The position numbers and the translations under genes are program-made. Positions 1 through 64,000 of a stretch of 64,000 bases of DNA are shown in pieces (position 1 is the first letter of the stretch; every line of letters starts with the position of its first letter). The stretch is from IMG/VR virus record IMGVR_UViG_3300018080_000169; one strand, given 5' to 3'. This stretch comes from an uncultured virus (IMG/VR IMGVR_UViG_3300018080_000169) (lineage: Duplodnaviria; Heunggongvirae; Uroviricota; Caudoviricetes). The notes under the pieces were generated by a model. It did no database searches. It was not told the origin of the DNA and saw only the letters and a list, made by a program, of their open reading frames with translations.

Positions 1-90
1 AAAAAAAGTTAAAACAAACAAAAATGTTTAACCAGTAAAAAAACATTTATTAAACAATATTTTTTCAAATAACTTATTATATCTTAATAA

Positions 91-345
91 TTAAAATAAA
101 TGAGTTCCAACTCTATAGCTGTTTAGTTGCTCATCTATGTCTGCAGATAAATCATAGACTTCCATTATTTTCTGCATATTTTTTCCATTGTATTCTGCCA
201 CTTTTTCTTTTAAGTCATCCCCTGGCAAAACATTTACAGGATAATCATCATAATCATAAGTATCACATACCACTATCATATGAGTAGCATTTTCTTCTTT
301 TGCTTCTTCTATCCATCTTTGGATATCTTCTTTTGTTGCTGCCAT
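91..345 (-). CDS. hypothetical phage protein
   Basis: 84 aa ORF in a co-oriented gene run; no recognised motif. Confidence 0.6.
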   Translation of the reverse strand: MAATKEDIQRWIEEAKEENATHMIVVCDTYDYDDYPVNVLPGDDLKEKVAEYNGKNMQKIMEVYDLSADIDEQLNSYRVGTHLF

Positions 346-1001
346 TTTTAAAATTTTAAATTTATATTTCTTTTTTTAAGCGTCATAAACTATTTCCTTA
401 TATTTAGAGCACTGTGGATTAACGCACCATTTTTTAGTACGACAAATTTCTTCTCCGCCATAGCCAAAAGTTTCATAATATTCTTTTCGGAGCTCTTTGC
501 CGCATACTTTACATTTTTCTGGAGTTTCTGGGAAAAGAATGCCTAAAATTACAAAAACCACAAAAATAATTAATAACCACCAATACCAAGCCATAATGTT
601 TTTATTTAAAATTTTTATATTTTTCTTTATTCTTTAAATATATTTGTTGATTTGAGTATTCGTTATATAATTCAGTCCATTTTTGAATTTCTGTTAAAAA
701 CTTATATGTTCCAAATAATTTATTGAGAAATTTTCCAAACATATTAAAGTCTTGCCTCATGCTATTAATTGTATAAACCATTAAAACAAATGCCCCAGAC
801 ATCAACCAGAATAAAAATTTAAAAAGCTTTATAGATTCAGGTGTCCAATCTGTTATAAATAAACTGAAGCTGCCCAGGATAATCCCAATCATAATTTCCC
901 CACATATTATTGACATTGCTAAAATTCTTAGCCAATACAATTTTGGTTTGTCAGGATACTTTTGTTGCAGTTCTTCTTTTGTTATAAAATTATCCATAAT
1001 A

Positions 1002-1472
1002 TTATACTTTTAATTTAAAATTTTTTGTTACTTGTTTTACATCATATAAATCTAAACATCTGTATCTGTTTGGCTGTAATATTCTTTTATATTCAATTGC
1101 TGGCATTAATTCATAATAACCATATGCTTCATCATCTATTATTAGGTACCATTTTAAATCTTCTTCTTTTATTGTATTGAGAACAAATTTATATCGACTA
1201 TGTTGGCTACCAAATATTAAATTATTTACTATAATCCCTCTTGAAGTTAAAAAATCTTTATAATCTTTTTCGCTTCCAAATCCTGAGTTCCATCCTGAAA
1301 TCATGCATAAGTCTGCATCGTAGTATTCAATTATTTTATTTAAAGATTCTACAGCCTCTTTTATAAATGATTGTTTGCCATCTTCATCCCAATGCTTTCT
1401 TTTATCATAGGACCACAGAACACCATCTATATCCAAAAAAATTATAAAGTTATTATTATTTATTTCTGACAT
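1002..1472 (-). CDS. HAD-superfamily hydrolase (Swiss-army-knife RNA-repair-like HAD)
   Basis: FLDIDGVL motif I and C-terminal LIIDDE. Confidence 0.7.
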   Translation of the reverse strand: MSEINNNNFIIFLDIDGVLWSYDKRKHWDEDGKQSFIKEAVESLNKIIEYYDADLCMISGWNSGFGSEKDYKDFLTSRGIIVNNLIFGSQHSRYKFVLNTIKEEDLKWYLIIDDEAYGYYELMPAIEYKRILQPNRYRCLDLYDVKQVTKNFKLKV

Positions 1473-2161
1473 TTTTCTTTATTAATTGCTGGCTCTTGAA
1501 TTGCAAATTCTTCTGAATTTAAACCCCCCATACATATTATATTTTCTAACTATATAAATTTTGCCATCATTTTCATAATTTTTTAAATCTTTAATTTTAG
1601 TGAAAGTGGTGGTGATTTCATCATTTGCTATTATTAATTTTGAATTAGTTTGCATTATTTCATAACAAACTTTTTCTTTTTGAATTTCTGTTTTTACTGT
1701 TGCCAAATTTCCTGTGAGTATCCAGCCTAGAACCGCAACAACAAGAAGACCAAAAAATGAAATTTGACCACCACTATCCCAATAAAATTTTATTGATAAT
1801 ATAAGCCATATAATTAAGGCTACTGTAACAATAATCAATATTAACATTAGTGTGCTCATAATATTTTATTTTTTAAAGTATTTTATATTTCTATAAATTA
1901 TTAATATAACTGGCCAAATGCTCCATAAATTTTATCAAAAGAATAAGTTGTTTCAAGAATGTGGTTTACAGTTGTTAAAGCGACCAAAAATAAAAAAATT
2001 CCACTCGCTACTCCACCTATGAAAATCTCAAATTTTTTTTGTTTTGTGTTCATAGTTTGTTTTGTGTTTATAGTTTATAATGTGTTAGTTATAGTGTTAT
2101 ACGAAAAAAATAACGATTTGTTTCAAGAAAAGTAAATTTAAGAAGGAGATTAAATAATAAC

Positions 2162-2851
2162 TTATTTTAAATTTTCATTAATCCAAACTATCTCTGATGA
2201 TTTTACCTTTTGACCTGTAATATTTGCTAGAAAAGTAAACGGTAGCCAATTTGCTTTATTGTTTTCGCAAACTATTACTTGCCCCTTTCTTTCTTTGCAC
2301 CATTGAGCAAGCTCTACATAATTAATATCATTTATAGCATAATGTTCTCCACCAAATTGATAAGGGGGGTCAATAAACCAGGTGACTTTAATATCAGGCA
2401 AGTCTTTATAATCCCCAAATTGTATTTTCCAGTGTTTAATTTCTGGCAATAAATTTGCAATACGTTTTAATTGATAATTAGTTGTGCTTGCCCAATTTGG
2501 CTTTGCTTTAACTTGGCAGCTCCATTTCTGTACAATATTTTTTGGAGCTATACTTCCTCTATTTATACAAAATCCTATTAAATCTTTATGAGGTTTTTGT
2601 AGATTTATTTGACTAATATCTTCTCCTACATAAAAATTTGAATTATTTAAAATTAACTCAGAAGCTGCATGGTTAATTAACCAATCCCAAATATCATATA
2701 TTATTTTATATTTTTCATTTAATAATACATTTTTATTTCTATGTAAAACACTATACCATGCGGCACCAGCAAAAGGCTCTATGATTAAATCATATTTAGG
2801 TGGGGGATAAAGCTTGGCTATTTTACTTTTACTTCCGTAATAACTCCACAT
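2162..2851 (-). CDS. DNA adenine methyltransferase (Dam/D12-like)
   Basis: N-terminal YYGSKSK, EPFAG SAM-binding motif, DPPY catalytic motif. Confidence 0.85.
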   Translation of the reverse strand: MWSYYGSKSKIAKLYPPPKYDLIIEPFAGAAWYSVLHRNKNVLLNEKYKIIYDIWDWLINHAASELILNNSNFYVGEDISQINLQKPHKDLIGFCINRGSIAPKNIVQKWSCQVKAKPNWASTTNYQLKRIANLLPEIKHWKIQFGDYKDLPDIKVTWFIDPPYQFGGEHYAINDINYVELAQWCKERKGQVIVCENNKANWLPFTFLANITGQKVKSSEIVWINENLK

Positions 2852-3462
2852 TATGAAATGTTTTTCATATATTCAAAAACTTCATCTATGCTTATGGGAT
2901 AAAAATTACAGTTATCAACTCCAACATCTAATATTCTATTTTCTTCTGATTTATATTTTCCGTGTGAATGACCATGTAAATGAAAACTGTCTTCGGGATA
3001 ATCATTTCCATAAACAGATTGAAGTATTTTTTTTAAAGTCCCGTTTCCATGAAGATGAAAACCTTTTGCAGCTGTTTTTCCTCGCCAGCTTACAATGGGA
3101 TAATGAAATAGACATATTAATCTGTATTTGTTTGGAGCTGTTTCATCTGGGATTTTTAATTCATGATAATCTTTTATCCATTCAAAAAGATTTCTGACAT
3201 GTTCTCTGTTTAGAACTGTTTTTTCATGATTTCCACGTACTAAATATTTTTTCCCATTTAATTGTTCTATAATATATTTTGCTTTAATCGGATTTCCAAA
3301 AGCAACATCTCCTAAATGATAAACTTCATCATCATTAGAAACTTTTTCATTCCAATTTCTCATTAAAGTTTCATCATGCTCTTGAATTGAATCAAAGCCT
3401 CTTGCTTTAAAGATGAAGTCTTTGTTATGAGACAAATGTGTATCGGATGTGAACCAAATCAT
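2851..3462 (-). CDS. calcineurin-like metallophosphoesterase
   Basis: SDTH, LGD, GNHE and HGHSH motifs. Confidence 0.85.
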   Translation of the reverse strand: MIWFTSDTHLSHNKDFIFKARGFDSIQEHDETLMRNWNEKVSNDDEVYHLGDVAFGNPIKAKYIIEQLNGKKYLVRGNHEKTVLNREHVRNLFEWIKDYHELKIPDETAPNKYRLICLFHYPIVSWRGKTAAKGFHLHGNGTLKKILQSVYGNDYPEDSFHLHGHSHGKYKSEENRILDVGVDNCNFYPISIDEVFEYMKNIS

Positions 3463-3610
3463 TATTTATCAAAATCAAATATTATATCCAACATATAAAA
3501 AAGCCAGAATATTATTATAATTAAAAAACAAATGCTTTCTGGAAATTCTTTTATAAATTCCATATTTTAAATTTTTACAAAAATAAAATATATAAATAAA
3601 CAAAACAAAT

Positions 3611-4153
3611 TTATTGTAATAAATTTTTGAATTGTCCAGTCTCGATTGCTTTAGATATGTTTTTCAAAACAGTTTCTTCATCATCTCCTAAGAAAGCTAA
3701 TACAGAAGAAATCATTTTTATAAAAGATTCTTCAAATGAAGAAAAGAATTCAAATGTTTTTTGAGTTAATGGTAATTTAAAATACTTTTCATTATAAAAA
3801 TTCCATATTTTGTCTTTTGTTATAAACATTAAATCTGAAAAAGGTTTATGTATTTTGCCTGCAATATCTTCCCCATAACATTCTACATAATTCATTTCTT
3901 TTTCGTCCACAACTTTCATTTTGTATTCTTCTACATTATCTCCTAATGTTACAGTAACAGTAGGATACCATTCAAAGACTAATGCTTTTTCATCTTTGTA
4001 AAATTCATTGCTGCCACCTTTATTGCTTGTTCTTTTCCACATTTCTGCAGTCATTAAAGCATCAGGCATTTTTCTTTTTATAGCCTTTGAAATATGAAAG
4101 TTATAAGTAATAAAAAACTCATATTTTGTCTCCAGAGTATTATAAACATTCAT
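3611..4153 (-). pseudogene. C-terminal part of a gene interrupted by IS607; its ATG is supplied by the IS end
   Basis: Joins in frame with 5917-6120 at TATAATA when the IS is removed. Confidence 0.7.
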
Positions 4154-4223
4154 AAAAAATTTTGCTAAATATTGATTTTTTTTAATTTTTTTATATATTT
4201 ATAATAAATAGATTTTTATTAAT

Positions 4224-4820
4224 ATGCAAAAATATATAAAATTATCTGAATATGCAAAGAAAAGTGGCATAAATTATTTTACTGCATATAGGCATTTTTA
4301 TAAAGGATATTTGGATGGCAAAAAATTACCAACTGGTACTATTTTAATTAAAGATATTGAAACAGAAGATATTTCATTAATAAAGAAAGAAGATAAAGTT
4401 GCTATTTATGCAAGAGTATCTTCGGCTGAAAACAAAAATAATTTAAACAAACAAGTTGAAAGGATGATTTTATATGCTAATGCTAAAGGATATAAAGTAG
4501 ATAAAATAGTAAAAGAAATTGGTTCTGGTTTAAATGACAAAAGAAAAAAATTAGAGGAACTTTTATTAGATGATTCTATCACATTAATTATTGTTGAACA
4601 CAAAGACAGATTGGTTAGATTTGGTTTAAATTATATTTCTATTTTATTAAATAAATTAGATAAAAAAATAGAGATTGTAAATGGCGCAACAGATGAAAGG
4701 GAAGATTTAATGCAGGACTTTATTGCTATAATAACATCTTTTTGTGCAAGACTTTATGGGCAAAGAAGAAATAAAAGAAAAACTGAAAAATTAATAAAAG
4801 AACTTGAAAGATGCAAATAA
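4224..4820 (+). CDS. tnpA: IS607 serine recombinase/transposase
   Basis: N-terminal HTH, YARVSS catalytic Ser, EIGSG, EHKDRLVRFG, SFCARLYG. Confidence 0.93.
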   Translation: MQKYIKLSEYAKKSGINYFTAYRHFYKGYLDGKKLPTGTILIKDIETEDISLIKKEDKVAIYARVSSAENKNNLNKQVERMILYANAKGYKVDKIVKEIGSGLNDKRKKLEELLLDDSITLIIVEHKDRLVRFGLNYISILLNKLDKKIEIVNGATDEREDLMQDFIAIITSFCARLYGQRRNKRKTEKLIKELERCK

Positions 4821-5920
4821 CACGGATGAGCAGGCATAGTTTGAAGTTTTCAACAGACAAGAAGAAGAATTTGTTGGAGGATTTATTTTCTGTTTATAAA
4901 ATTGATTTGCAATATTATATTGATTTGTTGTGGGATGGGAAACTTGAGTTAAGCAAGAATCTATCTTCAAAGGTTCTTCCAATAAATAATATTGAGCATT
5001 CAAGGTGGAGACAGAACATATATAAACAGGCATCGGAGATTGTTCGTTCTTGCAGAAAAAGGAAAAAGAAAAGCAAACCTGAAATTAAGGAGATAACAAT
5101 AAACTTGGATGAGAGATTTTTTGATATAAAAGAAGTTAATTCCAATGAATTTGCTCAATATATAAAAATCATATTTCCTTTTTTTAAAGAAGGAAAAAGA
5201 AGGACAATCCAAGCAAAATATCCGATAAAGCAACATAAACACAGCTTAAAGTTTTCTAATTGGCAGAGAGCCAACACAGTTCAGTTAAAAAAAACAAATA
5301 ATCAATTTTATTTGAATTTCATTTATAAAAAAGAGATTGAATTAAAATCCAAAAAGAAAGAAACATCAATTGCTTTTGATGCAGGTTATAAGAAAATGCT
5401 GGTTGACCACAAGGGAAATGCAATTGGAGTTGAAATAAATGATTTATATAAAAAGATAAGCAACAAACAACAAGGAAGCAAATCGTTTGAAAAGGCTTTA
5501 AGAGAAAGAAACAGCAGGATAAATGAAGAATTAAATAAATTTGATTTATCTCAAATAAGCCATGTTGTTATTGAAAGATTAAAATCAGTTCATAAAAACA
5601 AGAGAAAAGATAAAAAAAGAACGAGAAAACAAATGAATAAGCAACAGAGATGGGTTTATTCATATATCTCAAATAAGCTGGAGAGACTTTGCGAGGAAAA
5701 CGGTGTTTGTCTGACCAAAGTAAACCCAGCTTATACGTCTCAAACTTGTTCTTTTTGCGGAAACATTGATAAATCTTCAAGAAAAGGAGAAATATATCAC
5801 TGCAAGAAATGTAAAATAAAGATGGATGCAGACCATAATGCAGCTATTAATATTTTTCACAGAGGAGTCTATGGTCCCTCTGAACAAGAGAAAAGCAAGA
5901 TTTGTATAAATTTTGTTTAA
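4811..5920 (+). CDS. tnpB: TnpB RNA-guided endonuclease
   Basis: RuvC-I AFDAG, RuvC-II VIERL, PAYTSQTCSFCG...CKKC zinc ribbon, RuvC-III DADHNAAINI; D-E-D triad intact. Confidence 0.9.
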   Translation: MQITRMSRHSLKFSTDKKKNLLEDLFSVYKIDLQYYIDLLWDGKLELSKNLSSKVLPINNIEHSRWRQNIYKQASEIVRSCRKRKKKSKPEIKEITINLDERFFDIKEVNSNEFAQYIKIIFPFFKEGKRRTIQAKYPIKQHKHSLKFSNWQRANTVQLKKTNNQFYLNFIYKKEIELKSKKKETSIAFDAGYKKMLVDHKGNAIGVEINDLYKKISNKQQGSKSFEKALRERNSRINEELNKFDLSQISHVVIERLKSVHKNKRKDKKRTRKQMNKQQRWVYSYISNKLERLCEENGVCLTKVNPAYTSQTCSFCGNIDKSSRKGEIYHCKKCKIKMDADHNAAINIFHRGVYGPSEQEKSKICINFV

Positions 5921-6120
5921 CTATTATAATCTCTTATCTTATTTATCAAATAAGCTTTCACTTCATCAAAGCAGTGCTTTTCTATTTTTTCTTCTAAATT
6001 TAATGCTTTTACTATAGATTCTTTTGGTTCACACCAAAAAACCCCATTTGTATTAACATTTACTCTGAATTGATGCTCAACCCCTTTAACCTTAAACTTT
6101 AATATTTTAAATAATGCCAT
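5917..6120 (-). pseudogene. N-terminal part of the gene interrupted by IS607
   Basis: Ends ...IRDYN at the IS junction; stop codon lies inside the IS end. Confidence 0.7.
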
Positions 6121-6121
6121 T

Positions 6122-6448
6122 TTAATATTTTTTTAATTTTTCTCTAATAAGATGTTCCCATTTATCTAACTTTCTATCTGTAGCTTCTATTAGATTTTCA
6201 AATGTGTGACCATGGATTTTGTTGATGATAACCAACATCATTAACACATCAGCGCATTCATATTTAATTTCATCTTTTATTTTATTATCATCCATTTCAC
6301 GCTTATTATACTTATATCCTTCCAGCATCAGAATTAACTCCCCAAGTTCTCCAATTTCTTCAACCATTTTAATGAACTTGGGCATCGCTTTTCTTGGGTC
6401 CAAGCTATCCAGGTGATAAATTCTTTTTATGAGCGCATCAATATTCAT
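6122..6448 (-). CDS. MazG-like nucleotide pyrophosphohydrolase
   Basis: KMVEEIGELGE...ECADVL (EExxE...ExxD) motif. Confidence 0.8.
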   Translation of the reverse strand: MNIDALIKRIYHLDSLDPRKAMPKFIKMVEEIGELGELILMLEGYKYNKREMDDNKIKDEIKYECADVLMMLVIINKIHGHTFENLIEATDRKLDKWEHLIREKLKKY

Positions 6449-6848
6449 TTATTCCTCGTTTTCTATTTCTTTAATTTGTTCTCGCAATTTCTGTATTTTC
6501 TCCCATTTCTTTTTATTCCTTTTGGTTTCTGCTTCATATTTCTCAATTTCCTCTTTTGTTGCATTGCGTATTTTTAAACCTGTAGCATAATAACCAATGT
6601 GGTCGGTATGATACATTATTTCAACATAATTACAGCCTGCTTTTTTTAAATTTTCAAGCATTTTTATTAGTCTTTCTATTTTAATAGGATAAGAATCATT
6701 CGCCCAATAGTTGTTTTTATTTTCTTTCCTAATGACATTAAGCTCCTCTTTGCAGTTATCATGTTTTAAATCAGCATATAAATCAAAGTCAATTTCAGAA
6801 GCAGATTCTTCTTTTTTATAATCAAATGTAATATATCTTTTTTTCATA

Positions 6849-7343
6849 TTAATATAATTTATTCCACAGTTGGCATTCTTTAATAGATATTTTTATTTCT
6901 TTTTCAGAATCTTCATTTAAATATTCTATAAGAGAATCAATAAAGTGCCCCGCTTTTCCTATTAAAATGCCTGGTCTGTGAGTAGTTATTTCAATTGTAA
7001 CAGCATCGGCATTGTTTTCTAATATTTTAACGTCTGTTATTGTTGTTTCATATTGCCAGTCATTAAATCTGAAAAATTGATGCAACTTTCTTCTAAAGAG
7101 TTGAGTTTCTTCATTAACCTCATTGTGTTCCCACTTATTTTTATTTATAATTAAATCTGTCGCAATTTTTTCAGATGCTTTGTTTATTTTTTTTAACAAC
7201 TCATTTTCATTTTCATCCCATGCTTTGTTTTTTCTAAAACCAGCTTCAGTTAAAAAATCAACTATGCCATGTTGAACTGAACTTTTAAATCTAGTTTTCA
7301 ACGGAATTTCTTCTCTTAATTTCTTTAATTTTTCGTTCCTCAT
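6849..7343 (-). CDS. protein with a C-terminal type II KH domain resembling that of ribosomal protein uS3
   Basis: IEITTHRPGILIGKAG resembles uS3 KH TARPGIVIGKKG (GxxG loop). Confidence 0.65.
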   Translation of the reverse strand: MRNEKLKKLREEIPLKTRFKSSVQHGIVDFLTEAGFRKNKAWDENENELLKKINKASEKIATDLIINKNKWEHNEVNEETQLFRRKLHQFFRFNDWQYETTITDVKILENNADAVTIEITTHRPGILIGKAGHFIDSLIEYLNEDSEKEIKISIKECQLWNKLY

Positions 7344-7348
7344 AAAAT

Positions 7349-7681
7349 TTATTTTTTTTCTTTAAATTTATAACATTCACAATATTTACAGCCTACAGGC
7401 TCCATGTTATCATATGTATCAAAGTGTCTATAATAAGGATGTCCGCAGTCGCACATTCTATTGTCGCCAAAATTTGGATTGTATTTATTTCTTTCGAGGA
7501 TATTTAACCCATCAATACGAAATTCTTGGACATAAGGTGGCTGATTGGCAGGAGTCAGTTTTTTAAGCAATTGTATCTTCATTTCATTCATGAATTTTAT
7601 TTGCTCAATAAGACTGGCTATTGTCTTATCTATAGTTTCTATATCGGATTTAATTTTTGAATTATCCATAATGATTTTCAT
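7349..7681 (-). CDS. hypothetical protein with C-terminal Cys/His zinc-binding motif
   Basis: CDCGH...H...CKYCEC; class I promoter directly upstream. Confidence 0.55.
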   Translation of the reverse strand: MKIIMDNSKIKSDIETIDKTIASLIEQIKFMNEMKIQLLKKLTPANQPPYVQEFRIDGLNILERNKYNPNFGDNRMCDCGHPYYRHFDTYDNMEPVGCKYCECYKFKEKK

Positions 7682-7740
7682 TTATTATTTTATACGAAAA
7701 AATTATGGATTTGTTTCAATAAAAAATTTAAAAAAAGAAA

Positions 7741-8277
7741 TTAATATTTATATATCTTATATTTTAGAGGCTGAGCGCCCTTATTAATCACTATTTCTTT
7801 TTCATCTCCATGAGCAAAGCTTTGCAATAAAGTAGCAAGCGGATGAACATCTTCTTTTTTGAATTTTGCCCCAATTATGAATAATTCATCTTCATTTTCA
7901 TATGTTAATCCAATACTGCTGTGAAACCAAGGTTTATATAATAATTCATTATCCCACGTCCAATGAGACCCTAAATCTGCCTCATCTAAATTCTTTATGT
8001 CTCCTTCTTCTAGACTAATTATTCTATATAGTTCAATGGTATCAGGAAAATTTTCTAAACCTCTTAATGTTCCATCGTTTAAATCAAAGCCAAAATTTCT
8101 TGACATAAAATCTCTTACGGCTTCTTTAAATTCTTTTTCTTCTTCTTCATCTAAATATTCACCCCACATTTTATAGACAAAATAATCAACATCATCTTCT
8201 GTCAAACCAAAAGAATAATTATGGATAGGATTGTTGTTCTCTAATATTTCTCTTATTAATTTTCTTAGGTTAGTCAT
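7741..8277 (-). CDS. hypothetical protein, possibly virion-associated
   Basis: 178 aa; N-terminal LRKLIREILE similar to that of 10491-11240. Confidence 0.5.
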   Translation of the reverse strand: MTNLRKLIREILENNNPIHNYSFGLTEDDVDYFVYKMWGEYLDEEEEKEFKEAVRDFMSRNFGFDLNDGTLRGLENFPDTIELYRIISLEEGDIKNLDEADLGSHWTWDNELLYKPWFHSSIGLTYENEDELFIIGAKFKKEDVHPLATLLQSFAHGDEKEIVINKGAQPLKYKIYKY

Positions 8278-8335
8278 CTCTTATATAAATAGATAAAAAT
8301 TAAGAGATGAAGATAGATTTAATTAAAAAATTTTT

Positions 8336-8770
8336 CTAGAATTTAGCGATTTCCCAGTTTTCAACATCTCCATCTACGACATAAAACATTGGGTGAGTAT
8401 CAATAGCTGGGCAAGACAAAACTTCTTTATATTTTTTAAAATCTCTAACTTTCAATTTATTTAAAAGATGAATTGTTTCATATTGAATCTGTCCAAGCGT
8501 AACTGGTATCATTGTTGCATTAATATCCCAATTAATTAGATTTCTATTATATTTATATTTTCTTCTTTTAGATTCATAATAAATACTTATCATATATTGG
8601 TTTATGCAATCTACAGGATTTTCAGCTTTTTTAAATCTATTAAGTTGAGGATGATTTTTATATCCTTCTCTTAGCCCTTTTAAAGCATTTTTTGCGATAA
8701 TAGATTCAAGCCAGAGACCGCCTAAGCCTTTTTTATCTAAATATTTTGGATGGAGTGACCAAATTCTCAT
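8336..8770 (-). CDS. pyrimidine dimer DNA glycosylase/endonuclease V-like protein
   Basis: MRIWSLHPKYLD..GL..LW.E and GYKNHPQL.RF family signature. Confidence 0.75.
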   Translation of the reverse strand: MRIWSLHPKYLDKKGLGGLWLESIIAKNALKGLREGYKNHPQLNRFKKAENPVDCINQYMISIYYESKRRKYKYNRNLINWDINATMIPVTLGQIQYETIHLLNKLKVRDFKKYKEVLSCPAIDTHPMFYVVDGDVENWEIAKF

Positions 8771-9256
8771 TTTATTATATGAATTTCATACCATTCATAT
8801 ACCAATATACTAACGCAATAAGTGATAAAAGCCCTATGCTCCACATATATTTTGGCAACTGAGCGGCTTTTGGCGCATTTTTGATTACATATACTGTCCA
8901 ATCAAAGATTGTAACTGCTGATATGACAACTAAGACAGCAATTATAATTAATTCAAATCTATTCATTTTTAATTTATTTTGGTTTCAAAAATAATTTATC
9001 TTTAGTAATTTTGGCAACTTCAAGCCCCCAGCATCCTAACTACAAATAATCTCTATATTTATATCCAACTCTGCTTCCCCACGTTCCTATCAATGTGCCC
9101 TTTTTGGAAATGTGAAATTTGTCATATTTAGTGAAATCATCCCAATCAAAATGTGTGTTTAATATTGTTAATCCACATTTTTGAGTTACCTCAAGAGTAG
9201 CTCCATCAATTAGATTTCCTCGTGCCATTAGTTATTTATTCTTAATTTTCTTCATT

Positions 9257-9991
9257 TTAATCCCAATCATCACAATAATCACAGTCTCCAAATTCATTTA
9301 ATTTTTCGCAACAATATTCACATGCTTCACACTCACATTCATCTATGTGTTTAAAACAATCTTCGCATATTTCACCATCTTCAATGCCCTTTTTAATAAT
9401 AAGTCTCTCTTTAAACCAACTATTCATATATCCATTTTTTTTCAAGAAAGGCTGATATTTTTCTTCCAGCGTCTCTATTTCATTAAGATTATCGGAACAA
9501 ATTTCAGGCCAGATATCAAAATATATCGTGTCAAATTTTTTCTTTGGAGTGTATTCAAATATATCAGCACATATAATTTTCAATTTCGGATTATCAAACT
9601 TTGGTCCAACCAAATCAATTACATCCTGATATTTTTCTATAATAACAACTTCTATAGCTTCTTCTTTTTCTAAAATTGGAGGCAAGATAAGACCGAGACC
9701 AAGCCCAGCAATTAAGACTTTGCCTTTAGCTTTTTCGATAATATCATGATTGCTCATTCTTTCCATTGCTGTATCAGACATCATTAATTTGCCATCCACA
9801 AATAATCTAACATATTTGCCATCATACATACGGAACATCGGGTCATCTCTCAATGCCCTCAAATTAAATAAAGTACACCCTGCTTCTTTTGAATTAAAAA
9901 CATATTTTGATATCTTTGCAAGCCCTTTTTCTTCTACTTCATCATAAAAGCGCTCAACTCCTTTTATTTTTGTTATTTTTTCAATTTTCAT
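9257..9991 (-). CDS. class I SAM-dependent methyltransferase (spermidine-synthase-like fold) with Cys-rich tail
   Basis: VLIAGLGLG, IIEK, DTIYFDIW. Confidence 0.7.
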   Translation of the reverse strand: MKIEKITKIKGVERFYDEVEEKGLAKISKYVFNSKEAGCTLFNLRALRDDPMFRMYDGKYVRLFVDGKLMMSDTAMERMSNHDIIEKAKGKVLIAGLGLGLILPPILEKEEAIEVVIIEKYQDVIDLVGPKFDNPKLKIICADIFEYTPKKKFDTIYFDIWPEICSDNLNEIETLEEKYQPFLKKNGYMNSWFKERLIIKKGIEDGEICEDCFKHIDECECEACEYCCEKLNEFGDCDYCDDWD

Positions 9992-10490
9992 TATCTAAAT
10001 ATTTTGATGCCTTCTATTTTTTCATTTTTTATATCGTCAACTTTTTCTATAATGGATTTCCCAAATTCATCCAGTCTTTTGTACAGCTTTTTTAATTTAT
10101 CTGCATTGTCTTTATTTTCGCACATTTCTATCCATTTTTCTATCAGAGCCTGATTTAAATCTGGATGATTTAAACTAGAAACACTTAAGTCATGAAATTT
10201 TTTATGCCAAAATGCTACTCCATCACTTATTTGTTTTATTTTCATGTCTAATGGATAACAACTATCATTAAGATGTCCGCCCATCGTGCAAATTCCATCA
10301 CTCACTCCAGTAATTTCGCCATCTTCAATTTTTAGTATTTGCTGTAACTTAAATTCACAGAAACACCAATCGCCTTCTTTAAATTCTGATTTTTTCATTT
10401 TTAAAAAGTTTAGATTTTTAATTTGTTATACGAAAAAAAATTTGATTTGTTTCAAAAAATATACCTATTTATTTTAAATGGCTCAGTAAA

Positions 10491-11240
10491 TTGAAAAACA
10501 AATTAAGAAAACATATAAGAAAAATTTTAATTGAATCTTTTTTAAAAGAGTATGAAGAAAATCTTGAGAGAATGATTTTCGATATGCCATACGAGATTCT
10601 TACTGCTATAAAAAATCAAAAAAAAATCAAGTTTGACTTAATGCCAAAATTGCCTTATAGAAGGGCATTACAAGAGTTCACAAAATATGGACAATTTGTA
10701 AGATTTCCAGAAAAATATATTTTAAAATGGAAGGATTTGTTATTAGAAAACATAGCAAAACTTAACGGTTTGACAGAAATTCATGGACACTCTATAAGTT
10801 TTCCTTATGATGAATTTCATGATATTTTTGATGAACCTACATATTTAGGAACTTCATCGCAACTTAATATATTCCAAGATACTCCAGAAGAAATATATGA
10901 AGAAGGAGAATTTACAAAATGGCGAAAAAAGAGATATTCTGAAACAGGTAATGAAGATTATAAAAAAGCAAATGATTTTCATACAATATATGAGTTTTTA
11001 GATACAGAATATAATATAGATGATGTTACTCCACAATTCTCAAATGACCACCATGTTCTTTCGGATTATGCAACCGAACCCCTTCTTAAATTGGGTGTTG
11101 AGCTAGAAAAACAGACTTCTCCAGAAGAAATAATTGTTACAATAAATAAAATATTGGATGTTGTCCATCAACGAAGCGATATTGCTGAAATATTTATAGA
11201 AGGCGGCAGCGAGGCTTTGTATGATATTTCATATACTTAA
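10491..11240 (+). CDS. hypothetical protein, possibly virion-associated
   Basis: 249 aa; N-terminal LRKHIRKILIE; TTG start is uncertain. Confidence 0.55.
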   Translation: MKNKLRKHIRKILIESFLKEYEENLERMIFDMPYEILTAIKNQKKIKFDLMPKLPYRRALQEFTKYGQFVRFPEKYILKWKDLLLENIAKLNGLTEIHGHSISFPYDEFHDIFDEPTYLGTSSQLNIFQDTPEEIYEEGEFTKWRKKRYSETGNEDYKKANDFHTIYEFLDTEYNIDDVTPQFSNDHHVLSDYATEPLLKLGVELEKQTSPEEIIVTINKILDVVHQRSDIAEIFIEGGSEALYDISYT

Positions 11241-11428
11241 AAATATTAATTTATTTTAAGAATGAAGCATCCTTAAAATCATATCTTTATCTAAATCAGA
11301 TAAATTATTCCAATTATTTAAAATATTTGCAAATTCTTTAGAATTTAAAAGATATAAATTATATTTTGGCATATAAGTTTCAAGAATTTGTTTTTTAACA
11401 TCATCGAATTTCATAAGTAGTAGTTTAT

Positions 11429-11968
11429 TTAGTTTTTAAAAAAATTTATTTCATCTCCATATTGGTCAAAACCTTCTCTCTTTTCTCTGCTGAATACATC
11501 TATCTTTTTACTATCTGGATATAAATTATTAATCATTTCATATGCAATGTCAGGTTTTCTGCTGTGTTGTCTGGCCTGTTCTGCAAAAATTGAAAGATAT
11601 TTGCCCCTCTGATTTTGTGCGATTTTTAATAGCTTTGGTTTATAATACCATATTAAATATTCATGTGAATATCTTATAGTAAAAGCAGGGGCAACTCCAT
11701 TAGTTTTGTTCCATATCATTCTCACGTGCCTTTTATATCCTCTTTTTTGCATTTCTGTATCGCACTCTATCAAAAATTGCTCGATGGTCCACATAAAAAT
11801 TATATGAGGTGTATTTGCGAGGGGGAAAATATTTTTATCTAAAAGAGAGAAAATAGATGGAATGTCCATTGTTTTATAATCAAACTCTCTGTTTTGATTA
11901 GGACGAGATTTTCTTATCCCGCCTTTTTTCTTCGGCCAAGGCGGGTCTATAATAAAGATATCATACAT
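11429..11968 (-). CDS. MT-A70-family N6-adenine methyltransferase
   Basis: IDPPW, FMWT, HSRKP, DVFSR...GDE motifs. Confidence 0.85.
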   Translation of the reverse strand: MYDIFIIDPPWPKKKGGIRKSRPNQNREFDYKTMDIPSIFSLLDKNIFPLANTPHIIFMWTIEQFLIECDTEMQKRGYKRHVRMIWNKTNGVAPAFTIRYSHEYLIWYYKPKLLKIAQNQRGKYLSIFAEQARQHSRKPDIAYEMINNLYPDSKKIDVFSREKREGFDQYGDEINFFKN

Positions 11969-12173
11969 AATATAATTACTCTAAAAAACATGAGTTAATT
12001 TTGCTTTTTGGCAGCCATTATTTCATTTAACATTTCTGTATATTTCATTCTTTAATTTTTGACAAAAATAAAATATAAATTTTAATAAAACAAATTTAAA
12101 TGGGAGGTTTTGTTTTTTTCAAAATTTTTTTTTATTTTTGTAAAAAAATATTATAAATTAAAAATTTTATATC

Positions 12174-12632
12174 ATGAGTTTAGATGTTTATTTATCTTTA
12201 AAAAATAAAACAATAAAGAAGCCTATATCATCAGGAATTTATATAAGAGAAAATGGTTCCACAAAAGAAATCAGTGAAGAAGAATGGAATGAAAGATTCC
12301 CAGATAGAGAGCCAGTTAAAATTAAACAAAATGAAGAAGAAACTAACAAAGTTTATCATGCAAATATTACACATAATTTATGTGAAATGGCAGAACAAGC
12401 TGGAATATATAAACATTTATGGAGACCAGAGGAAATTGATATTACACTTGCTTCAGAACTTGTTGACCCTTTGCGAGAAGGATTGCATAAATTAAAACTT
12501 GAACCAGAAAAATACAAAAAATTTAATCCCGAAAATGGTTGGGGCTCTTATGAAAATTTAGTAAATTTTGTAGAAGATTATCTTAACGCTTGTTATAAAT
12601 ATCCTGATGCATTAATTAAAATAAGTAGATAA
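12174..12632 (+). CDS. conserved phage hypothetical protein
   Basis: ANITHNL..MA...NPENGWG pattern; host-type promoter upstream. Confidence 0.6.
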   Translation: MSLDVYLSLKNKTIKKPISSGIYIRENGSTKEISEEEWNERFPDREPVKIKQNEEETNKVYHANITHNLCEMAEQAGIYKHLWRPEEIDITLASELVDPLREGLHKLKLEPEKYKKFNPENGWGSYENLVNFVEDYLNACYKYPDALIKISR

Positions 12633-13198
12633 ATATGAAAAAGCCTAAAAACGAAAAGGATACTGACGAAAAGGTTTTAATAATTATTCTTATTATTTCT
12701 TTATTGCTTGCGTTTTTTTTATTATAATATTTATGGCAGTAAATTAGAATTGCTGCCAAAATTTAATGCATAGTTTAATTTTATTCATTTAAAATATCGA
12801 ATAAAAATTAATTTGAAACTTTTTAAAAAAATTTTCGTGTAATTCTTTTTGAAAAATTTATAATTTAATATAATTAAAAAGTTTTTCTAAACATAAACTC
12901 AATCAATATGGAAAAAAAACAAAAATTTTCTAAAGAAGAACAAAAAGAAATATTAGAAAATGCAAATTTTCCACATCGTTTAACTGCAAAACAAACATTT
13001 AATGTTTTATGGTGGACAATTTTTAATAAGAAAAAATTTAATCATTTTATTCAAAGATTAAAAGATGGAATGAGTATAATATTTGCTTATGAAGAAGCCA
13101 TGTTAGGCAAAAATTAAAATGGAACTAGTAGAAAAAATCGCAATAGATATTATAGAGTTTATGAATCAATAATAATAATTATGAAAGGATTATAAACT

Positions 13199-13528
13199 AT
13201 GGAAAAAGAATTTGTACCTTATGAATTAGCAAAAGAACTAAAAGAACTTGGATTTAATGAGCCATGTTTATCACATTATATATCTAAAAAAGGAGAATTA
13301 AACTTTTCTGAAGATGCCATAGGGGTTACACAAGAAATTCTTATTTGTGATGCTGTTATTGCTCCTTTATATCAACAAGCATTTCGTTGGTTGTATAAAC
13401 AAATAGATAGAGACGGATTTGGTGTAATGGCTCTTGATAATGATAAAGCGTTAAAAGAATTAAAAAATTTGATTGAAATTTTAAAAATTAAAAAAAAATT
13501 AAAAATTAGAAAATTTACAGAAGAGTAA
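13199..13528 (+). CDS. hypothetical protein (EFVPYELA.ELKELGF.EPC type)
   Basis: Truncated paralog at 18872-18994. Confidence 0.55.
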   Translation: MEKEFVPYELAKELKELGFNEPCLSHYISKKGELNFSEDAIGVTQEILICDAVIAPLYQQAFRWLYKQIDRDGFGVMALDNDKALKELKNLIEILKIKKKLKIRKFTEE

Positions 13529-14203
13529 AGAATGAAAACCTTGCCAAAAACAATAGTATTAGAAGCATCATCTGCACATGATTTGCAGGAGTCAATAAAT
13601 TTTAAAGAAAAATTAGGCTATAAATGTATAACTCCAATGCAAGTTATTAAAAAATCTAAAGGCTCGCTGATTTGGGACCCAGAAATGGTTTATTATATAA
13701 CAATGCAAAAATAATATGAAATATAAAGTTGCTTACACAGGACAAGGGGCAGGATATAATGTGGGAGATATAATCTATATACCTGATAATATTAAAGAAT
13801 TAAATAAGATTGCATGGCAGATTAATGCACAAGCAAATTTATCATTCCTAGATTTAGGTTTTTTAAGTGGGGATAAAAATAAAATGACTTTAGGAACTAG
13901 AATGGATGGAATCACATTTAGAACTCCTGTATTGGTTGTAGAAAAATTAAAATAATATGAGCGATTCATTTGATGAAAAAATGCTTACGTATAGCACGAA
14001 GTATTGCCAGTTTAAAAAGAAACGATGCTATCATTCAATAGAAATATTTGGGCAACCAATTTGCAAAAAAGCTCAAAAATATAATAAAAATTGTGCAACA
14101 GGACCATCTACAGAAACATTTAATTATTATAAACCAATTGAAGAATGTCCTGGATATAAGAAATTTGATTGGGAAGATTTGTAAAATTTAATTATAAAAC
14201 ATC

Positions 14204-15061
14204 ATGGATATAATAGTTTGGAAATCACTAGGGATGGCAACTATAATGGGAATTATAGCAACCATACATTATTTATTGGTAGAAAAGTGGAGTCGCTATA
14301 CACACAAAATATTTCTAATATTAGCATCGCTTTTTTTGTTTATTTATCATATATTAATTTATGGATTATGTTATCTGATTTTACTTGGAATCTACAGAGA
14401 TATTATTCTGGAAATGGATATAACAAATAGCGAACTCTTATTTTATAAAATTTTATTGATTGTTATTGGAATTTTAGGAACAATAAAGATTTATATTGTT
14501 ATAAATAATGAGTGGCTTGGGATTATGACAACAAAATTAGAAGAAAGATTGAATCGAATTATTGAAGAAAAAGAAGATAAAATAGAGAATCTTCAAGAAC
14601 AAGTTGAGCAACTTGAAAACGAGAGAGATTTACAAAATTTTTTGTGGCAAAAACAGACATATTTTCAAGAAAATGAATTACAAAAAACATTGCCTGTGCC
14701 CAGATTGGAAATGAGATTTAAACGAGTAAAAACTTTCAAAAATGATAATGGCTGGTATAATGTCGAATGGGTGTATGGAATTGTATATAAGCACTATGCA
14801 GAAACTCATAGTGAAACAATGCTATTTATTCCATTTTCAAAAACAACTGGCAGCGGAGGAGGTGGAACGTTTGAACATTATTTTAGAAATGGGAAATTAG
14901 ACACCCCTTTTAGAGACGGAGTTCATATTGTTGCAGAAAGCAAAGTGTTTGGATTGCCAGCTTATATAATTTGTGAAGAAAAAGGAATAATACAGGAAAT
15001 AGATTTAAATATGGATATGGATGAGCAACTTTCAAAAATGATACGCAAAATAGATAAATAA
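14204..15061 (+). CDS. hypothetical membrane protein with coiled coil
   Basis: Three hydrophobic segments followed by an E/K/Q-rich heptad region. Confidence 0.55.
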   Translation: MDIIVWKSLGMATIMGIIATIHYLLVEKWSRYTHKIFLILASLFLFIYHILIYGLCYLILLGIYRDIILEMDITNSELLFYKILLIVIGILGTIKIYIVINNEWLGIMTTKLEERLNRIIEEKEDKIENLQEQVEQLENERDLQNFLWQKQTYFQENELQKTLPVPRLEMRFKRVKTFKNDNGWYNVEWVYGIVYKHYAETHSETMLFIPFSKTTGSGGGGTFEHYFRNGKLDTPFRDGVHIVAESKVFGLPAYIICEEKGIIQEIDLNMDMDEQLSKMIRKIDK

Positions 15062-15893
15062 ATTTAGGAGAATTTTATGAAGAAAATAATTTTAATATTA
15101 ATTGCTTTTTTATTATTTGGTTGTATAAATCCTAAAAAAGATGAAATTCCAAATCGTGTTTCCGAATATGTAATATTAAAATCTTCTTTAATAGGTTCTT
15201 CACAATTAGCTACATATACTTTGAAGCCTTGCAGTAAAACTTGGTATCTTGGAGAAACTAATGGAAGTGGCACTTTGTTGATTATTGATAGTGTAGGTAA
15301 ATTTCAATTGAATGATACTTTGGAGTTTTCTAAAAAATAAATTTAAGAATGAAAACATATTTAATAATTTATATCAAAGGAACTGATGTTTTGGGATGAT
15401 GATTTTTAAATTAAAATATAATGAAATCAATAGCAGAAAAAATAACTCCCATTTTACAAGAAATAGAAAATGCTCTCTGGGAATATGAGGCAAATAATGG
15501 ACCTAAACCCAACTTTCCTCCAGAAGCACTTAAATCTGCAGTTAAAATATTTACTGTGGTTCTCTTTGATAAAATATTTGAATTACAAGAAAAAGAAAAT
15601 ATGAGCATAAAAGAAAAAGCAGAAATGTCAATTAAATTTGGCGAAGAAATTAAACGCATTGTTAAAATTTATGCAGATATTGATACCAAGAATTTTTATT
15701 AAAAAATATCTCTCATTGTTTGACGATGCTGCTTGTGGCGGACCATCGCTAAATACAGAATATACATAAGCAACAAAAAACGAATAATTAAAGAAATTTA
15801 AGTGGGGGATAACTTTTTGTATATATCATAAATCTTTTTTAACTTTGTATGAAATTCTTTTATTAATAAAAAATAAAAAAAGGAGGTAGTATT

Positions 15894-16430
15894 ATGTTTT
15901 GGATTATTTTAATTATTTTATGTTTACTCATAAGTGGTGCATCGCATTACTTAGATAAAATATCAATAACTGATTATTCTGAAGCAAAAGGAGCATGGAT
16001 AATTGCAGCAACTGTTGTTTCGGTAATTGCTTGTATAATACAAGTGATATTGTTTCAAGTAAATATTTCTGATTACGAAAACATTACTTATCAATATCAT
16101 GCAAAAGAAATTTATATAGAGAAAAAAAATGTATTGCAAACAAAATATGAATCACTATTGGACAGCAGTTATCAAAAACATGAGTCTAAAATATTTAAAG
16201 ATATTAGCCAAGGCAAAATGGGTGCCGAAAAAATGGATTTAACATTTTATCCGCAAATAAAATATGCAAATATGCTATTGGATTTAACAAAACAAATTGA
16301 TAAACTTAATTCTGTCATTTATAATTGTGACGTAAAGATTGCAGACTATCAAAAATCTATTAGAATAAGGTATAAAAGCCCATTTGTAATTAATTTGTTC
16401 TATCCAAAACCTCATAAAATATTATATTAA
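15894..16430 (+). CDS. hypothetical membrane protein
   Basis: Two N-terminal hydrophobic segments; AGGAGG ribosome-binding site upstream. Confidence 0.6.
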   Translation: MFWIILIILCLLISGASHYLDKISITDYSEAKGAWIIAATVVSVIACIIQVILFQVNISDYENITYQYHAKEIYIEKKNVLQTKYESLLDSSYQKHESKIFKDISQGKMGAEKMDLTFYPQIKYANMLLDLTKQIDKLNSVIYNCDVKIADYQKSIRIRYKSPFVINLFYPKPHKILY

Positions 16431-16582
16431 TTTGTCTAAAATATAAAATTAAAAATTAAAATAATATGGAAATATTAGCTATTATATTTTGTATAATATT
16501 TGTTGCTGTTATGTTAAAAATTGTTTTTGGGAAAGATGATAATGCAGGTTTAGATTAAAATTAAAAAGGAGATAAGTTTATT

Positions 16583-17326
16583 ATGAATTTATATTTTAAA
16601 TTTCAACTTACATCTAAAAGCCTAGATGCGCAGCCTATTAGCGTGGGGGTGGTGAGTGACGATATTTTAAAAAAACGAAAAGCCAATAGAGACCAGTTTA
16701 ATGAGATTATGAATGTAGAAGATATATTTGAATCAAAATCTTTCTATGCTGAATTTACAGATTTTGATATTAATAGATGTAATGATTGGGTAAAAGAGAA
16801 TGTTGTTAAAAAATTACATTTAAAATATTTTGGTAAAAATGATAGTTTAATAGAAAATTTTGTATTTAAAGAGGATGCATGTAGAATAAGAGAAATGTTA
16901 TTTGAGTGGTTAAAACAATTTAAGGATTATCAAATACAGTTCGTTGGAGATTGTTGTAGTTATGATTGGGTATTTTTAATGGAGTTGATAGGAGAGTGGG
17001 AAGAAACAGTAAGTTGTAGCGGGTCTTTATTAGAACACAAAAATTGTGAACATAAAGATTTTTGTCAAACAGGAAAAAGAAGATTTTGTTTAGGCTCACC
17101 AAAACTTCCTGATAATATCTCTCCAGTTCCAATAGATATCAATCAAATGATAGCTGGAATTGATATGACACAAAAAGAAGCATTTAATATGAATAGAGAA
17201 GAAATGGCAGCAGTATGTTTTGAAAATTTTAAAAAAGCTTCTTTAGAACATATAGATAAACATAATGCCCTTTGGAATGCCAAAACAATTAAAGAAATAT
17301 ATAATAAATTAAAATGCATAAAATAG
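16583..17326 (+). CDS. DEDDh 3'-5' exonuclease-fold protein with degenerate active site
   Basis: ISVGVVS...FYAEFTD...YDW...HNALWNAK scaffold; Exo I D-x-E and the final D are substituted. Confidence 0.6.
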   Translation: MNLYFKFQLTSKSLDAQPISVGVVSDDILKKRKANRDQFNEIMNVEDIFESKSFYAEFTDFDINRCNDWVKENVVKKLHLKYFGKNDSLIENFVFKEDACRIREMLFEWLKQFKDYQIQFVGDCCSYDWVFLMELIGEWEETVSCSGSLLEHKNCEHKDFCQTGKRRFCLGSPKLPDNISPVPIDINQMIAGIDMTQKEAFNMNREEMAAVCFENFKKASLEHIDKHNALWNAKTIKEIYNKLKCIK

Positions 17327-18109
17327 TCTGTTTTGACACAGAAAAAGAAGCGATACAGATTCTTAAAAAGTTAGGTGTTTTTGTGCCAAAATATCGTGTA
17401 GATTATTACACAGCATCCATATGTATAAATAAAAACACAGGAGAAGAAATTGTTGGATGTGAAACTCCCCTTTTACAATATGGATGTTCTAGTTGTGATT
17501 ATAAAGAAATAAAACCAAACAAATATTTTATAAAAGGATTCCCAATTGAAATAATAAAAAAAACAAAAGAAAATGTGTGAAGGCAAGTCTACAAATAAAC
17601 TGCTCTATTTTGATACAGAAAAAGAGGCTATAAATTTTCTTAAAGAAAATAATATAAATCCAACATATCCACGCACACATTATATAGCTTCATTATGTAT
17701 GGATAAAAATACAGGAGAAGAAGCTATTGGGTGTGAAACAGCAGGTCATAGTTTAACAGTCAGGTGTTCAGATTGCATTAGCTATAAACAAATAAAACCA
17801 AATAAATGGTTTATAGCTCCTCATCTTCATTATCTTCATTAACAGAATAAAATGGAAAAATTAATATATTTTGACACAGAAAAAGAAGCTAAACAATATC
17901 TTGAAGAAAATGGATATTCTTCAAGCTATAAAAATGGAAATTATTTCTCTGCAACACTTTGTATAAATAAAGAAGGAAAAGAATTTTTTGGATGTAGCCC
18001 TCACATTGATAAAGATTGTCCAACCTGTTCTGCCAATCTTAAATTGATAAAACCAAACAAATGGTTTATATATCCTTCCATAATTACTCAAGGAAAAGGA
18101 CTTAACTAA
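17314..18109 (+). CDS. three tandem paralogous small Cys4 proteins (17314-17580, 17573-17842, 17852-18109)
   Basis: Shared FDTEKEA...A.(L/I)C...G.E..GC...CxxC...KPNK(W/Y)F. Confidence 0.75.
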
Positions 18110-18871
18110 AATTTCGTTGACCCAACATATTATTGCGCAAAATATAAGCAAATAGAATATGTGATGTAATTTGCTACAAATTATTTTTTGAAAAATTAAT
18201 ATTCATTTTTGATATCAAATATAAAAGCCTTTATAATACCCATAATGCCCCAAATTATTCCTATTCCCAAAGGAATTGTTATAATAAGCCCATAAGGAAG
18301 AAAACAAGCTGGGACTTCAATCATTGCAAAAAAAAGTGATATTAAAATTGCTGCCACCAAAAATACTATGCTAATTATAAGCATTGTCTGAATTTTTATA
18401 GATTTTTTATTGTAAATTGCTTTTTCCATATTATTATATATTTTATACAAAATTATAAATTATTTGTAAAAATACAAAACCTTTATTTATATATTTATAT
18501 TTATAAAGTTTATCACCATTTTTATCCCCCAGCAACCCCCACCTGTGCGAAGCACGATATATCCCCTTCGATTATAAAACCCCCAAGCCAATATACCACC
18601 CCCCATTAAATAACAATTCTTTGAAACTTTTTTAACATTTTTTCGTATAATCTAATATATGTGAATGTTTTAATATTTATTAAATTATGAAAAATCCACT
18701 GATTAAAAAAGGATATAAGAAAACTATACTCGAATATATAAGATTAGAATTCATTGCATATTATTATCCACATGGTAAATACTACTACTATAAAACAGAA
18801 AATATCTTCGGTAAACCTATATGGAAAAAAATTAATAAAAATGTAGTTCTCGGAAATTGAGGAAAATTAAG

Positions 18872-18994
18872 ATGAAAAAAGAATTCGTACTTTATGAAGA
18901 AGCATTGGCTTTAAAAAAATTAGGATTTAAAGAAGAATGTTTGGGATGGTGGGTTCATGATAAATTATTAACCTTAAAAGTGGGGGATAAATAA
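18872..18994 (+). pseudogene. truncated paralog of 13199-13528
   Basis: MKKEFVLYEEALALKKLGFKEEC...; ends across an AAGTGGGGGA half-site. Confidence 0.5.
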
Positions 18995-19263
18995 TGGCAC
19001 TTTACGGATACGCAAAAACAAAAAAACAATTATATTTCGACACAGAAAAAGAAGCTATAAACTATCTTAAAAAAAATGGATACTCCACAAAATATAAAGA
19101 TAGAAATTATTTCCTAGCAACATTGTGTATAAATGCAGATGGAAAAGAATTTTTTGGATGTGGGGCTGAAGTTGATAGACACTGTGCAGATTGTACCGCT
19201 AACCTTACGTTTGTAAAACCTAATAAATGGTTTGTTACACCATTTTTGTATGCATATAGATAA
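18994..19263 (+). CDS. fourth FDTEKEA/KPNKWF paralog
   Basis: Closest to 17852-18109. Confidence 0.75.
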   Translation: MALYGYAKTKKQLYFDTEKEAINYLKKNGYSTKYKDRNYFLATLCINADGKEFFGCGAEVDRHCADCTANLTFVKPNKWFVTPFLYAYR

Positions 19264-19283
19264 AGTAAATTTAAGTGGGGGAT

Positions 19284-19577
19284 TTAATATACGTCAGGTA
19301 AATCTACTTCCTTCCCAACTAACCCATGTGTACAATCATTTAAAAATTGAATCCTACCATTTTTTATAAATGAGTGGCATCTAAACGGAACAGAATTCTT
19401 GTTATCATCAAATTTATAACCGTGTATTAAAAATGATGGAGATAATGTTGGCTTATCATAATCATTATTCCAATTCCAACTATCAGTAAAAGCATGTTCC
19501 TGGTTACAACCTGGACAAATAAATATATATTGAAATTTTGTTTCGCTTACGGGTACTTTTTTTACTCTTGCCATCAT
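19284..19577 (-). CDS. DUF6527-like protein
   Basis: CPGC..H, W.W..D..KPTLSPS, CHSFI..G.IQFL.DCTH. Confidence 0.65.
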   Translation of the reverse strand: MMARVKKVPVSETKFQYIFICPGCNQEHAFTDSWNWNNDYDKPTLSPSFLIHGYKFDDNKNSVPFRCHSFIKNGRIQFLNDCTHGLVGKEVDLPDVY

Positions 19578-19579
19578 AA

Positions 19580-20210
19580 AATAAATAGGGAGAATTTTAC
19601 ATAATTTATACAGGGAGAAATAACCTTATTTAAGACAGGGGAAAAAGTATATTTAAGCGGGGGAAATTAATAAGAAAAAAAAAGCAAATTTAAGAGGGGG
19701 AATATTGTATTTTTTAATTTGTAATTAGAGACACAATGTCCTATAAACTGTCCTAAATTTCATGCTTTTTTAAAACAAATTTCTATGTGTATTTTTGTGG
19801 TAAAAAGTGGTAAAAAATGGGCTTTTATAATATGCTTATAACGTGGTAGTTACACACTGCATTTTTATATAAATCTCGAAGATAACAATTTATCTCATTT
19901 TTAAATCTATCTGATTTAGACCTCTTTTTTAACAAAAAATAATTTCTGAAAATCAATACTGGGTGGGCCACATAATCCCCCACTCAAATCCACTTTTTTT
20001 CAACCATTCAAATTTCTCATTTTTCTAAAGAAACGATAAACTTTAATCCCCCACTCCAACCTACTTCTCTTCTCCTCTCTCCACTTTCTTCCACAAGAGA
20101 ACAACTTTATTTTTCAAAAAATTATTAGTATTTTAAAACTTAAAAAAAGGGGGGTAATTTTTATTTAAGTGGGGGGTATAAAAAGGGGAGGTTTTCAGGC
20201 CTCCCGATTT
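19580..20210. other. non-coding region with G/C tracts and 10-bp-phased GTGG/CCAC repeats
   Basis: No ORF >60 aa; GTGG at 19797/19807 (ATGG 19817); CCAC at 19980/19990 and 20051/20081/20091. Confidence 0.55.
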
Positions 20211-21811
20211 CAATTATGAATAACAAAAAAGAAATTATATTAATTCAACAAACTTCCATTTTTCTCTCCAGTTTTTCCAGAACAAAGTATATGTCCAGCC
20301 ATCATCAAAACCAGCATATCTTTCTCTAATTTTTTGTTCTTTAACATTAACAAATTTGAATCATTTTCCTGTCCAGTGAAAATCTGATTTAAATCCGTCA
20401 ACCACTATGAAAGGGAATAAAGAAAACACTTTTCTTACTCTAAATTCATTAAGCATTATTCTTTGATGCTCATTGGATACATTTATTATTTGTTCTCCTT
20501 CCATATTATATTATACGTAAAATTTAAGAAAAAGTTTCAATTATTTGCCCCCACTTCAATAGGGAGAACTTATTTTATTTAAGTGGGGGAGAATTTAAAA
20601 ATTTTTCAACAATTCAAATATTTTATTAAATAAAAATAAGAATTTCTCATGGGGAGAGTCAAAAAATTTTTAATAAAATTAAAAAAATATTTAATCTTTT
20701 TTATTTGTTGTAGTTGATTTAGATTTAATGAGCAATCCACATAGCCAAGTAAGGCATACAGCTTGCCACCAAGATAGTTTAGCTGCGAGATATCCGCCAG
20801 CAACGACACCTGGCAGAGCTGCAGGGATTGCAACAGGCCAAAGCCAAAAAACCAATGTTCCAGCTATAATAGCAAAGAATGAAATCATTAATATAATAAG
20901 CACGACTGCACCTATTCCCATTGTTAATTTAGTAAGATTGTCCATAATTTTGTTTTTTGGTTTATAATAAAAGAGTGCGCACATTTCTCTGACACAAATT
21001 TAAGAAAAGTTTCTCAAAAAAACAAACCCCACTTAAATTAAGTGGGGGAGAGGTTTATTGTTTTAAATAAAAACTTATAAGTCATCAAAAAGTGAGAGCA
21101 TTGCAGATATAAACATAAACATTATTCCAACTGTTATTGGAATAAATACTATAATTGTATAAGGGGATTCAAAAGGCATTTTTAAAATAAATCCTAAAAG
21201 AAAACCTAATAATACTCCTGCTGCAACAAGGATTGCTCCACCTATAAAAATAAATTTTAATATTTTACATTTCATAGTTTCATTTATTTTTCCCACATTT
21301 CTTTTATTTTAATAACTGAGAAAGTTGGGAATTTTTCTACAACTAAATTTCCATCACTACATTTATAACTAACTTCATACATATCGTATGCGCAACTTCT
21401 GGATAAATCATTTACATTGCAATCTGCAGTATCGAATGTTGCTACTTCATACCCATGAACAGGTTTTTTATATTCTACTATTATTTTTTTAAGGTCTTCA
21501 AAACTCATAACTATTTGGTTTTGGTTGATAAAATTAATTGCATTTCTTTTCGAAAGAGATGAATTGGGGGTTTCTTGGGTCTTTTAATTCTTTTATAACC
21601 CACATCTTTCTTTCTTTTATATATTGATAGTTTCTCATTATATTTTTCAATCATAAACTGAATAAATGCCAGCATAAACACTTTATGAAGAGAAACTGTA
21701 TATCGAGTTTTTCGTCCTTTTACACGAAATGATATTTGGTCACCTGGTTCAAGTTCCACCATAATGGTGTTTCCATATTCATCGGGAAGAATTAATTCTC
21801 GTGTTATGCGT

Positions 21812-22015
21812 TTATTTAGTTTTGTTGCCATTATTTTCTAACCATTTATCACGTTTATTTCTTGCTTCATCTAGTGATGAGGCAACAGTGGAGAATAATT
21901 CTCCATTTGTATGCCTATAGTCATATTGGAAAAATGTTTTATTTTTATGCTCAAATTCTTCGTATTGTTCTTGGCCTGGTGCACAGGTAGAACAACCTTT
22001 TTTATCTGTTTTCAT
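21812..22015 (-). CDS. DUF3873-like protein
   Basis: GCSTC..G.E.YE.F...QYDYRHT.GELFSTV..SL.E.R.KRD.WL. Confidence 0.65.
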   Translation of the reverse strand: MKTDKKGCSTCAPGQEQYEEFEHKNKTFFQYDYRHTNGELFSTVASSLDEARNKRDKWLENNGNKTK

Positions 22016-23547
22016 ATTCTTTTTTCCAATCTTCGATATATTTTTTAAGTTTATCTAAATCATTCTCATCTGATTCAGGATTAATTTTATTTTCAAGAAT
22101 TGCACTTCTTAAAAAATAAGGCAAGCCGCTTTCTTCTGGATTAAATAATCCGTCATGTAATTCTGTTGTTGAATGTGGGTCATGGTCACTACCTATGAAA
22201 ATTCCACCAAATACTTCAACAAGAGTTCTCATTATATTTTGTCCTTCTTCATCTGCCCCCATTGAAAACCACTTTGCTGGTCCTAATGCAGTTTTTGTTA
22301 TTGTTGTAAACATGCTTCTACTATTTCCATCTGGTGTTTCAAAAGAAATTGTTGAAGCTTCCATAGTATCATGGAATGTTGCTTTTACATTTTTTACATT
22401 AAGATGATTTTCTAAAACAGTTTTTACATCATCTATTTTTGTATTAGCTCTTAAATAAGCATTTGTATCTACGCCCATAATTTTGTCTCCTAAATTTTTA
22501 AAGTTTATAATTATTTTATTTCAGATTGAACAAGTTCTATTACTTTAGGGTTTGCTAAATTTAGTTCTAATGATTTTTTTTCTGCTTCTCCAAAATCTTT
22601 TGCTGTAACAAAAAATTGATAGGCATTTTTTTTAGTAGTAATTTTAAATAATTTCATAATTTAAATTTTTAAAGTTTAACAATCATTTATTATTATAACG
22701 AATTAGATTTTTAAAGTAATGAAATTTTTACATATTGTGCCAATGGCGGCGTTCATTAAAGTATTGTTTCCATCTATCTCCGCCTAAATGTGATGGTTTT
22801 CCTTTGTGATATTGCCTTTCATCTATAATTACTGAAACAGCAAAAAATAACATCACTACTATCACTCCTATTAAAATAGCAATTAGTCCATCCATAATAA
22901 TTTAAATTTTGATTATATTACTTATTTTTTATTTAATATATTATACGTAAAAAAATGAGATAAGTTACATAAAATGAGTAAATTAGATAAAAAATCCCCC
23001 GACTTGAACGCCCTTAAGCTGGTAAGTGGGGGATTAAAAAATTTAAAAAACAAAATGTCAAAAAACAAACCCTCTATTAGAGATAAATAGCAATTAATGA
23101 TTTAATCGCTGAAATGTTTTTTTACATATATTATGTTTTACGTAAAAAAAACAAAAAAGTTTCAATTTTTTTTATTTTTTTAAAAATTTTCATCTAATTC
23201 AACAATTTTATCTTCTATTTCATATAGAATTTGAGAATCATATTCTTCTGGGATTGTATCGAGAAAATTTATGATATTTTTTGCACAGCGTATAATTTCA
23301 TTAGAACTTTTTGCTCTAAGAAAATCATATTCTGTTGAAAGAACTTCCATCGCTAATGAAGGAGAATCTATCTGTTCACATAAATCTTTTATATCCTCAT
23401 AAATCCTTTTTGCATATTTTAGACTCATAATTTTTTTATTTTTAAATATAGGAAAAAAATGAAAAATCATAGAAGGATATAAAAAAAATCCCCCACTTAA
23501 ATTGAGTGGGGGATTGGGGTAAAAAGAATAGGAGAAAAAAGAAATGA

Positions 23548-24099
23548 TTATTTATCAAACAGGTGATAATCTTTTACTTCAATATCAATAATTCGTCTTT
23601 CATCAGTATCGAAATAGAACATATCGTGAGCAATTTTATTTACAGGGATATCATAGCCAAGGTGTGCACATTCTAGTATTGTATCGGAACATCGAACATT
23701 TAATAATATTTCATAGTATCCTATATTAAACATTCCTTTGTTTTCGACATCACATTTTATTTCTGCGGTACCATAAGAGATATTTTGTATAATAGGATGC
23801 AATGTACTATCTATTTTGATATATGTAATACCTTTAATAATGGTGAATGTATTTCCACGGAATCCTATTACAGTATCATTATCTGGGACAATATCTTCAA
23901 GTTCTCTCATTTGAAACGCATCCAAGATGTGATGGAATACACTGTCATCAAAATATCCATATTCTTCATAATCGGATTGTTCAAAGCTTTTTATTTGCAC
24001 AGATGCTTTCAAATCTGGGTCAAATAAGAAATCTTTTTTACAACCAAAAAATATGATGATTGCTATTAAGATTGCGAGTAATAATTTAAATTTTTTCAT
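23548..24099 (-). CDS. putative lipoprotein
   Basis: Basic N-terminus, hydrophobic core, FFGC lipobox-like motif. Confidence 0.55.
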   Translation of the reverse strand: MKKFKLLLAILIAIIIFFGCKKDFLFDPDLKASVQIKSFEQSDYEEYGYFDDSVFHHILDAFQMRELEDIVPDNDTVIGFRGNTFTIIKGITYIKIDSTLHPIIQNISYGTAEIKCDVENKGMFNIGYYEILLNVRCSDTILECAHLGYDIPVNKIAHDMFYFDTDERRIIDIEVKDYHLFDK

Positions 24100-24302
24100 G
24101 ATTTATCTTTCTTTTTTATAATTGGTGCATTTGGTCTTTTTGCACATTTAATTAATTTTGTAATTTTAACTATTTTACCAGATATATCAAAGATTTTATC
24201 CTTTACTTTTAAATCTTTTGCTTTAACCCAGCCTTTATCTGTTTTAACTAAATGATTATCTGACAACATTCCTTTTTCTAATTCAATAATTGTATTTTTC
24301 AT
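24096..24302 (-). CDS. small protein resembling the N-terminal part of a Hint (intein) domain
   Basis: LVKTDKGWVKAKDLKVKDKIF...G..VKI pattern; no Cys1/Ser1. Confidence 0.4.
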   Translation of the reverse strand: MKNTIIELEKGMLSDNHLVKTDKGWVKAKDLKVKDKIFDISGKIVKITKLIKCAKRPNAPIIKKKDKS

Positions 24303-24816
24303 GATATTTTATTTATATAACGAATAAATTTCTTAAAGTAATGAAATTTTTAATATTTTTTTAAAAAATTATCTAATTTCATAAATTGGATAAATAAGAT
24401 AATCGCCAGTATATTCTAGCTCCATTCCAATATAATGGTTCATATCTTTATATCTTGGGTCTCCATGCTGGATTTCATTTCCTTTTTTATCTTTATGCTG
24501 AGTTTCATCTCTGAATGTTTTAAATCTTTTATCATTATCTAAAACTATATCATTATCTGGTCTATGACTATACTGTGCACGCCAATGAATTTCATGTAAT
24601 GCTTCGGCTTGTGTATCACATTTTGCAATCAAATCCATTTTAATATCTTTACCAGTTTTGTCGATATTAATTTTAAAGACACCATATTTAATAAAGTTAT
24701 TTAAATCAACTTTTGTATCTTTTGGAAAATATTTCTCAACCAAGAATTTTTTTCTTGCTTCAGCAGTTTCATTATCTGTTAATTTCTTTTCTGGGAGATT
24801 CTCATCTCCTTCTCTT

Positions 24817-25449
24817 TTAATAATGTCTGTCATGTTTATAATATTTTTTATAGATTTCTTGCAATTCTTTTCTCGCTCTCATAATTAAAACCTTAACTGT
24901 GTTTAAAGGTTTATTAAGCTCGAAAGCAATTTCTTCATATGCATATTCTTTAAAATATCTAAGTTCAATAACTTGTTTAAACTCTTCTTTTGTAAGTTTA
25001 TCAATAAACATATGAATTTCTTCCTTCATTTCTTTCTGGGCTATTTTTTCCATAGCTGTTTTGCAGCCACTTCTTAATTCATTTTTATATGTATCAAAAT
25101 CATTATTGTGTTTGTCTTCATCAATAGATTCGATAAATTCTTTTTGAGTTCTTAAATAATCTATGGCATGATTATGAGCAATTGTATACAGCCAAGTGCT
25201 AAATGCTTTTTTTCTAGGATTATATGTATTTAATTTTTCATATGCTTTCTGAAAAGTTTCAAATAATAAGTCCTCAGCAACCAGCTCGTCTTTTGTTAAT
25301 CTACGCATATTATTTAAAATGTTGTATTTATACTTATTTAACAATTTTGCAAATGCATTATTTTTTTCTCTTTCGTTTTTTGTTGTAAGTACAAATTCAA
25401 CTAAATTTTTATCTTCTTGAATATTAACAATTGATTTTGTTTCTAACAT
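24817..25449 (-). CDS. ECF-subfamily RNA polymerase sigma factor
   Basis: Region 2 AEDLLFETFQKAY...FSTWLYTIAHNHAIDYLR; region 4 YEEIAFELNKPLNTVKVLIMRARKEL. Confidence 0.92.
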   Translation of the reverse strand: MLETKSIVNIQEDKNLVEFVLTTKNEREKNNAFAKLLNKYKYNILNNMRRLTKDELVAEDLLFETFQKAYEKLNTYNPRKKAFSTWLYTIAHNHAIDYLRTQKEFIESIDEDKHNNDFDTYKNELRSGCKTAMEKIAQKEMKEEIHMFIDKLTKEEFKQVIELRYFKEYAYEEIAFELNKPLNTVKVLIMRARKELQEIYKKYYKHDRHY

Positions 25450-25700
25450 TTTGTTTTAAATTTTAAACTAATAATTAATTTTCAATAATAGCTAAGATAT
25501 CAGTATTCTCAGCTGTTTCTAATGCAGCATTAGCTAATACTATTACTAACATGTTATCAGAAAATTTGAATTTCTGTAACATCTGATTCCAGGAGAATAT
25601 TAAACTCATCTGGTCTAATTCTTCTATAGTTGTTAATTTTATTTTCATTGTCTTCATCTCCTTCGATGTATTTTATTTATTATTATAACGATTTATTTTT

Positions 25701-26795
25701 TTAAAGTAATGAGTTTTTTAATTTATTTATTATTTTTTCATCAAACTTTATTCTTAATAATTGAATATTATTTTTTTTACAAAAATCATTTTTTATTTTA
25801 TCTTTTTCAATTCTTAATTTTAATCCATCATCTCCACCAAAATAAGGAATAGATTTATAATGTTGTTCGCCATCATATTCAATACACATATTTTGTTTTG
25901 GCAAATAGAAATCAAATGGCAATTTATTTTTTAATTTACAACCAATAAATTTTTTTTGAGTTTCAAACATAATTCCTTTTTTTGTTAAAAAATCAAATAT
26001 CTTTTTTTCTCCTTTTGAACTTTTGCAATTTGGACACCCAACGCCAGATAAATGACTACCAGCACTTTGTTCAAATTCACCATGAATAGGACACATAATT
26101 TTTACCTTAGAATAGTGGTCCTTATAAACAACTAAAGAATAATCATATTTATTATCATGAGCCTCTTTTGCTCGTGAAATAAAAATATCAGTTGTAAGTT
26201 TTTGTGCTCCAGAACATTTTCTACAACCTTTTCCATTAAGATGACCATTTGGTTTTTGCTCCCAAATTCCATGTATAGGACATATAATTTTTATTTTGGT
26301 TCGATTATTAATATAATTTACCAAAGAATAGTCATATTTATTTCCATGAACTTTTTTGGCTTTTGCAATAAATTCTTCAGTATTACTTCTTAAACAATTT
26401 TTGAAAAAATTAATAAAACATTCTCTACATCCTTGACCAGATAAATGTTTTTCTGGCGATTGTATAAATACTCCATGTAAATTACAAACTATTTTAACTT
26501 TAATTTTGTTATTAATATAATTTACCAAAGAATAGTCATATTTATTTCCATGAATTTTTTGCGCTCTTTTAATAAATTCATTTGTAGATAATTTTTGAGT
26601 TAAACCTTTTTTTTCGTTTGCACAAATTGGACATCCACTTCCTCGTATGTGTGAATTGGCAGATTGCAAAAATTCTCCATGTATAAAACATATAATTTTT
26701 ACTTTAGAATGTGCATTTTTATAAACAGTCAAAGAATAATTATATTTGTTCCCATGAATTTTTTGTGCTCTTTCAATAAATTTTTTTGTTTTCAT
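25701..26795 (-). CDS. DUF723-repeat / Vsr-like (homing-type) endonuclease
   Basis: Four (H)(G/D)NKY(D/N)YS...C..HG...GC..C repeats; C-terminal FDFY...IEYDGEQH; likely true start at 26795 (MKTKKF). Confidence 0.75.
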   Translation of the reverse strand: MKTKKFIERAQKIHGNKYNYSLTVYKNAHSKVKIICFIHGEFLQSANSHIRGSGCPICANEKKGLTQKLSTNEFIKRAQKIHGNKYDYSLVNYINNKIKVKIVCNLHGVFIQSPEKHLSGQGCRECFINFFKNCLRSNTEEFIAKAKKVHGNKYDYSLVNYINNRTKIKIICPIHGIWEQKPNGHLNGKGCRKCSGAQKLTTDIFISRAKEAHDNKYDYSLVVYKDHYSKVKIMCPIHGEFEQSAGSHLSGVGCPNCKSSKGEKKIFDFLTKKGIMFETQKKFIGCKLKNKLPFDFYLPKQNMCIEYDGEQHYKSIPYFGGDDGLKLRIEKDKIKNDFCKKNNIQLLRIKFDEKIINKLKNSLL

Positions 26796-27087
26796 ATCAA
26801 TTTCTTTATTATAAATATAATAAAAAATATGAAAACTTCTAACTCCTATGTTAAATCCTTTTGGAGTTGGTTGTGGATAGTGTTTTGGATATGGATAATC
26901 AATTTCCCATGGGTCATCAGCGGGGAGAGTTTTTATTTCTCTCTCAGTTTCTTCATCAGGGAGAACTTCTATCTCAGGGATAACTTCTGTATCTTCATCC
27001 CCCACGCAAATCGGGAGAGTTCTCCAATTGTAGTATTCTTCAAAAGAAGAAAATTCTATATAAGAAATTCCGCTCTTTCTATATCCA

Positions 27088-28089
27088 TTATCTAATTTCA
27101 TATTTCTTTAATATTATTTCAGTTTTATCTTTTTTATTATTTAGAACATCAAAAAGTTCTACCAGTTCTTCATATTCTAAGAGGGAGAGCCTAGCTATTA
27201 CCTCTGAAATATTTTGTGTTGGCATTTGTATTGCATCCAGCAAAGTCTTCCATAATGTTGGAGACAATAAATAATGGAAAACTTCAGAATTATAATCATC
27301 AGCCTTTGCATAATAATATTTTAATTCTTTCTTAGTTAAGTCTTTAGGGATGGCCCTGCAGATTAAGTAATCGATGACACCTTTATTAACTTCATGCAAA
27401 AGAACTGGGAAATTTATTGCTTCACTTTTTATAGAAGCGTTGGGCCTATCTTGCTTCTCGAATTCAATTTTATTAATTCCTTGTGTTGTAAAATATACTA
27501 GTTCGTTCTTCCATAATTGGAAGCTAACGATTGCAATATATCTATCATAAAGGGACATTAATCTATCATCTAACTCATTAAGTTTGTCCCTAACTATATA
27601 ATGACAAGATTTCCAGACATGCATTGATGACCCATGAACTAATCCATTTAATATAATTCGCTTCTGAATTTCTCGCTCTACGTATTTTATTCTATCTGGT
27701 GCAGGTTCTTCTATGTCTTCTTGCTGAGCATCGAAATCAATGTCTTCAATACCCGATTTTAATTTTGCCTGCAGGACCAAATGCTCAGGGACATCATAGA
27801 TTTCTTTAATGGTATTTATAGCTAATCGTTCAAGCTGAGGCTTTAACCTTTTTTCAATCCTTGTTGTTATCACATATGCATTTTGAAATAAATTCAAGCA
27901 GCGTTTAAGCAAGCCGTCTTCTCCTAATTTATATTCATCTGGAAGTTTGTTCTTGAACAGTTCTTTGCATCTCGTGAATTCTTGTTGACCATATGATTGT
28001 CCATTCTTGGCATACAATTCGTTCTGAGCTAAACCAAAGGTACCATTATTGAGATGATTTATGATTGATATGTGTGGATGATATGGCAT
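27088..28089 (-). CDS. conserved-looking large-phage hypothetical protein
   Basis: 333 aa; KRIILNGLVHG and FPVLLHEVNKG motifs. Confidence 0.55.
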   Translation of the reverse strand: MPYHPHISIINHLNNGTFGLAQNELYAKNGQSYGQQEFTRCKELFKNKLPDEYKLGEDGLLKRCLNLFQNAYVITTRIEKRLKPQLERLAINTIKEIYDVPEHLVLQAKLKSGIEDIDFDAQQEDIEEPAPDRIKYVEREIQKRIILNGLVHGSSMHVWKSCHYIVRDKLNELDDRLMSLYDRYIAIVSFQLWKNELVYFTTQGINKIEFEKQDRPNASIKSEAINFPVLLHEVNKGVIDYLICRAIPKDLTKKELKYYYAKADDYNSEVFHYLLSPTLWKTLLDAIQMPTQNISEVIARLSLLEYEELVELFDVLNNKKDKTEIILKKYEIR

Positions 28090-28535
28090 TTTTATCTTAT
28101 TTTGAGTAGTCTCGCTACTTATATTTGGATTTATTTAACACTTATTTTATTATTTCAATTAAATTTAATTCTATAGCCTTATCTATTGCTATTGTATTAA
28201 TCGGAAATTCATATTTCGCATTGATTCTATCAGAGAAAATCTCATATACTTGTCCTTTACCAAAATATGTGTTCCTAATTTTTTTAATTATATAATTTCC
28301 TTTCTTCATTTTTTTGCAACCAGGTATTTTAGTTGAAGTATCATCATAAAGCAACTTGATTTTTTCATTTGCTTTTAATTTTGGAGTTTGATAAATCTTA
28401 TTATCGCCTCTTAATTCTGATATTTCGATTCCATTTAATATCATTTAACAAAATTAATTATTATTTTTTTTATTTACAAGTTTTTGCCCCCACTTAAATT
28501 TTCCTGGTCCTGCAGATTTAAGTGGGGGAGAGTTT

Positions 28536-29279
28536 TTATGCTTCTACTTTTTCTTTTTTCTTTTCTTCTTTAAAGACTTTTGGGAACATCCTTTTAACTT
28601 CACCCAATGTTAATAACTCAAATTCAGAGAATTTTTGCTCCAACAAGTGATTTCGCACAATATTATCATCAAAATTTTCTATAAGCTCGTCTTTCTCTTT
28701 TTTATTTTCTTTCTTATTATAATATTTCATGTCGTCTTTATCGACATCTTTAAGAGATTCTGGATAATAATACTTTACATACTTTCGTGCAGTTTCTGGA
28801 ATAAGTGTGGATACTTTACCATAAATTCTTCTCATAAAACAATATTTGTTTGTAATGGTGTCGATTATTGTTACACCATCATTGTTATCTCCAGCTGTAA
28901 AATTTTCTCTCATGTAAGGTTCCTCTTCATTTAAGAAATGGAATCTTTCGTATCCTTTTCCACGTGGGAAGTCATCATCAGTAACAAGAGCCATTAAAAA
29001 AGTAACAGATGCTGTGAACATATCAATTGTTCTCATTTGATAATTTAATTTTTTTCCAAACAAGTGGCTATACTCACTTTTATTTCCTGTATTAAATTTA
29101 AGAACTTTAAGTGCGTTGTACAATGCACTCATACCGTATAACCATTGATGATGGAATGCAAGCACTGTATACTTACCTCGTCCAAACATTTTAATTCCAC
29201 GTTTTTTTTCTTCACCTGACAACTCTAATGTGTCAACTGGATTTTTTGTTCTTATAAATACTTGATGTCTTTGTCCCAT
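28536..29279 (-). CDS. hypothetical protein
   Basis: 247 aa ORF followed by an inverted-repeat hairpin. Confidence 0.6.
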   Translation of the reverse strand: MGQRHQVFIRTKNPVDTLELSGEEKKRGIKMFGRGKYTVLAFHHQWLYGMSALYNALKVLKFNTGNKSEYSHLFGKKLNYQMRTIDMFTASVTFLMALVTDDDFPRGKGYERFHFLNEEEPYMRENFTAGDNNDGVTIIDTITNKYCFMRRIYGKVSTLIPETARKYVKYYYPESLKDVDKDDMKYYNKKENKKEKDELIENFDDNIVRNHLLEQKFSEFELLTLGEVKRMFPKVFKEEKKKEKVEA

Positions 29280-30392
29280 AATTATATTATTTTAATGGTT
29301 GATAATTCTAATCCTCTTTCAGATACTATAACAGATTTTGTGAAAGTTTCTGATTTCTCTGGAGCCAATCCATATGTATTAGCTGCATGCTTTAACGCTT
29401 CTGCTATGTTTTTAGCAATTTCTTTAATTTCGTTGTCATCAGAGATTGAATCCTCAAATTCAAGTTCTACGACAAATTTTACTTTTTTACTCATTTTGTT
29501 TTCTCCTTTTTTTGTTAATAAAAGCCCCCACTTAAACAGGGAGAGCTTGGTTAATAATTAAGTTTTTTTCCATATTCTTCATCGGTGATATTGCCTTCAA
29601 TAAGATTTATTTTGGTACGCAAGATTTCAGTTAGTCTGTCCACTTCATCACCATCTAATGGTTCATCAGAGCCGTCTTTATAAAACTCAATGATTTTATA
29701 AAGTTCATCTGGGAAACCGAAGTCTTCGGCTTCTGATATAAGACCAGTTGTTTGAATTTTTTCTAATTCATTCATAAAATCATTATAAAATGTTGGGGCA
29801 TCAAAAGCTATTGAAAAACAAGTGTTTTCATTATCATCTACTCCATCTTCATCAGTTTTCCATATAGACATTATGTAATTATCAGGATTTTCAATAACCC
29901 AAAAACATTCTGTTTCTTTTTTATCAGGTTTTCCTAAAAGTTCCGATAACTCATTTATGGTAGCTCCGAATTCAATACAGCTTCTGCCCATAATTTCTTT
30001 TTTTGCGTCTTTTAGTCTTTTGTACTTCATTTTGTTTTCTCCTTTTTTTAAGTTTTTGAGAGGGAGAATTGTTTATTCCCCCTATATAATCGCAAGTTTT
30101 TTAATTTCTAAATCTCCGCTGGTATAATCTGTCCCGTATTCTATTTGTTCAACTTTACCAATCATTACACCACCAGTTGATTGCACTACAACTCCATATT
30201 TTTTTGATAATATGGTAAGTTCTTTAATAAAATTATTATAATTATTTCTTATAATATTTTCATCTGCTTTTTTAATTTTCATTTTAATTTCTCCTTTTTA
30301 TTGTTATAACGAATTGATTTTTTAAAGTAACGAAGTTCACGAAGTAATAATGAAAAAGTTTATCCCCCACTCAATTTAAGTGGGGGAGAGTT

Positions 30393-31250
30393 TTATTTTT
30401 TATTTTCAATGAATTCAGTTATTTCTTTAGCTTGTTCAAAGAGTTCGCCTTCTATTGCTATTTCTTTTGCTTTTTCCAATACATATATTGGCATATCTTC
30501 ACAAATGTAATTTCTTTCAACAGCTAATTCAATCAATGTTTTTATAAAATCATTTTCTAATTCATCTTCATCAGCCTCACACAATCTATCACCAAGATAA
30601 TAGTCTTCACCACCCTGTATGTCCAAAGCTAATTTATATGCTTCTGGGCTTCCACCTTTTGGGACATTTTCTTCAATTACGTTTCCACCTTCAATTACAT
30701 ATTCAGCTAAATTGTATCCAAAATCTTCATCAGCAAATCTTATTTCAAATCTTAATTTCGGAAACTTTTGTCCCAATAAAAGCATTATTACTGTTGGATG
30801 AGACCATGCTGTTTGAAATGTTAGCCAATCATCACCAAAGTTTGCATCATAAGCGCCCCACTTTGTCCCCCAATGTTTAATCCTCCAGTCATACCAGTTA
30901 TCTGCCCCAAATTCTTTTAAATATTTATCAGATAATTCTTGGGTTAAATTTCTTGAAAAACCAAAATCTTCTTTTGCCTTTTCTTCTTTTGTTAGTTCTA
31001 TTCCAGCTTCTTTTTTTTCTGCAATTTGGCGTGTTATTAAAGCAACTTCTTTCTCCTGCTTTTCATATTCTTCTTCAGATATGATTTTCATTGGTGAACG
31101 AGTGCCTCGTAGTTCTTCTGGCATAGGCAATATATTATCAAAATCAAATATATCTTCACCTTCATAATTGGTTTTAATAAGTTTAAAGAACTTATCAATT
31201 TCTTTTTGAGTTCCGTCAATTTTGACTTCTGTTGTTACATGATTTGGCAT
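30393..31250 (-). CDS. DUF1281/YubB ferredoxin-like-domain protein
   Basis: MPN, FDF..I.PMP, WYDWR..HWGTKW, F.TAWS.P. Confidence 0.7.
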   Translation of the reverse strand: MPNHVTTEVKIDGTQKEIDKFFKLIKTNYEGEDIFDFDNILPMPEELRGTRSPMKIISEEEYEKQEKEVALITRQIAEKKEAGIELTKEEKAKEDFGFSRNLTQELSDKYLKEFGADNWYDWRIKHWGTKWGAYDANFGDDWLTFQTAWSHPTVIMLLLGQKFPKLRFEIRFADEDFGYNLAEYVIEGGNVIEENVPKGGSPEAYKLALDIQGGEDYYLGDRLCEADEDELENDFIKTLIELAVERNYICEDMPIYVLEKAKEIAIEGELFEQAKEITEFIENKK

Positions 31251-31967
31251 AATTTTTTTCTCCTTTTTTATTTATATAACGAATTAGTTTTTTAAAGTAA
31301 TGAAATAATTTTATGCTACGCTACTGACCCTGCTGTAACATTGTCGTAAGGATGGGGAGACCTATCACTTAACAACAAATTGAATAATTTTAAGAAATCA
31401 TCTTTTAATTTTTGCGGTACCTCTTCAGAAGAACGATGTCTAAAAAATACTGTAAAGGCTCCTTTCCATTCTCCAAAACTTATATATTCGCCTGTATCTT
31501 TATGTTTGAATGCCATCCCCCACGGACATTTGTATCCTTCGCCTCCTGGTGTCTCTACGACAGGGTTGTCAAATAGGCAAATAAGTCTATATAGTGCCAG
31601 GGCAGACGAGATAGATTTTGAAACTCTGGTGTAAGTTGGGTCATTAAAATAACCAAAATTTTCACGTCTATCAGGAATAAACTTTGCTTTTTTGGTTTTT
31701 CTACTTATACATAAATCGTAAGCAACATTCCCACATCCTCCACCATTTTCGTAATATTCTTCTGATTCTACAGGAATAAAAACTTCTTTTATCTTTTCTG
31801 CAGTTGAATAATCAGCTTTTCTGTCTGCAAAATATTCAGGCTGCACTAAGTATTCTCTTGTTTCCATGTTGTTTCTCCTTTTTTATTATTATAACGAATT
31901 AATTTTTTGAAGTAATGAAAAAATGCCCCCACTGAATTTAAGTGGGGGAGAATTTTAATTTTCTTCT

Positions 31968-32399
31968 TTATCTCCAAATGGCTACGACTTCATCCTCATA
32001 AACCTGTTTAACTTCTATTTGCTTTTTTTCTAAATCTATGGTATATAAATATACTATATCACCATGTATTGCTGTTGTTGGTTCATAAGCCCCAACTTTC
32101 CAAGCCATAAAATCATTTTCATCTGAGTTTTCAATAGATTCAATATCTCCATAAAGTATTCCACCCTCAAAAGAAGGTTCAGGTACCTTAAATTTAGGAA
32201 TGGTATTATATTCTATAGCTCCCAACATAATAAGCCATCCTGATGCTTGACCTATATTATTCCTTATTTTACCTTCTTTAAGCCATTCTAAAAATTTCAT
32301 TAAAGTTGGTTTTACACCTTCTGGATAGCCATCTGAATGACGATAAAAATATAATTTGCTACCTCTTTCTTTGATAATAATGTTTGCATGTGTTGACAT
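31968..32399 (-). CDS. conserved phage hypothetical protein
   Basis: MST.A.I...Y.HSDGYP motif. Confidence 0.55.
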   Translation of the reverse strand: MSTHANIIIKERGSKLYFYRHSDGYPEGVKPTLMKFLEWLKEGKIRNNIGQASGWLIMLGAIEYNTIPKFKVPEPSFEGGILYGDIESIENSDENDFMAWKVGAYEPTTAIHGDIVYLYTIDLEKKQIEVKQVYEDEVVAIWR

Positions 32400-32705
32400 A
32401 ATTTTTTCTCCTTTTTTTTATTTTTATTATTATAACGAATTAATTTTTTGAAGTAATGAATTTAAATAATTTTATAAATGGATAAATTATTATACATAAA
32501 CAACTTAACCAAAAATAAGGAAAAAATTGGTCTGGAATTTTCTCCTCATTAAACATATAATTAATAATTTTATAGTGCCACGATTCTTTCTCCAAGCGTA
32601 TTGTTGTATCAGCATTTGACACGATAATCATAAGATATATTACCGAGATTATACCTAGTATAATATACATAAGATATGCTATATAATATATTGTATCCAT
32701 ATTTT

Positions 32706-33149
32706 TTAAATGCTTTTTAAAGATTTAAGAATATTAGTTTGAGTTTTTTCACCCATTCGGGAGAGTTGTGCAATTTTACCTTCTTCACAAACTTGTCTCA
32801 AAGTTGTCAAATCAACAACACCTAATTCATCATATAATCTGAATATAGTTTTAGGCCCAACTCCATCAAGTTTAATTAGGGAGAGGATGTCAATTGGATA
32901 CTTTTTCTTTAATTGTTCAAGTTGTTTAATCTTACCAGTATTGATAAGTTCTATAACTTTCTTCTCAATTGTTGAACCAACTCCTTCTAATTCTGTAAGG
33001 GTTCCTTGTTTAGTAAGTGTTTCAATATTTTCTATTCCCGCTAAACTTTCAATAGCATTTTCATAAGCCAAGGCACGAAACTTTTCGCCAAGCATTCCCA
33101 TAAATATGCTCATCATTTTTAATGCGTTTAAAATTGTTCTATTGTCCAT
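32706..33149 (-). CDS. DNA polymerase X N-terminal (8-kDa/HhH) domains as a separate gene
   Basis: FRALAY..A, LEGVG..I..K..E...TG, LDGVGPKT...LY.ELG, GEKT..NIL. Confidence 0.8.
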   Translation of the reverse strand: MDNRTILNALKMMSIFMGMLGEKFRALAYENAIESLAGIENIETLTKQGTLTELEGVGSTIEKKVIELINTGKIKQLEQLKKKYPIDILSLIKLDGVGPKTIFRLYDELGVVDLTTLRQVCEEGKIAQLSRMGEKTQTNILKSLKSI

Positions 33150-33635
33150 TTTGTTTTAAATTTTGGTTTAACATTTATTTGATATAACGAATTAATTTTT
33201 TGAAGTAATGAATTTTGATAAACATTTTTTGCAAGTTACTTCAGATAGGTCCCCCTCGTAAACATTCAATGCTCCACCTTTATAGGTTTTCCCACACAAT
33301 GGTCTTCTGTCTTCATCTGCAATATGTTTTGCGTGATTTCTATTTGCAGATGTCCATCTACTACAGCCGATATATATTAAAATTTTTTCTTTCATAAGAG
33401 GGAGAACTATTTTTTTTATATTGATATTGTTTTTCCTAATAATAAGTCATTTAATAAAAGTCTATTCTCATTCAAATAATTTTCTTCCTCAATAAAATGT
33501 GTTCCATTTTTGCCAGACAATCTTAATTTAAGATTTATTTTATGGCAATATTTATCAAGTTTTTTACCTTCTCGTGCTAAAACTAATATTTTTTCATTAT
33601 TCCTTTTATCTATTATATATCCTGTGGTTTGCATT

Positions 33636-34172
33636 TTATTTAATTCTGTTTTCTGGTTTAACATAATCCATTCCTAAAAACTCAAAGACTTCTCTTTCTT
33701 CTACGAATGGAAATGGGTTGCTAAGTAATCTTAAAAAGCCATCAGTTTCTTTTACATATCCTGAGTTTAGATATTGGGCTTTTTGTATTTTGTCAAGTTC
33801 TTTTCCATCAACTTCATCAAGAACTTTGCGTAATGATTCTTGGTTTAATCGGTATCCTCTTTTTTTGGCAATGGCTCTCATCTTAATGTTGAACTTTTTG
33901 GAACCAATAAAATATAAGAGTGCGAAGGGGAGAGTTTCTTTTGTGGCACGAATTACATCAACCTGTTCTCCATCTATTCTATATTCTCTTTTATCGTTAC
34001 CACCTTGTATGAGTTCACCAAATGGGAGTTTGGGCATTTCCTTTCCTACATAAATTACATCTAAATCATGTAAGTCTTCTTGCTTGCCCCTTCTTGCAGA
34101 CCCAGCTAATAAAAAAGCTGAAGAGAAATGCTCTAATTTTGCGAATATGGTTAATGCTTTCTGTAAATTCAT
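33636..34172 (-). CDS. DNA polymerase X palm/thumb (nucleotidyltransferase) as a separate gene
   Basis: AGSARRGK...HDLD, VDV, LLYFIGSK.FN..MR..AK..G..LN, EREVFE.LG...V.PE.R. Confidence 0.85.
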   Translation of the reverse strand: MNLQKALTIFAKLEHFSSAFLLAGSARRGKQEDLHDLDVIYVGKEMPKLPFGELIQGGNDKREYRIDGEQVDVIRATKETLPFALLYFIGSKKFNIKMRAIAKKRGYRLNQESLRKVLDEVDGKELDKIQKAQYLNSGYVKETDGFLRLLSNPFPFVEEREVFEFLGMDYVKPENRIK

Positions 34173-34917
34173 TATGGTTGATTTTTATATCCATAAAGCA
34201 TGATGAAATCTAAAAGCATTTTTGTAGTGTACATATCCATATCTTCAAACGCTAAAAACTTATAAAATTCTTCTTCGTCTTCTTCCCAAGCGGGGAGAAC
34301 TGTTATTTTATCATTTTCTACTTTTTTAATTTCAAATTCTTCACCATTTATATTAACCATTAATTCTAAAAGAGCTAATTCTATTATTTTTTTATCAGAT
34401 TCTTTTACAACCAACTCAAGTTTGGTTTGTAAATCTTTTTCAGCTTTTGTTATTGTGTCTTTGGCTGCAACAATAATTTCTTGAACTTGTTTTTTATCCA
34501 TTTTATTTATCCTTTTTATTGTTAATTTTTAAAGCAATAAGAATAGGGAGAGATTATCTTCCTGCTCCCATTTCATTGTTTGGCATACCACCATCTTCAA
34601 CACCTTCAGATGGGTCAAATTCGCCTTCAAGAGTTCCAAATGGACATTCTTTATCATCTACAATATCGTCTAAATGGTCAAGGCATCCATCTTCAGACAA
34701 ATTCCTAAGTAAATGTGGTATTGCTTTTTCCATAATTTGCTCATCAGTTGAGTCGGCATCGGCAACAACTCTGGTTGTTACGACAACAGTTACTAATTTT
34801 GCTTTTTTCATTTTTTTCTCCTTTTTTATTATATAACGAATTTAATTTTTAAAGTAATGAAAAATCCCCCACTTAAATTTATCTGGTTCTTCAGATTTAA
34901 GTGGGGGAGAGATTGTA

Positions 34918-35721
34918 TTATTCAAACAGGTCAATTAATTCTTCTGCCTGCAATTTTTTCTTCAGTCGGGATACCAGTTTTTCAAGAAGTTTAGTCTTCT
35001 CATTTTCAACGCCTTTATCTTTCAGGGTAATTTTCAATTCAATCAATGTTTGCATTGGTGAAGACTTCTTCAGTTCTGTAAGATTTTTTGCAGTAGCTTT
35101 TCTTTTTGAGCCACCTTTTGTTTCAGCATTAACAATTGCTTTTTCAATCATTGACAGTTGCTTATCTACATCATCTGTGGACTTAATGATTTCAAGAACA
35201 GTGTTATCACTAATTTTTCCTTCAACAATTTTGTTTTGGACTGCCTTTGATGAATTTGCCAGTCTCAATACATTGGATACAAAAGAGGGAGAACGACCAA
35301 TCTTCTTTGGGATTTCAACCTGTGTGAATCCGAAATTAATTAATCGTTGGCAAATTAATCCTTCTTCATACGCTGTCAGTTTTTTACCATCATTGCAAAG
35401 GATTAAATCCATGGTTCTTTGTTCTTCGTTGTATCCTTTTGGAGCTAGCATAACAGGGACACGAGCAATTTCAACTCCTTCTTCTATGGCTTTCTGAATT
35501 GCTATCAGTCTTCTGTGTCCATCAATCAGGATGAATTTTTCATCTGTGCTTCTGTCTTTGTATCCTCTTAGGGGATTCTTTAATCCATTTTCTACAATGG
35601 AGTTTTTAAGCTCTTCAATGTCCCCCAAGTCAATTCTAACGTTGAAACCTTCTTTGATAATGATGTTGCGTGGGTCAACCATCATAACATCTTTTCTTTT
35701 GGTGCTGTTTAGTTCTTTCAT
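34918..35721 (-). CDS. ParB/RepB/Spo0J-family protein (ParB N-domain + HTH)
   Basis: EL..SI...G...P, LIDGHRR arginine patch, HTH TQVEI.KKIGRS.SFVSN.LRL. Confidence 0.85.
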   Translation of the reverse strand: MKELNSTKRKDVMMVDPRNIIIKEGFNVRIDLGDIEELKNSIVENGLKNPLRGYKDRSTDEKFILIDGHRRLIAIQKAIEEGVEIARVPVMLAPKGYNEEQRTMDLILCNDGKKLTAYEEGLICQRLINFGFTQVEIPKKIGRSPSFVSNVLRLANSSKAVQNKIVEGKISDNTVLEIIKSTDDVDKQLSMIEKAIVNAETKGGSKRKATAKNLTELKKSSPMQTLIELKITLKDKGVENEKTKLLEKLVSRLKKKLQAEELIDLFE

Positions 35722-36779
35722 AAGTTTAATTAAATTTAAAGGGTTAATAAATCGGATTATACAACTTTTTTATAAAAATTTCAGATTGAATTGCTGGAGT
35801 TAAATCTTCAAATGCAAATGTCAAAAACTTATCAGAAAAACCCTTTTCCTTTAACACTTCTTTCCTGTCATCTAATGACATGTTTTCCCATTTTTCTTTT
35901 AAGAACTCACGTGTTTCTTTGTCTGTTATATCAGCTACTAATCTTATCTTTATCATGCTTTAAAGTTTTGTAATCATAAAATAATCAAAGTCTTTTATTT
36001 GCTCATATAATTCTTCAATTCTTAACTTTGTTGTTTCGTTGGTGTCATCTTCTTCATCAGTCAAAATCTGATTTAATTTATCAACGCTAAAAACTTTATC
36101 ACCAATGGCTTCATTAGCATCAACAAACTCCTCATAACCTGCAATTCTTTCAAGAACATCAGAATATACCTGCCCACCAGAAATTTGAGCAACTTTTATA
36201 AATTCTATTGAATAAGCTGTTTTTTTCATTTTATTTTCTCCTTTTTATTATTATAACGAATTTAGTTTTTAAAGTAATGAATTAAACAATATTCATTATT
36301 TCAAAATACTCAACCAAATCATCAATGATTAAATCAAATCTTGGAACATAGTTATAAAAATTCTTGTCATAGTTCCAATAGTATCCGCCTTTTAAATCTG
36401 GTATCCTATTAGAACTTTCATATTTTTTATCAGTTATGTTCAGTCTCAATCTGTTGCTTTTTTCTTGCGTTAAAATATTAATGATTTTAACATCAATAAC
36501 TGCATATTCCCCGCTTGTGCCTGCTGTATCAAAACGAATTTCGGCAGACAAATTATTCTTTTCGTTTTTGAGAATAATTGTAGTGCTAATTCTTTTGTGA
36601 ATTTTAACAGGGAGATTTTTGATTAACTCCAAATAGAATTTTTCAGTAACTTCTTCTAATGAATATTTTTTACTTTTTTCAAACATGATTACTCCTTTTT
36701 ATTTATTATAACGAATTGAATTTTTGAAGTAATGAAATAAAAAGCCCCCACCACTCTATTTAAGTGGGGGAGAAATTTA

Positions 36780-37331
36780 TTATCTTGATTCTACCAAATC
36801 AAATTTTATTTCTGTAAATCCTTTTGGTTTTTCTTTTTCAATAGAGATTGTATCTCTTGCCCATGAACCAATTAATCCTTTTGGGTCTTTGTCTCTGAAA
36901 TCTCCACCACCTCTGCCGTTTCCTTCGCAAGTTAAAAGAGGGAGAGGATGAATTCTCCAATCGTCAGAATCTTTTTTAACTTTGGACTTATCAACAAATT
37001 CTTTTTTGTCGTGGTTTACAATGAAAGGGAATTTTTTGTTGTGTGCTTTAATGGCTTTAATATCTTCTTTCTCACGTGGGGAAATTTTAAAAGAATCTTT
37101 TGCCAGACCATAAAGATTACTTTTTCTGTTTTTTTCCTCATCTGCATAATCCCCTGCCCAAACAATGCGGTTTTTGAACCATTTGCCACCCTTAATCAAA
37201 AGAGTTTCAACAGCATTAACAAAATTGTTTAGAAGCCATGAGTGCTCCATTAATTTAAGACCATTGCTATAATCGTGTGAGTATAGCCATTCTTTGTTAT
37301 CCAGATTTACTGGTTTGTAATATTGACCCAT
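36780..37331 (-). CDS. conserved phage hypothetical protein
   Basis: MGQYY..VN.D..E, GLKLMEHSW, RIVWAGDYAD. Confidence 0.6.
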   Translation of the reverse strand: MGQYYKPVNLDNKEWLYSHDYSNGLKLMEHSWLLNNFVNAVETLLIKGGKWFKNRIVWAGDYADEEKNRKSNLYGLAKDSFKISPREKEDIKAIKAHNKKFPFIVNHDKKEFVDKSKVKKDSDDWRIHPLPLLTCEGNGRGGGDFRDKDPKGLIGSWARDTISIEKEKPKGFTEIKFDLVESR

Positions 37332-38710
37332 AATTTTTTCTCCTTTTTTTAATTAATGAATTTTATTGTTATAACGAATTGAATTTTTGAAGTAATGGGA
37401 TTATTCTTTTTCTCCTACAACTTTTCTTAATGTTTCAATAGCAATAGTTCTCATATTCTCAAAGTCTCCTTTTACATCTTTAACTGGAGTATCATCATCA
37501 AAAGCTTGTTCGCTAATATTTTCTAACGCTTCAATCATAATATCTACACCAGTCTCTACATCAGCTACCAATTTTTTAACAGTAGAGTTTGCAACGGGGA
37601 GACTTTCAAAAATTGTTTTAAAGTTTTTGGCAATTTCAGCAATAGCTTCAACTATATCTATACTCAAACCGTCATTGAAATTATAAAATTGAATAAGTCT
37701 ATCGTATTCAATTAAAGCAATAGGGTTTTTTTCACTGCTTGAATCTGTTATTAAAATTCCTTTTAGTTTATTAGTGGTTTCTTCTTGTCTTTCTAATCTT
37801 AAATTATTTCTCATTTTTTCTCCTTTTTTATTATATAACGAATAAAAATTTTGAAGTAATGTTTTATTTATAATGAATATATTTAAAGTTTGGTTTTCCT
37901 ATTTGTCCTACAAACTCACCAAAATAATCACCCTCATTTTCTTGTGAAATTTGTATTGTAAGCCAACCATTTTTGTCTTCACCAGATTTTTCATTCTCAC
38001 AAAAAGTTAGGGAGAAGTCTAAACTGTCAATTATTTCGTAAACTTCATGTTCTGTATAAGTTGCTGTACCTGTTATTATGTTTAACAATAATTCATTTGC
38101 TCTTTTAAATTTGCTCAATGAATTTAAAAACTCAATAAATTTATTTTCACTTTTTAATATTTCAAACCTGTCAAAAATAAATCTCTGTAACTCAAGAGCA
38201 ATGTTTAAGTTTCTTTCCTCATTGCCTAATAAATGTTTAAAGAATGTTTTATTTAATCCTGCAATCAAAATACCATACATTCCATCTTCAGATTTATAAA
38301 CAAGAGTGTAAATAAATTTGCTTCGTTTTTTTAAAATAATGTTTTCGTCTTTTATTATTTTCATTATTTTAAAATATAGAATACATTATATAATCATCAG
38401 TATCCTCATTTGGTAAGCTATCAAGGTCTTTTTTAAGTGCCTCAATTACTTCTTTTGGGAGTTCAAGTTCTTCTGCTTTTTCAATAGCTTCTCTTATTGT
38501 ATCAGCAGTAACTTCAATTTCACCGCCCCCACTTAAATTTAGATTGTCTAAAGAATCTTCGTGGGATAAAAAGAAGTTAAATAATTTATCATGGTCAGCC
38601 AAGTTAAAGCTTGGGACTTTTTCATATTTTATTTTTATTACTCTGTATGCTCTTAACATAATTTTTTCTCCTTTTTTTTATAAAACGAATTAGAAATTTA
38701 AAGTAATGAA

Positions 38711-38938
38711 TTATTTATAATTTAAAATTTCAATCAACTGTTCTTTTTTATTCCAACAAATAATAACGCCTTTTTTTTCAGTATCTTCATCATCTTCAAA
38801 GACATCAGCGTTTGGGAAAAAAGTTAAATCATTCATAATTTCTATTTTGCCCCAATCTTCCTCTTTTTTTTCTATTTTTCTTATATCATCAAAGTAAAAA
38901 TCTGGGCTTCTATGTATGACTTTAATTTTTGGTTTCAT
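38711..38938 (-). CDS. hypothetical protein, paralog of 45628-45852
   Basis: Identical N-terminus MKPKIKVIHRSPDFYFDDIRKIE. Confidence 0.7.
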   Translation of the reverse strand: MKPKIKVIHRSPDFYFDDIRKIEKKEEDWGKIEIMNDLTFFPNADVFEDDEDTEKKGVIICWNKKEQLIEILNYK

Positions 38939-39362
38939 AGTGTTTTTATTTATATAACGAATTTAATTTTTAAAGTAACGAAGTTGACGAAGACATAATG
39001 ATTTTATCTTATTCTTCCACCTAATTCATCATAGTCATCTGGTATATCTTCATAATTGCTAACAATAGTCTCAACTCCACCAACCATTGCATAAATTGTC
39101 GGCTCCTCAATATCCCCTTCAAAAATAGGGATAAGTCTCCAACGAGTTTGGTCTTTCAAAAGTATTACTAAACAAGTCTCCAAAGGTAAAACTTCAAAAC
39201 TGTAATAATCTTCAGGATATTCTCCGTTCATATCAGCTACTTGAAAACCTAATAATTTTCTTCCATTTATTTCTAATTTCATAGCGTTTTTATTTATATA
39301 ACGAATTTAATTTTTAAAGTAATGAAAATCCCCCCACTCAATTTAAGTGGGGGAGAGTTAAT

Positions 39363-39746
39363 TTATTCTTTGCCTTTTTTAAGTTCTTCTTCAAATTGTT
39401 TCATGCCGTAGATGTCTTCAAAATACTCTTTAAAATTTCCGTCATCTGCTGAAAAATAATAGCCGTCAGTTATCAGCATTATATCAGCATTAAACTCAAC
39501 AATACTGCCTATTTCTCCAAGCAATTTTATTGCCAACTGTACTTGCCACTCAAGATTTTGTACTCTACTTGAGCTTAACTCAAACGAAAGAAAGTCGCCA
39601 ATCCTTTTAGGACAGGAGAGGTCAGCATCCCCATTAAATTTTTCTTTTGCAATTTTGTTGAAATCAACAAAAACTTTTTCGGCTTCTTTTGCTTTTTTTT
39701 CTGTTTCAAATGTAATACCTACTGATGAATAAGCTGGTTGTCCCAT
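39363..39746 (-). CDS. hypothetical protein, paralog of 40917-41300
   Basis: Both 127 aa, colinear, highly similar. Confidence 0.7.
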   Translation of the reverse strand: MGQPAYSSVGITFETEKKAKEAEKVFVDFNKIAKEKFNGDADLSCPKRIGDFLSFELSSSRVQNLEWQVQLAIKLLGEIGSIVEFNADIMLITDGYYFSADDGNFKEYFEDIYGMKQFEEELKKGKE

Positions 39747-39774
39747 TGTTTTATATTTTAATTAATAAATAAGT

Positions 39775-40272
39775 TTATTCAAATTTTGCTTGTTTCTCTA
39801 CACACTGTCCGTTTTCAAAAACCCATCTCCATTTTTCACCATCTTCACCAACCATTTCAATAAAACTGCCTTCCTTAACAAATGGTGCTATTGCTTTAAA
39901 AAATGAGCTTTCATTTCCTATTTTTTCTCCTTCAAAAAGAATATCTGTAATATAAAAATCTTCTTTTTCCCCTTCAATTTTTGTAATTAAATCAGAGATT
40001 TTCTCTATGTTTCCAGTTTTTTGAATTGCTTTTAAATGATTAACAACTTGAGCTTTGCTTAATACTTTAGGTATATTAACATCAGCAGACCAACCTAAAT
40101 TATATAATGCTTCTTCCAATGTCTTAACATCTAAAATTTCTCTTTGAATATTATTAATCCATGATATTCTGCTTTGTGTTTGTGCAAACTCTTTTAAAGC
40201 CCTTAATGCTTCTGGATGGTTTTTGACTTTAATTTTAAAGTTGCTATCAGTTTGTCTCATACAGTAACCCAT
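39775..40272 (-). CDS. hypothetical phage protein
   Basis: C-terminal IAPFV..GSFIEM.GEDG..WRW; own class II promoter and AGGAG. Confidence 0.6.
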   Translation of the reverse strand: MGYCMRQTDSNFKIKVKNHPEALRALKEFAQTQSRISWINNIQREILDVKTLEEALYNLGWSADVNIPKVLSKAQVVNHLKAIQKTGNIEKISDLITKIEGEKEDFYITDILFEGEKIGNESSFFKAIAPFVKEGSFIEMVGEDGEKWRWVFENGQCVEKQAKFE

Positions 40273-40916
40273 AATATTTCTCCTTTTTTTTATTTATATA
40301 ACGAATTTAATTTTTAAAGTAATGAAATATCTTTTAATAATTCTTTTAAGAATTTTATAGTCATACTTTCTAAATTATTATGTAACCAATAACTATCATT
40401 TTTTAATCCACCATTCCACCCTATCATTCCATAATATTTACTTTGGTCTAATTCCCAAACTAAATCTGCATTATATTTTGTTATTTTATCAATTAAATTT
40501 TCTTTTGTCATTTGTTTTATTTATATAACGAATTATGTTTTTGAAGTAATGGAAAATCTTTGCATAAATTTAATTTGAATAATGTTTAAATTAACTTTAC
40601 TTCATCAGGATATACTAATTGATAATCTATTTTTCCTTCACCTGTTTTTAAAACTAAAAGTTTTTCTCCATTTAGTTCATCAAAATCTATTACCTTATAC
40701 GTTTTGTTGCTTTTGAAATGTTTGCCCCAATAGCTTAATTTTCTTTTTAATTTTCTTAACGGCTTTACCGAAGAACCAATTTTAATTGTTGTTTTCTTTT
40801 TAAATTTATTCATTTTTTTTTGTTTATAATTAATATTTTCTTTTTATTAATATAACGAAATAAAATTATAAAGTAATAAAAAAAACCCCCACTTAATTTA
40901 AGCGGGGGAGAGTTTT

Positions 40917-41300
40917 TTATTTTTCTTCCTTTTTTAAACTTTCTTCAAATTCTTTCATGCCATAGGTATTTTCAAAATGTTCTTTAAAGTCTCCTTCATC
41001 AGCACAAAAGTAATATCCGTCAGAGAGTATCATAATATCAGCATTAAATTCAACAATCCCGCCTATTTCTCCTAACAATTTTATTGCTAATTGTACTTGC
41101 CATTCACAATTTGGAGTTCTGCCTGAGCTTAACTCAAATGACACATAATCCCCTTCACGTCTTAAATCTGAAATATATGCATCTCCATTATACTTTTCTT
41201 GTGCAATCTTGTTGAAATCTTTAAAGATTTTTTCAGCTTCAATTGCTTTTTCTTCGGTTTCAAATGTAACGCCTACTGGCGAATAAGTTGCTTGTCCCAT
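40917..41300 (-). CDS. hypothetical protein, paralog of 39363-39746
   Basis: Colinear similarity; same downstream hairpin. Confidence 0.7.
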   Translation of the reverse strand: MGQATYSPVGVTFETEEKAIEAEKIFKDFNKIAQEKYNGDAYISDLRREGDYVSFELSSGRTPNCEWQVQLAIKLLGEIGGIVEFNADIMILSDGYYFCADEGDFKEHFENTYGMKEFEESLKKEEK

Positions 41301-43601
41301 AATTTTCTCCTTTTTTTGTTTATATAACGAATTAAAATTTTAAAGTAATGAATTATACAACCCAATATATTGATGTAACATTTTCTTCATATCCGAAATG
41401 ACATTCAAGTCCTATATTTTTAATTAATGAGGGGTGTTCATCTGTTATGCTTTGCAGGGAGAGAGGTTTAATTATAACTGCTAAATAATCCCCTGTCTCC
41501 AGATAATCAGATGACAATTTCATTATTGTATATGTTTTGCTATTTAGTTCAACATCAACTTCTGAAAAGTTTGTAGTATTTCTGTTTATTTTTGCCAAAA
41601 TTTGTTTTGTTAATTTTTTAACAATTTCAAAAACTTTTGGCTCGTCTTTTTCTTTTAATAAAATATGTTGTGCCATTTTTTTAATTTTTAATTGTTTTCA
41701 AAATCAAGCCCGCTTAATATTTCTGTTACAAATTTATCTTTACCTCTATCAAAATAAATATGATAAACAGTTCCAGTTTTTGAATTTTCAATTTGAGCAG
41801 AAATTGTACCTTCCCTCAACACTGGTATTAATCCCGCAATAAGTTCTGAAGCTCTTGTTTTAGCTTCTGCGAAAGGTCCTTCAAAAGTTTCAATATAGTT
41901 TAACTCTTGCCCTTCGTTTAATGGCTGAATATAAAATAATTCTTTTTTCATAGCGTTTTTTTTATATAACGAATGGAAAATTTAAAGTAATGAAAAATTA
42001 AGGATTAATATAGTTTTCTATATATACTCTTTCTATATTGAATCCTTTATCAGTTAATTCTTCAATAAACTGGTCAGGATAATCAAATCCTTTATTGTAA
42101 AAGAGTTCAAATTTTTCTCTTAATAAATTCTCATTCATATCAGTTTTAACTAACATGATAACACTTTCTCCGTCAGTATCTACTAAATTGTAAATTTTGC
42201 GTTCATCTAATTGTGGAAGAGATTGAGTAATTTCATCAACGTGGTCTTCTTCAACGTATAAACCTGCACTTTCTTTCATTGCTTTTCTTTCTTCTTCATT
42301 TGAAGTGAAATAATCAATGAAATTTTCAATAATCATAAGTTTAATTTCTTCTGTTTTTTTCATAGCGTTTTTGTTTATATAACGAATTTAATTTTTAAAG
42401 TAATGGAAAACTATATTATTTCAATACCCTGTATATATTCAGGATATATAATTCTTTGTATCTGACTGCAATTTGTGCAATTAATATGAGCAGGGAGATA
42501 GCCATGTTCTTTGAAATTCTTAATCAAAATATCTTCAATATCTGTACCCTCAAAAGAATAAGTTACTTGTTCATCATCACAATCAAAACAATTAAAATGA
42601 ATAACAAGTTCTTTGTCCTTATTTTCTTCTAACTTTTTGATTAAGTCTTTTTTGTTTTCAATTTTAATAAACATTATCCCTCCCCTTTAATCTTGTTCTT
42701 CTCTAAAATCTCCAACATAAATTTCTCCGATTTCTTCCATTCTTTTAATAGCTTCTTCAAGAGTGTCAAAATGCCCTACACTCCTGGTCTCCTCATCTTT
42801 CAGGTCTTTATATGTTTCTTCACCTGTTTCAGTATTAGTGGTTTGTTCCTCAACAATAATCCACAATTTGTAACTTTTCTTTTCCATTTTTTTTTTCTCC
42901 TTTTTAATGTATATAACGAATTAAAATTTTAAAGTAATGAATTTGCAGGGAGAGATTTTAATGTTTTAATAATTTCTCTTTCAAATTCATACGTAGGTCT
43001 ATTATCAAACTTAGAATGATTAATACCTATATTATTTGCAATTCTTTCTAATGCTCTAATATATTTTATATCAGAAGAAAATTTATCAGATATATCATCA
43101 AACAATTTTTCATCACCTTTTAACCCTGCGTCAATCAACTGAAGAGTTAATGAAATATTGTTTTTTTCTTTCTCTATTTCTTTTAAATCAGAAATAAAAT
43201 TGTTTAATCGCTTAGTGTTCATATTAATATAACGAATTTAATTTTTAAAGTAATGAAATTATTTTTTTGGCTCATTTAACAATTTTCTAATTATTTTACT
43301 TCCACCACTACAACAATCAATACTTTCCCAAAAATTTGCTCCAATTTCTTCACAAATTTCTTTAAAGTGAAGTGCAGTATCTCTAATTACTGCTTCAACT
43401 TCTTCTTTTTCTTCTTCAATATCTTTTTCATTATCAATAAAATCGTAGGGAGAAGAAGAAAACATTGAAACAGTATATTCAACACACTCCTTAATTATTT
43501 GTTTGCCATCTCCCTCCAATACGCTTTTTGGATACATTTTAAAATCTCCTTTTGTTAAATTATTAAAAACCCCCACTCAATTTAAGTGGGGGAGAGTTAA
43601 T

Positions 43602-44582
43602 TTATTTTTCGCCTAAGACTTTTAAATTTTCTTTAGCAAACCCCATTTTTTCTACAACCTTTTGAATATCAGCTATTGCTTTATAGCTATCATATTCACT
43701 ATCTCCTTTTGCTAATCCAAATCCTTCACCATCAAAACCGTCCATCAAAGTAGCGGGAGACAGCTCATAATTCGTAAACTTTTCAATATCAACTTTTCGG
43801 GTAAAAAGCATAGGGTCCAACCATTCTTTTGGATTCATGTTTTCAATATTGAAAAAATGCAAATGATGTCCGTGCAATTTCTTAATTAATCTTTTTTCAA
43901 TTTCCTGCAAATCCAGCAAACAATCATCAACATATTTAGACATATCCCCGTAAGAATTATCTATATAAGCATCCTTTTTAAACTGGTCTGTCATAAAATC
44001 AGTATTTTTCAATTTGCTTAATATATTACCTTCAAACTTTGAGGATAAACACATTCTGAAGCACTGATACTGTATGCTTTCTAATACTTCATTTAAAACT
44101 GGTATAGCTTTGCCGTTTCTTATTTTCAAAGGAGCCAGTAAAAATCTGCCTTCATCGCTTACATAAATTTCTCCTTTAGGCACTGCATTTGAAATTTCAA
44201 TTAATGCTTGTAATACCATTAAAGAATTTAGCTCATTGCCCTGTGTTTTGGTAAACCCTCCAACTTTTCTTTTGCTTTCATTTACAGGTATAATAAAACC
44301 TTTTTTCACAAGTTCATTAAATATTTCAAAATGATTAAACCCTTTGTCTTTTAATTCTTTGTGTTTGCCTTTATAAAACTCATCAAAAGTTTTGTGGTCA
44401 GCAAATTTATCCCAATTCGGATAAGAGCTTGTCGGGTCCAAATCAAACCACTCACAAGTCCAAAGTTTTGAAAATGGCTCATTCGCATATTTGTTATTAA
44501 TTTCACAAATTTTCTGTAATTCATTTTGGGTGAAATTAGAGCCGTCTGTTTTTTTAATATTGTAATTCAATGTTCTTCCCAT
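43602..44582 (-). CDS. hypothetical protein
   Basis: 326 aa ORF between a class II promoter and a hairpin. Confidence 0.65.
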   Translation of the reverse strand: MGRTLNYNIKKTDGSNFTQNELQKICEINNKYANEPFSKLWTCEWFDLDPTSSYPNWDKFADHKTFDEFYKGKHKELKDKGFNHFEIFNELVKKGFIIPVNESKRKVGGFTKTQGNELNSLMVLQALIEISNAVPKGEIYVSDEGRFLLAPLKIRNGKAIPVLNEVLESIQYQCFRMCLSSKFEGNILSKLKNTDFMTDQFKKDAYIDNSYGDMSKYVDDCLLDLQEIEKRLIKKLHGHHLHFFNIENMNPKEWLDPMLFTRKVDIEKFTNYELSPATLMDGFDGEGFGLAKGDSEYDSYKAIADIQKVVEKMGFAKENLKVLGEK

Positions 44583-45069
44583 AATTTTAAATTTTTTTAG
44601 GTTAATAATTTTATTTATATAGCGAATTAAAATAATGAAGTAATGAATGTTGATATTAAACCTATTAAAAACACAACAACTAATATTAACAATCCATTTA
44701 ATACTCCTTTTAATGCTTCTTTTCTCATAGCGTTTTGTTTATATAACGAAATTAATTTTAAAAGTAATGAAATTATTTATTAAAAGAGTCTTTCAATATT
44801 TTATAAAGTTTTCCTATTGTAGATTTTAAAACACGCTGTTCTTTTGCAAGTCTGTTTATTTCTCTTTTGTTTTGTGATATTTTATGTTGTGCATCAGAAA
44901 GTTCTCTTTCTATCATTAACTTGCACTTTTCATATACTTCTTTTTTAATATTCATAGTATTTTTTATTTATATAACGAATTTTAATTTTAAAGTAATGAA
45001 AAAATTTGACTTTTTGTAACTTTTTTTATATCTTTGCGTATAAAAGAAAAAATTAGACTATTTATATAT

Positions 45070-45147
45070 TGCGAGGTGGAGCAGTGGTAGCTCGCCAGGC
45101 TCATAACCTGGAGGTCGTCTCAAACGGTTCGAACCCTACCCTCGCTA
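45070..45147 (+). tRNA. tRNA-Met(CAT), initiator-like, with an insertion in the T-stem
   Basis: Acceptor TGCGAGG/CCTCGCT with 1:72 mismatch; anticodon arm CCAGG-CTCATAA-CCTGG; TTCGAAC T-loop; 5' T-stem reads GTCTCAAACGG instead of GTAGG. Confidence 0.75.
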
Positions 45148-45164
45148 CTAAATAAAACACTGAA

Positions 45165-45242
45165 ATGAAAAACTTAAACTACATAGCAGTTGAGAGTGAA
45201 CGTGAGGAGGAAAACTCTTTACATTGCTCTACTATTGGTTAA
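45165..45242 (+). CDS. putative Glu-rich leader peptide MKNLNYIAVESEREEENSLHCSTIG
   Basis: 25 codons, 5 Glu in 7 codons; stop overlaps the antiterminator arm. Confidence 0.55.
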   Translation: MKNLNYIAVESEREEENSLHCSTIG

Positions 45243-45268
45243 AGTGGAATCATATTCGGGAAAAAACC

Positions 45269-45303
45269 AAAGGGAGAGCAATTAATTTTGTTCTCCTTTT
45301 TTT
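45269..45303 (+). terminator. intrinsic terminator (attenuator-like) upstream of the tRNA-like gene
   Basis: AAAGGGAGAGCAA/TTGTTCTCCTTT stem followed by a T run. Confidence 0.7.
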
Positions 45304-45309
45304 ATATAT

Positions 45310-45381
45310 GCTCGGTTCGTCTAATTGGTTAGGATTTCAGACCTTAATCTGAAGATTGGGATTCAAGTTCCCAACCGAGTG
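45310..45381 (+). tRNA. tRNA-like gene with a Glu-type body and a non-canonical 6-nt anticodon loop (CCTTAA)
   Basis: Acceptor GCTCGGT/ACCGAGT; D region TCGTCTAATTGGTTAGGA; TCAGA/TCTGA stem; TGGGA-TTCAAGT-TCCCA T-arm; isotype ambiguous (Glu or Lys-CTT). Confidence 0.7.
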
Positions 45382-45627
45382 CTTAATAATCAATTATTTA
45401 TATTATTTTGAATTAGTAACTTCGTGGTCTGTTATTTCAGTATCAACTATTTCAGCTCCTTCAGTTTCAGAAATAAAATCATAATCCATTTCATTAATCA
45501 CTTCAGATATTTCAATGCCTTCTTCAACTTCAATTATTAATCTTGCTTTAACTGTAACATATACTTTTCTCATTTTATTTTCTCCTTTTTGTTAATATAA
45601 CGAATTAATAATTTAAAGTAATTAAAT

Positions 45628-45852
45628 TTATTTATAATTAAGTATTTCAATTTGATTTTCTTCTTCATTCCAACAAATTATAATTCCCCTTCTTTCTTTA
45701 GCATTATAAATTTCATCGTCATCATTGGGAAGAAAAGTCAAATCATTTAAAATTTCTATTTTATCCCAATCGTTTTCTCTTTCTTCAATTTTTCTTATAT
45801 CATCAAAGTAAAAATCTGGGCTTCTGTGAATAACTTTAATTTTTGGTTTCAT
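45628..45852 (-). CDS. hypothetical protein, paralog of 38711-38938
   Basis: Shared N- and C-termini (...IEILNYK). Confidence 0.7.
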   Translation of the reverse strand: MKPKIKVIHRSPDFYFDDIRKIEERENDWDKIEILNDLTFLPNDDDEIYNAKERRGIIICWNEEENQIEILNYK

Positions 45853-46532
45853 AGTAATTTTTATTTATATAACGAATTGATTTTTTAAAGTAATGAAAGG
45901 GAGAATTTTAAGTTTCCATTTCTTCAATTTGTTCCAAAATTGCAATTAAGTGGTCAGTGCTTAATTCAGTAAAATTAATAGACGTCTGATATTCTGACAT
46001 ATATGAAATTTCAGCTACATCAAATCTTACTGTATCAATTACCTCATTAAATTGGTCATCAACTGCTGTGTAAGTAATGGGATGCTTTAGCGGAATGCCC
46101 TCATCTGCCATACCTGACATTTCAGCAATAACCATTATTCTGGCAACTTCATCATTGATTGCTTTAATTAATAAGGTTCTTAATTCTTCAAATCTTCTGT
46201 TAAAGTCTTCTGATTTTTCCATAAGTCAAAATTTTTATTTATATAACGAATTTAATTTTTAAAGTAATGAATTTAATTTATATCTTTTTTACCTTTTGAA
46301 ATTTCATATCTTAAGTCATCAAACTTGTTCGCTTTTTCAAATATTGGTTTTGTTATTTTATCATTTAACAAACCCCTGTTTTCTTTAACAATTTCAATAT
46401 AAGAGCCATATACCCACTCTAAAGCAAACTCAATCATTTTTATTTCTTCTGGTGTTAATCCCAATTTTCTTTTTTCCATAACCTTTTATTTATATAACGA
46501 ATTTAATTTTTAAAGTAATGAAAAAGGGAGAC

Positions 46533-47273
46533 TTAAACTTCAACAAACACTCTTTTATTCTTATCCCTGCTATAACCTAAAATCCCTTTTTTCTTTAATA
46601 ACTCATTTGCTTTGCTTGCTTCACTACTTGCGGGTTGTACTCCATGTAATAATAAAGCAAAAGGTTCGCCCTGTTTTGATGCTAAACTATCATCGTGGTC
46701 TATTTCAAGCCATTTAGCTTCAGCTTCTTCTTCTGAAAATACAACTTCAGCATATCTTAAATTAAACTCATTTATTAATCTGTCGTGAGTTCCACCTTTT
46801 GAAGCAGTTAAAATAAAATTATCTGGTATTTCATTAATTCTTTTTACCCAAAACGGCAATGCTTTTGTATAAGCATAAAAAATTATATCTGGGAGTTTTT
46901 TAATAACTTCTAACCATGAATCAAAATACTCTTGTGAAAAAAAATCACCTGAAGTATGCAAACGAAATCTTAATGCGTATTTTACTTCAGTGTTTACAAT
47001 AGAGTTATATATTAATTCTGTTAAATTATCAGCATGTTGTAACAATAAATAATTATACCATCTTAAAGCTCTTGCTTTTTTTCTTAATCCTTCACTACTT
47101 GCAGAAAAACATCTAAATTTTGTATATTTGCCGTCTGTTATTTTGCCCGTATATCTATCAGCTTTTGAAAGACAGAGTTTTGCGAAAGGACAACTATAAC
47201 CTGCCACTAAATCAAAAATAGCTGTGAATTTGTTTATTTTAGCATTTCCAGTTGTAAATTTTAAATAATCCAT
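46533..47273 (-). CDS. GP88-like protein (radical-SAM-like fold)
   Basis: GN.K, AG.SCP.A..C...C, FRLH.SGDF, FYAYTK. Confidence 0.65.
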   Translation of the reverse strand: MDYLKFTTGNAKINKFTAIFDLVAGYSCPFAKLCLSKADRYTGKITDGKYTKFRCFSASSEGLRKKARALRWYNYLLLQHADNLTELIYNSIVNTEVKYALRFRLHTSGDFFSQEYFDSWLEVIKKLPDIIFYAYTKALPFWVKRINEIPDNFILTASKGGTHDRLINEFNLRYAEVVFSEEEAEAKWLEIDHDDSLASKQGEPFALLLHGVQPASSEASKANELLKKKGILGYSRDKNKRVFVEV

Positions 47274-47306
47274 ATTCGTTTTTTGTCTTTATAACGAATT
47301 TGGAAT

Positions 47307-48206
47307 TTAAAGTAATGAAAATATATTATTTAATTTTTTTTCAATATTCTGATTGTATTTAATTCTTATCATTTTTATATTATTTTTTACACAAAAATCA
47401 TTTTTGATTTTATCTCTTTTTTGCGTTTCTTTTAAACCTTTTTCGCCTCCCCAAAAATTTATTGGCTCAAAATGTTGTCTTCCATCAAATTTTATACATA
47501 TATTATATTTTGGAATATAGAAATCAAATTTATATTTTTTAATTTTTTTATATTTTTCAAAAATTTTATTATATTCGTAATCAATATTATTTTTTTCTAA
47601 AAAATTAATTATTTTAATTTCTCCTTTTGAAGTTTTACATTTTGGACATCCATGACCATTAAGATGACTTTTAGCTTTTTGTAAAAACTCTCCATGTTCT
47701 TTACAAATAATTATTACTTTTTTAAATGCTCCATCATATCTTGTTTTACAATAATCATATTTATTATTATGAATTTTAGTAGATTCTTTTATAAATTCTT
47801 CTGTTGTTTTCTTTTTATTTCCACTACATCTTGCACATCCGAAACCTTTTTTGTGATGTTTTGGGGATTGATAAAAAGACCCGTGTTTTTTGCAAATTAT
47901 TTCCACTTTAGTATTAATATTAATATAATTAACTTTTGAATAATCATATTTATTTCCGTGAACATGTTTGAATTGATTTATAATTTTTTCATTAGTTAAT
48001 TTTATGTTTCCTGCACAATAAGGACATCCTTGTTTTTTATTATAATGTTTAAGCGGAGCTTGTTTAAATTCTCCATGTTCTTTACAAATAATTATAACAG
48101 GTGTAAAACAATCTATATAAACAGATTTTGAATAATCATATCTATTCCCATGAACTTTTTTACAATTATCTATAAATTGTTTTTGAGTAAATTTTATTTT
48201 TTTCAT
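47307..48206 (-). CDS. second DUF723-repeat / Vsr-like endonuclease
   Basis: Three H(G/N)N(R/K)YDY...C..HG...GC..C repeats; FDFY...IKFDGRQH. Confidence 0.75.
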   Translation of the reverse strand: MKKIKFTQKQFIDNCKKVHGNRYDYSKSVYIDCFTPVIIICKEHGEFKQAPLKHYNKKQGCPYCAGNIKLTNEKIINQFKHVHGNKYDYSKVNYININTKVEIICKKHGSFYQSPKHHKKGFGCARCSGNKKKTTEEFIKESTKIHNNKYDYCKTRYDGAFKKVIIICKEHGEFLQKAKSHLNGHGCPKCKTSKGEIKIINFLEKNNIDYEYNKIFEKYKKIKKYKFDFYIPKYNICIKFDGRQHFEPINFWGGEKGLKETQKRDKIKNDFCVKNNIKMIRIKYNQNIEKKLNNIFSLL

Positions 48207-48623
48207 TTGTATATTTTATTATAAATATACAAAAAAAACAAAAGTGGAGAGGTGGCAAATCCACTTAATAACAGCATTATCCATTAACTTCTTTAAAAAG
48301 TTTATTCAGTTCATCCTCCGTCATTTCTTTAATACCGCTACGCTTTTTAAGAATTAATGCTTTTACAAACTTTATTTTTTTTACTACATTAGTAAAAAGT
48401 TCATATTCTAATTCAATCAAAGCATCAGACAAATGACTTTGCATAACTATATCAATATCAAGTTTCATAACTTTTATTTTATATAACGAATTGAAATTTT
48501 AAAGTAACGAAGTTTCCGAAGGAATAATGAAAAAAGGGACTAAAAAATCTAGTCCCCAACAAACAAAAAAATATATGATTATTATAATCCTTAATAAAAC
48601 TATCACAGAAAAATTAAGGATTG

Positions 48624-48695
48624 TATGAGGGGCAGGAGTTGAACACTGCGACACACAGCTTTTCGGACTGTTGCTCTACCACTGAGCTACCCCCA
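48624..48695 (-). tRNA. tRNA-Phe-like gene, degenerate (6-nt loop CCGAAA, T-stem bulge)
   Basis: Minus strand GTGGGGGTAGCTCAGTGGTAGAGCAACAGTCCGAAAGCTGTGTGTCGCAGTGTTCAACTCCTGCCCCTCATA. Confidence 0.65.
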
Positions 48696-50058
48696 CTTAA
48701 ATAAGGTTCACTAAAAATATAAAAAGTTTTTCTTGAAAAATAAAGGAAAATTTAAAAAAATTTTTTATAAATCAACTAAGTATCCATCAGTTTCACAATT
48801 TGGGCAACCAAAGAAAAAACCGCCCTCATCTTCAAATTGTTTTAGTGGTTCAATACCTGCTTTATCAGGATATTCTTTTGCATTTATCTGGGGATTTAAG
48901 TCTTCAAATATCCCCTCACAATTATTACATTTACATAGTTTCATGCTGTTTTTTATTTATATAACGAATTTAATTTTTAAAGTAACGAAGTTTCTGAAAG
49001 AATAATGAAAAGGGAGAGCCTACTTTGTAAGCTCTTCCAAAAATCCTTTTGCCATTTCAATAGCTTCATCATAATCATAAGCTACATCATAGTCATCAGA
49101 TATGTCATTGCCGTCTTTGTCAATTTCAACAAATGCAAACCAATTATTATTACCCCACCCGTCATGTTCACTTAATTTATTCAGGTCTTTATCTTTAAGG
49201 TCTCTTTCCAATGCTTCAGTTACAGCTTGTTCATTTTTAAACACATCACCATCTTCTTCAAAACACACTCTAATTTCGCCCCTTGTTTCAATGCTGATAA
49301 TTCTGCCTTTATGTTCAACTGTGGCTATTTGTCCGTCTCCTTTATACCAGAACGAATCCTTTTTGTCTTCACCTAATTTTGATACTATTGTATTTACTTT
49401 CATGTTATTTGTTTTTTTATTTATAAAAGCCCCCACTCAATTTAAGTGGGGGAGAGTTTTTATTTTTTATTCTTCAAATTCTTCACCGTTCCCAAAAATC
49501 GTTTTGTCATTCTCATATACTTCTATTGTTGAGCAACCACCATTTTCTTCAACTGTCATTTGTTCCTCAACATTATCCATTTTTTAGCACTCAACATTCA
49601 TGTCGCCTTCTTCAGCTAACAAATCAAATATATCATCAGCACAATTAACTTTACCTGCTTTAATTGCGTCTAATACTTTTTGTTCCTGGTCAGGTTCAAC
49701 TGTTACCTGTTCCCATGTTGTAATTTTAAATTGAAATTTTATATTATTTTCTCCTTTTTATTTATATAACGAATTAAACTTTTAAAGTAATGAAATATAA
49801 AAGCCCCCACTCTATTTAAGTGGGGGAGAATTTTAATAATCTATTTCGGGAGATGTAACAAATCCTTTATGACAAAAACCTGTTATATTAGAAATTTCAT
49901 CACTAATAAACTCATTAATTTCATATCCGTCTTCTATGTCTTCAGGGACTTCTATTTCTAACTCTTCAGGCAAATTAATATCTTCTCCGTCTGTGTCATA
50001 AATTATATCAGTAACAAGATATTTCATATTATTTTCTCCTTTTTATTTATATAACGAA

Positions 50059-50952
50059 TTAAACTTTTAAAGTAATAGGTTTGTCAATTTTTTTGACTTC
50101 AACTTTATCTCTATAAGATATGTTTCTATATCTTATTTTTTCAGCCATTTTATTAGCTTTCTTTTCATCAACAAATTTCTTTACAGCCCAACTATCAGAA
50201 TAATAGATATATTTAAAGCCATATTTTGTATTTTTAACAAAGTATCCAACTCCGTCAATATATATTACATAGAAAAATGGAAATTCTTTTTCAACTTTTT
50301 CTTTTTTAGTTTTAACATTAAGATAATGTCTCATATTTTTGAGAGCATATTCACCCATGCAAAAATCAAAACTGTATCTTACTTTTGTCCCTTTGTAATA
50401 CTCATCAAATTTTTTGATAACTTCAACCAATTCTTCAGTCGTCTTTGGCATTTCTGAAGGGAGAGCTTCTTTTTTTGCTTCTTTAAGTTCTTTGTCATAT
50501 AAACTTTCCCAAACAAATATTCTAACTCTTATATGATATTCAGCAAGTTCTTCAACTGTCTTTGCATTTTTTATACCATACATATAAACATTTTTAAAAG
50601 CTCCAAATGATGTCCCGCTTGTGTGTTTACCATATAAAGCAATAGCAGAAAAGTACCCAAATCTTTTGTCAGAATAAACGTCCCAATCAGGGGTTTCTTC
50701 TAATGTCTTTTTATTTCTTTCAATTAAACTATCTCTATATTCTGTTAAACTTTTTTCAAAGTCTTCTTTTGTTGCAATAGTTTTGCCATTTGAAAAATAT
50801 GTACTAACGCCCCAACTTCGGCTTCTTCTTTCTTTGCCCCTTTTGCCATAAGAAACATCGAAAACATTATTATCCCCAGAAAGTATCATAGGCACAAATT
50901 GATTTTCGCCTACTTTGATAAATTGTTTGTCGTAAATAATATGATAACTCAT
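50059..50952 (-). CDS. hypothetical protein
   Basis: 297 aa; C-terminus overlaps the next class II unit. Confidence 0.6.
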   Translation of the reverse strand: MSYHIIYDKQFIKVGENQFVPMILSGDNNVFDVSYGKRGKERRSRSWGVSTYFSNGKTIATKEDFEKSLTEYRDSLIERNKKTLEETPDWDVYSDKRFGYFSAIALYGKHTSGTSFGAFKNVYMYGIKNAKTVEELAEYHIRVRIFVWESLYDKELKEAKKEALPSEMPKTTEELVEVIKKFDEYYKGTKVRYSFDFCMGEYALKNMRHYLNVKTKKEKVEKEFPFFYVIYIDGVGYFVKNTKYGFKYIYYSDSWAVKKFVDEKKANKMAEKIRYRNISYRDKVEVKKIDKPITLKV

Positions 50953-51428
50953 GTTCGCTCCTTTTTTTTATTATAACGAATTAATATTTTAAAGTAACGA
51001 AGTTTGCGAAGTAATATTAAAAGTTTATAGTTTTTGTTCTTCCTAACAAAGTAAATTTACTTTTATCTCCAAGATATGTTAAACGAATATTTATTGCCAT
51101 TCTTACAGCATCTTCCAAATTGTTAGCTACAAAATAAACTTTGCTTAAACTTCCAATCGTAAATCTAACATAAAATTTTAGACGTTCAATATCCAAACTA
51201 TCATCTTTGTATTTTTCAATCCTATATGATATTTCTTCCCTTTTCAAATAATCTTTAACAGTTCCGTTAAAATCTAATGTTTTTGTCCTAAAATTCCACC
51301 AATGAATTATTAAATTAGAATTTAAAATTCTTTTAATTTCATCTTTATTATGCTTTTCCATTGTTTGCTCCTTTTTTTGTTTGTATAACGAATTTGTTTT
51401 TTAAAGCAATGAAAAGGGAGAATCCCTC

Positions 51429-52571
51429 TTAAACTAAAGAGGGAGACTTCTTTTTATCATATATTTTGTAAACTTTTTCATGGTCAAAGAAAAACATATC
51501 GCCTGTAACTTCTTTTAAAAAATTCTGCAATATAGTTTTAAAGCCATTTTTCATTTTGCCATTTTCAGCTCTGCCTTTTAAAACCATAGCCCGAAGTAGC
51601 CAAGTCAATACATCAACTTGTCCGCAAACTTTCTCGCTTGTTTTCTTAAATTTAATTTCTTTATCCCAGAAACGAAAACTTGCAACTGAAAAGCCATCAA
51701 ATTTATATACCATGTTTATAGTTTTAAAAGTCGCCTTAAATCTTTCTTGCAATTCTTCAAACGTATAGTCTTTTACAAATTGTTCAACTATATCGCCCCA
51801 CTCATTAAAAGCTGTTTTGTAAACCATAGGGAGAAAGTAACAAGGATTTTCAACTAATCCAATTTCACAAGCCCTATTATAAACATCAAGTAAAAATTTG
51901 CTATCACCTTCAACACTACCAGAAAGAGGCATTAAAGGAATAAGCATAACAGCCCTGCCGTCTTTTGTTTTATATAAATCATTATATAAATCATCAACAT
52001 AAATTCTGTTTTTCATAAATTTTGGTTCATCAACATTGCCAAACGCAACCCAGAATTTATTATCTCCTGCACCCCAACCTTTACAAAGCAAAACGCCACT
52101 CTGTAAATCTGTGTTAGTTCTTTGCTCAATAGGTAATTTTTTAGGAGACTGCTTTTTCTTTTCAAGCCCTTTAATAATAACTTTTTGCTTCTCTGTTATT
52201 TCTGCCCTGTTTCCTAACTCATCTCCAGACTGAACATATTTAATCTTATCAATATTTTCCTCAATGAATTTTGCAATTAATTGCATTTGTTCTTCAGATG
52301 TTCTGCCAAAAGCAACATCAACCTGAAATAAACCTACTTCAGTCCAGTGATTAAACATATCTTTAAGCTCCTGGAGCTCTAAATCCCTGTCGTCAGGTTT
52401 TAGGTGTCGTTGATGAGATTTTACATTTGTATTAATGTCATTCAACCAATCAATATTATGTTTCTCCATTGTAAAATCGGTCTCAATACCCATATCTTTA
52501 AGAATAGCATTAACTTTTTGTATTTCGCTATCCTCTTCAGTTTTTAATTTTATAAATACTAATTGTCCCAT
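51429..52571 (-). CDS. hypothetical protein
   Basis: 380 aa ORF with its own class II promoter. Confidence 0.65.
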   Translation of the reverse strand: MGQLVFIKLKTEEDSEIQKVNAILKDMGIETDFTMEKHNIDWLNDINTNVKSHQRHLKPDDRDLELQELKDMFNHWTEVGLFQVDVAFGRTSEEQMQLIAKFIEENIDKIKYVQSGDELGNRAEITEKQKVIIKGLEKKKQSPKKLPIEQRTNTDLQSGVLLCKGWGAGDNKFWVAFGNVDEPKFMKNRIYVDDLYNDLYKTKDGRAVMLIPLMPLSGSVEGDSKFLLDVYNRACEIGLVENPCYFLPMVYKTAFNEWGDIVEQFVKDYTFEELQERFKATFKTINMVYKFDGFSVASFRFWDKEIKFKKTSEKVCGQVDVLTWLLRAMVLKGRAENGKMKNGFKTILQNFLKEVTGDMFFFDHEKVYKIYDKKKSPSLV

Positions 52572-52623
52572 AATGTTTGTGTTTTTTATTATATAACGAA
52601 TTTAATTTTTAAAGTAATGATAT

Positions 52624-53115
52624 TTATTCTTTTATGAAATAGCCATAAACACATCTTGTCCCCCCACGTGAACAATCGTAAGTATCATGTATAACTCCGT
52701 CTATCATAGCAGTTAGATGTTTAGATGTTCTTACAATTAATCTGCCATTTGGCAGTTCATCTGCCCTTAAATGTACTTTACAACCCTGTCCTATAAACAT
52801 TGTAGGTACCCATTTCCACCCTATACTCTTCAAATATTTTTCGTAAGTTACTCTAAAAACTCCATTCCTGGAATTAGATGTTTTACGTTTTCTTTTTCCT
52901 GTTCTTTCTCTTTCTGCTAATAAATTTAAAGTATTATAAACTTCTTTATAATCTTTTCCTGTGGTTATTGCTATTGAACGAGTTACACAATCCCTTACTT
53001 TTTCGGCTTTAAAATATTCACTTCTGCCACCGTCATTATATTGAAATTTTTGTGCAAAGGAATAATGCTCTCCATTTTTATAGCCAATTTCTGACCAAAT
53101 TATTTTTTCTTCCAT
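52624..53115 (-). CDS. hypothetical protein, possible papain-like Cys-His-Asp fold
   Basis: DCVTRSIA...HLTAMIDGVIHDT. Confidence 0.4.
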   Translation of the reverse strand: MEEKIIWSEIGYKNGEHYSFAQKFQYNDGGRSEYFKAEKVRDCVTRSIAITTGKDYKEVYNTLNLLAERERTGKRKRKTSNSRNGVFRVTYEKYLKSIGWKWVPTMFIGQGCKVHLRADELPNGRLIVRTSKHLTAMIDGVIHDTYDCSRGGTRCVYGYFIKE

Positions 53116-56100
53116 TTGTTTTGTTTTTATTATATAACGAATTTAATTTTTAAAGTAATGAAATTTTAACGTTGTCCAAAGCGTCCTTTATCTATCCAAA
53201 TTATCAATTCATTTTCGCTTGGTCTTAACATAACTGAACATTTTTTTGATAAAAGATAATTAACTATCTCATTCCTTTTTTTTGTGGAATATTCAAATTC
53301 CTCTAAATGTTCATATTTTATTCCTTCAATTTTGCTGTGCCAATATCCTATTTTTATTTTTTTCATTTGTTTTTATTTATATAACGAATTTAATTTTAAA
53401 AGTAATGAAATTCTACTTTAACTACAAAAAAAATATATTTAAAGTAACAATTAAAATGAAAAAAGAGGAGGACTTTCACCTCCTCCAAAAACAAACAAAC
53501 AGGCAATTTGTCCCAGAACGGGACTGAAAAGTTCTTTTATATCTTTAATCTGAACAACGCTTTTCTGTTTTCAGCATATCAGCTTCATAATTTTGAAGTA
53601 TTAACGAAATTTCATCTATTGTGTCTTCATCCAATTCTTCATACGCAACTGAAAATTCATCAACTTCTGTTTCGTGAACATACGTAACAACATCAACATC
53701 ATTATTATTAAATCTTTCAATCAGGGAGAAATTGTCTTTTCCTATTGTAGCATAAACAGGAGAGTTTTCTGATTCCAGTTCACCCATAGAAATACTACCC
53801 CATTCTTCAATAATTCTTTTTATTTCTGAAATTTTTTGTTCCTTAATATCTACTTCATGCCCAATTTCAACAACTTCTATCATTCCTTCATCATCAATAT
53901 TGCCATTAATTAATGCTTCTAAAATGTCTTTTGTGGTAGGAGATTTTTCTCCAACATACTTAATTTTAAATTCTTTTTTCATAGCTTTTGTTTTTATTTA
54001 TTATAACGAATTATTATTTTAAAGTAATGAATTTATGCTCCGCAACTTTCTAAAATATCATCAACTTCTTCCTGGTCATTCGGGGAGAGTTTTTTGTAAT
54101 AGCTTTGAAATTTATCTTTCAACGCTAAACATTCATCATCTTTACCCTCTCTTAAAAGTTCTTCAGCATCTAAAAACATTTGTGCAACTTCATCAGCTTC
54201 CAAAACTATATTTACATCAGGGTAAATTTTTTTTACAGTATCAATTAAAACTTTTCTGTCCTTTTCATCAGGACTAAAAAGTTCTAAACGTCTGCCACCT
54301 GGGCCCCAAATGTCTATTGAAAGGTCTGCAAAGTGGTCAAAAAACATTCTTTTGTATTCTTTATAAAAAAATATAGCCGTAACATTTGAGCCAACTTGAA
54401 TAACACATTTGTATTTGCCTAATTTAACTTCCCCAAAAACATCATTTTGGGTAACTTTTTCAATTAATCTTTTTAAATATCCCATGATTTTTGTTTTTGT
54501 TTATATAACGAATTTAATTTTTAAAGTAATGAAATTTATGTCAATAATGTAAATTATTTTAATTTCTCCACCAACGATAATATTGCGTTAACAGTTTTTT
54601 CATTTTCAAATAACTCTTTATCTACTTCTATTACATAATCAATATTAAATGTCTTTTTTTTCTTCCCTGTCTTCAGATTCATGTCCAATATTAATAAGTT
54701 ATGCACCATGTTTTACCATGCACACATAAACACTATACTTTGACCATGAACAACAAAAAACTGTCCATCCCGAAAATTCAGGAAATTCAATTTCTGTTAA
54801 ATCTTCTGTAGTTTTATTCTTCCTGATATTTGTTGTGTTTTTATTTGCTTCCAATACGATACAAGGTATATCATTTTTATTACTACCAGTAGCCGAAATT
54901 TTACCCCATTTATTTTTTGTGTCAATACAAAAAGCTATTACATTATCTGATTTTTGATAAGTAATACAATTGTTTACAGAAATAGCACCTTGATAAGTAA
55001 CACGGTGCATAACAACAGGTATATTTAATACCTGTGTTTCAGTGTTATTCAAGTTTTCTACTTTTTTCATCTTTATTTGTATTTTGATTGTTTATACTAT
55101 TTAATCAGGCACTAAACATATCTGTTGGATTGTGTTTGTAAGTTTTATGATTTCAATTTTTTTCATTGTATCTATATAATGAATAAAAATTATGAAATAA
55201 TGAATTAATATGTAACTTATAGCTCATCAAGCACATTAATAATTTCCTGTGAATAATCATCAATTAATTCATCAGTCATTAATTCATACCTACTATAAGG
55301 TAATTCTTTTTCAAATTTTTCAACTGCATTTTTAAATTTTTTTACATCATCAGTTGAGAAAGTTCTACTCATTGTATCAGATGAATGTTTGTCTATTGCT
55401 GTAATTGTTAGTAAATCCATAGCTTTTTTTATTTATATACCGAATTAAAATTTTAAAGTAATAAAAATCCCCCCACTCAAATTAAGGGGGAGAGTTCTTT
55501 TAATCTTCGTCTGGCAGTTCAGCAATTTCTTTTTCGCCTTCTTCGTGTTCTATTGCCCTGTCATTCCAGGTAATTATTTCATATTTTTTGCCTTCATATT
55601 CAAAAACTTCTGCATCGCCTGCATTTGAGTTTGTTTGACTTTCATCAATAGGATAATCATATAAAAATTCTCCATTTTCTAAAACGTCTTGAATGTTTGG
55701 TTTCATAGTGTTTTTTTGTTTATATAACGAATAAAAATTTTGAAGTAATGAATTATTACTCAAATTCAAAACTTATTTCAGTAACATACATATCAGCATC
55801 ATCAAAACCTGGATTTATCATTTTAAGATAATAAATATCAAAATATCCGAATGTATCTTCTTTTTTTGAATTAAACATGAAATTATAATCACAAGGTTTA
55901 TTATCAAAATTTGTGCAATCTTCTCCTTTAATTTCTTCATTAAAAATTTTGCTCAACTCTTGATTTAAGGTTTTTGATGAAAATCTTTTGCCAACAAGTT
56001 CTTCTAATTTGGCTACTATTGTTTTTTGAATATCTGTCATAATTCTTTTGTTTATATAACGAATTAAAAATTTAAAGTAATGAAATTAAACTCTGCCTCT

Positions 56101-59100
56101 TTTTTCAGCACAAGTATAACACATATCTTCATTTTCTATAAGCCCTGAAGTTTTGCCACATTTAACACAAAATCTGTCATTGTTAATATTATCAAACCAA
56201 ATAGTCAGGGAGTCTTTTATTTCATCATCTTTGACAAAAATATCAACAATTACACCGAGTTCATCTTTATCATTTTTTATATCAACAATATCGGTATCAC
56301 TAACTTTTTCATTTAAAAAATCTTTGATAATATCAACAATTTCTATTGCCCCGTCTTCGCCAACTATAAGGTCAGCAACTTCTTTTTCATCTAGAAACAA
56401 TGTATATGTTTCTTTTTCGTTGCCGTCATAAGTAATTACATTTTTTGCCATAGTGTTTTTATTTATATAACGAATAAAATTTTTAAAGTAATGAAATTGT
56501 TTATTAATTTTAGTAGCTTGTTTCAGCAGTTACTTCCCACCACCCACTATAACTAATGCCTTCTTCTCCTTTTTCAATATCTGTATCGTGCATAAAAACA
56601 TTGTCGCACAATTCTCCAGATGTATAACCTTCAACCCTCATTTCATTTATTCTTTTTTCAGCACTTTCCTCAAGTGCCTCTTTGTGATGGTCTAAAATTT
56701 CTCCTTCTTCATCTCGCCACCACCTATAAGTAATTATGATTTTCTTTTCCATAATATTTATATTTTTTAGTTAATTAAAATCATTTCCATTTGGTCTTTA
56801 ATAATATCAATAACCACATCAACCTCTTTAATACCGCTTATATGAAAATTCCATTTACCACTATATCTGTTTACACCTATAATTTTTTCATCTGCTAAAG
56901 AGGGATTATCAAATTTTGTAAAAACTGAATAACAATAATTGTTATCTTCATCAACTTTAATTTTTAAATTTCCTGCAATAGTTCTTAAATTATAAGGATA
57001 ACGATTATCAACTTTTTCTGCTCCGAGTTCAGTAATCATAGCAGTAACTTTTTTTACAAATTCTTTGCTTCTTTTTGCTGTTATTGTTTTTCTCATATCG
57101 TTTTTTTGTTTATATAACGAATTTATTTTTTAAAGTAATGAAGTTTATTTTTTAATTCCATGACTTTCAGGATAATTTTCAAATTCGCCCATATTGTCCC
57201 ATTCATCTAATAGTGTTTCAGGATGTTGCCAATCACAAAATTCAAATAATACTTCAGCTAATATTTCAGGGATTCCATTTACTCCCAATTCCTCAAAATG
57301 TTCTTTAGCCAAATTTACAAAATCCTGATAAGTATAACCTACGCCCTCTGTATAAAATTCTGCGTCATCTAATTCAGGGATATAACATACTTCATTTGTT
57401 TTTTCGCAAAATGCTTCAAAGTTTTTGTAAATATATCCCTGTTGAAAAAATTCTTTTTCAATTTTGCCGTTTTCGTGGATTTTACCAACTGTATCTAAAT
57501 ATGCCATAATGTTTTTATTTATATAACGAATTATTCTTTTAAAGTAATGAGTTTATATAAGTTTAATTTTTTGCATTTGGTACAACGCCAACCCTCTTTT
57601 CCTAAAAACCTTACACTTAAAAGTGCTTCCGCTTTACAACACGGACTTATGTTTCGTTTTTTATCCATTATATAATATAACGAATTAAAAGGGAGAAGTA
57701 ATGAATTATCCAAAAACAACTTCGCCCATAACTGCCAACTGAAACCAAATATCTGCATCGTTTGCATCATCTTCTTCTTTCAAAATATTGGCAAATATAT
57801 ACTGATAATCTTTTAATAAAATTTCTTCAGCTTTTTTAATGCTTTCAAGGTTTATTTCGCCCAATTTTTCATTTTCATTTTCAATATCAAATATCTCAAT
57901 AGTTTTACCTTTTTGAATAGCTGTAAAAAATGCTTCACTTAAACAGGGTTTTTCTTCTGTTTTATGTTCAGATATAAGTTTAGTATTTTTTTCATCTATC
58001 AAATACCAATAATTTGAACCGCCCTCTAAAGCAGTTATAATTAAATTTTCTCGTGCTTTATCATTTAATTTCATAGTGGTTGTTTTTATTTATATAACGA
58101 ATATTATTTTTAAAGTAATGAAAAAAAGGATACAAAAAATTGTATCCTTTTCAAACCAGGCTCCCCTTTATTACAGGGGAGAATTGAACTTAAACAAGCG
58201 AAATAGAAACAGGACTATATTGGTCAAGATAGTATCAACTACTAATATTTTTCTGTATTTTATTTTATACATTCTTACTACCCTTCGTATTGCTTTTTTT
58301 ATTGCCACTTCGTAAGCAATAAAAACCAGGACTAAAGTTGTTACAATCATTGGTACGATAGAATCTATTATATAAAACATATTTATTTTTCTCCTATTTT
58401 AAAATTAATTTTTTACTTTTCTTTTGTGGGACAGGCCCATTAAGCGTTCAGTATTTTGATTATGCCTGAATTTTCTTACGGCTTTAATCATTTCTTTGTC
58501 TTCTTTAGTGTGCTTTTTTCTTCTCATGACTTTTAATAAATTATTATTTTTAATCCCATATTATCAGTACGTATATTCATTAATGCTTTTCCAACTTTAT
58601 TGGCTAATTCTATTTCATCATCAGTTAAATACTCCAGAAAATCACCAATTCCTGTTAGAAACTCATCAAAACTTTCAACTACAATACCTGCTGTTGTATC
58701 TCCAAACATCCCTCGTCCTGAATAATCTTTTCTTAATTCAACATCTATTGACATTGATAGAGCTTCTTCAAAAGCTTGTGCATATTCCAATTTCATTATA
58801 CTTTTCCTCTACGTTTTTTAGTTTTTGTACTTTTTGCTAAAGCAATTTGTTCTGTAAAATCGGCAGGATTTTTACCTTCTGCTTTTAATTTTCTTGTAAG
58901 TTTTCTGCCTGGAAAATTTTTTCTTTTCATAGTTTGTTTAAATTTTAAGTTTAACAATTATTTATTATTATAACGAATTATTTTTTTAAAGTAATGAAAT
59001 TTACCAGTCAAAAAAACCTTTAGATTTTAACTCAACTTTTGACTTAATCCATTTTAACACTTCATCAGCATAATAACAAGTAGATAAGTCTTCCAAATAA

Positions 59101-60209
59101 TCCCTCAATTCTCTTTCTGCGTTTTCGCTATTTATATCAACCTCTAACCTATCCCATTCTTTAGCGTTTTTCTGACTTGTCTTTCTGCTTGAACCTTCCG
59201 AAAAGTCCCATTCTTTAGCTATTACAATAGCTTTTGTCGGAGTAGTCTTTGCGGTTATTACTCCGCCTTTGCAATATTCACCAATTTTAAAAGTTTTTTC
59301 TGCCATAGTGTTTTTATTTATATAACGAATTGTTTTTTTAAAGTAATGAATTATATATTTTCAAACGGGTCCCAAGAAAATATTTGATAATCTAACTGAA
59401 GTCTTTTCCTTACTTTCTTCTTTTTCTTACGTGGGTAATTTTTAGACCTTTGCCATTCTTCACGAATTTCTTTTAACTTTTCTTCATTGTTGCCCCTCAT
59501 TGTGCTTTCAAACATCAATGCCATTCCATATAACATACCTAACATTTTGCTCATGCTTTTTCCTCCAACGCCTTTTTAATTTGGTGATAAATTTGAAATT
59601 GCATATCATATTGAATTTGAGCATAATTTTCTTCACTCCCAGAAAATCCAACTTCTTTTAAAATCTCCTTTGTCTTTCTTAAAGATATATCCCTTAATTT
59701 TTTAAGAAGTTTATCATCATATTCAGATATTTTTTGTCCCATTTGCTTTTATTTATATAACGAATTAAAAGGGAGAAGTAATGAAAAATCCCCCACTTAA
59801 TTTAAGCGGGGGAGAGATTTTATTCTAGCTCCTCAACAATTTGCTTAATATCTATAATAAAACTTTCAAAATCTTCTAAACTTTCTCTTATTTTAAAGTT
59901 TTCCCTGTATTCTTTATTTAAACGGTGAATTTCAATTTCTTCATCAACATCAAAATTATCTACATAAAACTGTAGTTGTTCTTTAACTGGTTTATTTTTA
60001 TTAATAGTAATAATCATATCTACACCGCCGTCTGTCCATTTTTCAAGCTCTATTATATCATCTGAAAAGTGAACGCCAAAATGTTTGTCTAATATTTGTT
60101 TATTTTTTTCTGTCATAATTAACTCCTTTTTTTATATAACGAATTAAAAAATTGAAGTAATGAAAAATAAAAACCCCCCCCCACTTAATTTAAGCGGGGG
60201 AGAGTTTTT

Positions 60210-60548
60210 TTAGACGTATTCGCCATTTTTTACTTTATCCATAACTTGCTTCAGGGTATAGTCGCCAGGGTCAAAATACATATCTCTTTCAATTCCAAGT
60301 CCAAAAGGGAGTTTTAAACTTTCAAGCTCATCAAGCGAAACAGTGCCACATTCGGCAAATGTAGGGTCCCCCAAATTTGCAAAGCACATAAATATCCTAT
60401 CTTCCTCATTGTATTCATAAAGGTACCAAGTAGAATTTCCAACGGGTGTAAAATATTTTGCAATTACCTTTATTTCTTCTGCTGTCATTTCAGAAGTATC
60501 GCCCTGCTTTTTAAAAGCATCCAGAATTTTTTTTGTAAGTAGTTTCAT
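60210..60548 (-). CDS. DUF2958-like protein
   Basis: K.FTP....TWY..E...F....LG....E.G.VSL.EL.....P.GL.IERD. Confidence 0.7.
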   Translation of the reverse strand: MKLLTKKILDAFKKQGDTSEMTAEEIKVIAKYFTPVGNSTWYLYEYNEEDRIFMCFANLGDPTFAECGTVSLDELESLKLPFGLGIERDMYFDPGDYTLKQVMDKVKNGEYV

Positions 60549-62285
60549 AGTCGTTTGTTTTTGTTTATATAACGAAATTAAATTTTAAAGTAATGAATGA
60601 ATATTCAGCTAAAATTTCTTTTTCAATTTCTTTTATTATTGCTGTTCTCTGTGCTTCTTTTCTTTCTTCGTATATTTCTTCAGCGTGTCTATAAAAAAGA
60701 AAGTTTATATCTTCTTCAAACTCTTTTATAATTTTGTTATATTTAAGCTCTTTAAATATTAGTGTAAATCTTTTGCGTGTTCTTCGCCCCTCTAATATTT
60801 CTCCGTCCCAAATTATAACTTTAATTTCAAAATCATTTTTGTTAAAAGTTAGTGATACATCTAAATTATGTGAATATGTTGTCCAAGAATCAATTTTTTT
60901 CAATTTCTTCTTCATTTCTTCTTTTGTGTCAGGATAAACAAAAAAATTTTTTGCCTCATATTCCTGAAAGTCTAAATTGTGCTTTTTACAAAAATAAAAA
61001 AATTCAGCACCATGTCTAAAATTTCCTGTTCGTATATAACCCAAAATTTTTGCCTTTTTTGAAAGTGTTTTTATTGTTGTCATTTGTTTTTATTTATATA
61101 ACGAATTAAAAGGGAGAAGTAATGAATTAAAAGTAAAATTCATCAATTTTTATATCAAATCCTTGTAAACCAAAAATAAGTTCTACAAAATTATTATATG
61201 TATTTTCTCCAATATATCCTTCAGTTACAATTTTTCCGTCTCGTATTTCAATGTGTCCAAGCACCTGTCCTTTTTTTCTAATTGACATCAAATGTTGGTC
61301 TATTGTTAAATCTAAATTTTTATAGTCCATGATATTTTACTTTTATTTATATAACGAATAGAAATTATGAAGTAATGAAATTATACTCAAACCCTTTTGT
61401 TTTGTCAAACATAGCTTTAAAAATATCTTTAGGTTTTTCATTTTGTAAACAAATATTCATAGCGTCATCTGAAGTATGGTCTAATTTTTCGCCTTCTTTA
61501 ATAACTTCAATTATTGGACGGGGAGAAATTAGTGTAGGGGGTTTTCCTACTTCGTGCAAACCAAAAATTATTTCAACATCATCTTTTATATAGCAAATAT
61601 CCAAATCTCCCATTGAAGAAAAAAAATCTGTATAATGCTTTTCTTCTGAATATTCCCACTCTTTTGTTTTCCTGTTAAATCTTTTCCTGTATGGTTTAAA
61701 TCCTTTTTGTTTTATGTATTTTGTGAAATTCATTTGATTATATAACGAATAAAAAAGGAGAAGTAATGAAAATCAATTATGAAAAATCTTTATTCATCCA
61801 ATATTCATCATCACCTGGGTCTTGACATTCATATCTTTCAGCCCTTTCATCTAACCACGCCTGACTAGCGGGAGAGATACGAGTTGTATTGTTTCTTTTG
61901 TTCGGGGTTACTGTATTCCAATATTTATCTTTACAAACTGTTTTGCCCTTTGTTCTGCAAAATGCTTGTTGATAGTGTTCTTTTATAAACTTTGTCCCGC
62001 AACTAGGACAAATACATTCTTCACCAACTTTTTTGGACTTATTTAATTTGTATCGTTCTTTTAGTTTCATTTAACAATATACATTATTAAAGTTAGATAT
62101 ATTTATATATATACCACTATCAATATTGTTTTTCTTCCTTATCCTGCCAAGTTCTTTATCTTTTTGTTCATCAACATCAAAAGGATTAAGATATTCTGAA
62201 GGCAAATAGTGCCACCCTTCTTTATCAAAATATTTTACTGTATATAATGATTTTTTCATATTGTTTATTTTATTTATATAACGAA

Positions 62286-62426
62286 TTATTTTTTAAAAGT
62301 AATGATTTTATATATATTTAATTTTTTACATTTAGCACAACGCCTCGCTTCTTTACCTAAATACCTGGCACTCAAAACCTCTTCAGCTTCGCAACATGGA
62401 CTTAATTTTTTATTTTCTTTGTTCAT
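62286..62426 (-). CDS. 46-aa Cys-rich protein not in the ORF track; paralog of 57531-57668
   Basis: SPCC.AE..LS.R.LGKE..RC.KCKKLN.YK in both. Confidence 0.65.
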   Translation of the reverse strand: MNKENKKLSPCCEAEEVLSARYLGKEARRCAKCKKLNIYKIITFKK

Positions 62427-64000
62427 GCTGTTTGTTTTATTTATATAACGAATTATTTTTTTGAAGTAACAAGCTCTTTAAAATTATTGTTGCCATTTAT
62501 CCAACAATATAAATTTCGGCTAACTGCAAAATATTTGTCAAATACGCCCTCAATTATATTTCTTGCCCTGCTTATCTTATCACACATTTCAGAATAAGGG
62601 AGATTTTCATTTCTTATTTTGTCTTCTTCTTCTCTTTCTAAATCCCTTTGTATTCGTTCTAACCTGTCTAAATTACTTCCATATCTTTTGTAATAAGTAG
62701 CATATTTTTTGATTGCTTTTTCTGTTTTGTTTTCTATTCTGCACATACGATTTTTATTTATATAACGAATAAAAACTTTGAAGTAACAAAATTTTTGTCT
62801 ATTTCTTTTTTTCTTCAAAAAACTCTAAAGGTGTAACTACCTTAGCTCTATTACCAATAATTTCTTGTGCCGTTTCATATTGTAATTCAGAAAACAAATT
62901 TCTAACTTCGTTTTCTGTGTATAGCTTTAATAATTTTAAAAAATATTTTTTCATAAGTGTTTGTTTTGTTTATATAACGAATATAAATTATGAAGTAATG
63001 ATTATATTATTGCTAAAAATTCTCTATCTGTAAAATAATCCAGAATAGGTGTTGTATTTATTACTTCTAGTATTATGGCAATGTCTATTTTATTAGAATT
63101 TGCTTTTTTAGTTTCCTTAGCAACTTGTTTTGCAGTTTCTAAAGTTCCTATATGGTCTTGCAACCAATATCCATTAATTTTATTTTGCCTTTTTGATGAT
63201 ATGTTTATTAAAGAAAATTTGCTCATTTGTTTTTGTTTATATAACGAATAAAAACTGAGAAGTAATGAAGTTTCTAAAAGGATAACGAAAAACTGTCTAT
63301 TCTTTAGCAAAGGGAAGTGAATAGTATTTGACAAGTCTATCAAAATCTTTATTAATAAACATATCATAAACAGTTGTATCATCAAAATCTTTTAATAATC
63401 CTGAATTGTACCCCACTCTTTTATATCCGTTTGAAGTTAATACATCATAGACATATTTGAACGCTATTGTAGTAAATCTTTTTATTCTAAATTTTAGTTT
63501 ATCATCATCCGTTGTTGGTACATCAATAACCCAACTTAAAAGAATATCATCCCAAGCATCATACCCATTATCTCTACCACTAAAATAAGCATCATCTGGT
63601 ATATCATTATCTTTCATAAATTTAGGTATATCTAAAGGATTAACATCAATAATACTAACGCTTTTAATAATCTTCTTTGTAATTGGAGTTTGCCTATCAA
63701 GTTTGCCTATTGCGTCATTTAATGCCTTTATAATAAGAGTTTTCATCTTTGCTTGTTTATTTATATAACGAATAAAAACTGAGAAGTAATGAAAATTAAT
63801 TTAAAATTTTTTCTCTATCTGAATCTAAACCAGTATAAAATACTTGTATTTCGCTATCAATTTCATCAATAGTATGTTCATAAACAACTATTTGTCCATC
63901 ATTATTTTTAACGTCTGTTATTGCATCTTCATCTTTTTTTACCATTTCAATAGCTTTTTCTAAATTACTGGCAATACCAATTACTCTATGAGAAGCCCAA

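Follow-up and report, generated by a model that had tools for sequence, protein, structure and literature searches.

The window, that is, the whole stretch of 64,000 nucleotides that was analysed, has a GC content of 28% and belongs to a novel AT-rich phage. Much of it is occupied by a block of about 85 small genes, all located on the minus strand, whose left edge is sharp and lies at the last co-oriented gene (19284-19577) and whose right limit is beyond the window. Most of the block genes are preceded by one promoter each of a minus-strand family (24285..63780) comprising about 56 to 64 near-identical copies of CATTAC-N15-(T)TCGTTATA(TAAAT). An ECF-type sigma factor gene inside the block (24817..25449, minus strand) probably serves the second promoter class. 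The only nuclease candidate of the block is an HNH/homing-endonuclease-like gene (25701..27101, minus strand) with a paralogue at 47307-48206; both proteins look like homing endonucleases, and no solved relative was found. The block further encodes a ParB/Spo0J/Noc-family protein (34918-35721) as well as ParB/KorB-like, DUF2958 and DUF6527 proteins. Outside the block, a minus-strand gene for a KH_2 (uS3-like) domain protein (6849..7343) lies downstream of a promoter of the TGAAAC type (7717). Pfam, PHROGs and NCBIfam scans of the window ORFs, most of which were assigned to no family and which derive from an incomplete genome, revealed neither a RegB-like or other RNase for the block nor an FtsK/HerA-type gene.

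The hexamer GGGAGA is present 62 times on the plus strand of the window, with 61 copies at 19588..62603 and one at 13763, whereas TCTCCC is found on this strand only three times (6499, 43509 and 61606). The left 19.5 kb thus holds one copy of each, and within the block 61 sense TCTCCC stand against 2 antisense copies. As the block genes are all on the minus strand, their mRNA reads Y-UCUCCC-Y, the sense-strand flanks showing preferences for A(-3), Y(-1) and Y(+6); on the plus strand, GGGAGA is flanked by a purine in 55/62 (5' side) and 51/62 (3' side) of the cases. An earlier note on this DNA had estimated about 60 copies from 19.6 kb onward, about one before and about three TCTCCC, which agrees with the 61, 1 and 3 that we counted. 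Its rough expectation of one to a few copies was likewise borne out by models of order 0, 1 and 2, which predict 0.76, 1.19 and 3.87 GGGAGA on the plus strand of 19001-64000. Dinucleotide shuffles with both strands pooled yielded 13.06±3.62 copies (largest value 21 of 100 shuffles) compared with 65 observed, while the inverse orientation is counter-selected (2 seen, 9.1±2.7 expected). All six letters are needed, as the 18 single-mismatch variants occur only 0 to 8 times each except for TCCCCC (n = 19), which itself lies within a hairpin arm. The density of about 1.4 GGGAGA per kb is flat over the 43-kb block with no gradient toward either end, and the polarity and limits of the hexamer coincide with the co-oriented block. 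Neither mirrored polarity nor the polarity flip of KOPS type that the earlier note had considered was seen within the 64-kb window, and the name "class II region" used there has no basis in the sequence.

Selection on the hexamer is evident in the 29 sites located in coding sequence, which are spread over all three frames. Synonymous shuffles within genes gave 2.80±1.50 such sites (maximum 9 in 500 shuffles) and permutation of codon order gave 0.98±1.03, so that the excess persists in the codon-shuffling test that had been proposed as a check. Within the block 29/88 synonymous opportunities are used, compared with 0/30 outside. The regional bias is equally real, with 29 sense TCTCCC in the 85 block genes and none in the 39 ORFs left of 19 kb, among them minus-strand genes at 91-10398 served by another type of promoter. 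The signal is written by rare codons: 14/44 CTC codons fall inside the hexamer, and 14/28 xxT-Leu-Pro contexts are written CTC-CC, although CTC makes up only 44/913 Leu codons. The codon contexts and coordinates reported previously for individual sites were all correct, with the one correction that the site given as 34294 starts at 34293. Examples are three sites in TLP, VLP and TLP contexts (26923..27018, plus strand), which lie in an N-terminal acidic repeat of the HNH-like gene 25701-27101, and a site in LSL, frame 1 (27183..27188, plus strand). Since there are only three paralogous pairs in the block, the sites are of independent origin. We conclude that positive selection maintains the hexamer as a cis signal that belongs to the co-oriented gene block, as the earlier note had proposed for a selected, oriented and region-bound signal written into coding sequence.

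The sites are not placed at random with respect to the genes. Counted from the first base of a stop codon, 23 of the 61 begin within 0-40 nt, where 4.8 are expected, and 17 of these begin at +6 to +13, while the first 100 nt of genes contain only 3 sites compared with 11.6 expected and the ±30 nt around gene starts 3 compared with 7.1 expected. Of the 29 coding sites, 22 fall beyond the midpoint of their gene. Furthermore, the next -10 box follows at a distance of 25-100 nt for 20/55 sites (about 6 expected), and about 8 sites are directly upstream of -35 boxes. In some cases the hexamer bridges stop codon and promoter, as in TAA-AAT-TCTCCC-TTT-CATTAC (45899..45904, plus strand) and likewise at 46526, 49012 and 51416. 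Sites within promoter spacers were confirmed at 57691..57696 (plus strand; CATTAC-T-TCTCCC-TTTTAATTCGTTATA), 59771-59776 and 61112-61117. However, there is no rule of one site per transcription unit, as 28 of the 63 promoter-to-promoter units are without a site, compared with 31.6±2.6 at random.

The association with a hairpin family suggested in the earlier note is real. These hairpins resemble intrinsic terminators on the minus strand, with a GC-rich stem followed by a T-run on the sense strand, and 14 of the 15 sense-strand hairpins found by pattern bear a site, which overlaps the first three C of the 5' arm. A typical example (28526..28531, plus strand) has the sense form of an A-rich stretch, Y, TCT-CCCCCACTTAAAT..AGTGGGGG and a T-run; the high coordinates of the 14 sites are 20592, 21051, 28531, 30389, 31951, 34910, 36773, 39356, 40911, 43595, 49455, 49829, 59815 and 60203. 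In 27000-46999, 18 terminator-like sites were counted compared with 6.0±2.8 expected. The predicted unpaired probability of the sites is 0.39 compared with 0.49 for random hexamers, so the sites are more paired. Four direct pairs are spaced 24-25 bp apart, compared with 0.17 expected (post hoc P = 5e-5). One of them, a tandem pair 25 nt apart (51416..51446, plus strand), flanks AAGAGGGA, which can pair with either copy to give alternative hairpins, the second followed by a T-run; the others are 19588/19613, 20562/20587 and 49824/49848.

At 45269..45300 (plus strand) a site forms the 5' arm of a plus-strand terminator behind a plus-strand tRNA-Met unit (promoter-like site near 45018, tRNA at 45070-45148), and here the motif keeps the DNA polarity of the block and does not follow transcription. 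At the left edge of the block lies a 1.1-kb minus-strand stretch without a long ORF (19578..20690), which contains 5 sites, CCCCCACTTAAAT half-sites and G-rich repeats as well as a TGAAAC-N16-CGTATAA promoter at 20538. Because sites also occur downstream of this promoter of the other class, the signal tracks the block and not strictly one promoter type.

Diverged metagenome relatives show the same orientation bias (23:4). Six of 9 alignable sites are kept in them at 69-87% identity, and three sites are present only in the relatives. The stop-to-promoter arrangement (TAA..TCTCCC..CATTAC) recurs in four relatives (L001, L011, L013 and L015), and the tandem pair at 51416..51446 is conserved in L013. 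In L014, the stretch homologous to 26923..27018 has three sites of its own, and the LSL site at 27183..27188 is conserved at an overall nucleotide identity of 74%, with two extra sites nearby that are absent from the window, one of them arising through amino-acid changes. L011 also carries a gene that by eye resembles the ArdC anti-restriction type, which no scan confirmed.

The interpretation given in the earlier note is partly supported. Its suggestion that UCUCCC pairs with GGAGA ribosome-binding sites finds no support: 6 sites lie within +9 to +60 of GGAGA compared with 6.4 expected, a Shine-Dalgarno-like motif is present in only 22/85 block genes, and the strictly kept third C (TCTCCC n = 61, TCTCCT n = 8) mismatches the usual A-GGAGA context.

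Given that the sites lie immediately behind stop codons, at the base of terminator hairpins on the 5' side and in the 3' half of genes, we read the hexamer, tentatively and at somewhat less than even probability, as a transcript-linked gene-end or decay tag of the block gene class. Most likely, recognition would take place on the RNA, as A-n-Y-UCUCCC-Y, or on the non-template strand during transcription of the block. A sequence-specific factor of phage or host, either an endoribonuclease or an RNA-binding protein, may recognise the hexamer and could remove or shield the 3' hairpin that protects the transcript. All transcripts of the block class would in this way be committed together, to clearance or to read-through, at a temporal switch. 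The KH_2 protein (6849..7343) is a speculative candidate for an RNA-binding reader. Such a tag is in line with a polarity that follows the sense strand in the block (61 vs 2), with the empty ORFs outside and with a placement that follows gene anatomy, from the stops and the avoided gene starts to the -10 boxes. The hairpins, the six-letter specificity, selection at the nucleotide level, the independent origins and the 23:4 bias of the relatives also count in its favour. On the other hand, the share of promoter units without a site is near random, the sites are more paired than random hexamers, and the profile scans of the window ORFs found no reader. The embedded plus-strand unit keeps GGGAGA on the plus strand with no flip, sites are present behind the other-class promoter at 20538, and depletion of the inverse orientation together with local clusters is classic for polar signals at the DNA level.

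To our knowledge, and after literature searches, no comparable C-rich hexamer tag has been described for the mRNA of bacteria or phages, but partial parallels exist. T4 RegB targets GGAG in early mRNAs at the ribosome-binding sites of gene starts, so that, as may be the case here, a short word in one temporal class of phage mRNA lets one factor act on the whole class; the hexamer, in contrast, avoids gene starts and sits at gene ends, and no RegB-like gene was recognised among the scanned ORFs. The yeast mitochondrial dodecamer is also an exact linear word just downstream of ORFs that marks mRNA 3' ends in a very AT-rich genome. It is a 3'-end signal with one copy per gene and is not known from coding sequence, whereas here about a quarter of the genes have a post-stop site and half of the sites are coding. 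In T4-type PeSL (promoter-early stem-loop) cassettes, a terminator hairpin is followed by a conserved early promoter, and this unit likewise recurs among the numerous small genes of a plastic region; the likeness covers the intergenic modules only, not the free-standing or coding hexamers. A further-reaching claim, which we regard as rather doubtful, is that of a class-wide switch at about 60 positions of the 43-kb block, coding ones included: about 85 independently promoted genes could be silenced or cleared together by one factor that recognises Y-UCUCCC-Y in their transcripts or that acts on GGGAGA of the template strand by cutting or blocking it. If true, this would amount to a temporal switch encoded in cis, a type for which no phage example has been described.

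Among the readings at the DNA level, a Chi-like signal survives best, although it is unlikely. R-GGGAGA-R on the plus strand would be read as single-stranded DNA by an AddAB/RecBCD-type helicase-nuclease of the host entering from the upstream (right) end of the block, and the switch from destruction to repair would protect the part of the genome exposed first. The same statistics are found in Chi-rich phages: 20 of the 23 Chi sites of E. coli phage LLS share one orientation, as do 32/32 in P. aeruginosa phage MD8, where Chi is more frequent than any other octamer and its copies gather toward one end of the genome (PMC12315714). As in the block, a short G-rich oligomer with tens of copies, nearly all in one orientation, is there the most over-represented word of the genome and unevenly placed; however, those phages carry the established Chi of their host, and its copies become sparser away from one end (PMC12315714). 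Here the density is flat over 43 kb and ends abruptly at a gene-orientation boundary, and the sites track stop codons and terminators; their placement just past stops is not predicted by a Chi-like role. The G-rich, purine-flanked, polar and dense motif is present in all frames and independent of transcription units, its orientation would suit an enzyme entering upstream of inward-transcribed genes, and the block resembles an anti-defence "leading" region through its ParB/KorB-like, DUF2958 and DUF6527 proteins and through the ArdC-type gene of L011, which was suggested by eye and unconfirmed by scan. Yet 61 sites would exceed the need of a probabilistic stop signal. A weak counterargument is that R-GGGAGA-R shows no strong excess in any of the sampled bacterial genomes, whose group may differ from that of the host: as read from the tables, its ratio to a reversed-pattern control is about 0.2-3.0 in 401 Bacteroidota genomes and at most about 2.4 in 251 genomes from the phylum to which a Bacillota MAG belongs.

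Quite unlikely, too, is that a phage nickase cuts the plus strand, the template of the block, at GGGAGA; such programmed single-strand interruptions could block early transcription late in infection. The interruption motifs of T5, phiKMV-like phages and tf are exact oligomers on one strand, with nicks that are repaired early and reappear late; all 14 TACTRTGMC copies of tf are on the top strand, and the nicks of phiKMV-like phages lie in the non-coding strand (PMC3517423), which is also the strand that bears GGGAGA throughout the block genes. The depletion of inverse sites, which would risk double-strand breaks, and the two HNH-endonuclease-like genes of the block are consistent with nicking. 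The systems covered there have, however, 3-14 sites of 7-19 nt that are not limited to one gene block (PMC3517423), far from the 61 sites of 6-8 nt seen here. The bias toward the 3' part of genes runs counter to what an efficient transcription block would require, and the resemblance of the HNH proteins to homing endonucleases, with no solved relative, also counts against nicking.

It is improbable that the polypurine octamer guides a translocase, by loading or orienting a pump for double-stranded DNA when this part of the genome enters, is segregated or is packaged. KOPS (GGGNAGGG), SRS (GAGAAGGG) and GAAGAAG of L. lactis, for which several copies are needed for an effect (PMC3384302), are comparable in length and purine content, and KOPS and SRS are G-rich 7-8-mers with a strong skew and avoidance of the reverse orientation. 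The strong polarity, the depleted non-permissive orientation and the clusters and pairs of sites would suit such a guide. KOPS and SRS are, in contrast, distributed chromosome-wide with a polarity switch at dif (PMC3384302), while the motif here is confined to one block with no switch in view, no FtsK/HerA-type gene was seen among the scanned ORFs, and the link to stop codons and terminators is left unexplained.

An array of double-stranded binding sites for a phage regulator or coating protein, such as the ParB/Noc-like product of 34918-35721, that silences or organises the block is very improbable. The presence of this gene in the block, the three promoter-spacer sites, those directly upstream of -35 boxes and the four direct pairs would fit an array, but a duplex binder gives no reason for the 61:2 polarity or the inverse depletion, and half of the sites are coding and far from promoters. 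Moreover, ParB-type sites are palindromes, a role that the palindromic hairpin family suits better.

Finally, the view that the hexamer is an unselected by-product of copied terminator-promoter cassettes and of peptide or codon habits, to which 14 sites in one hairpin family, 3 in one promoter variant and some coding sites in a repeated E-V/T-L-P peptide lend themselves, is largely refuted and scarcely credible given the excess of coding sites over synonymous shuffles in all three frames, the opportunities filled only inside the block, the few paralogous pairs, the rarity of all mismatch variants, and the gains in relatives, which include one made through an amino-acid change.

On the + strand of the whole window, 62 copies of the hexamer GGGAGA were counted, 61 inside 19588-62603 and a lone outside one at 13763, while the same strand carries TCTCCC only three times (6499, 43509 and 61606). 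The strand-polar excess of GGGAGA claimed in the earlier note is thus confirmed. Since G is scarce on the + strand of the motif-bearing part (GC 0.24-0.32, with a GC skew as low as -0.29), few copies are expected in 19001-64000: base composition predicts 0.76, a first-order chain 1.19 and a second-order chain 3.87; the order-3 and order-4 chains (17.7 and 50.4 expected) already include the hexamer itself. The excess over composition is ~80-fold. Dinucleotide-preserving shuffles, counted on both strands together, gave 13.06±3.62 copies (largest 21) vs 65 observed. In mRNA orientation, the observed/expected ratio of TCTCCC ranks second among hexamers with at least 12 copies, behind CTCCCC, which overlaps it. 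The hexamer is most suitably classed with the strand-polar, over-represented oligomers of phage genomes, a known kind of signal, and is unusual in being restricted to a single gene block and coupled to the ends of genes.

Between 19.3 kb and the window end, this block comprises ~85 small ORFs, every one on the minus strand, and most of them lack a known family. The window is an AT-rich, phage-like, novel genome: no close DNA match was found among 50,697 phage records, public phage and virus collections yielded no near relatives by DNA, promoter pattern or protein, and the protein matches (a GP88-family protein, an ECF-type sigma factor) are only distant. The 24 IMG/VR contigs containing the 16-mer TCTCCCCCACTTAAAT were rejected as relatives, as these single matches, with no hairpins and no motif enrichment, are consistent with chance. 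Most small block ORFs lie downstream of a near-invariant promoter-like module, CATTAC-N15-(T)TCGTTATA(TAAAT), present on the minus strand in ~56-64 copies between 24285 and 63780 (57 copies of CATTAC, 56 of the strict pattern and 64 of the -10 box alone). Matches to a sigma-70-type consensus show no enrichment (99 vs 105.4±10.5), and the CATTAC-type promoters, which are unlike the AR9 and crAss-like vRNAP promoter motifs, probably reflect a dedicated sigma or polymerase specificity. Terminator-like hairpins are enriched (18 vs 6.0±2.8 in 27000-46999). A second promoter type, TTGAAAC-N16-CGTATAA, was found in six copies (2124, 7717, 10453, 20538 and 23163 on the minus strand, 18623 on the + strand) and resembles ECF-sigma promoters; the minus-strand genes in 91-10398 use this type and contain zero copies of the hexamer. 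Together with this second class, the ECF-type sigma gene at 24817-25449, itself preceded by a first-class promoter, suggests a two-step cascade. In most block genes an A-rich leader precedes the start, which lies 10-20 nt past the -10 box, and a Shine-Dalgarno-like motif is present in only 22 of the 85. This start anatomy, taken with a DUF3873 protein (21812-22015) that is 52-63% identical to Bacteroidetes MAG proteins and has some Bacillota hits, hints at a Bacteroidota-like host, to which the sequence of the DUF3873 protein alone points weakly. The ECF sigma factor is ambiguous in this respect, and TnpB gave no host hint.

The coding sites were compared with within-gene synonymous shuffling, which keeps the protein and the codon usage of each gene, motif-derived codons included. 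After 500 such shuffles, 2.80±1.50 coding sites (maximum 9) remained vs 29 observed, and permutation of codon order left 0.98±1.03, so that the excess persists under the codon-preserving shuffles named in the earlier note as the test capable of refuting it. Of the rare codons of the block, the motif holds 14 of 44 CTC, 7 of 30 TCC and 8 of 28 CCC. Protein positions that permit the hexamer are filled in 29 of 88 cases in the block vs 0 of 30 outside, and CTC-CC is used in 14 of 28 xxT-Leu-Pro contexts. The inverse orientation is depleted, with GGGAGA occurring twice in the sense of block genes vs 9.1±2.7 expected and GGGAG seven times vs 17.4±3.4, while GGAGA is found as expected (56 vs 59.6). 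Tandem or recent duplication was rejected as the origin of the sites, as only three paralogous pairs exist within the block.

A single metagenome scan by promoter pattern recovered 15 short contigs with 67-87% identity to parts of the block. When these were oriented by their -10 boxes, sense and antisense TCTCCC numbered 23 vs 4 in 25,361 nt, where an order-0 model predicts 0.32 and 2.40; from one contig, L013, only the AT-rich 400 nt were counted. Within L013 (1-9527), the first ~190 nt are phage-like and AT-rich with both sites of a tandem pair conserved, followed by DNA of 54% GC, probably because the contig was chimerically assembled or spans a mosaic junction. In alignable segments, six of nine window sites are kept in the relatives, where we infer that a neutral hexamer would survive at ~74% identity in roughly 0.16 of cases, and three sites are found in relatives only, one of them created by amino-acid changes. 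Therefore, the hexamer is both conserved and turning over, as a signal would be that is selected for presence and density and also at some fixed places. The signal is unusually strong, given its ~80-fold excess, the use of a third of the synonymous opportunities and the tolerance of amino-acid changes that create sites, and it keeps within one gene block, is coupled to gene ends and recurs in diverged relatives. Synonymous sites of phage 'ORFan' arrays can accordingly face strong non-coding selection, which is relevant to recoding and annotation.

The consensus in mRNA orientation is A(-3)-n-Y(-1)-TCTCCC-Y(+6), to which non-hairpin sites add n-T-T. Every one of the six letters matters: the eighteen single-mismatch variants have 0-8 copies each compared with 61 for TCTCCC, the exception being TCCCCC with 19 copies, a component of the hairpin arm. 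The 62 sites comprise 29 in minus-strand coding sequence (14, 8 and 7 by frame), 28 intergenic ones and five in + strand ORFs from a crude ORF caller, namely the lone outside one at 13763 and four inside the block whose ORFs are probably spurious. Fourteen sites overlap the 5' foot of the terminator hairpin family TCT-CCCCCACTTAAAT...AGTGGGGG, which is followed by a T-run, the interval from a stop codon to the following -35 box accommodates about eight (TCTCCC-T3-7-CATTAC), and promoter spacers hold three. Of the sites, 23 start 0-40 nt past the first base of a stop codon (4.8 expected), including 17 at +6 to +13, while the first 100 nt of genes contain only three vs 11.6 expected and 22 of the 29 coding sites fall in the second half of the gene. 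Four direct pairs are spaced by 24-25 nt vs 0.17 expected (P = 5e-5, noticed post hoc), among them 51416/51441, a pair conserved in a relative, with an intervening segment able to base-pair with one copy or the other. The idea of a hairpin partner for every site is only partly true, since GGG occurs at +9 to +50 of 30 of 61 sites vs 11.5 expected, mostly in the terminator family.

Two families of explanation remain, a reading linked to the transcript and a DNA-level polar signal on the + strand. We tentatively prefer the former, with less than even confidence. Y-UCUCCC-Y would be a class tag at gene ends where a sequence-specific factor would cut or bind, and this could remove or mask a protective 3' hairpin. 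The signal matches the co-oriented gene array in both limits and polarity, and the sites track gene anatomy, being placed past stops, at the foot of terminator hairpins and in 3' halves while avoiding gene starts. The logic is analogous to that of T4 RegB, which acts on GGAG of early mRNAs, and of the yeast mitochondrial dodecamer. Against this reading, no reader protein was found, predicted accessibility of the sites is not high (0.39 vs 0.49 unpaired), sites also occur downstream of the other-class promoter at 20538, and the sole embedded + strand unit, a tRNA-Met with its terminator (45018-45305), retains the DNA polarity of the block.

Few cis signals shape whole genomes, and polar oligomers such as Chi, KOPS and nick motifs belong to them; in phages, a link between such oligomers and lifestyle has been drawn only recently. 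By analogy with these, the + strand could carry a Chi-like sequence, a nick motif or a KOPS/SRS guide, which would fit the depletion of the inverse orientation and the indifference of sites to transcription units. Precedents with matching statistics exist: according to PMC12315714, 20 of 23 Chi sites of the Chi-rich phage LLS share one orientation, and all 32 of phage MD8 do so, forming the commonest octamer of that genome and clustering toward one end. Likewise, PMC3517423 places 14 of 14 nick motifs of phage tf on one strand and confines those of phiKMV-like phages to the non-coding strand, and KOPS/SRS guides are polypurine according to PMC3384302. A density that is flat and then ends abruptly at the gene-orientation boundary, the link to stop codons and the lack of mirrored polarity fit a DNA-level signal less well. 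A crude screen for a host Chi, with R-GGGAGA-R as the pattern, showed no genome in strong excess (maximal ratio to the reversed-pattern control ~3.0 in 401 Bacteroidota genomes and ~2.4 in 251 genomes of the phylum of a Bacillota MAG), which lowers the Chi reading only a little. Literature searches on phage, Chi, KOPS or skew turned up no account of the TCTCCC/GGGAGA motif, and the BF23 paper gives no nick consensus. A nuclease-taming signal could reveal the Chi of an uncultured host lineage, while a nick or RNA tag would be a new way of switching off a gene class.

Other readings were rejected. A general primase site fits the leftward-fork geometry, but 1-19.5 kb lacks the motif on either strand. 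One tag per promoter-to-promoter unit is not seen, as 28 of 63 units have no site vs 31.6±2.6 at random, although any transcript ending at a tagged hairpin would bear a site at its 3' end. The earlier note had read the hexamer as a selected, oriented and region-bound signal, which is supported, and had offered UCUCCC pairing with GGAGA ribosome-binding sites, which is not supported: the distance to GGAGA is no shorter than chance (6 vs 6.4 near GGAGA), the third C, which is conserved, does not match the usual A-GGAGA, and Shine-Dalgarno-like motifs are confined to 22 of the 85 genes. GGGAGA is the T7 initial transcribed sequence, and a conserved or T7-type promoter was dismissed as there is no conserved upstream 17-mer.

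A KH protein (6849-7343, minus strand, 164 aa) matches the uS3 KH domain with its C-terminal half (PDB chains E ~1e-7, TIGR01009 below cut-off), and could be a piece of a ribosomal protein encoded by the phage or a protein that binds RNA. It was set aside as motif reader, being uS3-like by sequence with a poor AlphaFold model (pLDDT 57.7).

Several further elements were recorded in the window. A palindromic family, CCCCCACTTAAAT..ATTTAAGTGGGGG (e.g. 39330-39354, 43570-43592 and 34867-34910), scores as terminators and could double as binding sites for a ParB/Noc-like protein encoded at 34918-35721; solitary half-sites at 13872, 15807, 19280, 19662, 19699 and 20174 (minus strand) are mostly same-strand and outside genes. 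The tRNA-Met, antisense to the block, comes with a promoter-like site of its own; the other tRNA gene (48624-48696, minus strand) overlaps the hairpin-arm-like AAGTGGGGG at its 5' end. At the block edge, 19578-20690 is a 1.1 kb stretch without a long ORF, with dense C5/G5 repeats, purine-rich runs and small ORFs, which may be an origin or other regulatory hub, and just to the left of this block (17314-19263, + strand) lie four consecutive paralogous genes of ~88 aa with 39-61% identity. A Pol X/pol beta-like enzyme (32706-34172, minus strand) is split and permuted, its palm/thumb ORF (33636-34172) being upstream of the 8-kDa/fingers ORF (32706-33149) with two small ORFs between. The left part (1002-3462, 8336-8770 and 9257-11968) encodes RNA-repair-type and DNA-modification functions, including HAD_SAK_2, a metallophosphatase, a pyrimidine-dimer glycosylase and three methyltransferase-like ORFs, one of them MT-A70. 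At 4224-5920 (+ strand), a serine resolvase and TnpB with a Cas12f-like TNB domain form an IS607-like pair, inserted against the direction of the surrounding minus-strand genes.

Follow-up and report, generated by a model that had tools for sequence, protein, structure and literature searches.

A 41-kb array of ECF-type promoter-like units ahead of small genes in a large phage, probably of Bacteroidota

T4-type phages (RB49/phi1, T4/PST and KVP40/nt-1) carry promoter-early stem-loops (PeSLs), of which phi1 has 52 copies, situated in hyperplastic regions just upstream of ORFans. Their relatives differ by the insertion, deletion or replacement of genes between these cassettes, and recombination between flanking cassettes is reported to give rise to mini-circles (Arbiol et al. 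2010, PMC2839356; Comeau et al. 2014, PMC4122927). A private promoter class is also a feature of phiEco32 (gp36) and Salmonella phage 7-11, which have phage sigmas of the sigma70 family (PMC8948821, PMC12276001).

The window (the whole 64,000-nt stretch of uncultured-phage DNA analysed) contains an array whose likeness to the PeSLs, suggested by an earlier sequence-only reading, is apt (PMC2839356). In both cases a repeated and conserved promoter-like intergenic motif sits right upstream of ORFans in a hyperplastic region, a terminator can belong to the cassette, and indels or replacements end at cassettes, here on the evidence of short contigs in which units are also gene boundaries. PeSL promoters follow the host sigma70 consensus and each cassette carries a stem-loop, whereas the units here are of ECF type, probably read by a phage sigma, and only 14 of 66 have a stem-loop; the density is also greater, with all 66 units in a single co-oriented 41-kb block. 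The array is thus genuine, a large version of the T4 PeSL architecture built on ECF promoters, though this likeness, read from sequence, does not imply T4-type kinship. With phiEco32 and 7-11 it shares a small phage sigma of the sigma70 family, which here, as in those phages, would probably turn the host core polymerase towards a conserved promoter class specific to the phage. Regulons of that type comprise a modest number of middle or late promoters heading operons; here, by contrast, 66 promoters would serve about one accessory gene each, the sigma gene belongs to the very regulon it is presumed to control, and the host probably comes from Bacteroidota. Our preferred reading, to which we assign a probability of roughly 0.6, is a hyperplastic region with private ECF promoters, the phage sigma as their reader and the units as exchange points.

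The repeat unit and its cassettes

The motif TATAACG-N15-GTAATG has 51 exact copies on the plus strand of the 64-kb window, none on the other strand and none in 100 shuffles. Counted on the minus strand over its 13 fixed bases, it is matched 51 times with no mismatch, 11 times with one and 5 times with two. The unit set comprises the 66 with at most two mismatches, leaving out the minus-strand match at 35635-35662, a two-mismatch match within the ParB gene that looks like chance. No match with up to two mismatches occurs in the opposite orientation anywhere in the window. All 66 units are co-oriented and lie within the array limits (Table 1), spaced at a median of 464 bp (mean 632 bp), and chance would be expected to yield none; the earlier count of about 66 is upheld. 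The copies given in that reading are real, but it did not state the strand: the approximately 91 array genes (median 97 aa) lie on the minus strand by gene calls and skews, and the working unit is therefore CATTAC-N15-CGTTATA.

Table 1. Features of the array and of other parts of the window.
Feature	Position	Strand	Remarks
Array of 66 units	22694..63791	-	CATTAC-N15-CGTTATA, before 1-2 (rarely 3-6) small genes each
Example unit	53133..53160	-	commonest 28-mer (10 identical copies)
154-aa gene	24369..24833	-	overlaps sigma stop by 17 nt; no family; 63% aa in L122
ECF-type sigma, 210 aa	24817..25449	-	Sigma70_r2 + r4_2 (Pfam); candidate reader of units
60-aa gene	25475..25657	-	first of sigma operon; 61% aa in relative L122
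Unit heading three-gene sigma operon	25684..25711	-	
HNH homing-endonuclease-like gene, 466 aa	25701..27101	-	within array; paralog 47307-48206
333-aa gene	27088..28089	-	no family; backbone anchor; 68% aa in L135, 39% in G001
ParB-like gene	34918..35721	-	one of 7 backbone anchors common to G001
tRNA-Met	45070..45148	+	opposite strand to array genes
tRNA gene	48624..48696	-	within array
Strongest conserved G+C-rich terminator hairpin	60169..60209	-	CTCCCCC..GGGGG + T run; just upstream of a unit
Other hairpin copies	59789-59813, 55469-55489, 49804-49826, 49430-49452		
Second ECF-like class, example	10426..10454	-	TGAAAC-N16-CGTATAA; outside array, operon heads
Further TGAAAC-N16-CGTATAA copies, starts	2125(-), 7718(-), 18622(+), 20539(-), 22969(-)		copy at 22969 with TGTAAC

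The 43-nt consensus around the working unit is aatTTCATTACTTtAAAAatttAATTCGTTATATaAAtAAAAa, in which a variable A/T spacer of constant length separates two conserved boxes. CGT is present in 63 of the 66 units, and the -35 box carries TTAC followed by a spacer of 15 nt (TAAC in G001, a member of a distant lineage). The units are asymmetric, A/T-rich and without inverted repeats, and they show no conserved potential for base pairing within the unit. Within the window, units that are neighbours differ slightly less from each other than random pairs do (12.55 versus 13.8 mismatches, 0 of 5000 shuffles).

Downstream of 64 of the 66 units, at a distance of 5-38 nt, sits an ATG that opens an ORF of at least 30 aa, and there is hardly any intergenic DNA besides the unit. 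By crude gene calls, 43 units stand before a single gene, 13 before two and 5 before three to six, with no gene assigned to the other 5, and in 35 cases the preceding stop overlaps the unit or is no more than 10 nt away; the picture of mostly single-gene cassettes delimited by units, often with the prior stop close by, is borne out by these counts. At the example unit of Table 1, the stop of the upstream gene lies 6 nt before (53166) and the downstream ATG 17 nt after (53115). An upstream hairpin of -8 kcal/mol or lower accompanies 14 of the 66 units, compared with 10.4% of 500 random windows. The cargo is mostly unrelated, as had been noted, with just 3 paralogous pairs within the array, and most array proteins are without a family match. 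That reading had also supposed the cargo to be a reservoir of anti-defence genes; when screened against defence systems with PADLOC, the 88 array proteins yielded no clear match.

Cassette-wise differences among relatives

We compared the window with 16 metagenome contigs of diverged relatives, short-read assemblies of 1-4 kb that carry 52 units and in which 25 of 84 ORFs have a window homolog. Eight contigs have at least two anchors, and six of these are colinear with the window apart from cassette indels or replacements, while two are not colinear. Replacements bounded by units are seen in L121, where the exchanged segment runs precisely from one unit to the next, in L129, and in L134, which joins two window cassettes 4 kb apart; the two L134 alignments share a 37-nt overlap (L134 1175-1211) that covers the 28-nt unit. 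Internal ends of homology fall within 25 nt of a unit in 18 of 31 cases, against a background of 14.7% (p=3e-8), a sequence pattern that fits PeSL-like modular shuffling. Gene content and order thus vary and homology ends at units, as the sequence-only reading would have it, as far as these data reach. Short-read contigs could be chimeric at repeats of 30-40 nt.

A distant lineage in IMG/VR (G001-G003) carries 70 co-oriented TGTAAC-N15-CGTTATA units over 43 kb, with none for a reversed-pattern control. The -10 box and the spacing are like those of the window unit, whereas the -35 box differs (TGTAAC versus CATTAC). Seven non-HNH backbone genes remain in common between the window and G001, six of them in the same order, and the remaining cargo is different.

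Because units lie at gene boundaries, turnover by whole genes would have its ends there in any case, and with intergenic DNA made up almost entirely of units, breakpoints there are expected anyway. It is accordingly possible, if on balance unlikely, that the units are promoters only, and that genes turn over by ordinary illegitimate recombination under selection for whole genes, with a promoter kept or acquired for expression. Such an account sits well with the absence of within-contig homogenisation (13.58 mismatches within and 13.58 between contigs, p=0.50), and with units before orthologous genes being no more similar than those before non-orthologous ones (13.75 versus 13.8, 12 pairs). Paralogs are also few, and a difference of 1 nt is all that separates the G001 array from that of G002, which comes from another sample, so that fast shuffling is not indicated. 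What promoters alone do not supply is the copying mechanism needed for 66 origins of a 40-nt promoter before unrelated genes, and a lineage-wide -35 box (CATTAC here, TGTAAC in G001) is hard to reach by independent mutation. The units at both ends of the L121 replacement cassette and the greater likeness of neighbouring units also count against this account. If units are exchange points, as in the preferred reading, relatives would gain, lose and replace genes at them because 28-43 nt recur at each gene boundary, and it is plausible from the sequence pattern that the unit drives recombination.

A candidate sigma factor and a second promoter class

The layout of the units indicates that they very likely function as promoters. 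The one sequencing run in which this DNA occurs is a DNA run, probably its source, and no RNA run contains the sequence. Neither a sigma70 TTGACA/TATAAT pair nor the Bacteroidota sigmaA pair TTTG/TAnnTTTG is present in the unit. Promoters of the sigmaA type occur elsewhere in the window; the one preceding tRNA-Met, TTTG-N20-TATCTTTG, lies at 45005. A canonical ECF promoter combines an AAC-type -35 box, a spacer of 16-17 nt and a CGT-type -10 box. The unit resembles the SigW/RpoE type in its two-box geometry, in the CGT core of its -10 box and in a -35 box that ends in AC and is followed by T's, but AAC is replaced by TAC, the spacer measures 15 nt and conservation extends much further, over about 40 nt. 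Likewise, the phage sigma consists of regions 2 and 4 only and stands behind its own promoter, whereas its presumed regulon comprises unrelated phage genes instead of a stress response. With promoter-like units of ECF layout and an ECF sigma gene inside the array, the earlier assignment to an ECF-type promoter stands.

The sigma scores 92.1 bits against the NCBIfam sigma70-ECF superfamily model (cut-off 42.9); SigW is the best named NCBIfam model, with a score under its cut-off. Its closest cellular relatives are ECF sigmas of about 202 aa from Bacteroidales/Bacteroidota, at approximately 40% identity. It is likely that this sigma reads the units. The sigma operon behind a CATTAC-N15-CGTTATA unit is kept in L122 (59% aa), and the sigma gene stands behind its own unit in L222 too. 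Autoregulation through the unit that heads the window's sigma operon is possible. A sigma gene behind its own promoter needs some other start, which is a difficulty for a self-driven sigma. The product of the overlapping 154-aa gene is a possible sigma partner; as an anti-sigma candidate it has no Pfam, PHROG or NCBIfam match. The homologous sigma of the G001 lineage, 35% identical by tblastn and 29% across the whole alignment, also lies inside the unit array, and this recurrence of a homologous sigma within a similar array supports a cognate sigma-promoter pair. Region 2 is conserved across the two lineages and the region 4.2 helix differs. No other candidate factor was found among the window ORFs. 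In the related family of cellular sigmas, 80 loci show no such motif upstream (10 of 80 loose matches, at scattered positions), and these loci therefore lend no independent support to the pairing.

A second ECF-like class, TGAAAC-N16-CGTATAA, is identical in the window and G001, and we take it to resemble the SigW consensus. It heads DNA-modification and repair operons at 1-22 kb. This class, instead of the units, could be the true target of the phage sigma. The units would then be early promoters for a host ECF sigma or a DNA-borne factor, after which the phage sigma would activate the second class, a course of events that we consider doubtful. It would join a sigma whose best named match is SigW to a presumably SigW-type promoter, the cargo resembles an early region of small ORFans, and a cascade escapes the problem of a self-dependent sigma. 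The phage sigmas of phiEco32 and 7-11 also serve later genes (PMC8948821, PMC12276001). Yet the second class is identical across lineages although the sigmas are 29-35% identical with a differing region 4.2 helix, while the -35 box of the array varies between lineages as the sigmas do, and no other candidate factor was found in the window.

Proposed mechanism and significance

A role for the unit in RNA, for processing or as a leader for translation in long polycistronic transcripts, is very improbable. Such a role would explain the position 5-38 nt ahead of start codons, the A-rich leader formed by the unit's 3' part and why only 24 of the 66 leaders have a GGAG-type ribosome-binding site. 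A free 15-nt spacer between two fixed boxes is instead a pattern of DNA recognition, conserved pairing potential is missing from the unit, and 14 of 66 units follow a terminator, so that the downstream gene would go untranscribed without a new promoter. The integron-like label of the sequence-only reading is not supported, and a true site-specific system, with a dedicated recombinase moving cassettes at the unit, hardly merits credence: the long co-oriented row of regular single-gene cassettes with a repeated boundary element is a trait shared with integrons, but the serine recombinase at 4224-4817 pairs with a TnpB-like gene in an IS607-type element 18 kb from the array, no tyrosine or integron integrase (IntI) is found among the 145 window ORFs (the window omits about 8 kb of the contig), and the units lack inverted repeats and attC-type hairpins, with a promoter for each cassette in place of a common Pc promoter, the opposite of an integron.

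Under the preferred reading, 22.7-64 kb would be the hyperplastic accessory-gene region of a large phage, in which nearly every gene or gene pair carries its own promoter of about 40 nt, with a terminator hairpin ahead of about one-fifth. The host RNA polymerase core with the phage ECF sigma would read CATTAC, the 15-nt spacer and CGTTATA, and the outcome would be a private, uniform and polarity-free expression class for about 90 small genes; we infer this promoter activity, and any timing of expression, from the DNA. The likely route of gene exchange would be recombination from unit to unit, either homologous or by microhomology, as has been suggested for PeSLs, with the unit itself as the presumptive substrate.

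More tentatively, a Bacteroidota phage family may keep a 40-kb 'cassette bank' of about 70 genes, in which a sigma-private promoter is both expression signal and integrase-free homology patch. The sigma and the -35 box (CATTAC here, TGTAAC in G001) would change together from lineage to lineage, so that each lineage may form a separate exchange pool; if so, a cassette would be expressed only in phages with a matching sigma. The array would extend the PeSL idea, in which a regulatory cassette is also a recombination joint, beyond T4-type phages and host-type promoters to a phage-private ECF circuit, at a scale of 66-70 units per genome in two lineages. It also offers a candidate orthogonal pair of sigma and promoter from phages of Bacteroidota, together with about 130 natural variants of the promoter, usable for working out rules of promoter strength and for synthetic biology in a phylum whose transcription signals are unusual. 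Finally, it marks about 90 small genes as one putatively co-expressed accessory set, and thus as a place to seek host-takeover and counter-defence functions.

The array of promoter-like units

The array is real and striking in scale. The pattern TATAACG-N15-GTAATG occurs in 51 exact copies on the plus strand of the window, with none on the other strand and none in 100 shuffles. Because the roughly 91 array genes lie on the minus strand, as the ORF map and negative GC and AT skews indicate, the unit must read CATTAC-N15-CGTTATA; its full consensus is aatTTCATTACTTtAAAAatttAATTCGTTATATaAAtAAAAa. Allowing up to two mismatches over the 13 fixed bases gave 67 minus-strand sites, of which 66 were kept, all within the array. 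The remaining one lies in a coding region, looks like chance and was dropped, leaving a count that agrees with the "about 66" of the sequence-only reading. At the same threshold, the reverse orientation has no site in the window.

In 64 of 66 cases an ORF of 30 aa or more starts with ATG 5-38 nt past the unit, and the preceding stop overlaps the unit or lies within 10 nt of it in 35 of 66 (hand count). Median spacing is 464 bp; by crude gene calls, 43 units head one gene, 13 two, five three to six and five none. Apart from three paralogous pairs the cargo is mutually unrelated, and PADLOC returned one marginal match only for 88 array proteins. We put the probability that the units function as promoters at about 0.85.

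A strong hairpin lies upstream of 14 of the 66 units, most of these being copies of one conserved G+C-rich terminator. GGAG-type ribosome-binding sites occur in 24 of the 66 leaders, mostly at 25-51 kb (25.7-51.4 kb); they often read AAAGGAGAAAA, almost all are in the downstream half of the array, and the leaders at 52-64 kb are plain A-rich. Bacteroidota are said to rely little on such sites, which makes these leaders odd for the phylum. Units with the -35 variant CGTTAC carry an extra conserved box of about 25 nt upstream, TTTTTCATTATTnCTTCGnnAACTT, which often follows a terminator and looks like an incomplete copy of the 5′ half of the unit. The same form is found in L121 and L124, two short unit-bearing metagenome contigs. 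Two units near 50 kb have identical spacers and leaders; the first has ATA for a start codon and no ORF, and its cassette looks dead or non-coding. The region at 48.5-49.8 kb contains a tRNA, two terminator copies and few ORFs.

Two further promoter types occur in the window. A second ECF-like class, TGAAAC-N16-CGTATAA, stands at operon heads outside the array. Promoters of the Bacteroidota primary-sigma type (TTTG-N17-23-TAnnTTTG) lie directly upstream of several genes at 1-22 kb and of tRNA-Met, with none inside array units. They suggest that the host is a member of Bacteroidota and that there are three or more promoter classes.

Positions of features in the window
Feature	Position	Strand	Remark
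Unit array	22694-63791	-	66 units
Sigma factor gene	24817-25449	-	210 aa
Unit heading sigma operon	25684-25711	-	
Dropped site	35635-35662	-	in coding region
Unit with ATA	49765-49792	-	
Unit with same spacer and leader	50050-50077	-	
CGTTAC unit with box	30305-30357	-	
CGTTAC unit with box	38953-39005	-	
CGTTAC unit with box	48482-48534	-	
CGTTAC unit with box	48960-49012	-	
CGTTAC unit with box	50972-51024	-	
TGAAAC-N16-CGTATAA	2097-2125	-	
TGAAAC-N16-CGTATAA	7690-7718	-	
TGAAAC-N16-CGTATAA	10426-10454	-	
TGAAAC-N16-CGTATAA	18622-18650	+	
TGAAAC-N16-CGTATAA	20511-20539	-	
TGAAAC-N16-CGTATAA	22941-22969	-	has TGTAAC
TTTG-N17-23-TAnnTTTG	3609	-	
TTTG-N17-23-TAnnTTTG	4258	-	
TTTG-N17-23-TAnnTTTG	12094	-	
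TTTG-N17-23-TAnnTTTG	12109	+	
TTTG-N17-23-TAnnTTTG	15816	+	
TTTG-N17-23-TAnnTTTG	18478	-	
TTTG-N17-23-TAnnTTTG	21026	-	
TTTG-N17-23-TAnnTTTG	45005	+	
IS607-type element	4224-5920	+	
Four paralogous genes	17314-19263	+	outside array
HNH-like protein	25701-27101	-	466 aa
HNH-like paralog	47307-48206		
Polymerase X/beta-like, first gene	32706-33149	-	
Polymerase X/beta-like, second gene	33636-34172	-	
Match to Cellulophaga phages	55009-55125		117 nt

The window appears to belong to a large phage and has PHROG hits, two HNH homing-endonuclease-like genes, a ParB-like gene, methyltransferases, two tRNAs and an IS607-type element, and its contig is 72,469 bp long. Of the sequencing runs listed, one DNA run contains the sequence and is probably its source; no RNA run is among them. 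No cultured phage is close: megablast against cultured phages gave no match for 1-20000 and patches of 56-117 nt only for 40000-62000, and tblastn of two large array proteins gave none. The only cultured-phage DNA matches of note are a 117-nt stretch (88% identical) shared with a hypothetical gene in the Cellulophaga phages phi19:3 and phi13:2, and the tRNA-Met region, which matches Lak phages. The IS607-type element has inserted into a group of minus-strand genes and reads in the opposite direction; the gene for its serine recombinase (Resolvase domain, 'transposase' in PHROG) overlaps one for a TnpB-like protein with a Cas12f1-like TNB domain. Two genes separated by a unit and two small ORFs divide DNA polymerase X/beta-like domains between them in permuted order: the first has the nucleotidyltransferase and thumb, the second the HHH domains. 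Outside the array, a family of four paralogs (85-89 aa, 39-61% identity) has three members in tandem and the other 0.9 kb on.

The phage sigma factor and a second lineage

The ECF-type sigma factor is encoded within the array at a distance of 2.5 kb from the downstream end, by the middle gene of an operon of three; a unit heads this operon. It matches Pfam Sigma70_r2 and r4_2 and scores above the cut-off of the NCBIfam sigma70-ECF superfamily model. Its closest cellular kin is a conserved ECF sigma of about 202 aa from Bacteroidales and other Bacteroidota (about 40% identity). As a single query against viral_contigs it found no match. An alignment of the sigma with related proteins, used as query against IMG/VR, recovered three near-identical contigs of 88-168 kb from a distant phage lineage (G001-G003), whose homolog (35% identity by tblastn, 29% over the full alignment) lies within an array of TGTAAC-N15-CGTTATA units. 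G001 has 73 such matches, 70 of them on one strand over 39.4-82.8 kb, against none for a reversed-pattern control, and an ATG-ORF lies within 50 nt of 57 of the 70. The G001 and G002 arrays are identical though the samples differ. Seven non-HNH array genes, including ParB, a 333-aa gene and the sigma, are common to the window and G001 (32-42% identity; order kept in six of seven), and the sigma sits near the downstream end in both lineages.

The units of the two lineages have an identical -10 box and spacing and a different -35 box, which is uniform over about 70 units in each. Region 2 is conserved in all the aligned sigmas; the region 4.2 helix is not the same in the window lineage, G001 and the cellular family. 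The array unit thus co-varies with the phage sigma and, on this comparative evidence, is likely its target. With the second lineage in support, we think it somewhat favoured that the phage sigma reads the array units. The TGAAAC-N16-CGTATAA class is unchanged in G001 (17277+, 20041+, 23489+, 108650- and 109878-), and a conserved factor, perhaps an ECF sigma of the host, is the more likely reader of this invariant class. The reverse assignment, in which the phage sigma reads the invariant class and another factor reads the array units, is less likely. The autoregulatory motif gave 10 loose, scattered matches upstream of 80 cellular homologs, which is uninformative. In the crAss-like phage cr10_1, which has a SigW-like sigma of 39% identity, no comparable repeated motif was seen by eye upstream of 22 genes.

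If the phage sigma reads the array, host core polymerase carrying it would use each unit as an ECF-type promoter, giving every small accessory gene its own strong start followed by a short A-rich leader. Terminators at about a fifth of units would insulate neighbours. The repeated 28-43 nt may serve as homology for cassette deletion, insertion and replacement, as proposed for PeSLs, the promoter-early stem-loop cassettes of T4-type phages (PMC2839356).

Cassette turnover among relatives

In IMG/VR, the strict window motif has one match, inside a gene and due to chance, and a looser form gave only single matches among those listed; genome_contigs gave 0 matches. Within IMG/VR the exact G001 motif is confined to the three near-identical contigs, which leaves a breakpoint comparison without long relatives of moderate divergence. 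A strict form of the unit was matched in 16 metagenome contigs, 1-4 kb long and drawn from three data sets, which carry 52 units in total. Their genes homologous to the window share 67-87% DNA identity, and only 25 of their 84 ORFs have a window homolog (hand count). Among eight contigs with at least two anchors, window order is kept in six (L121, L122, L128, L129, L130 and L134), with cassettes inserted, deleted or replaced, and L124 and L131 join cassettes that are 10-22 kb apart in the window. Between two units of L121, and with ends exactly at them, a 234-nt cassette takes the place of a 341-nt one. L134 aligns to two window segments that lie 4 kb apart, and the alignments share 37 nt (1175-1211), which include the 28-nt unit.

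Of 31 internal alignment ends, 18 fall no more than 25 nt from a unit, compared with 14.7% of positions (p=3e-8), although units fill the intergenic DNA, so that any whole-gene turnover would end at them. Gene order that is stable among relatives, or breakpoints off the motif, either of which the sequence-only reading held would count against shuffling, is not what these contigs show. The relatives are short contigs that could be chimeric at repeats; the order preserved in six of eight speaks against chimerism on a large scale. The case for shuffling at units is also limited by three results. Units that head orthologous genes resemble each other no more than other units do; within a contig, units are as different as between contigs, with no sign of concerted evolution; and the arrays of G001 and G002 are identical in spite of their different samples. 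Adjacent units in the window are slightly more similar than random pairs, and this likeness, exact identities of up to 43 nt and the uniform -35 box of each lineage favour copying among units. A causal role of the units in recombination is plausible, with the odds evenly balanced.

In L128, the cassette at 777-1658, flanked by homologs of window genes 45403 and 42411, codes for another sigma-like protein, 294 aa long and 24% identical over 144 aa to the sigma of the window; an unrelated 326-aa gene occupies this place in the window. At the position of the HNH-like 466-aa protein, L135 has a 75-aa ORF (1039-1263) whose likeness to that protein is confined to the protein's first ~52 residues, pointing to the fusion or insertion of an endonuclease module. 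The HNH-like protein has one paralog in the window and two in G001.

Comparison with known systems

The integron-like platform first proposed does not stand, as integron features are absent from the array. The likeness to PeSLs holds in its logic: in hyperplastic regions, these promoter cassettes (52 in phi1) stand ahead of ORFans, and indels occur at them (PMC2839356). However, PeSLs are described there as host sigma70-type early promoters that always include a stem-loop, and both properties fail for the window units. The sigmas of phiEco32 and 7-11 have private promoters, but the portions of these accounts drawn on do not describe per-gene arrays (PMC8948821, PMC12276001). Phage phi14:2 was set aside as a parallel, its early transcripts being described, in the part of the account used, as without a common motif. 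In the literature searched, we found no description of the unit motif, of such arrays, or of this architecture with ECF sigmas in jumbo or Bacteroidota phages. The window and G001 arrays present probable promoter cassettes at a scale of 66-70 units, outside the host sigma70-type PeSL pattern.
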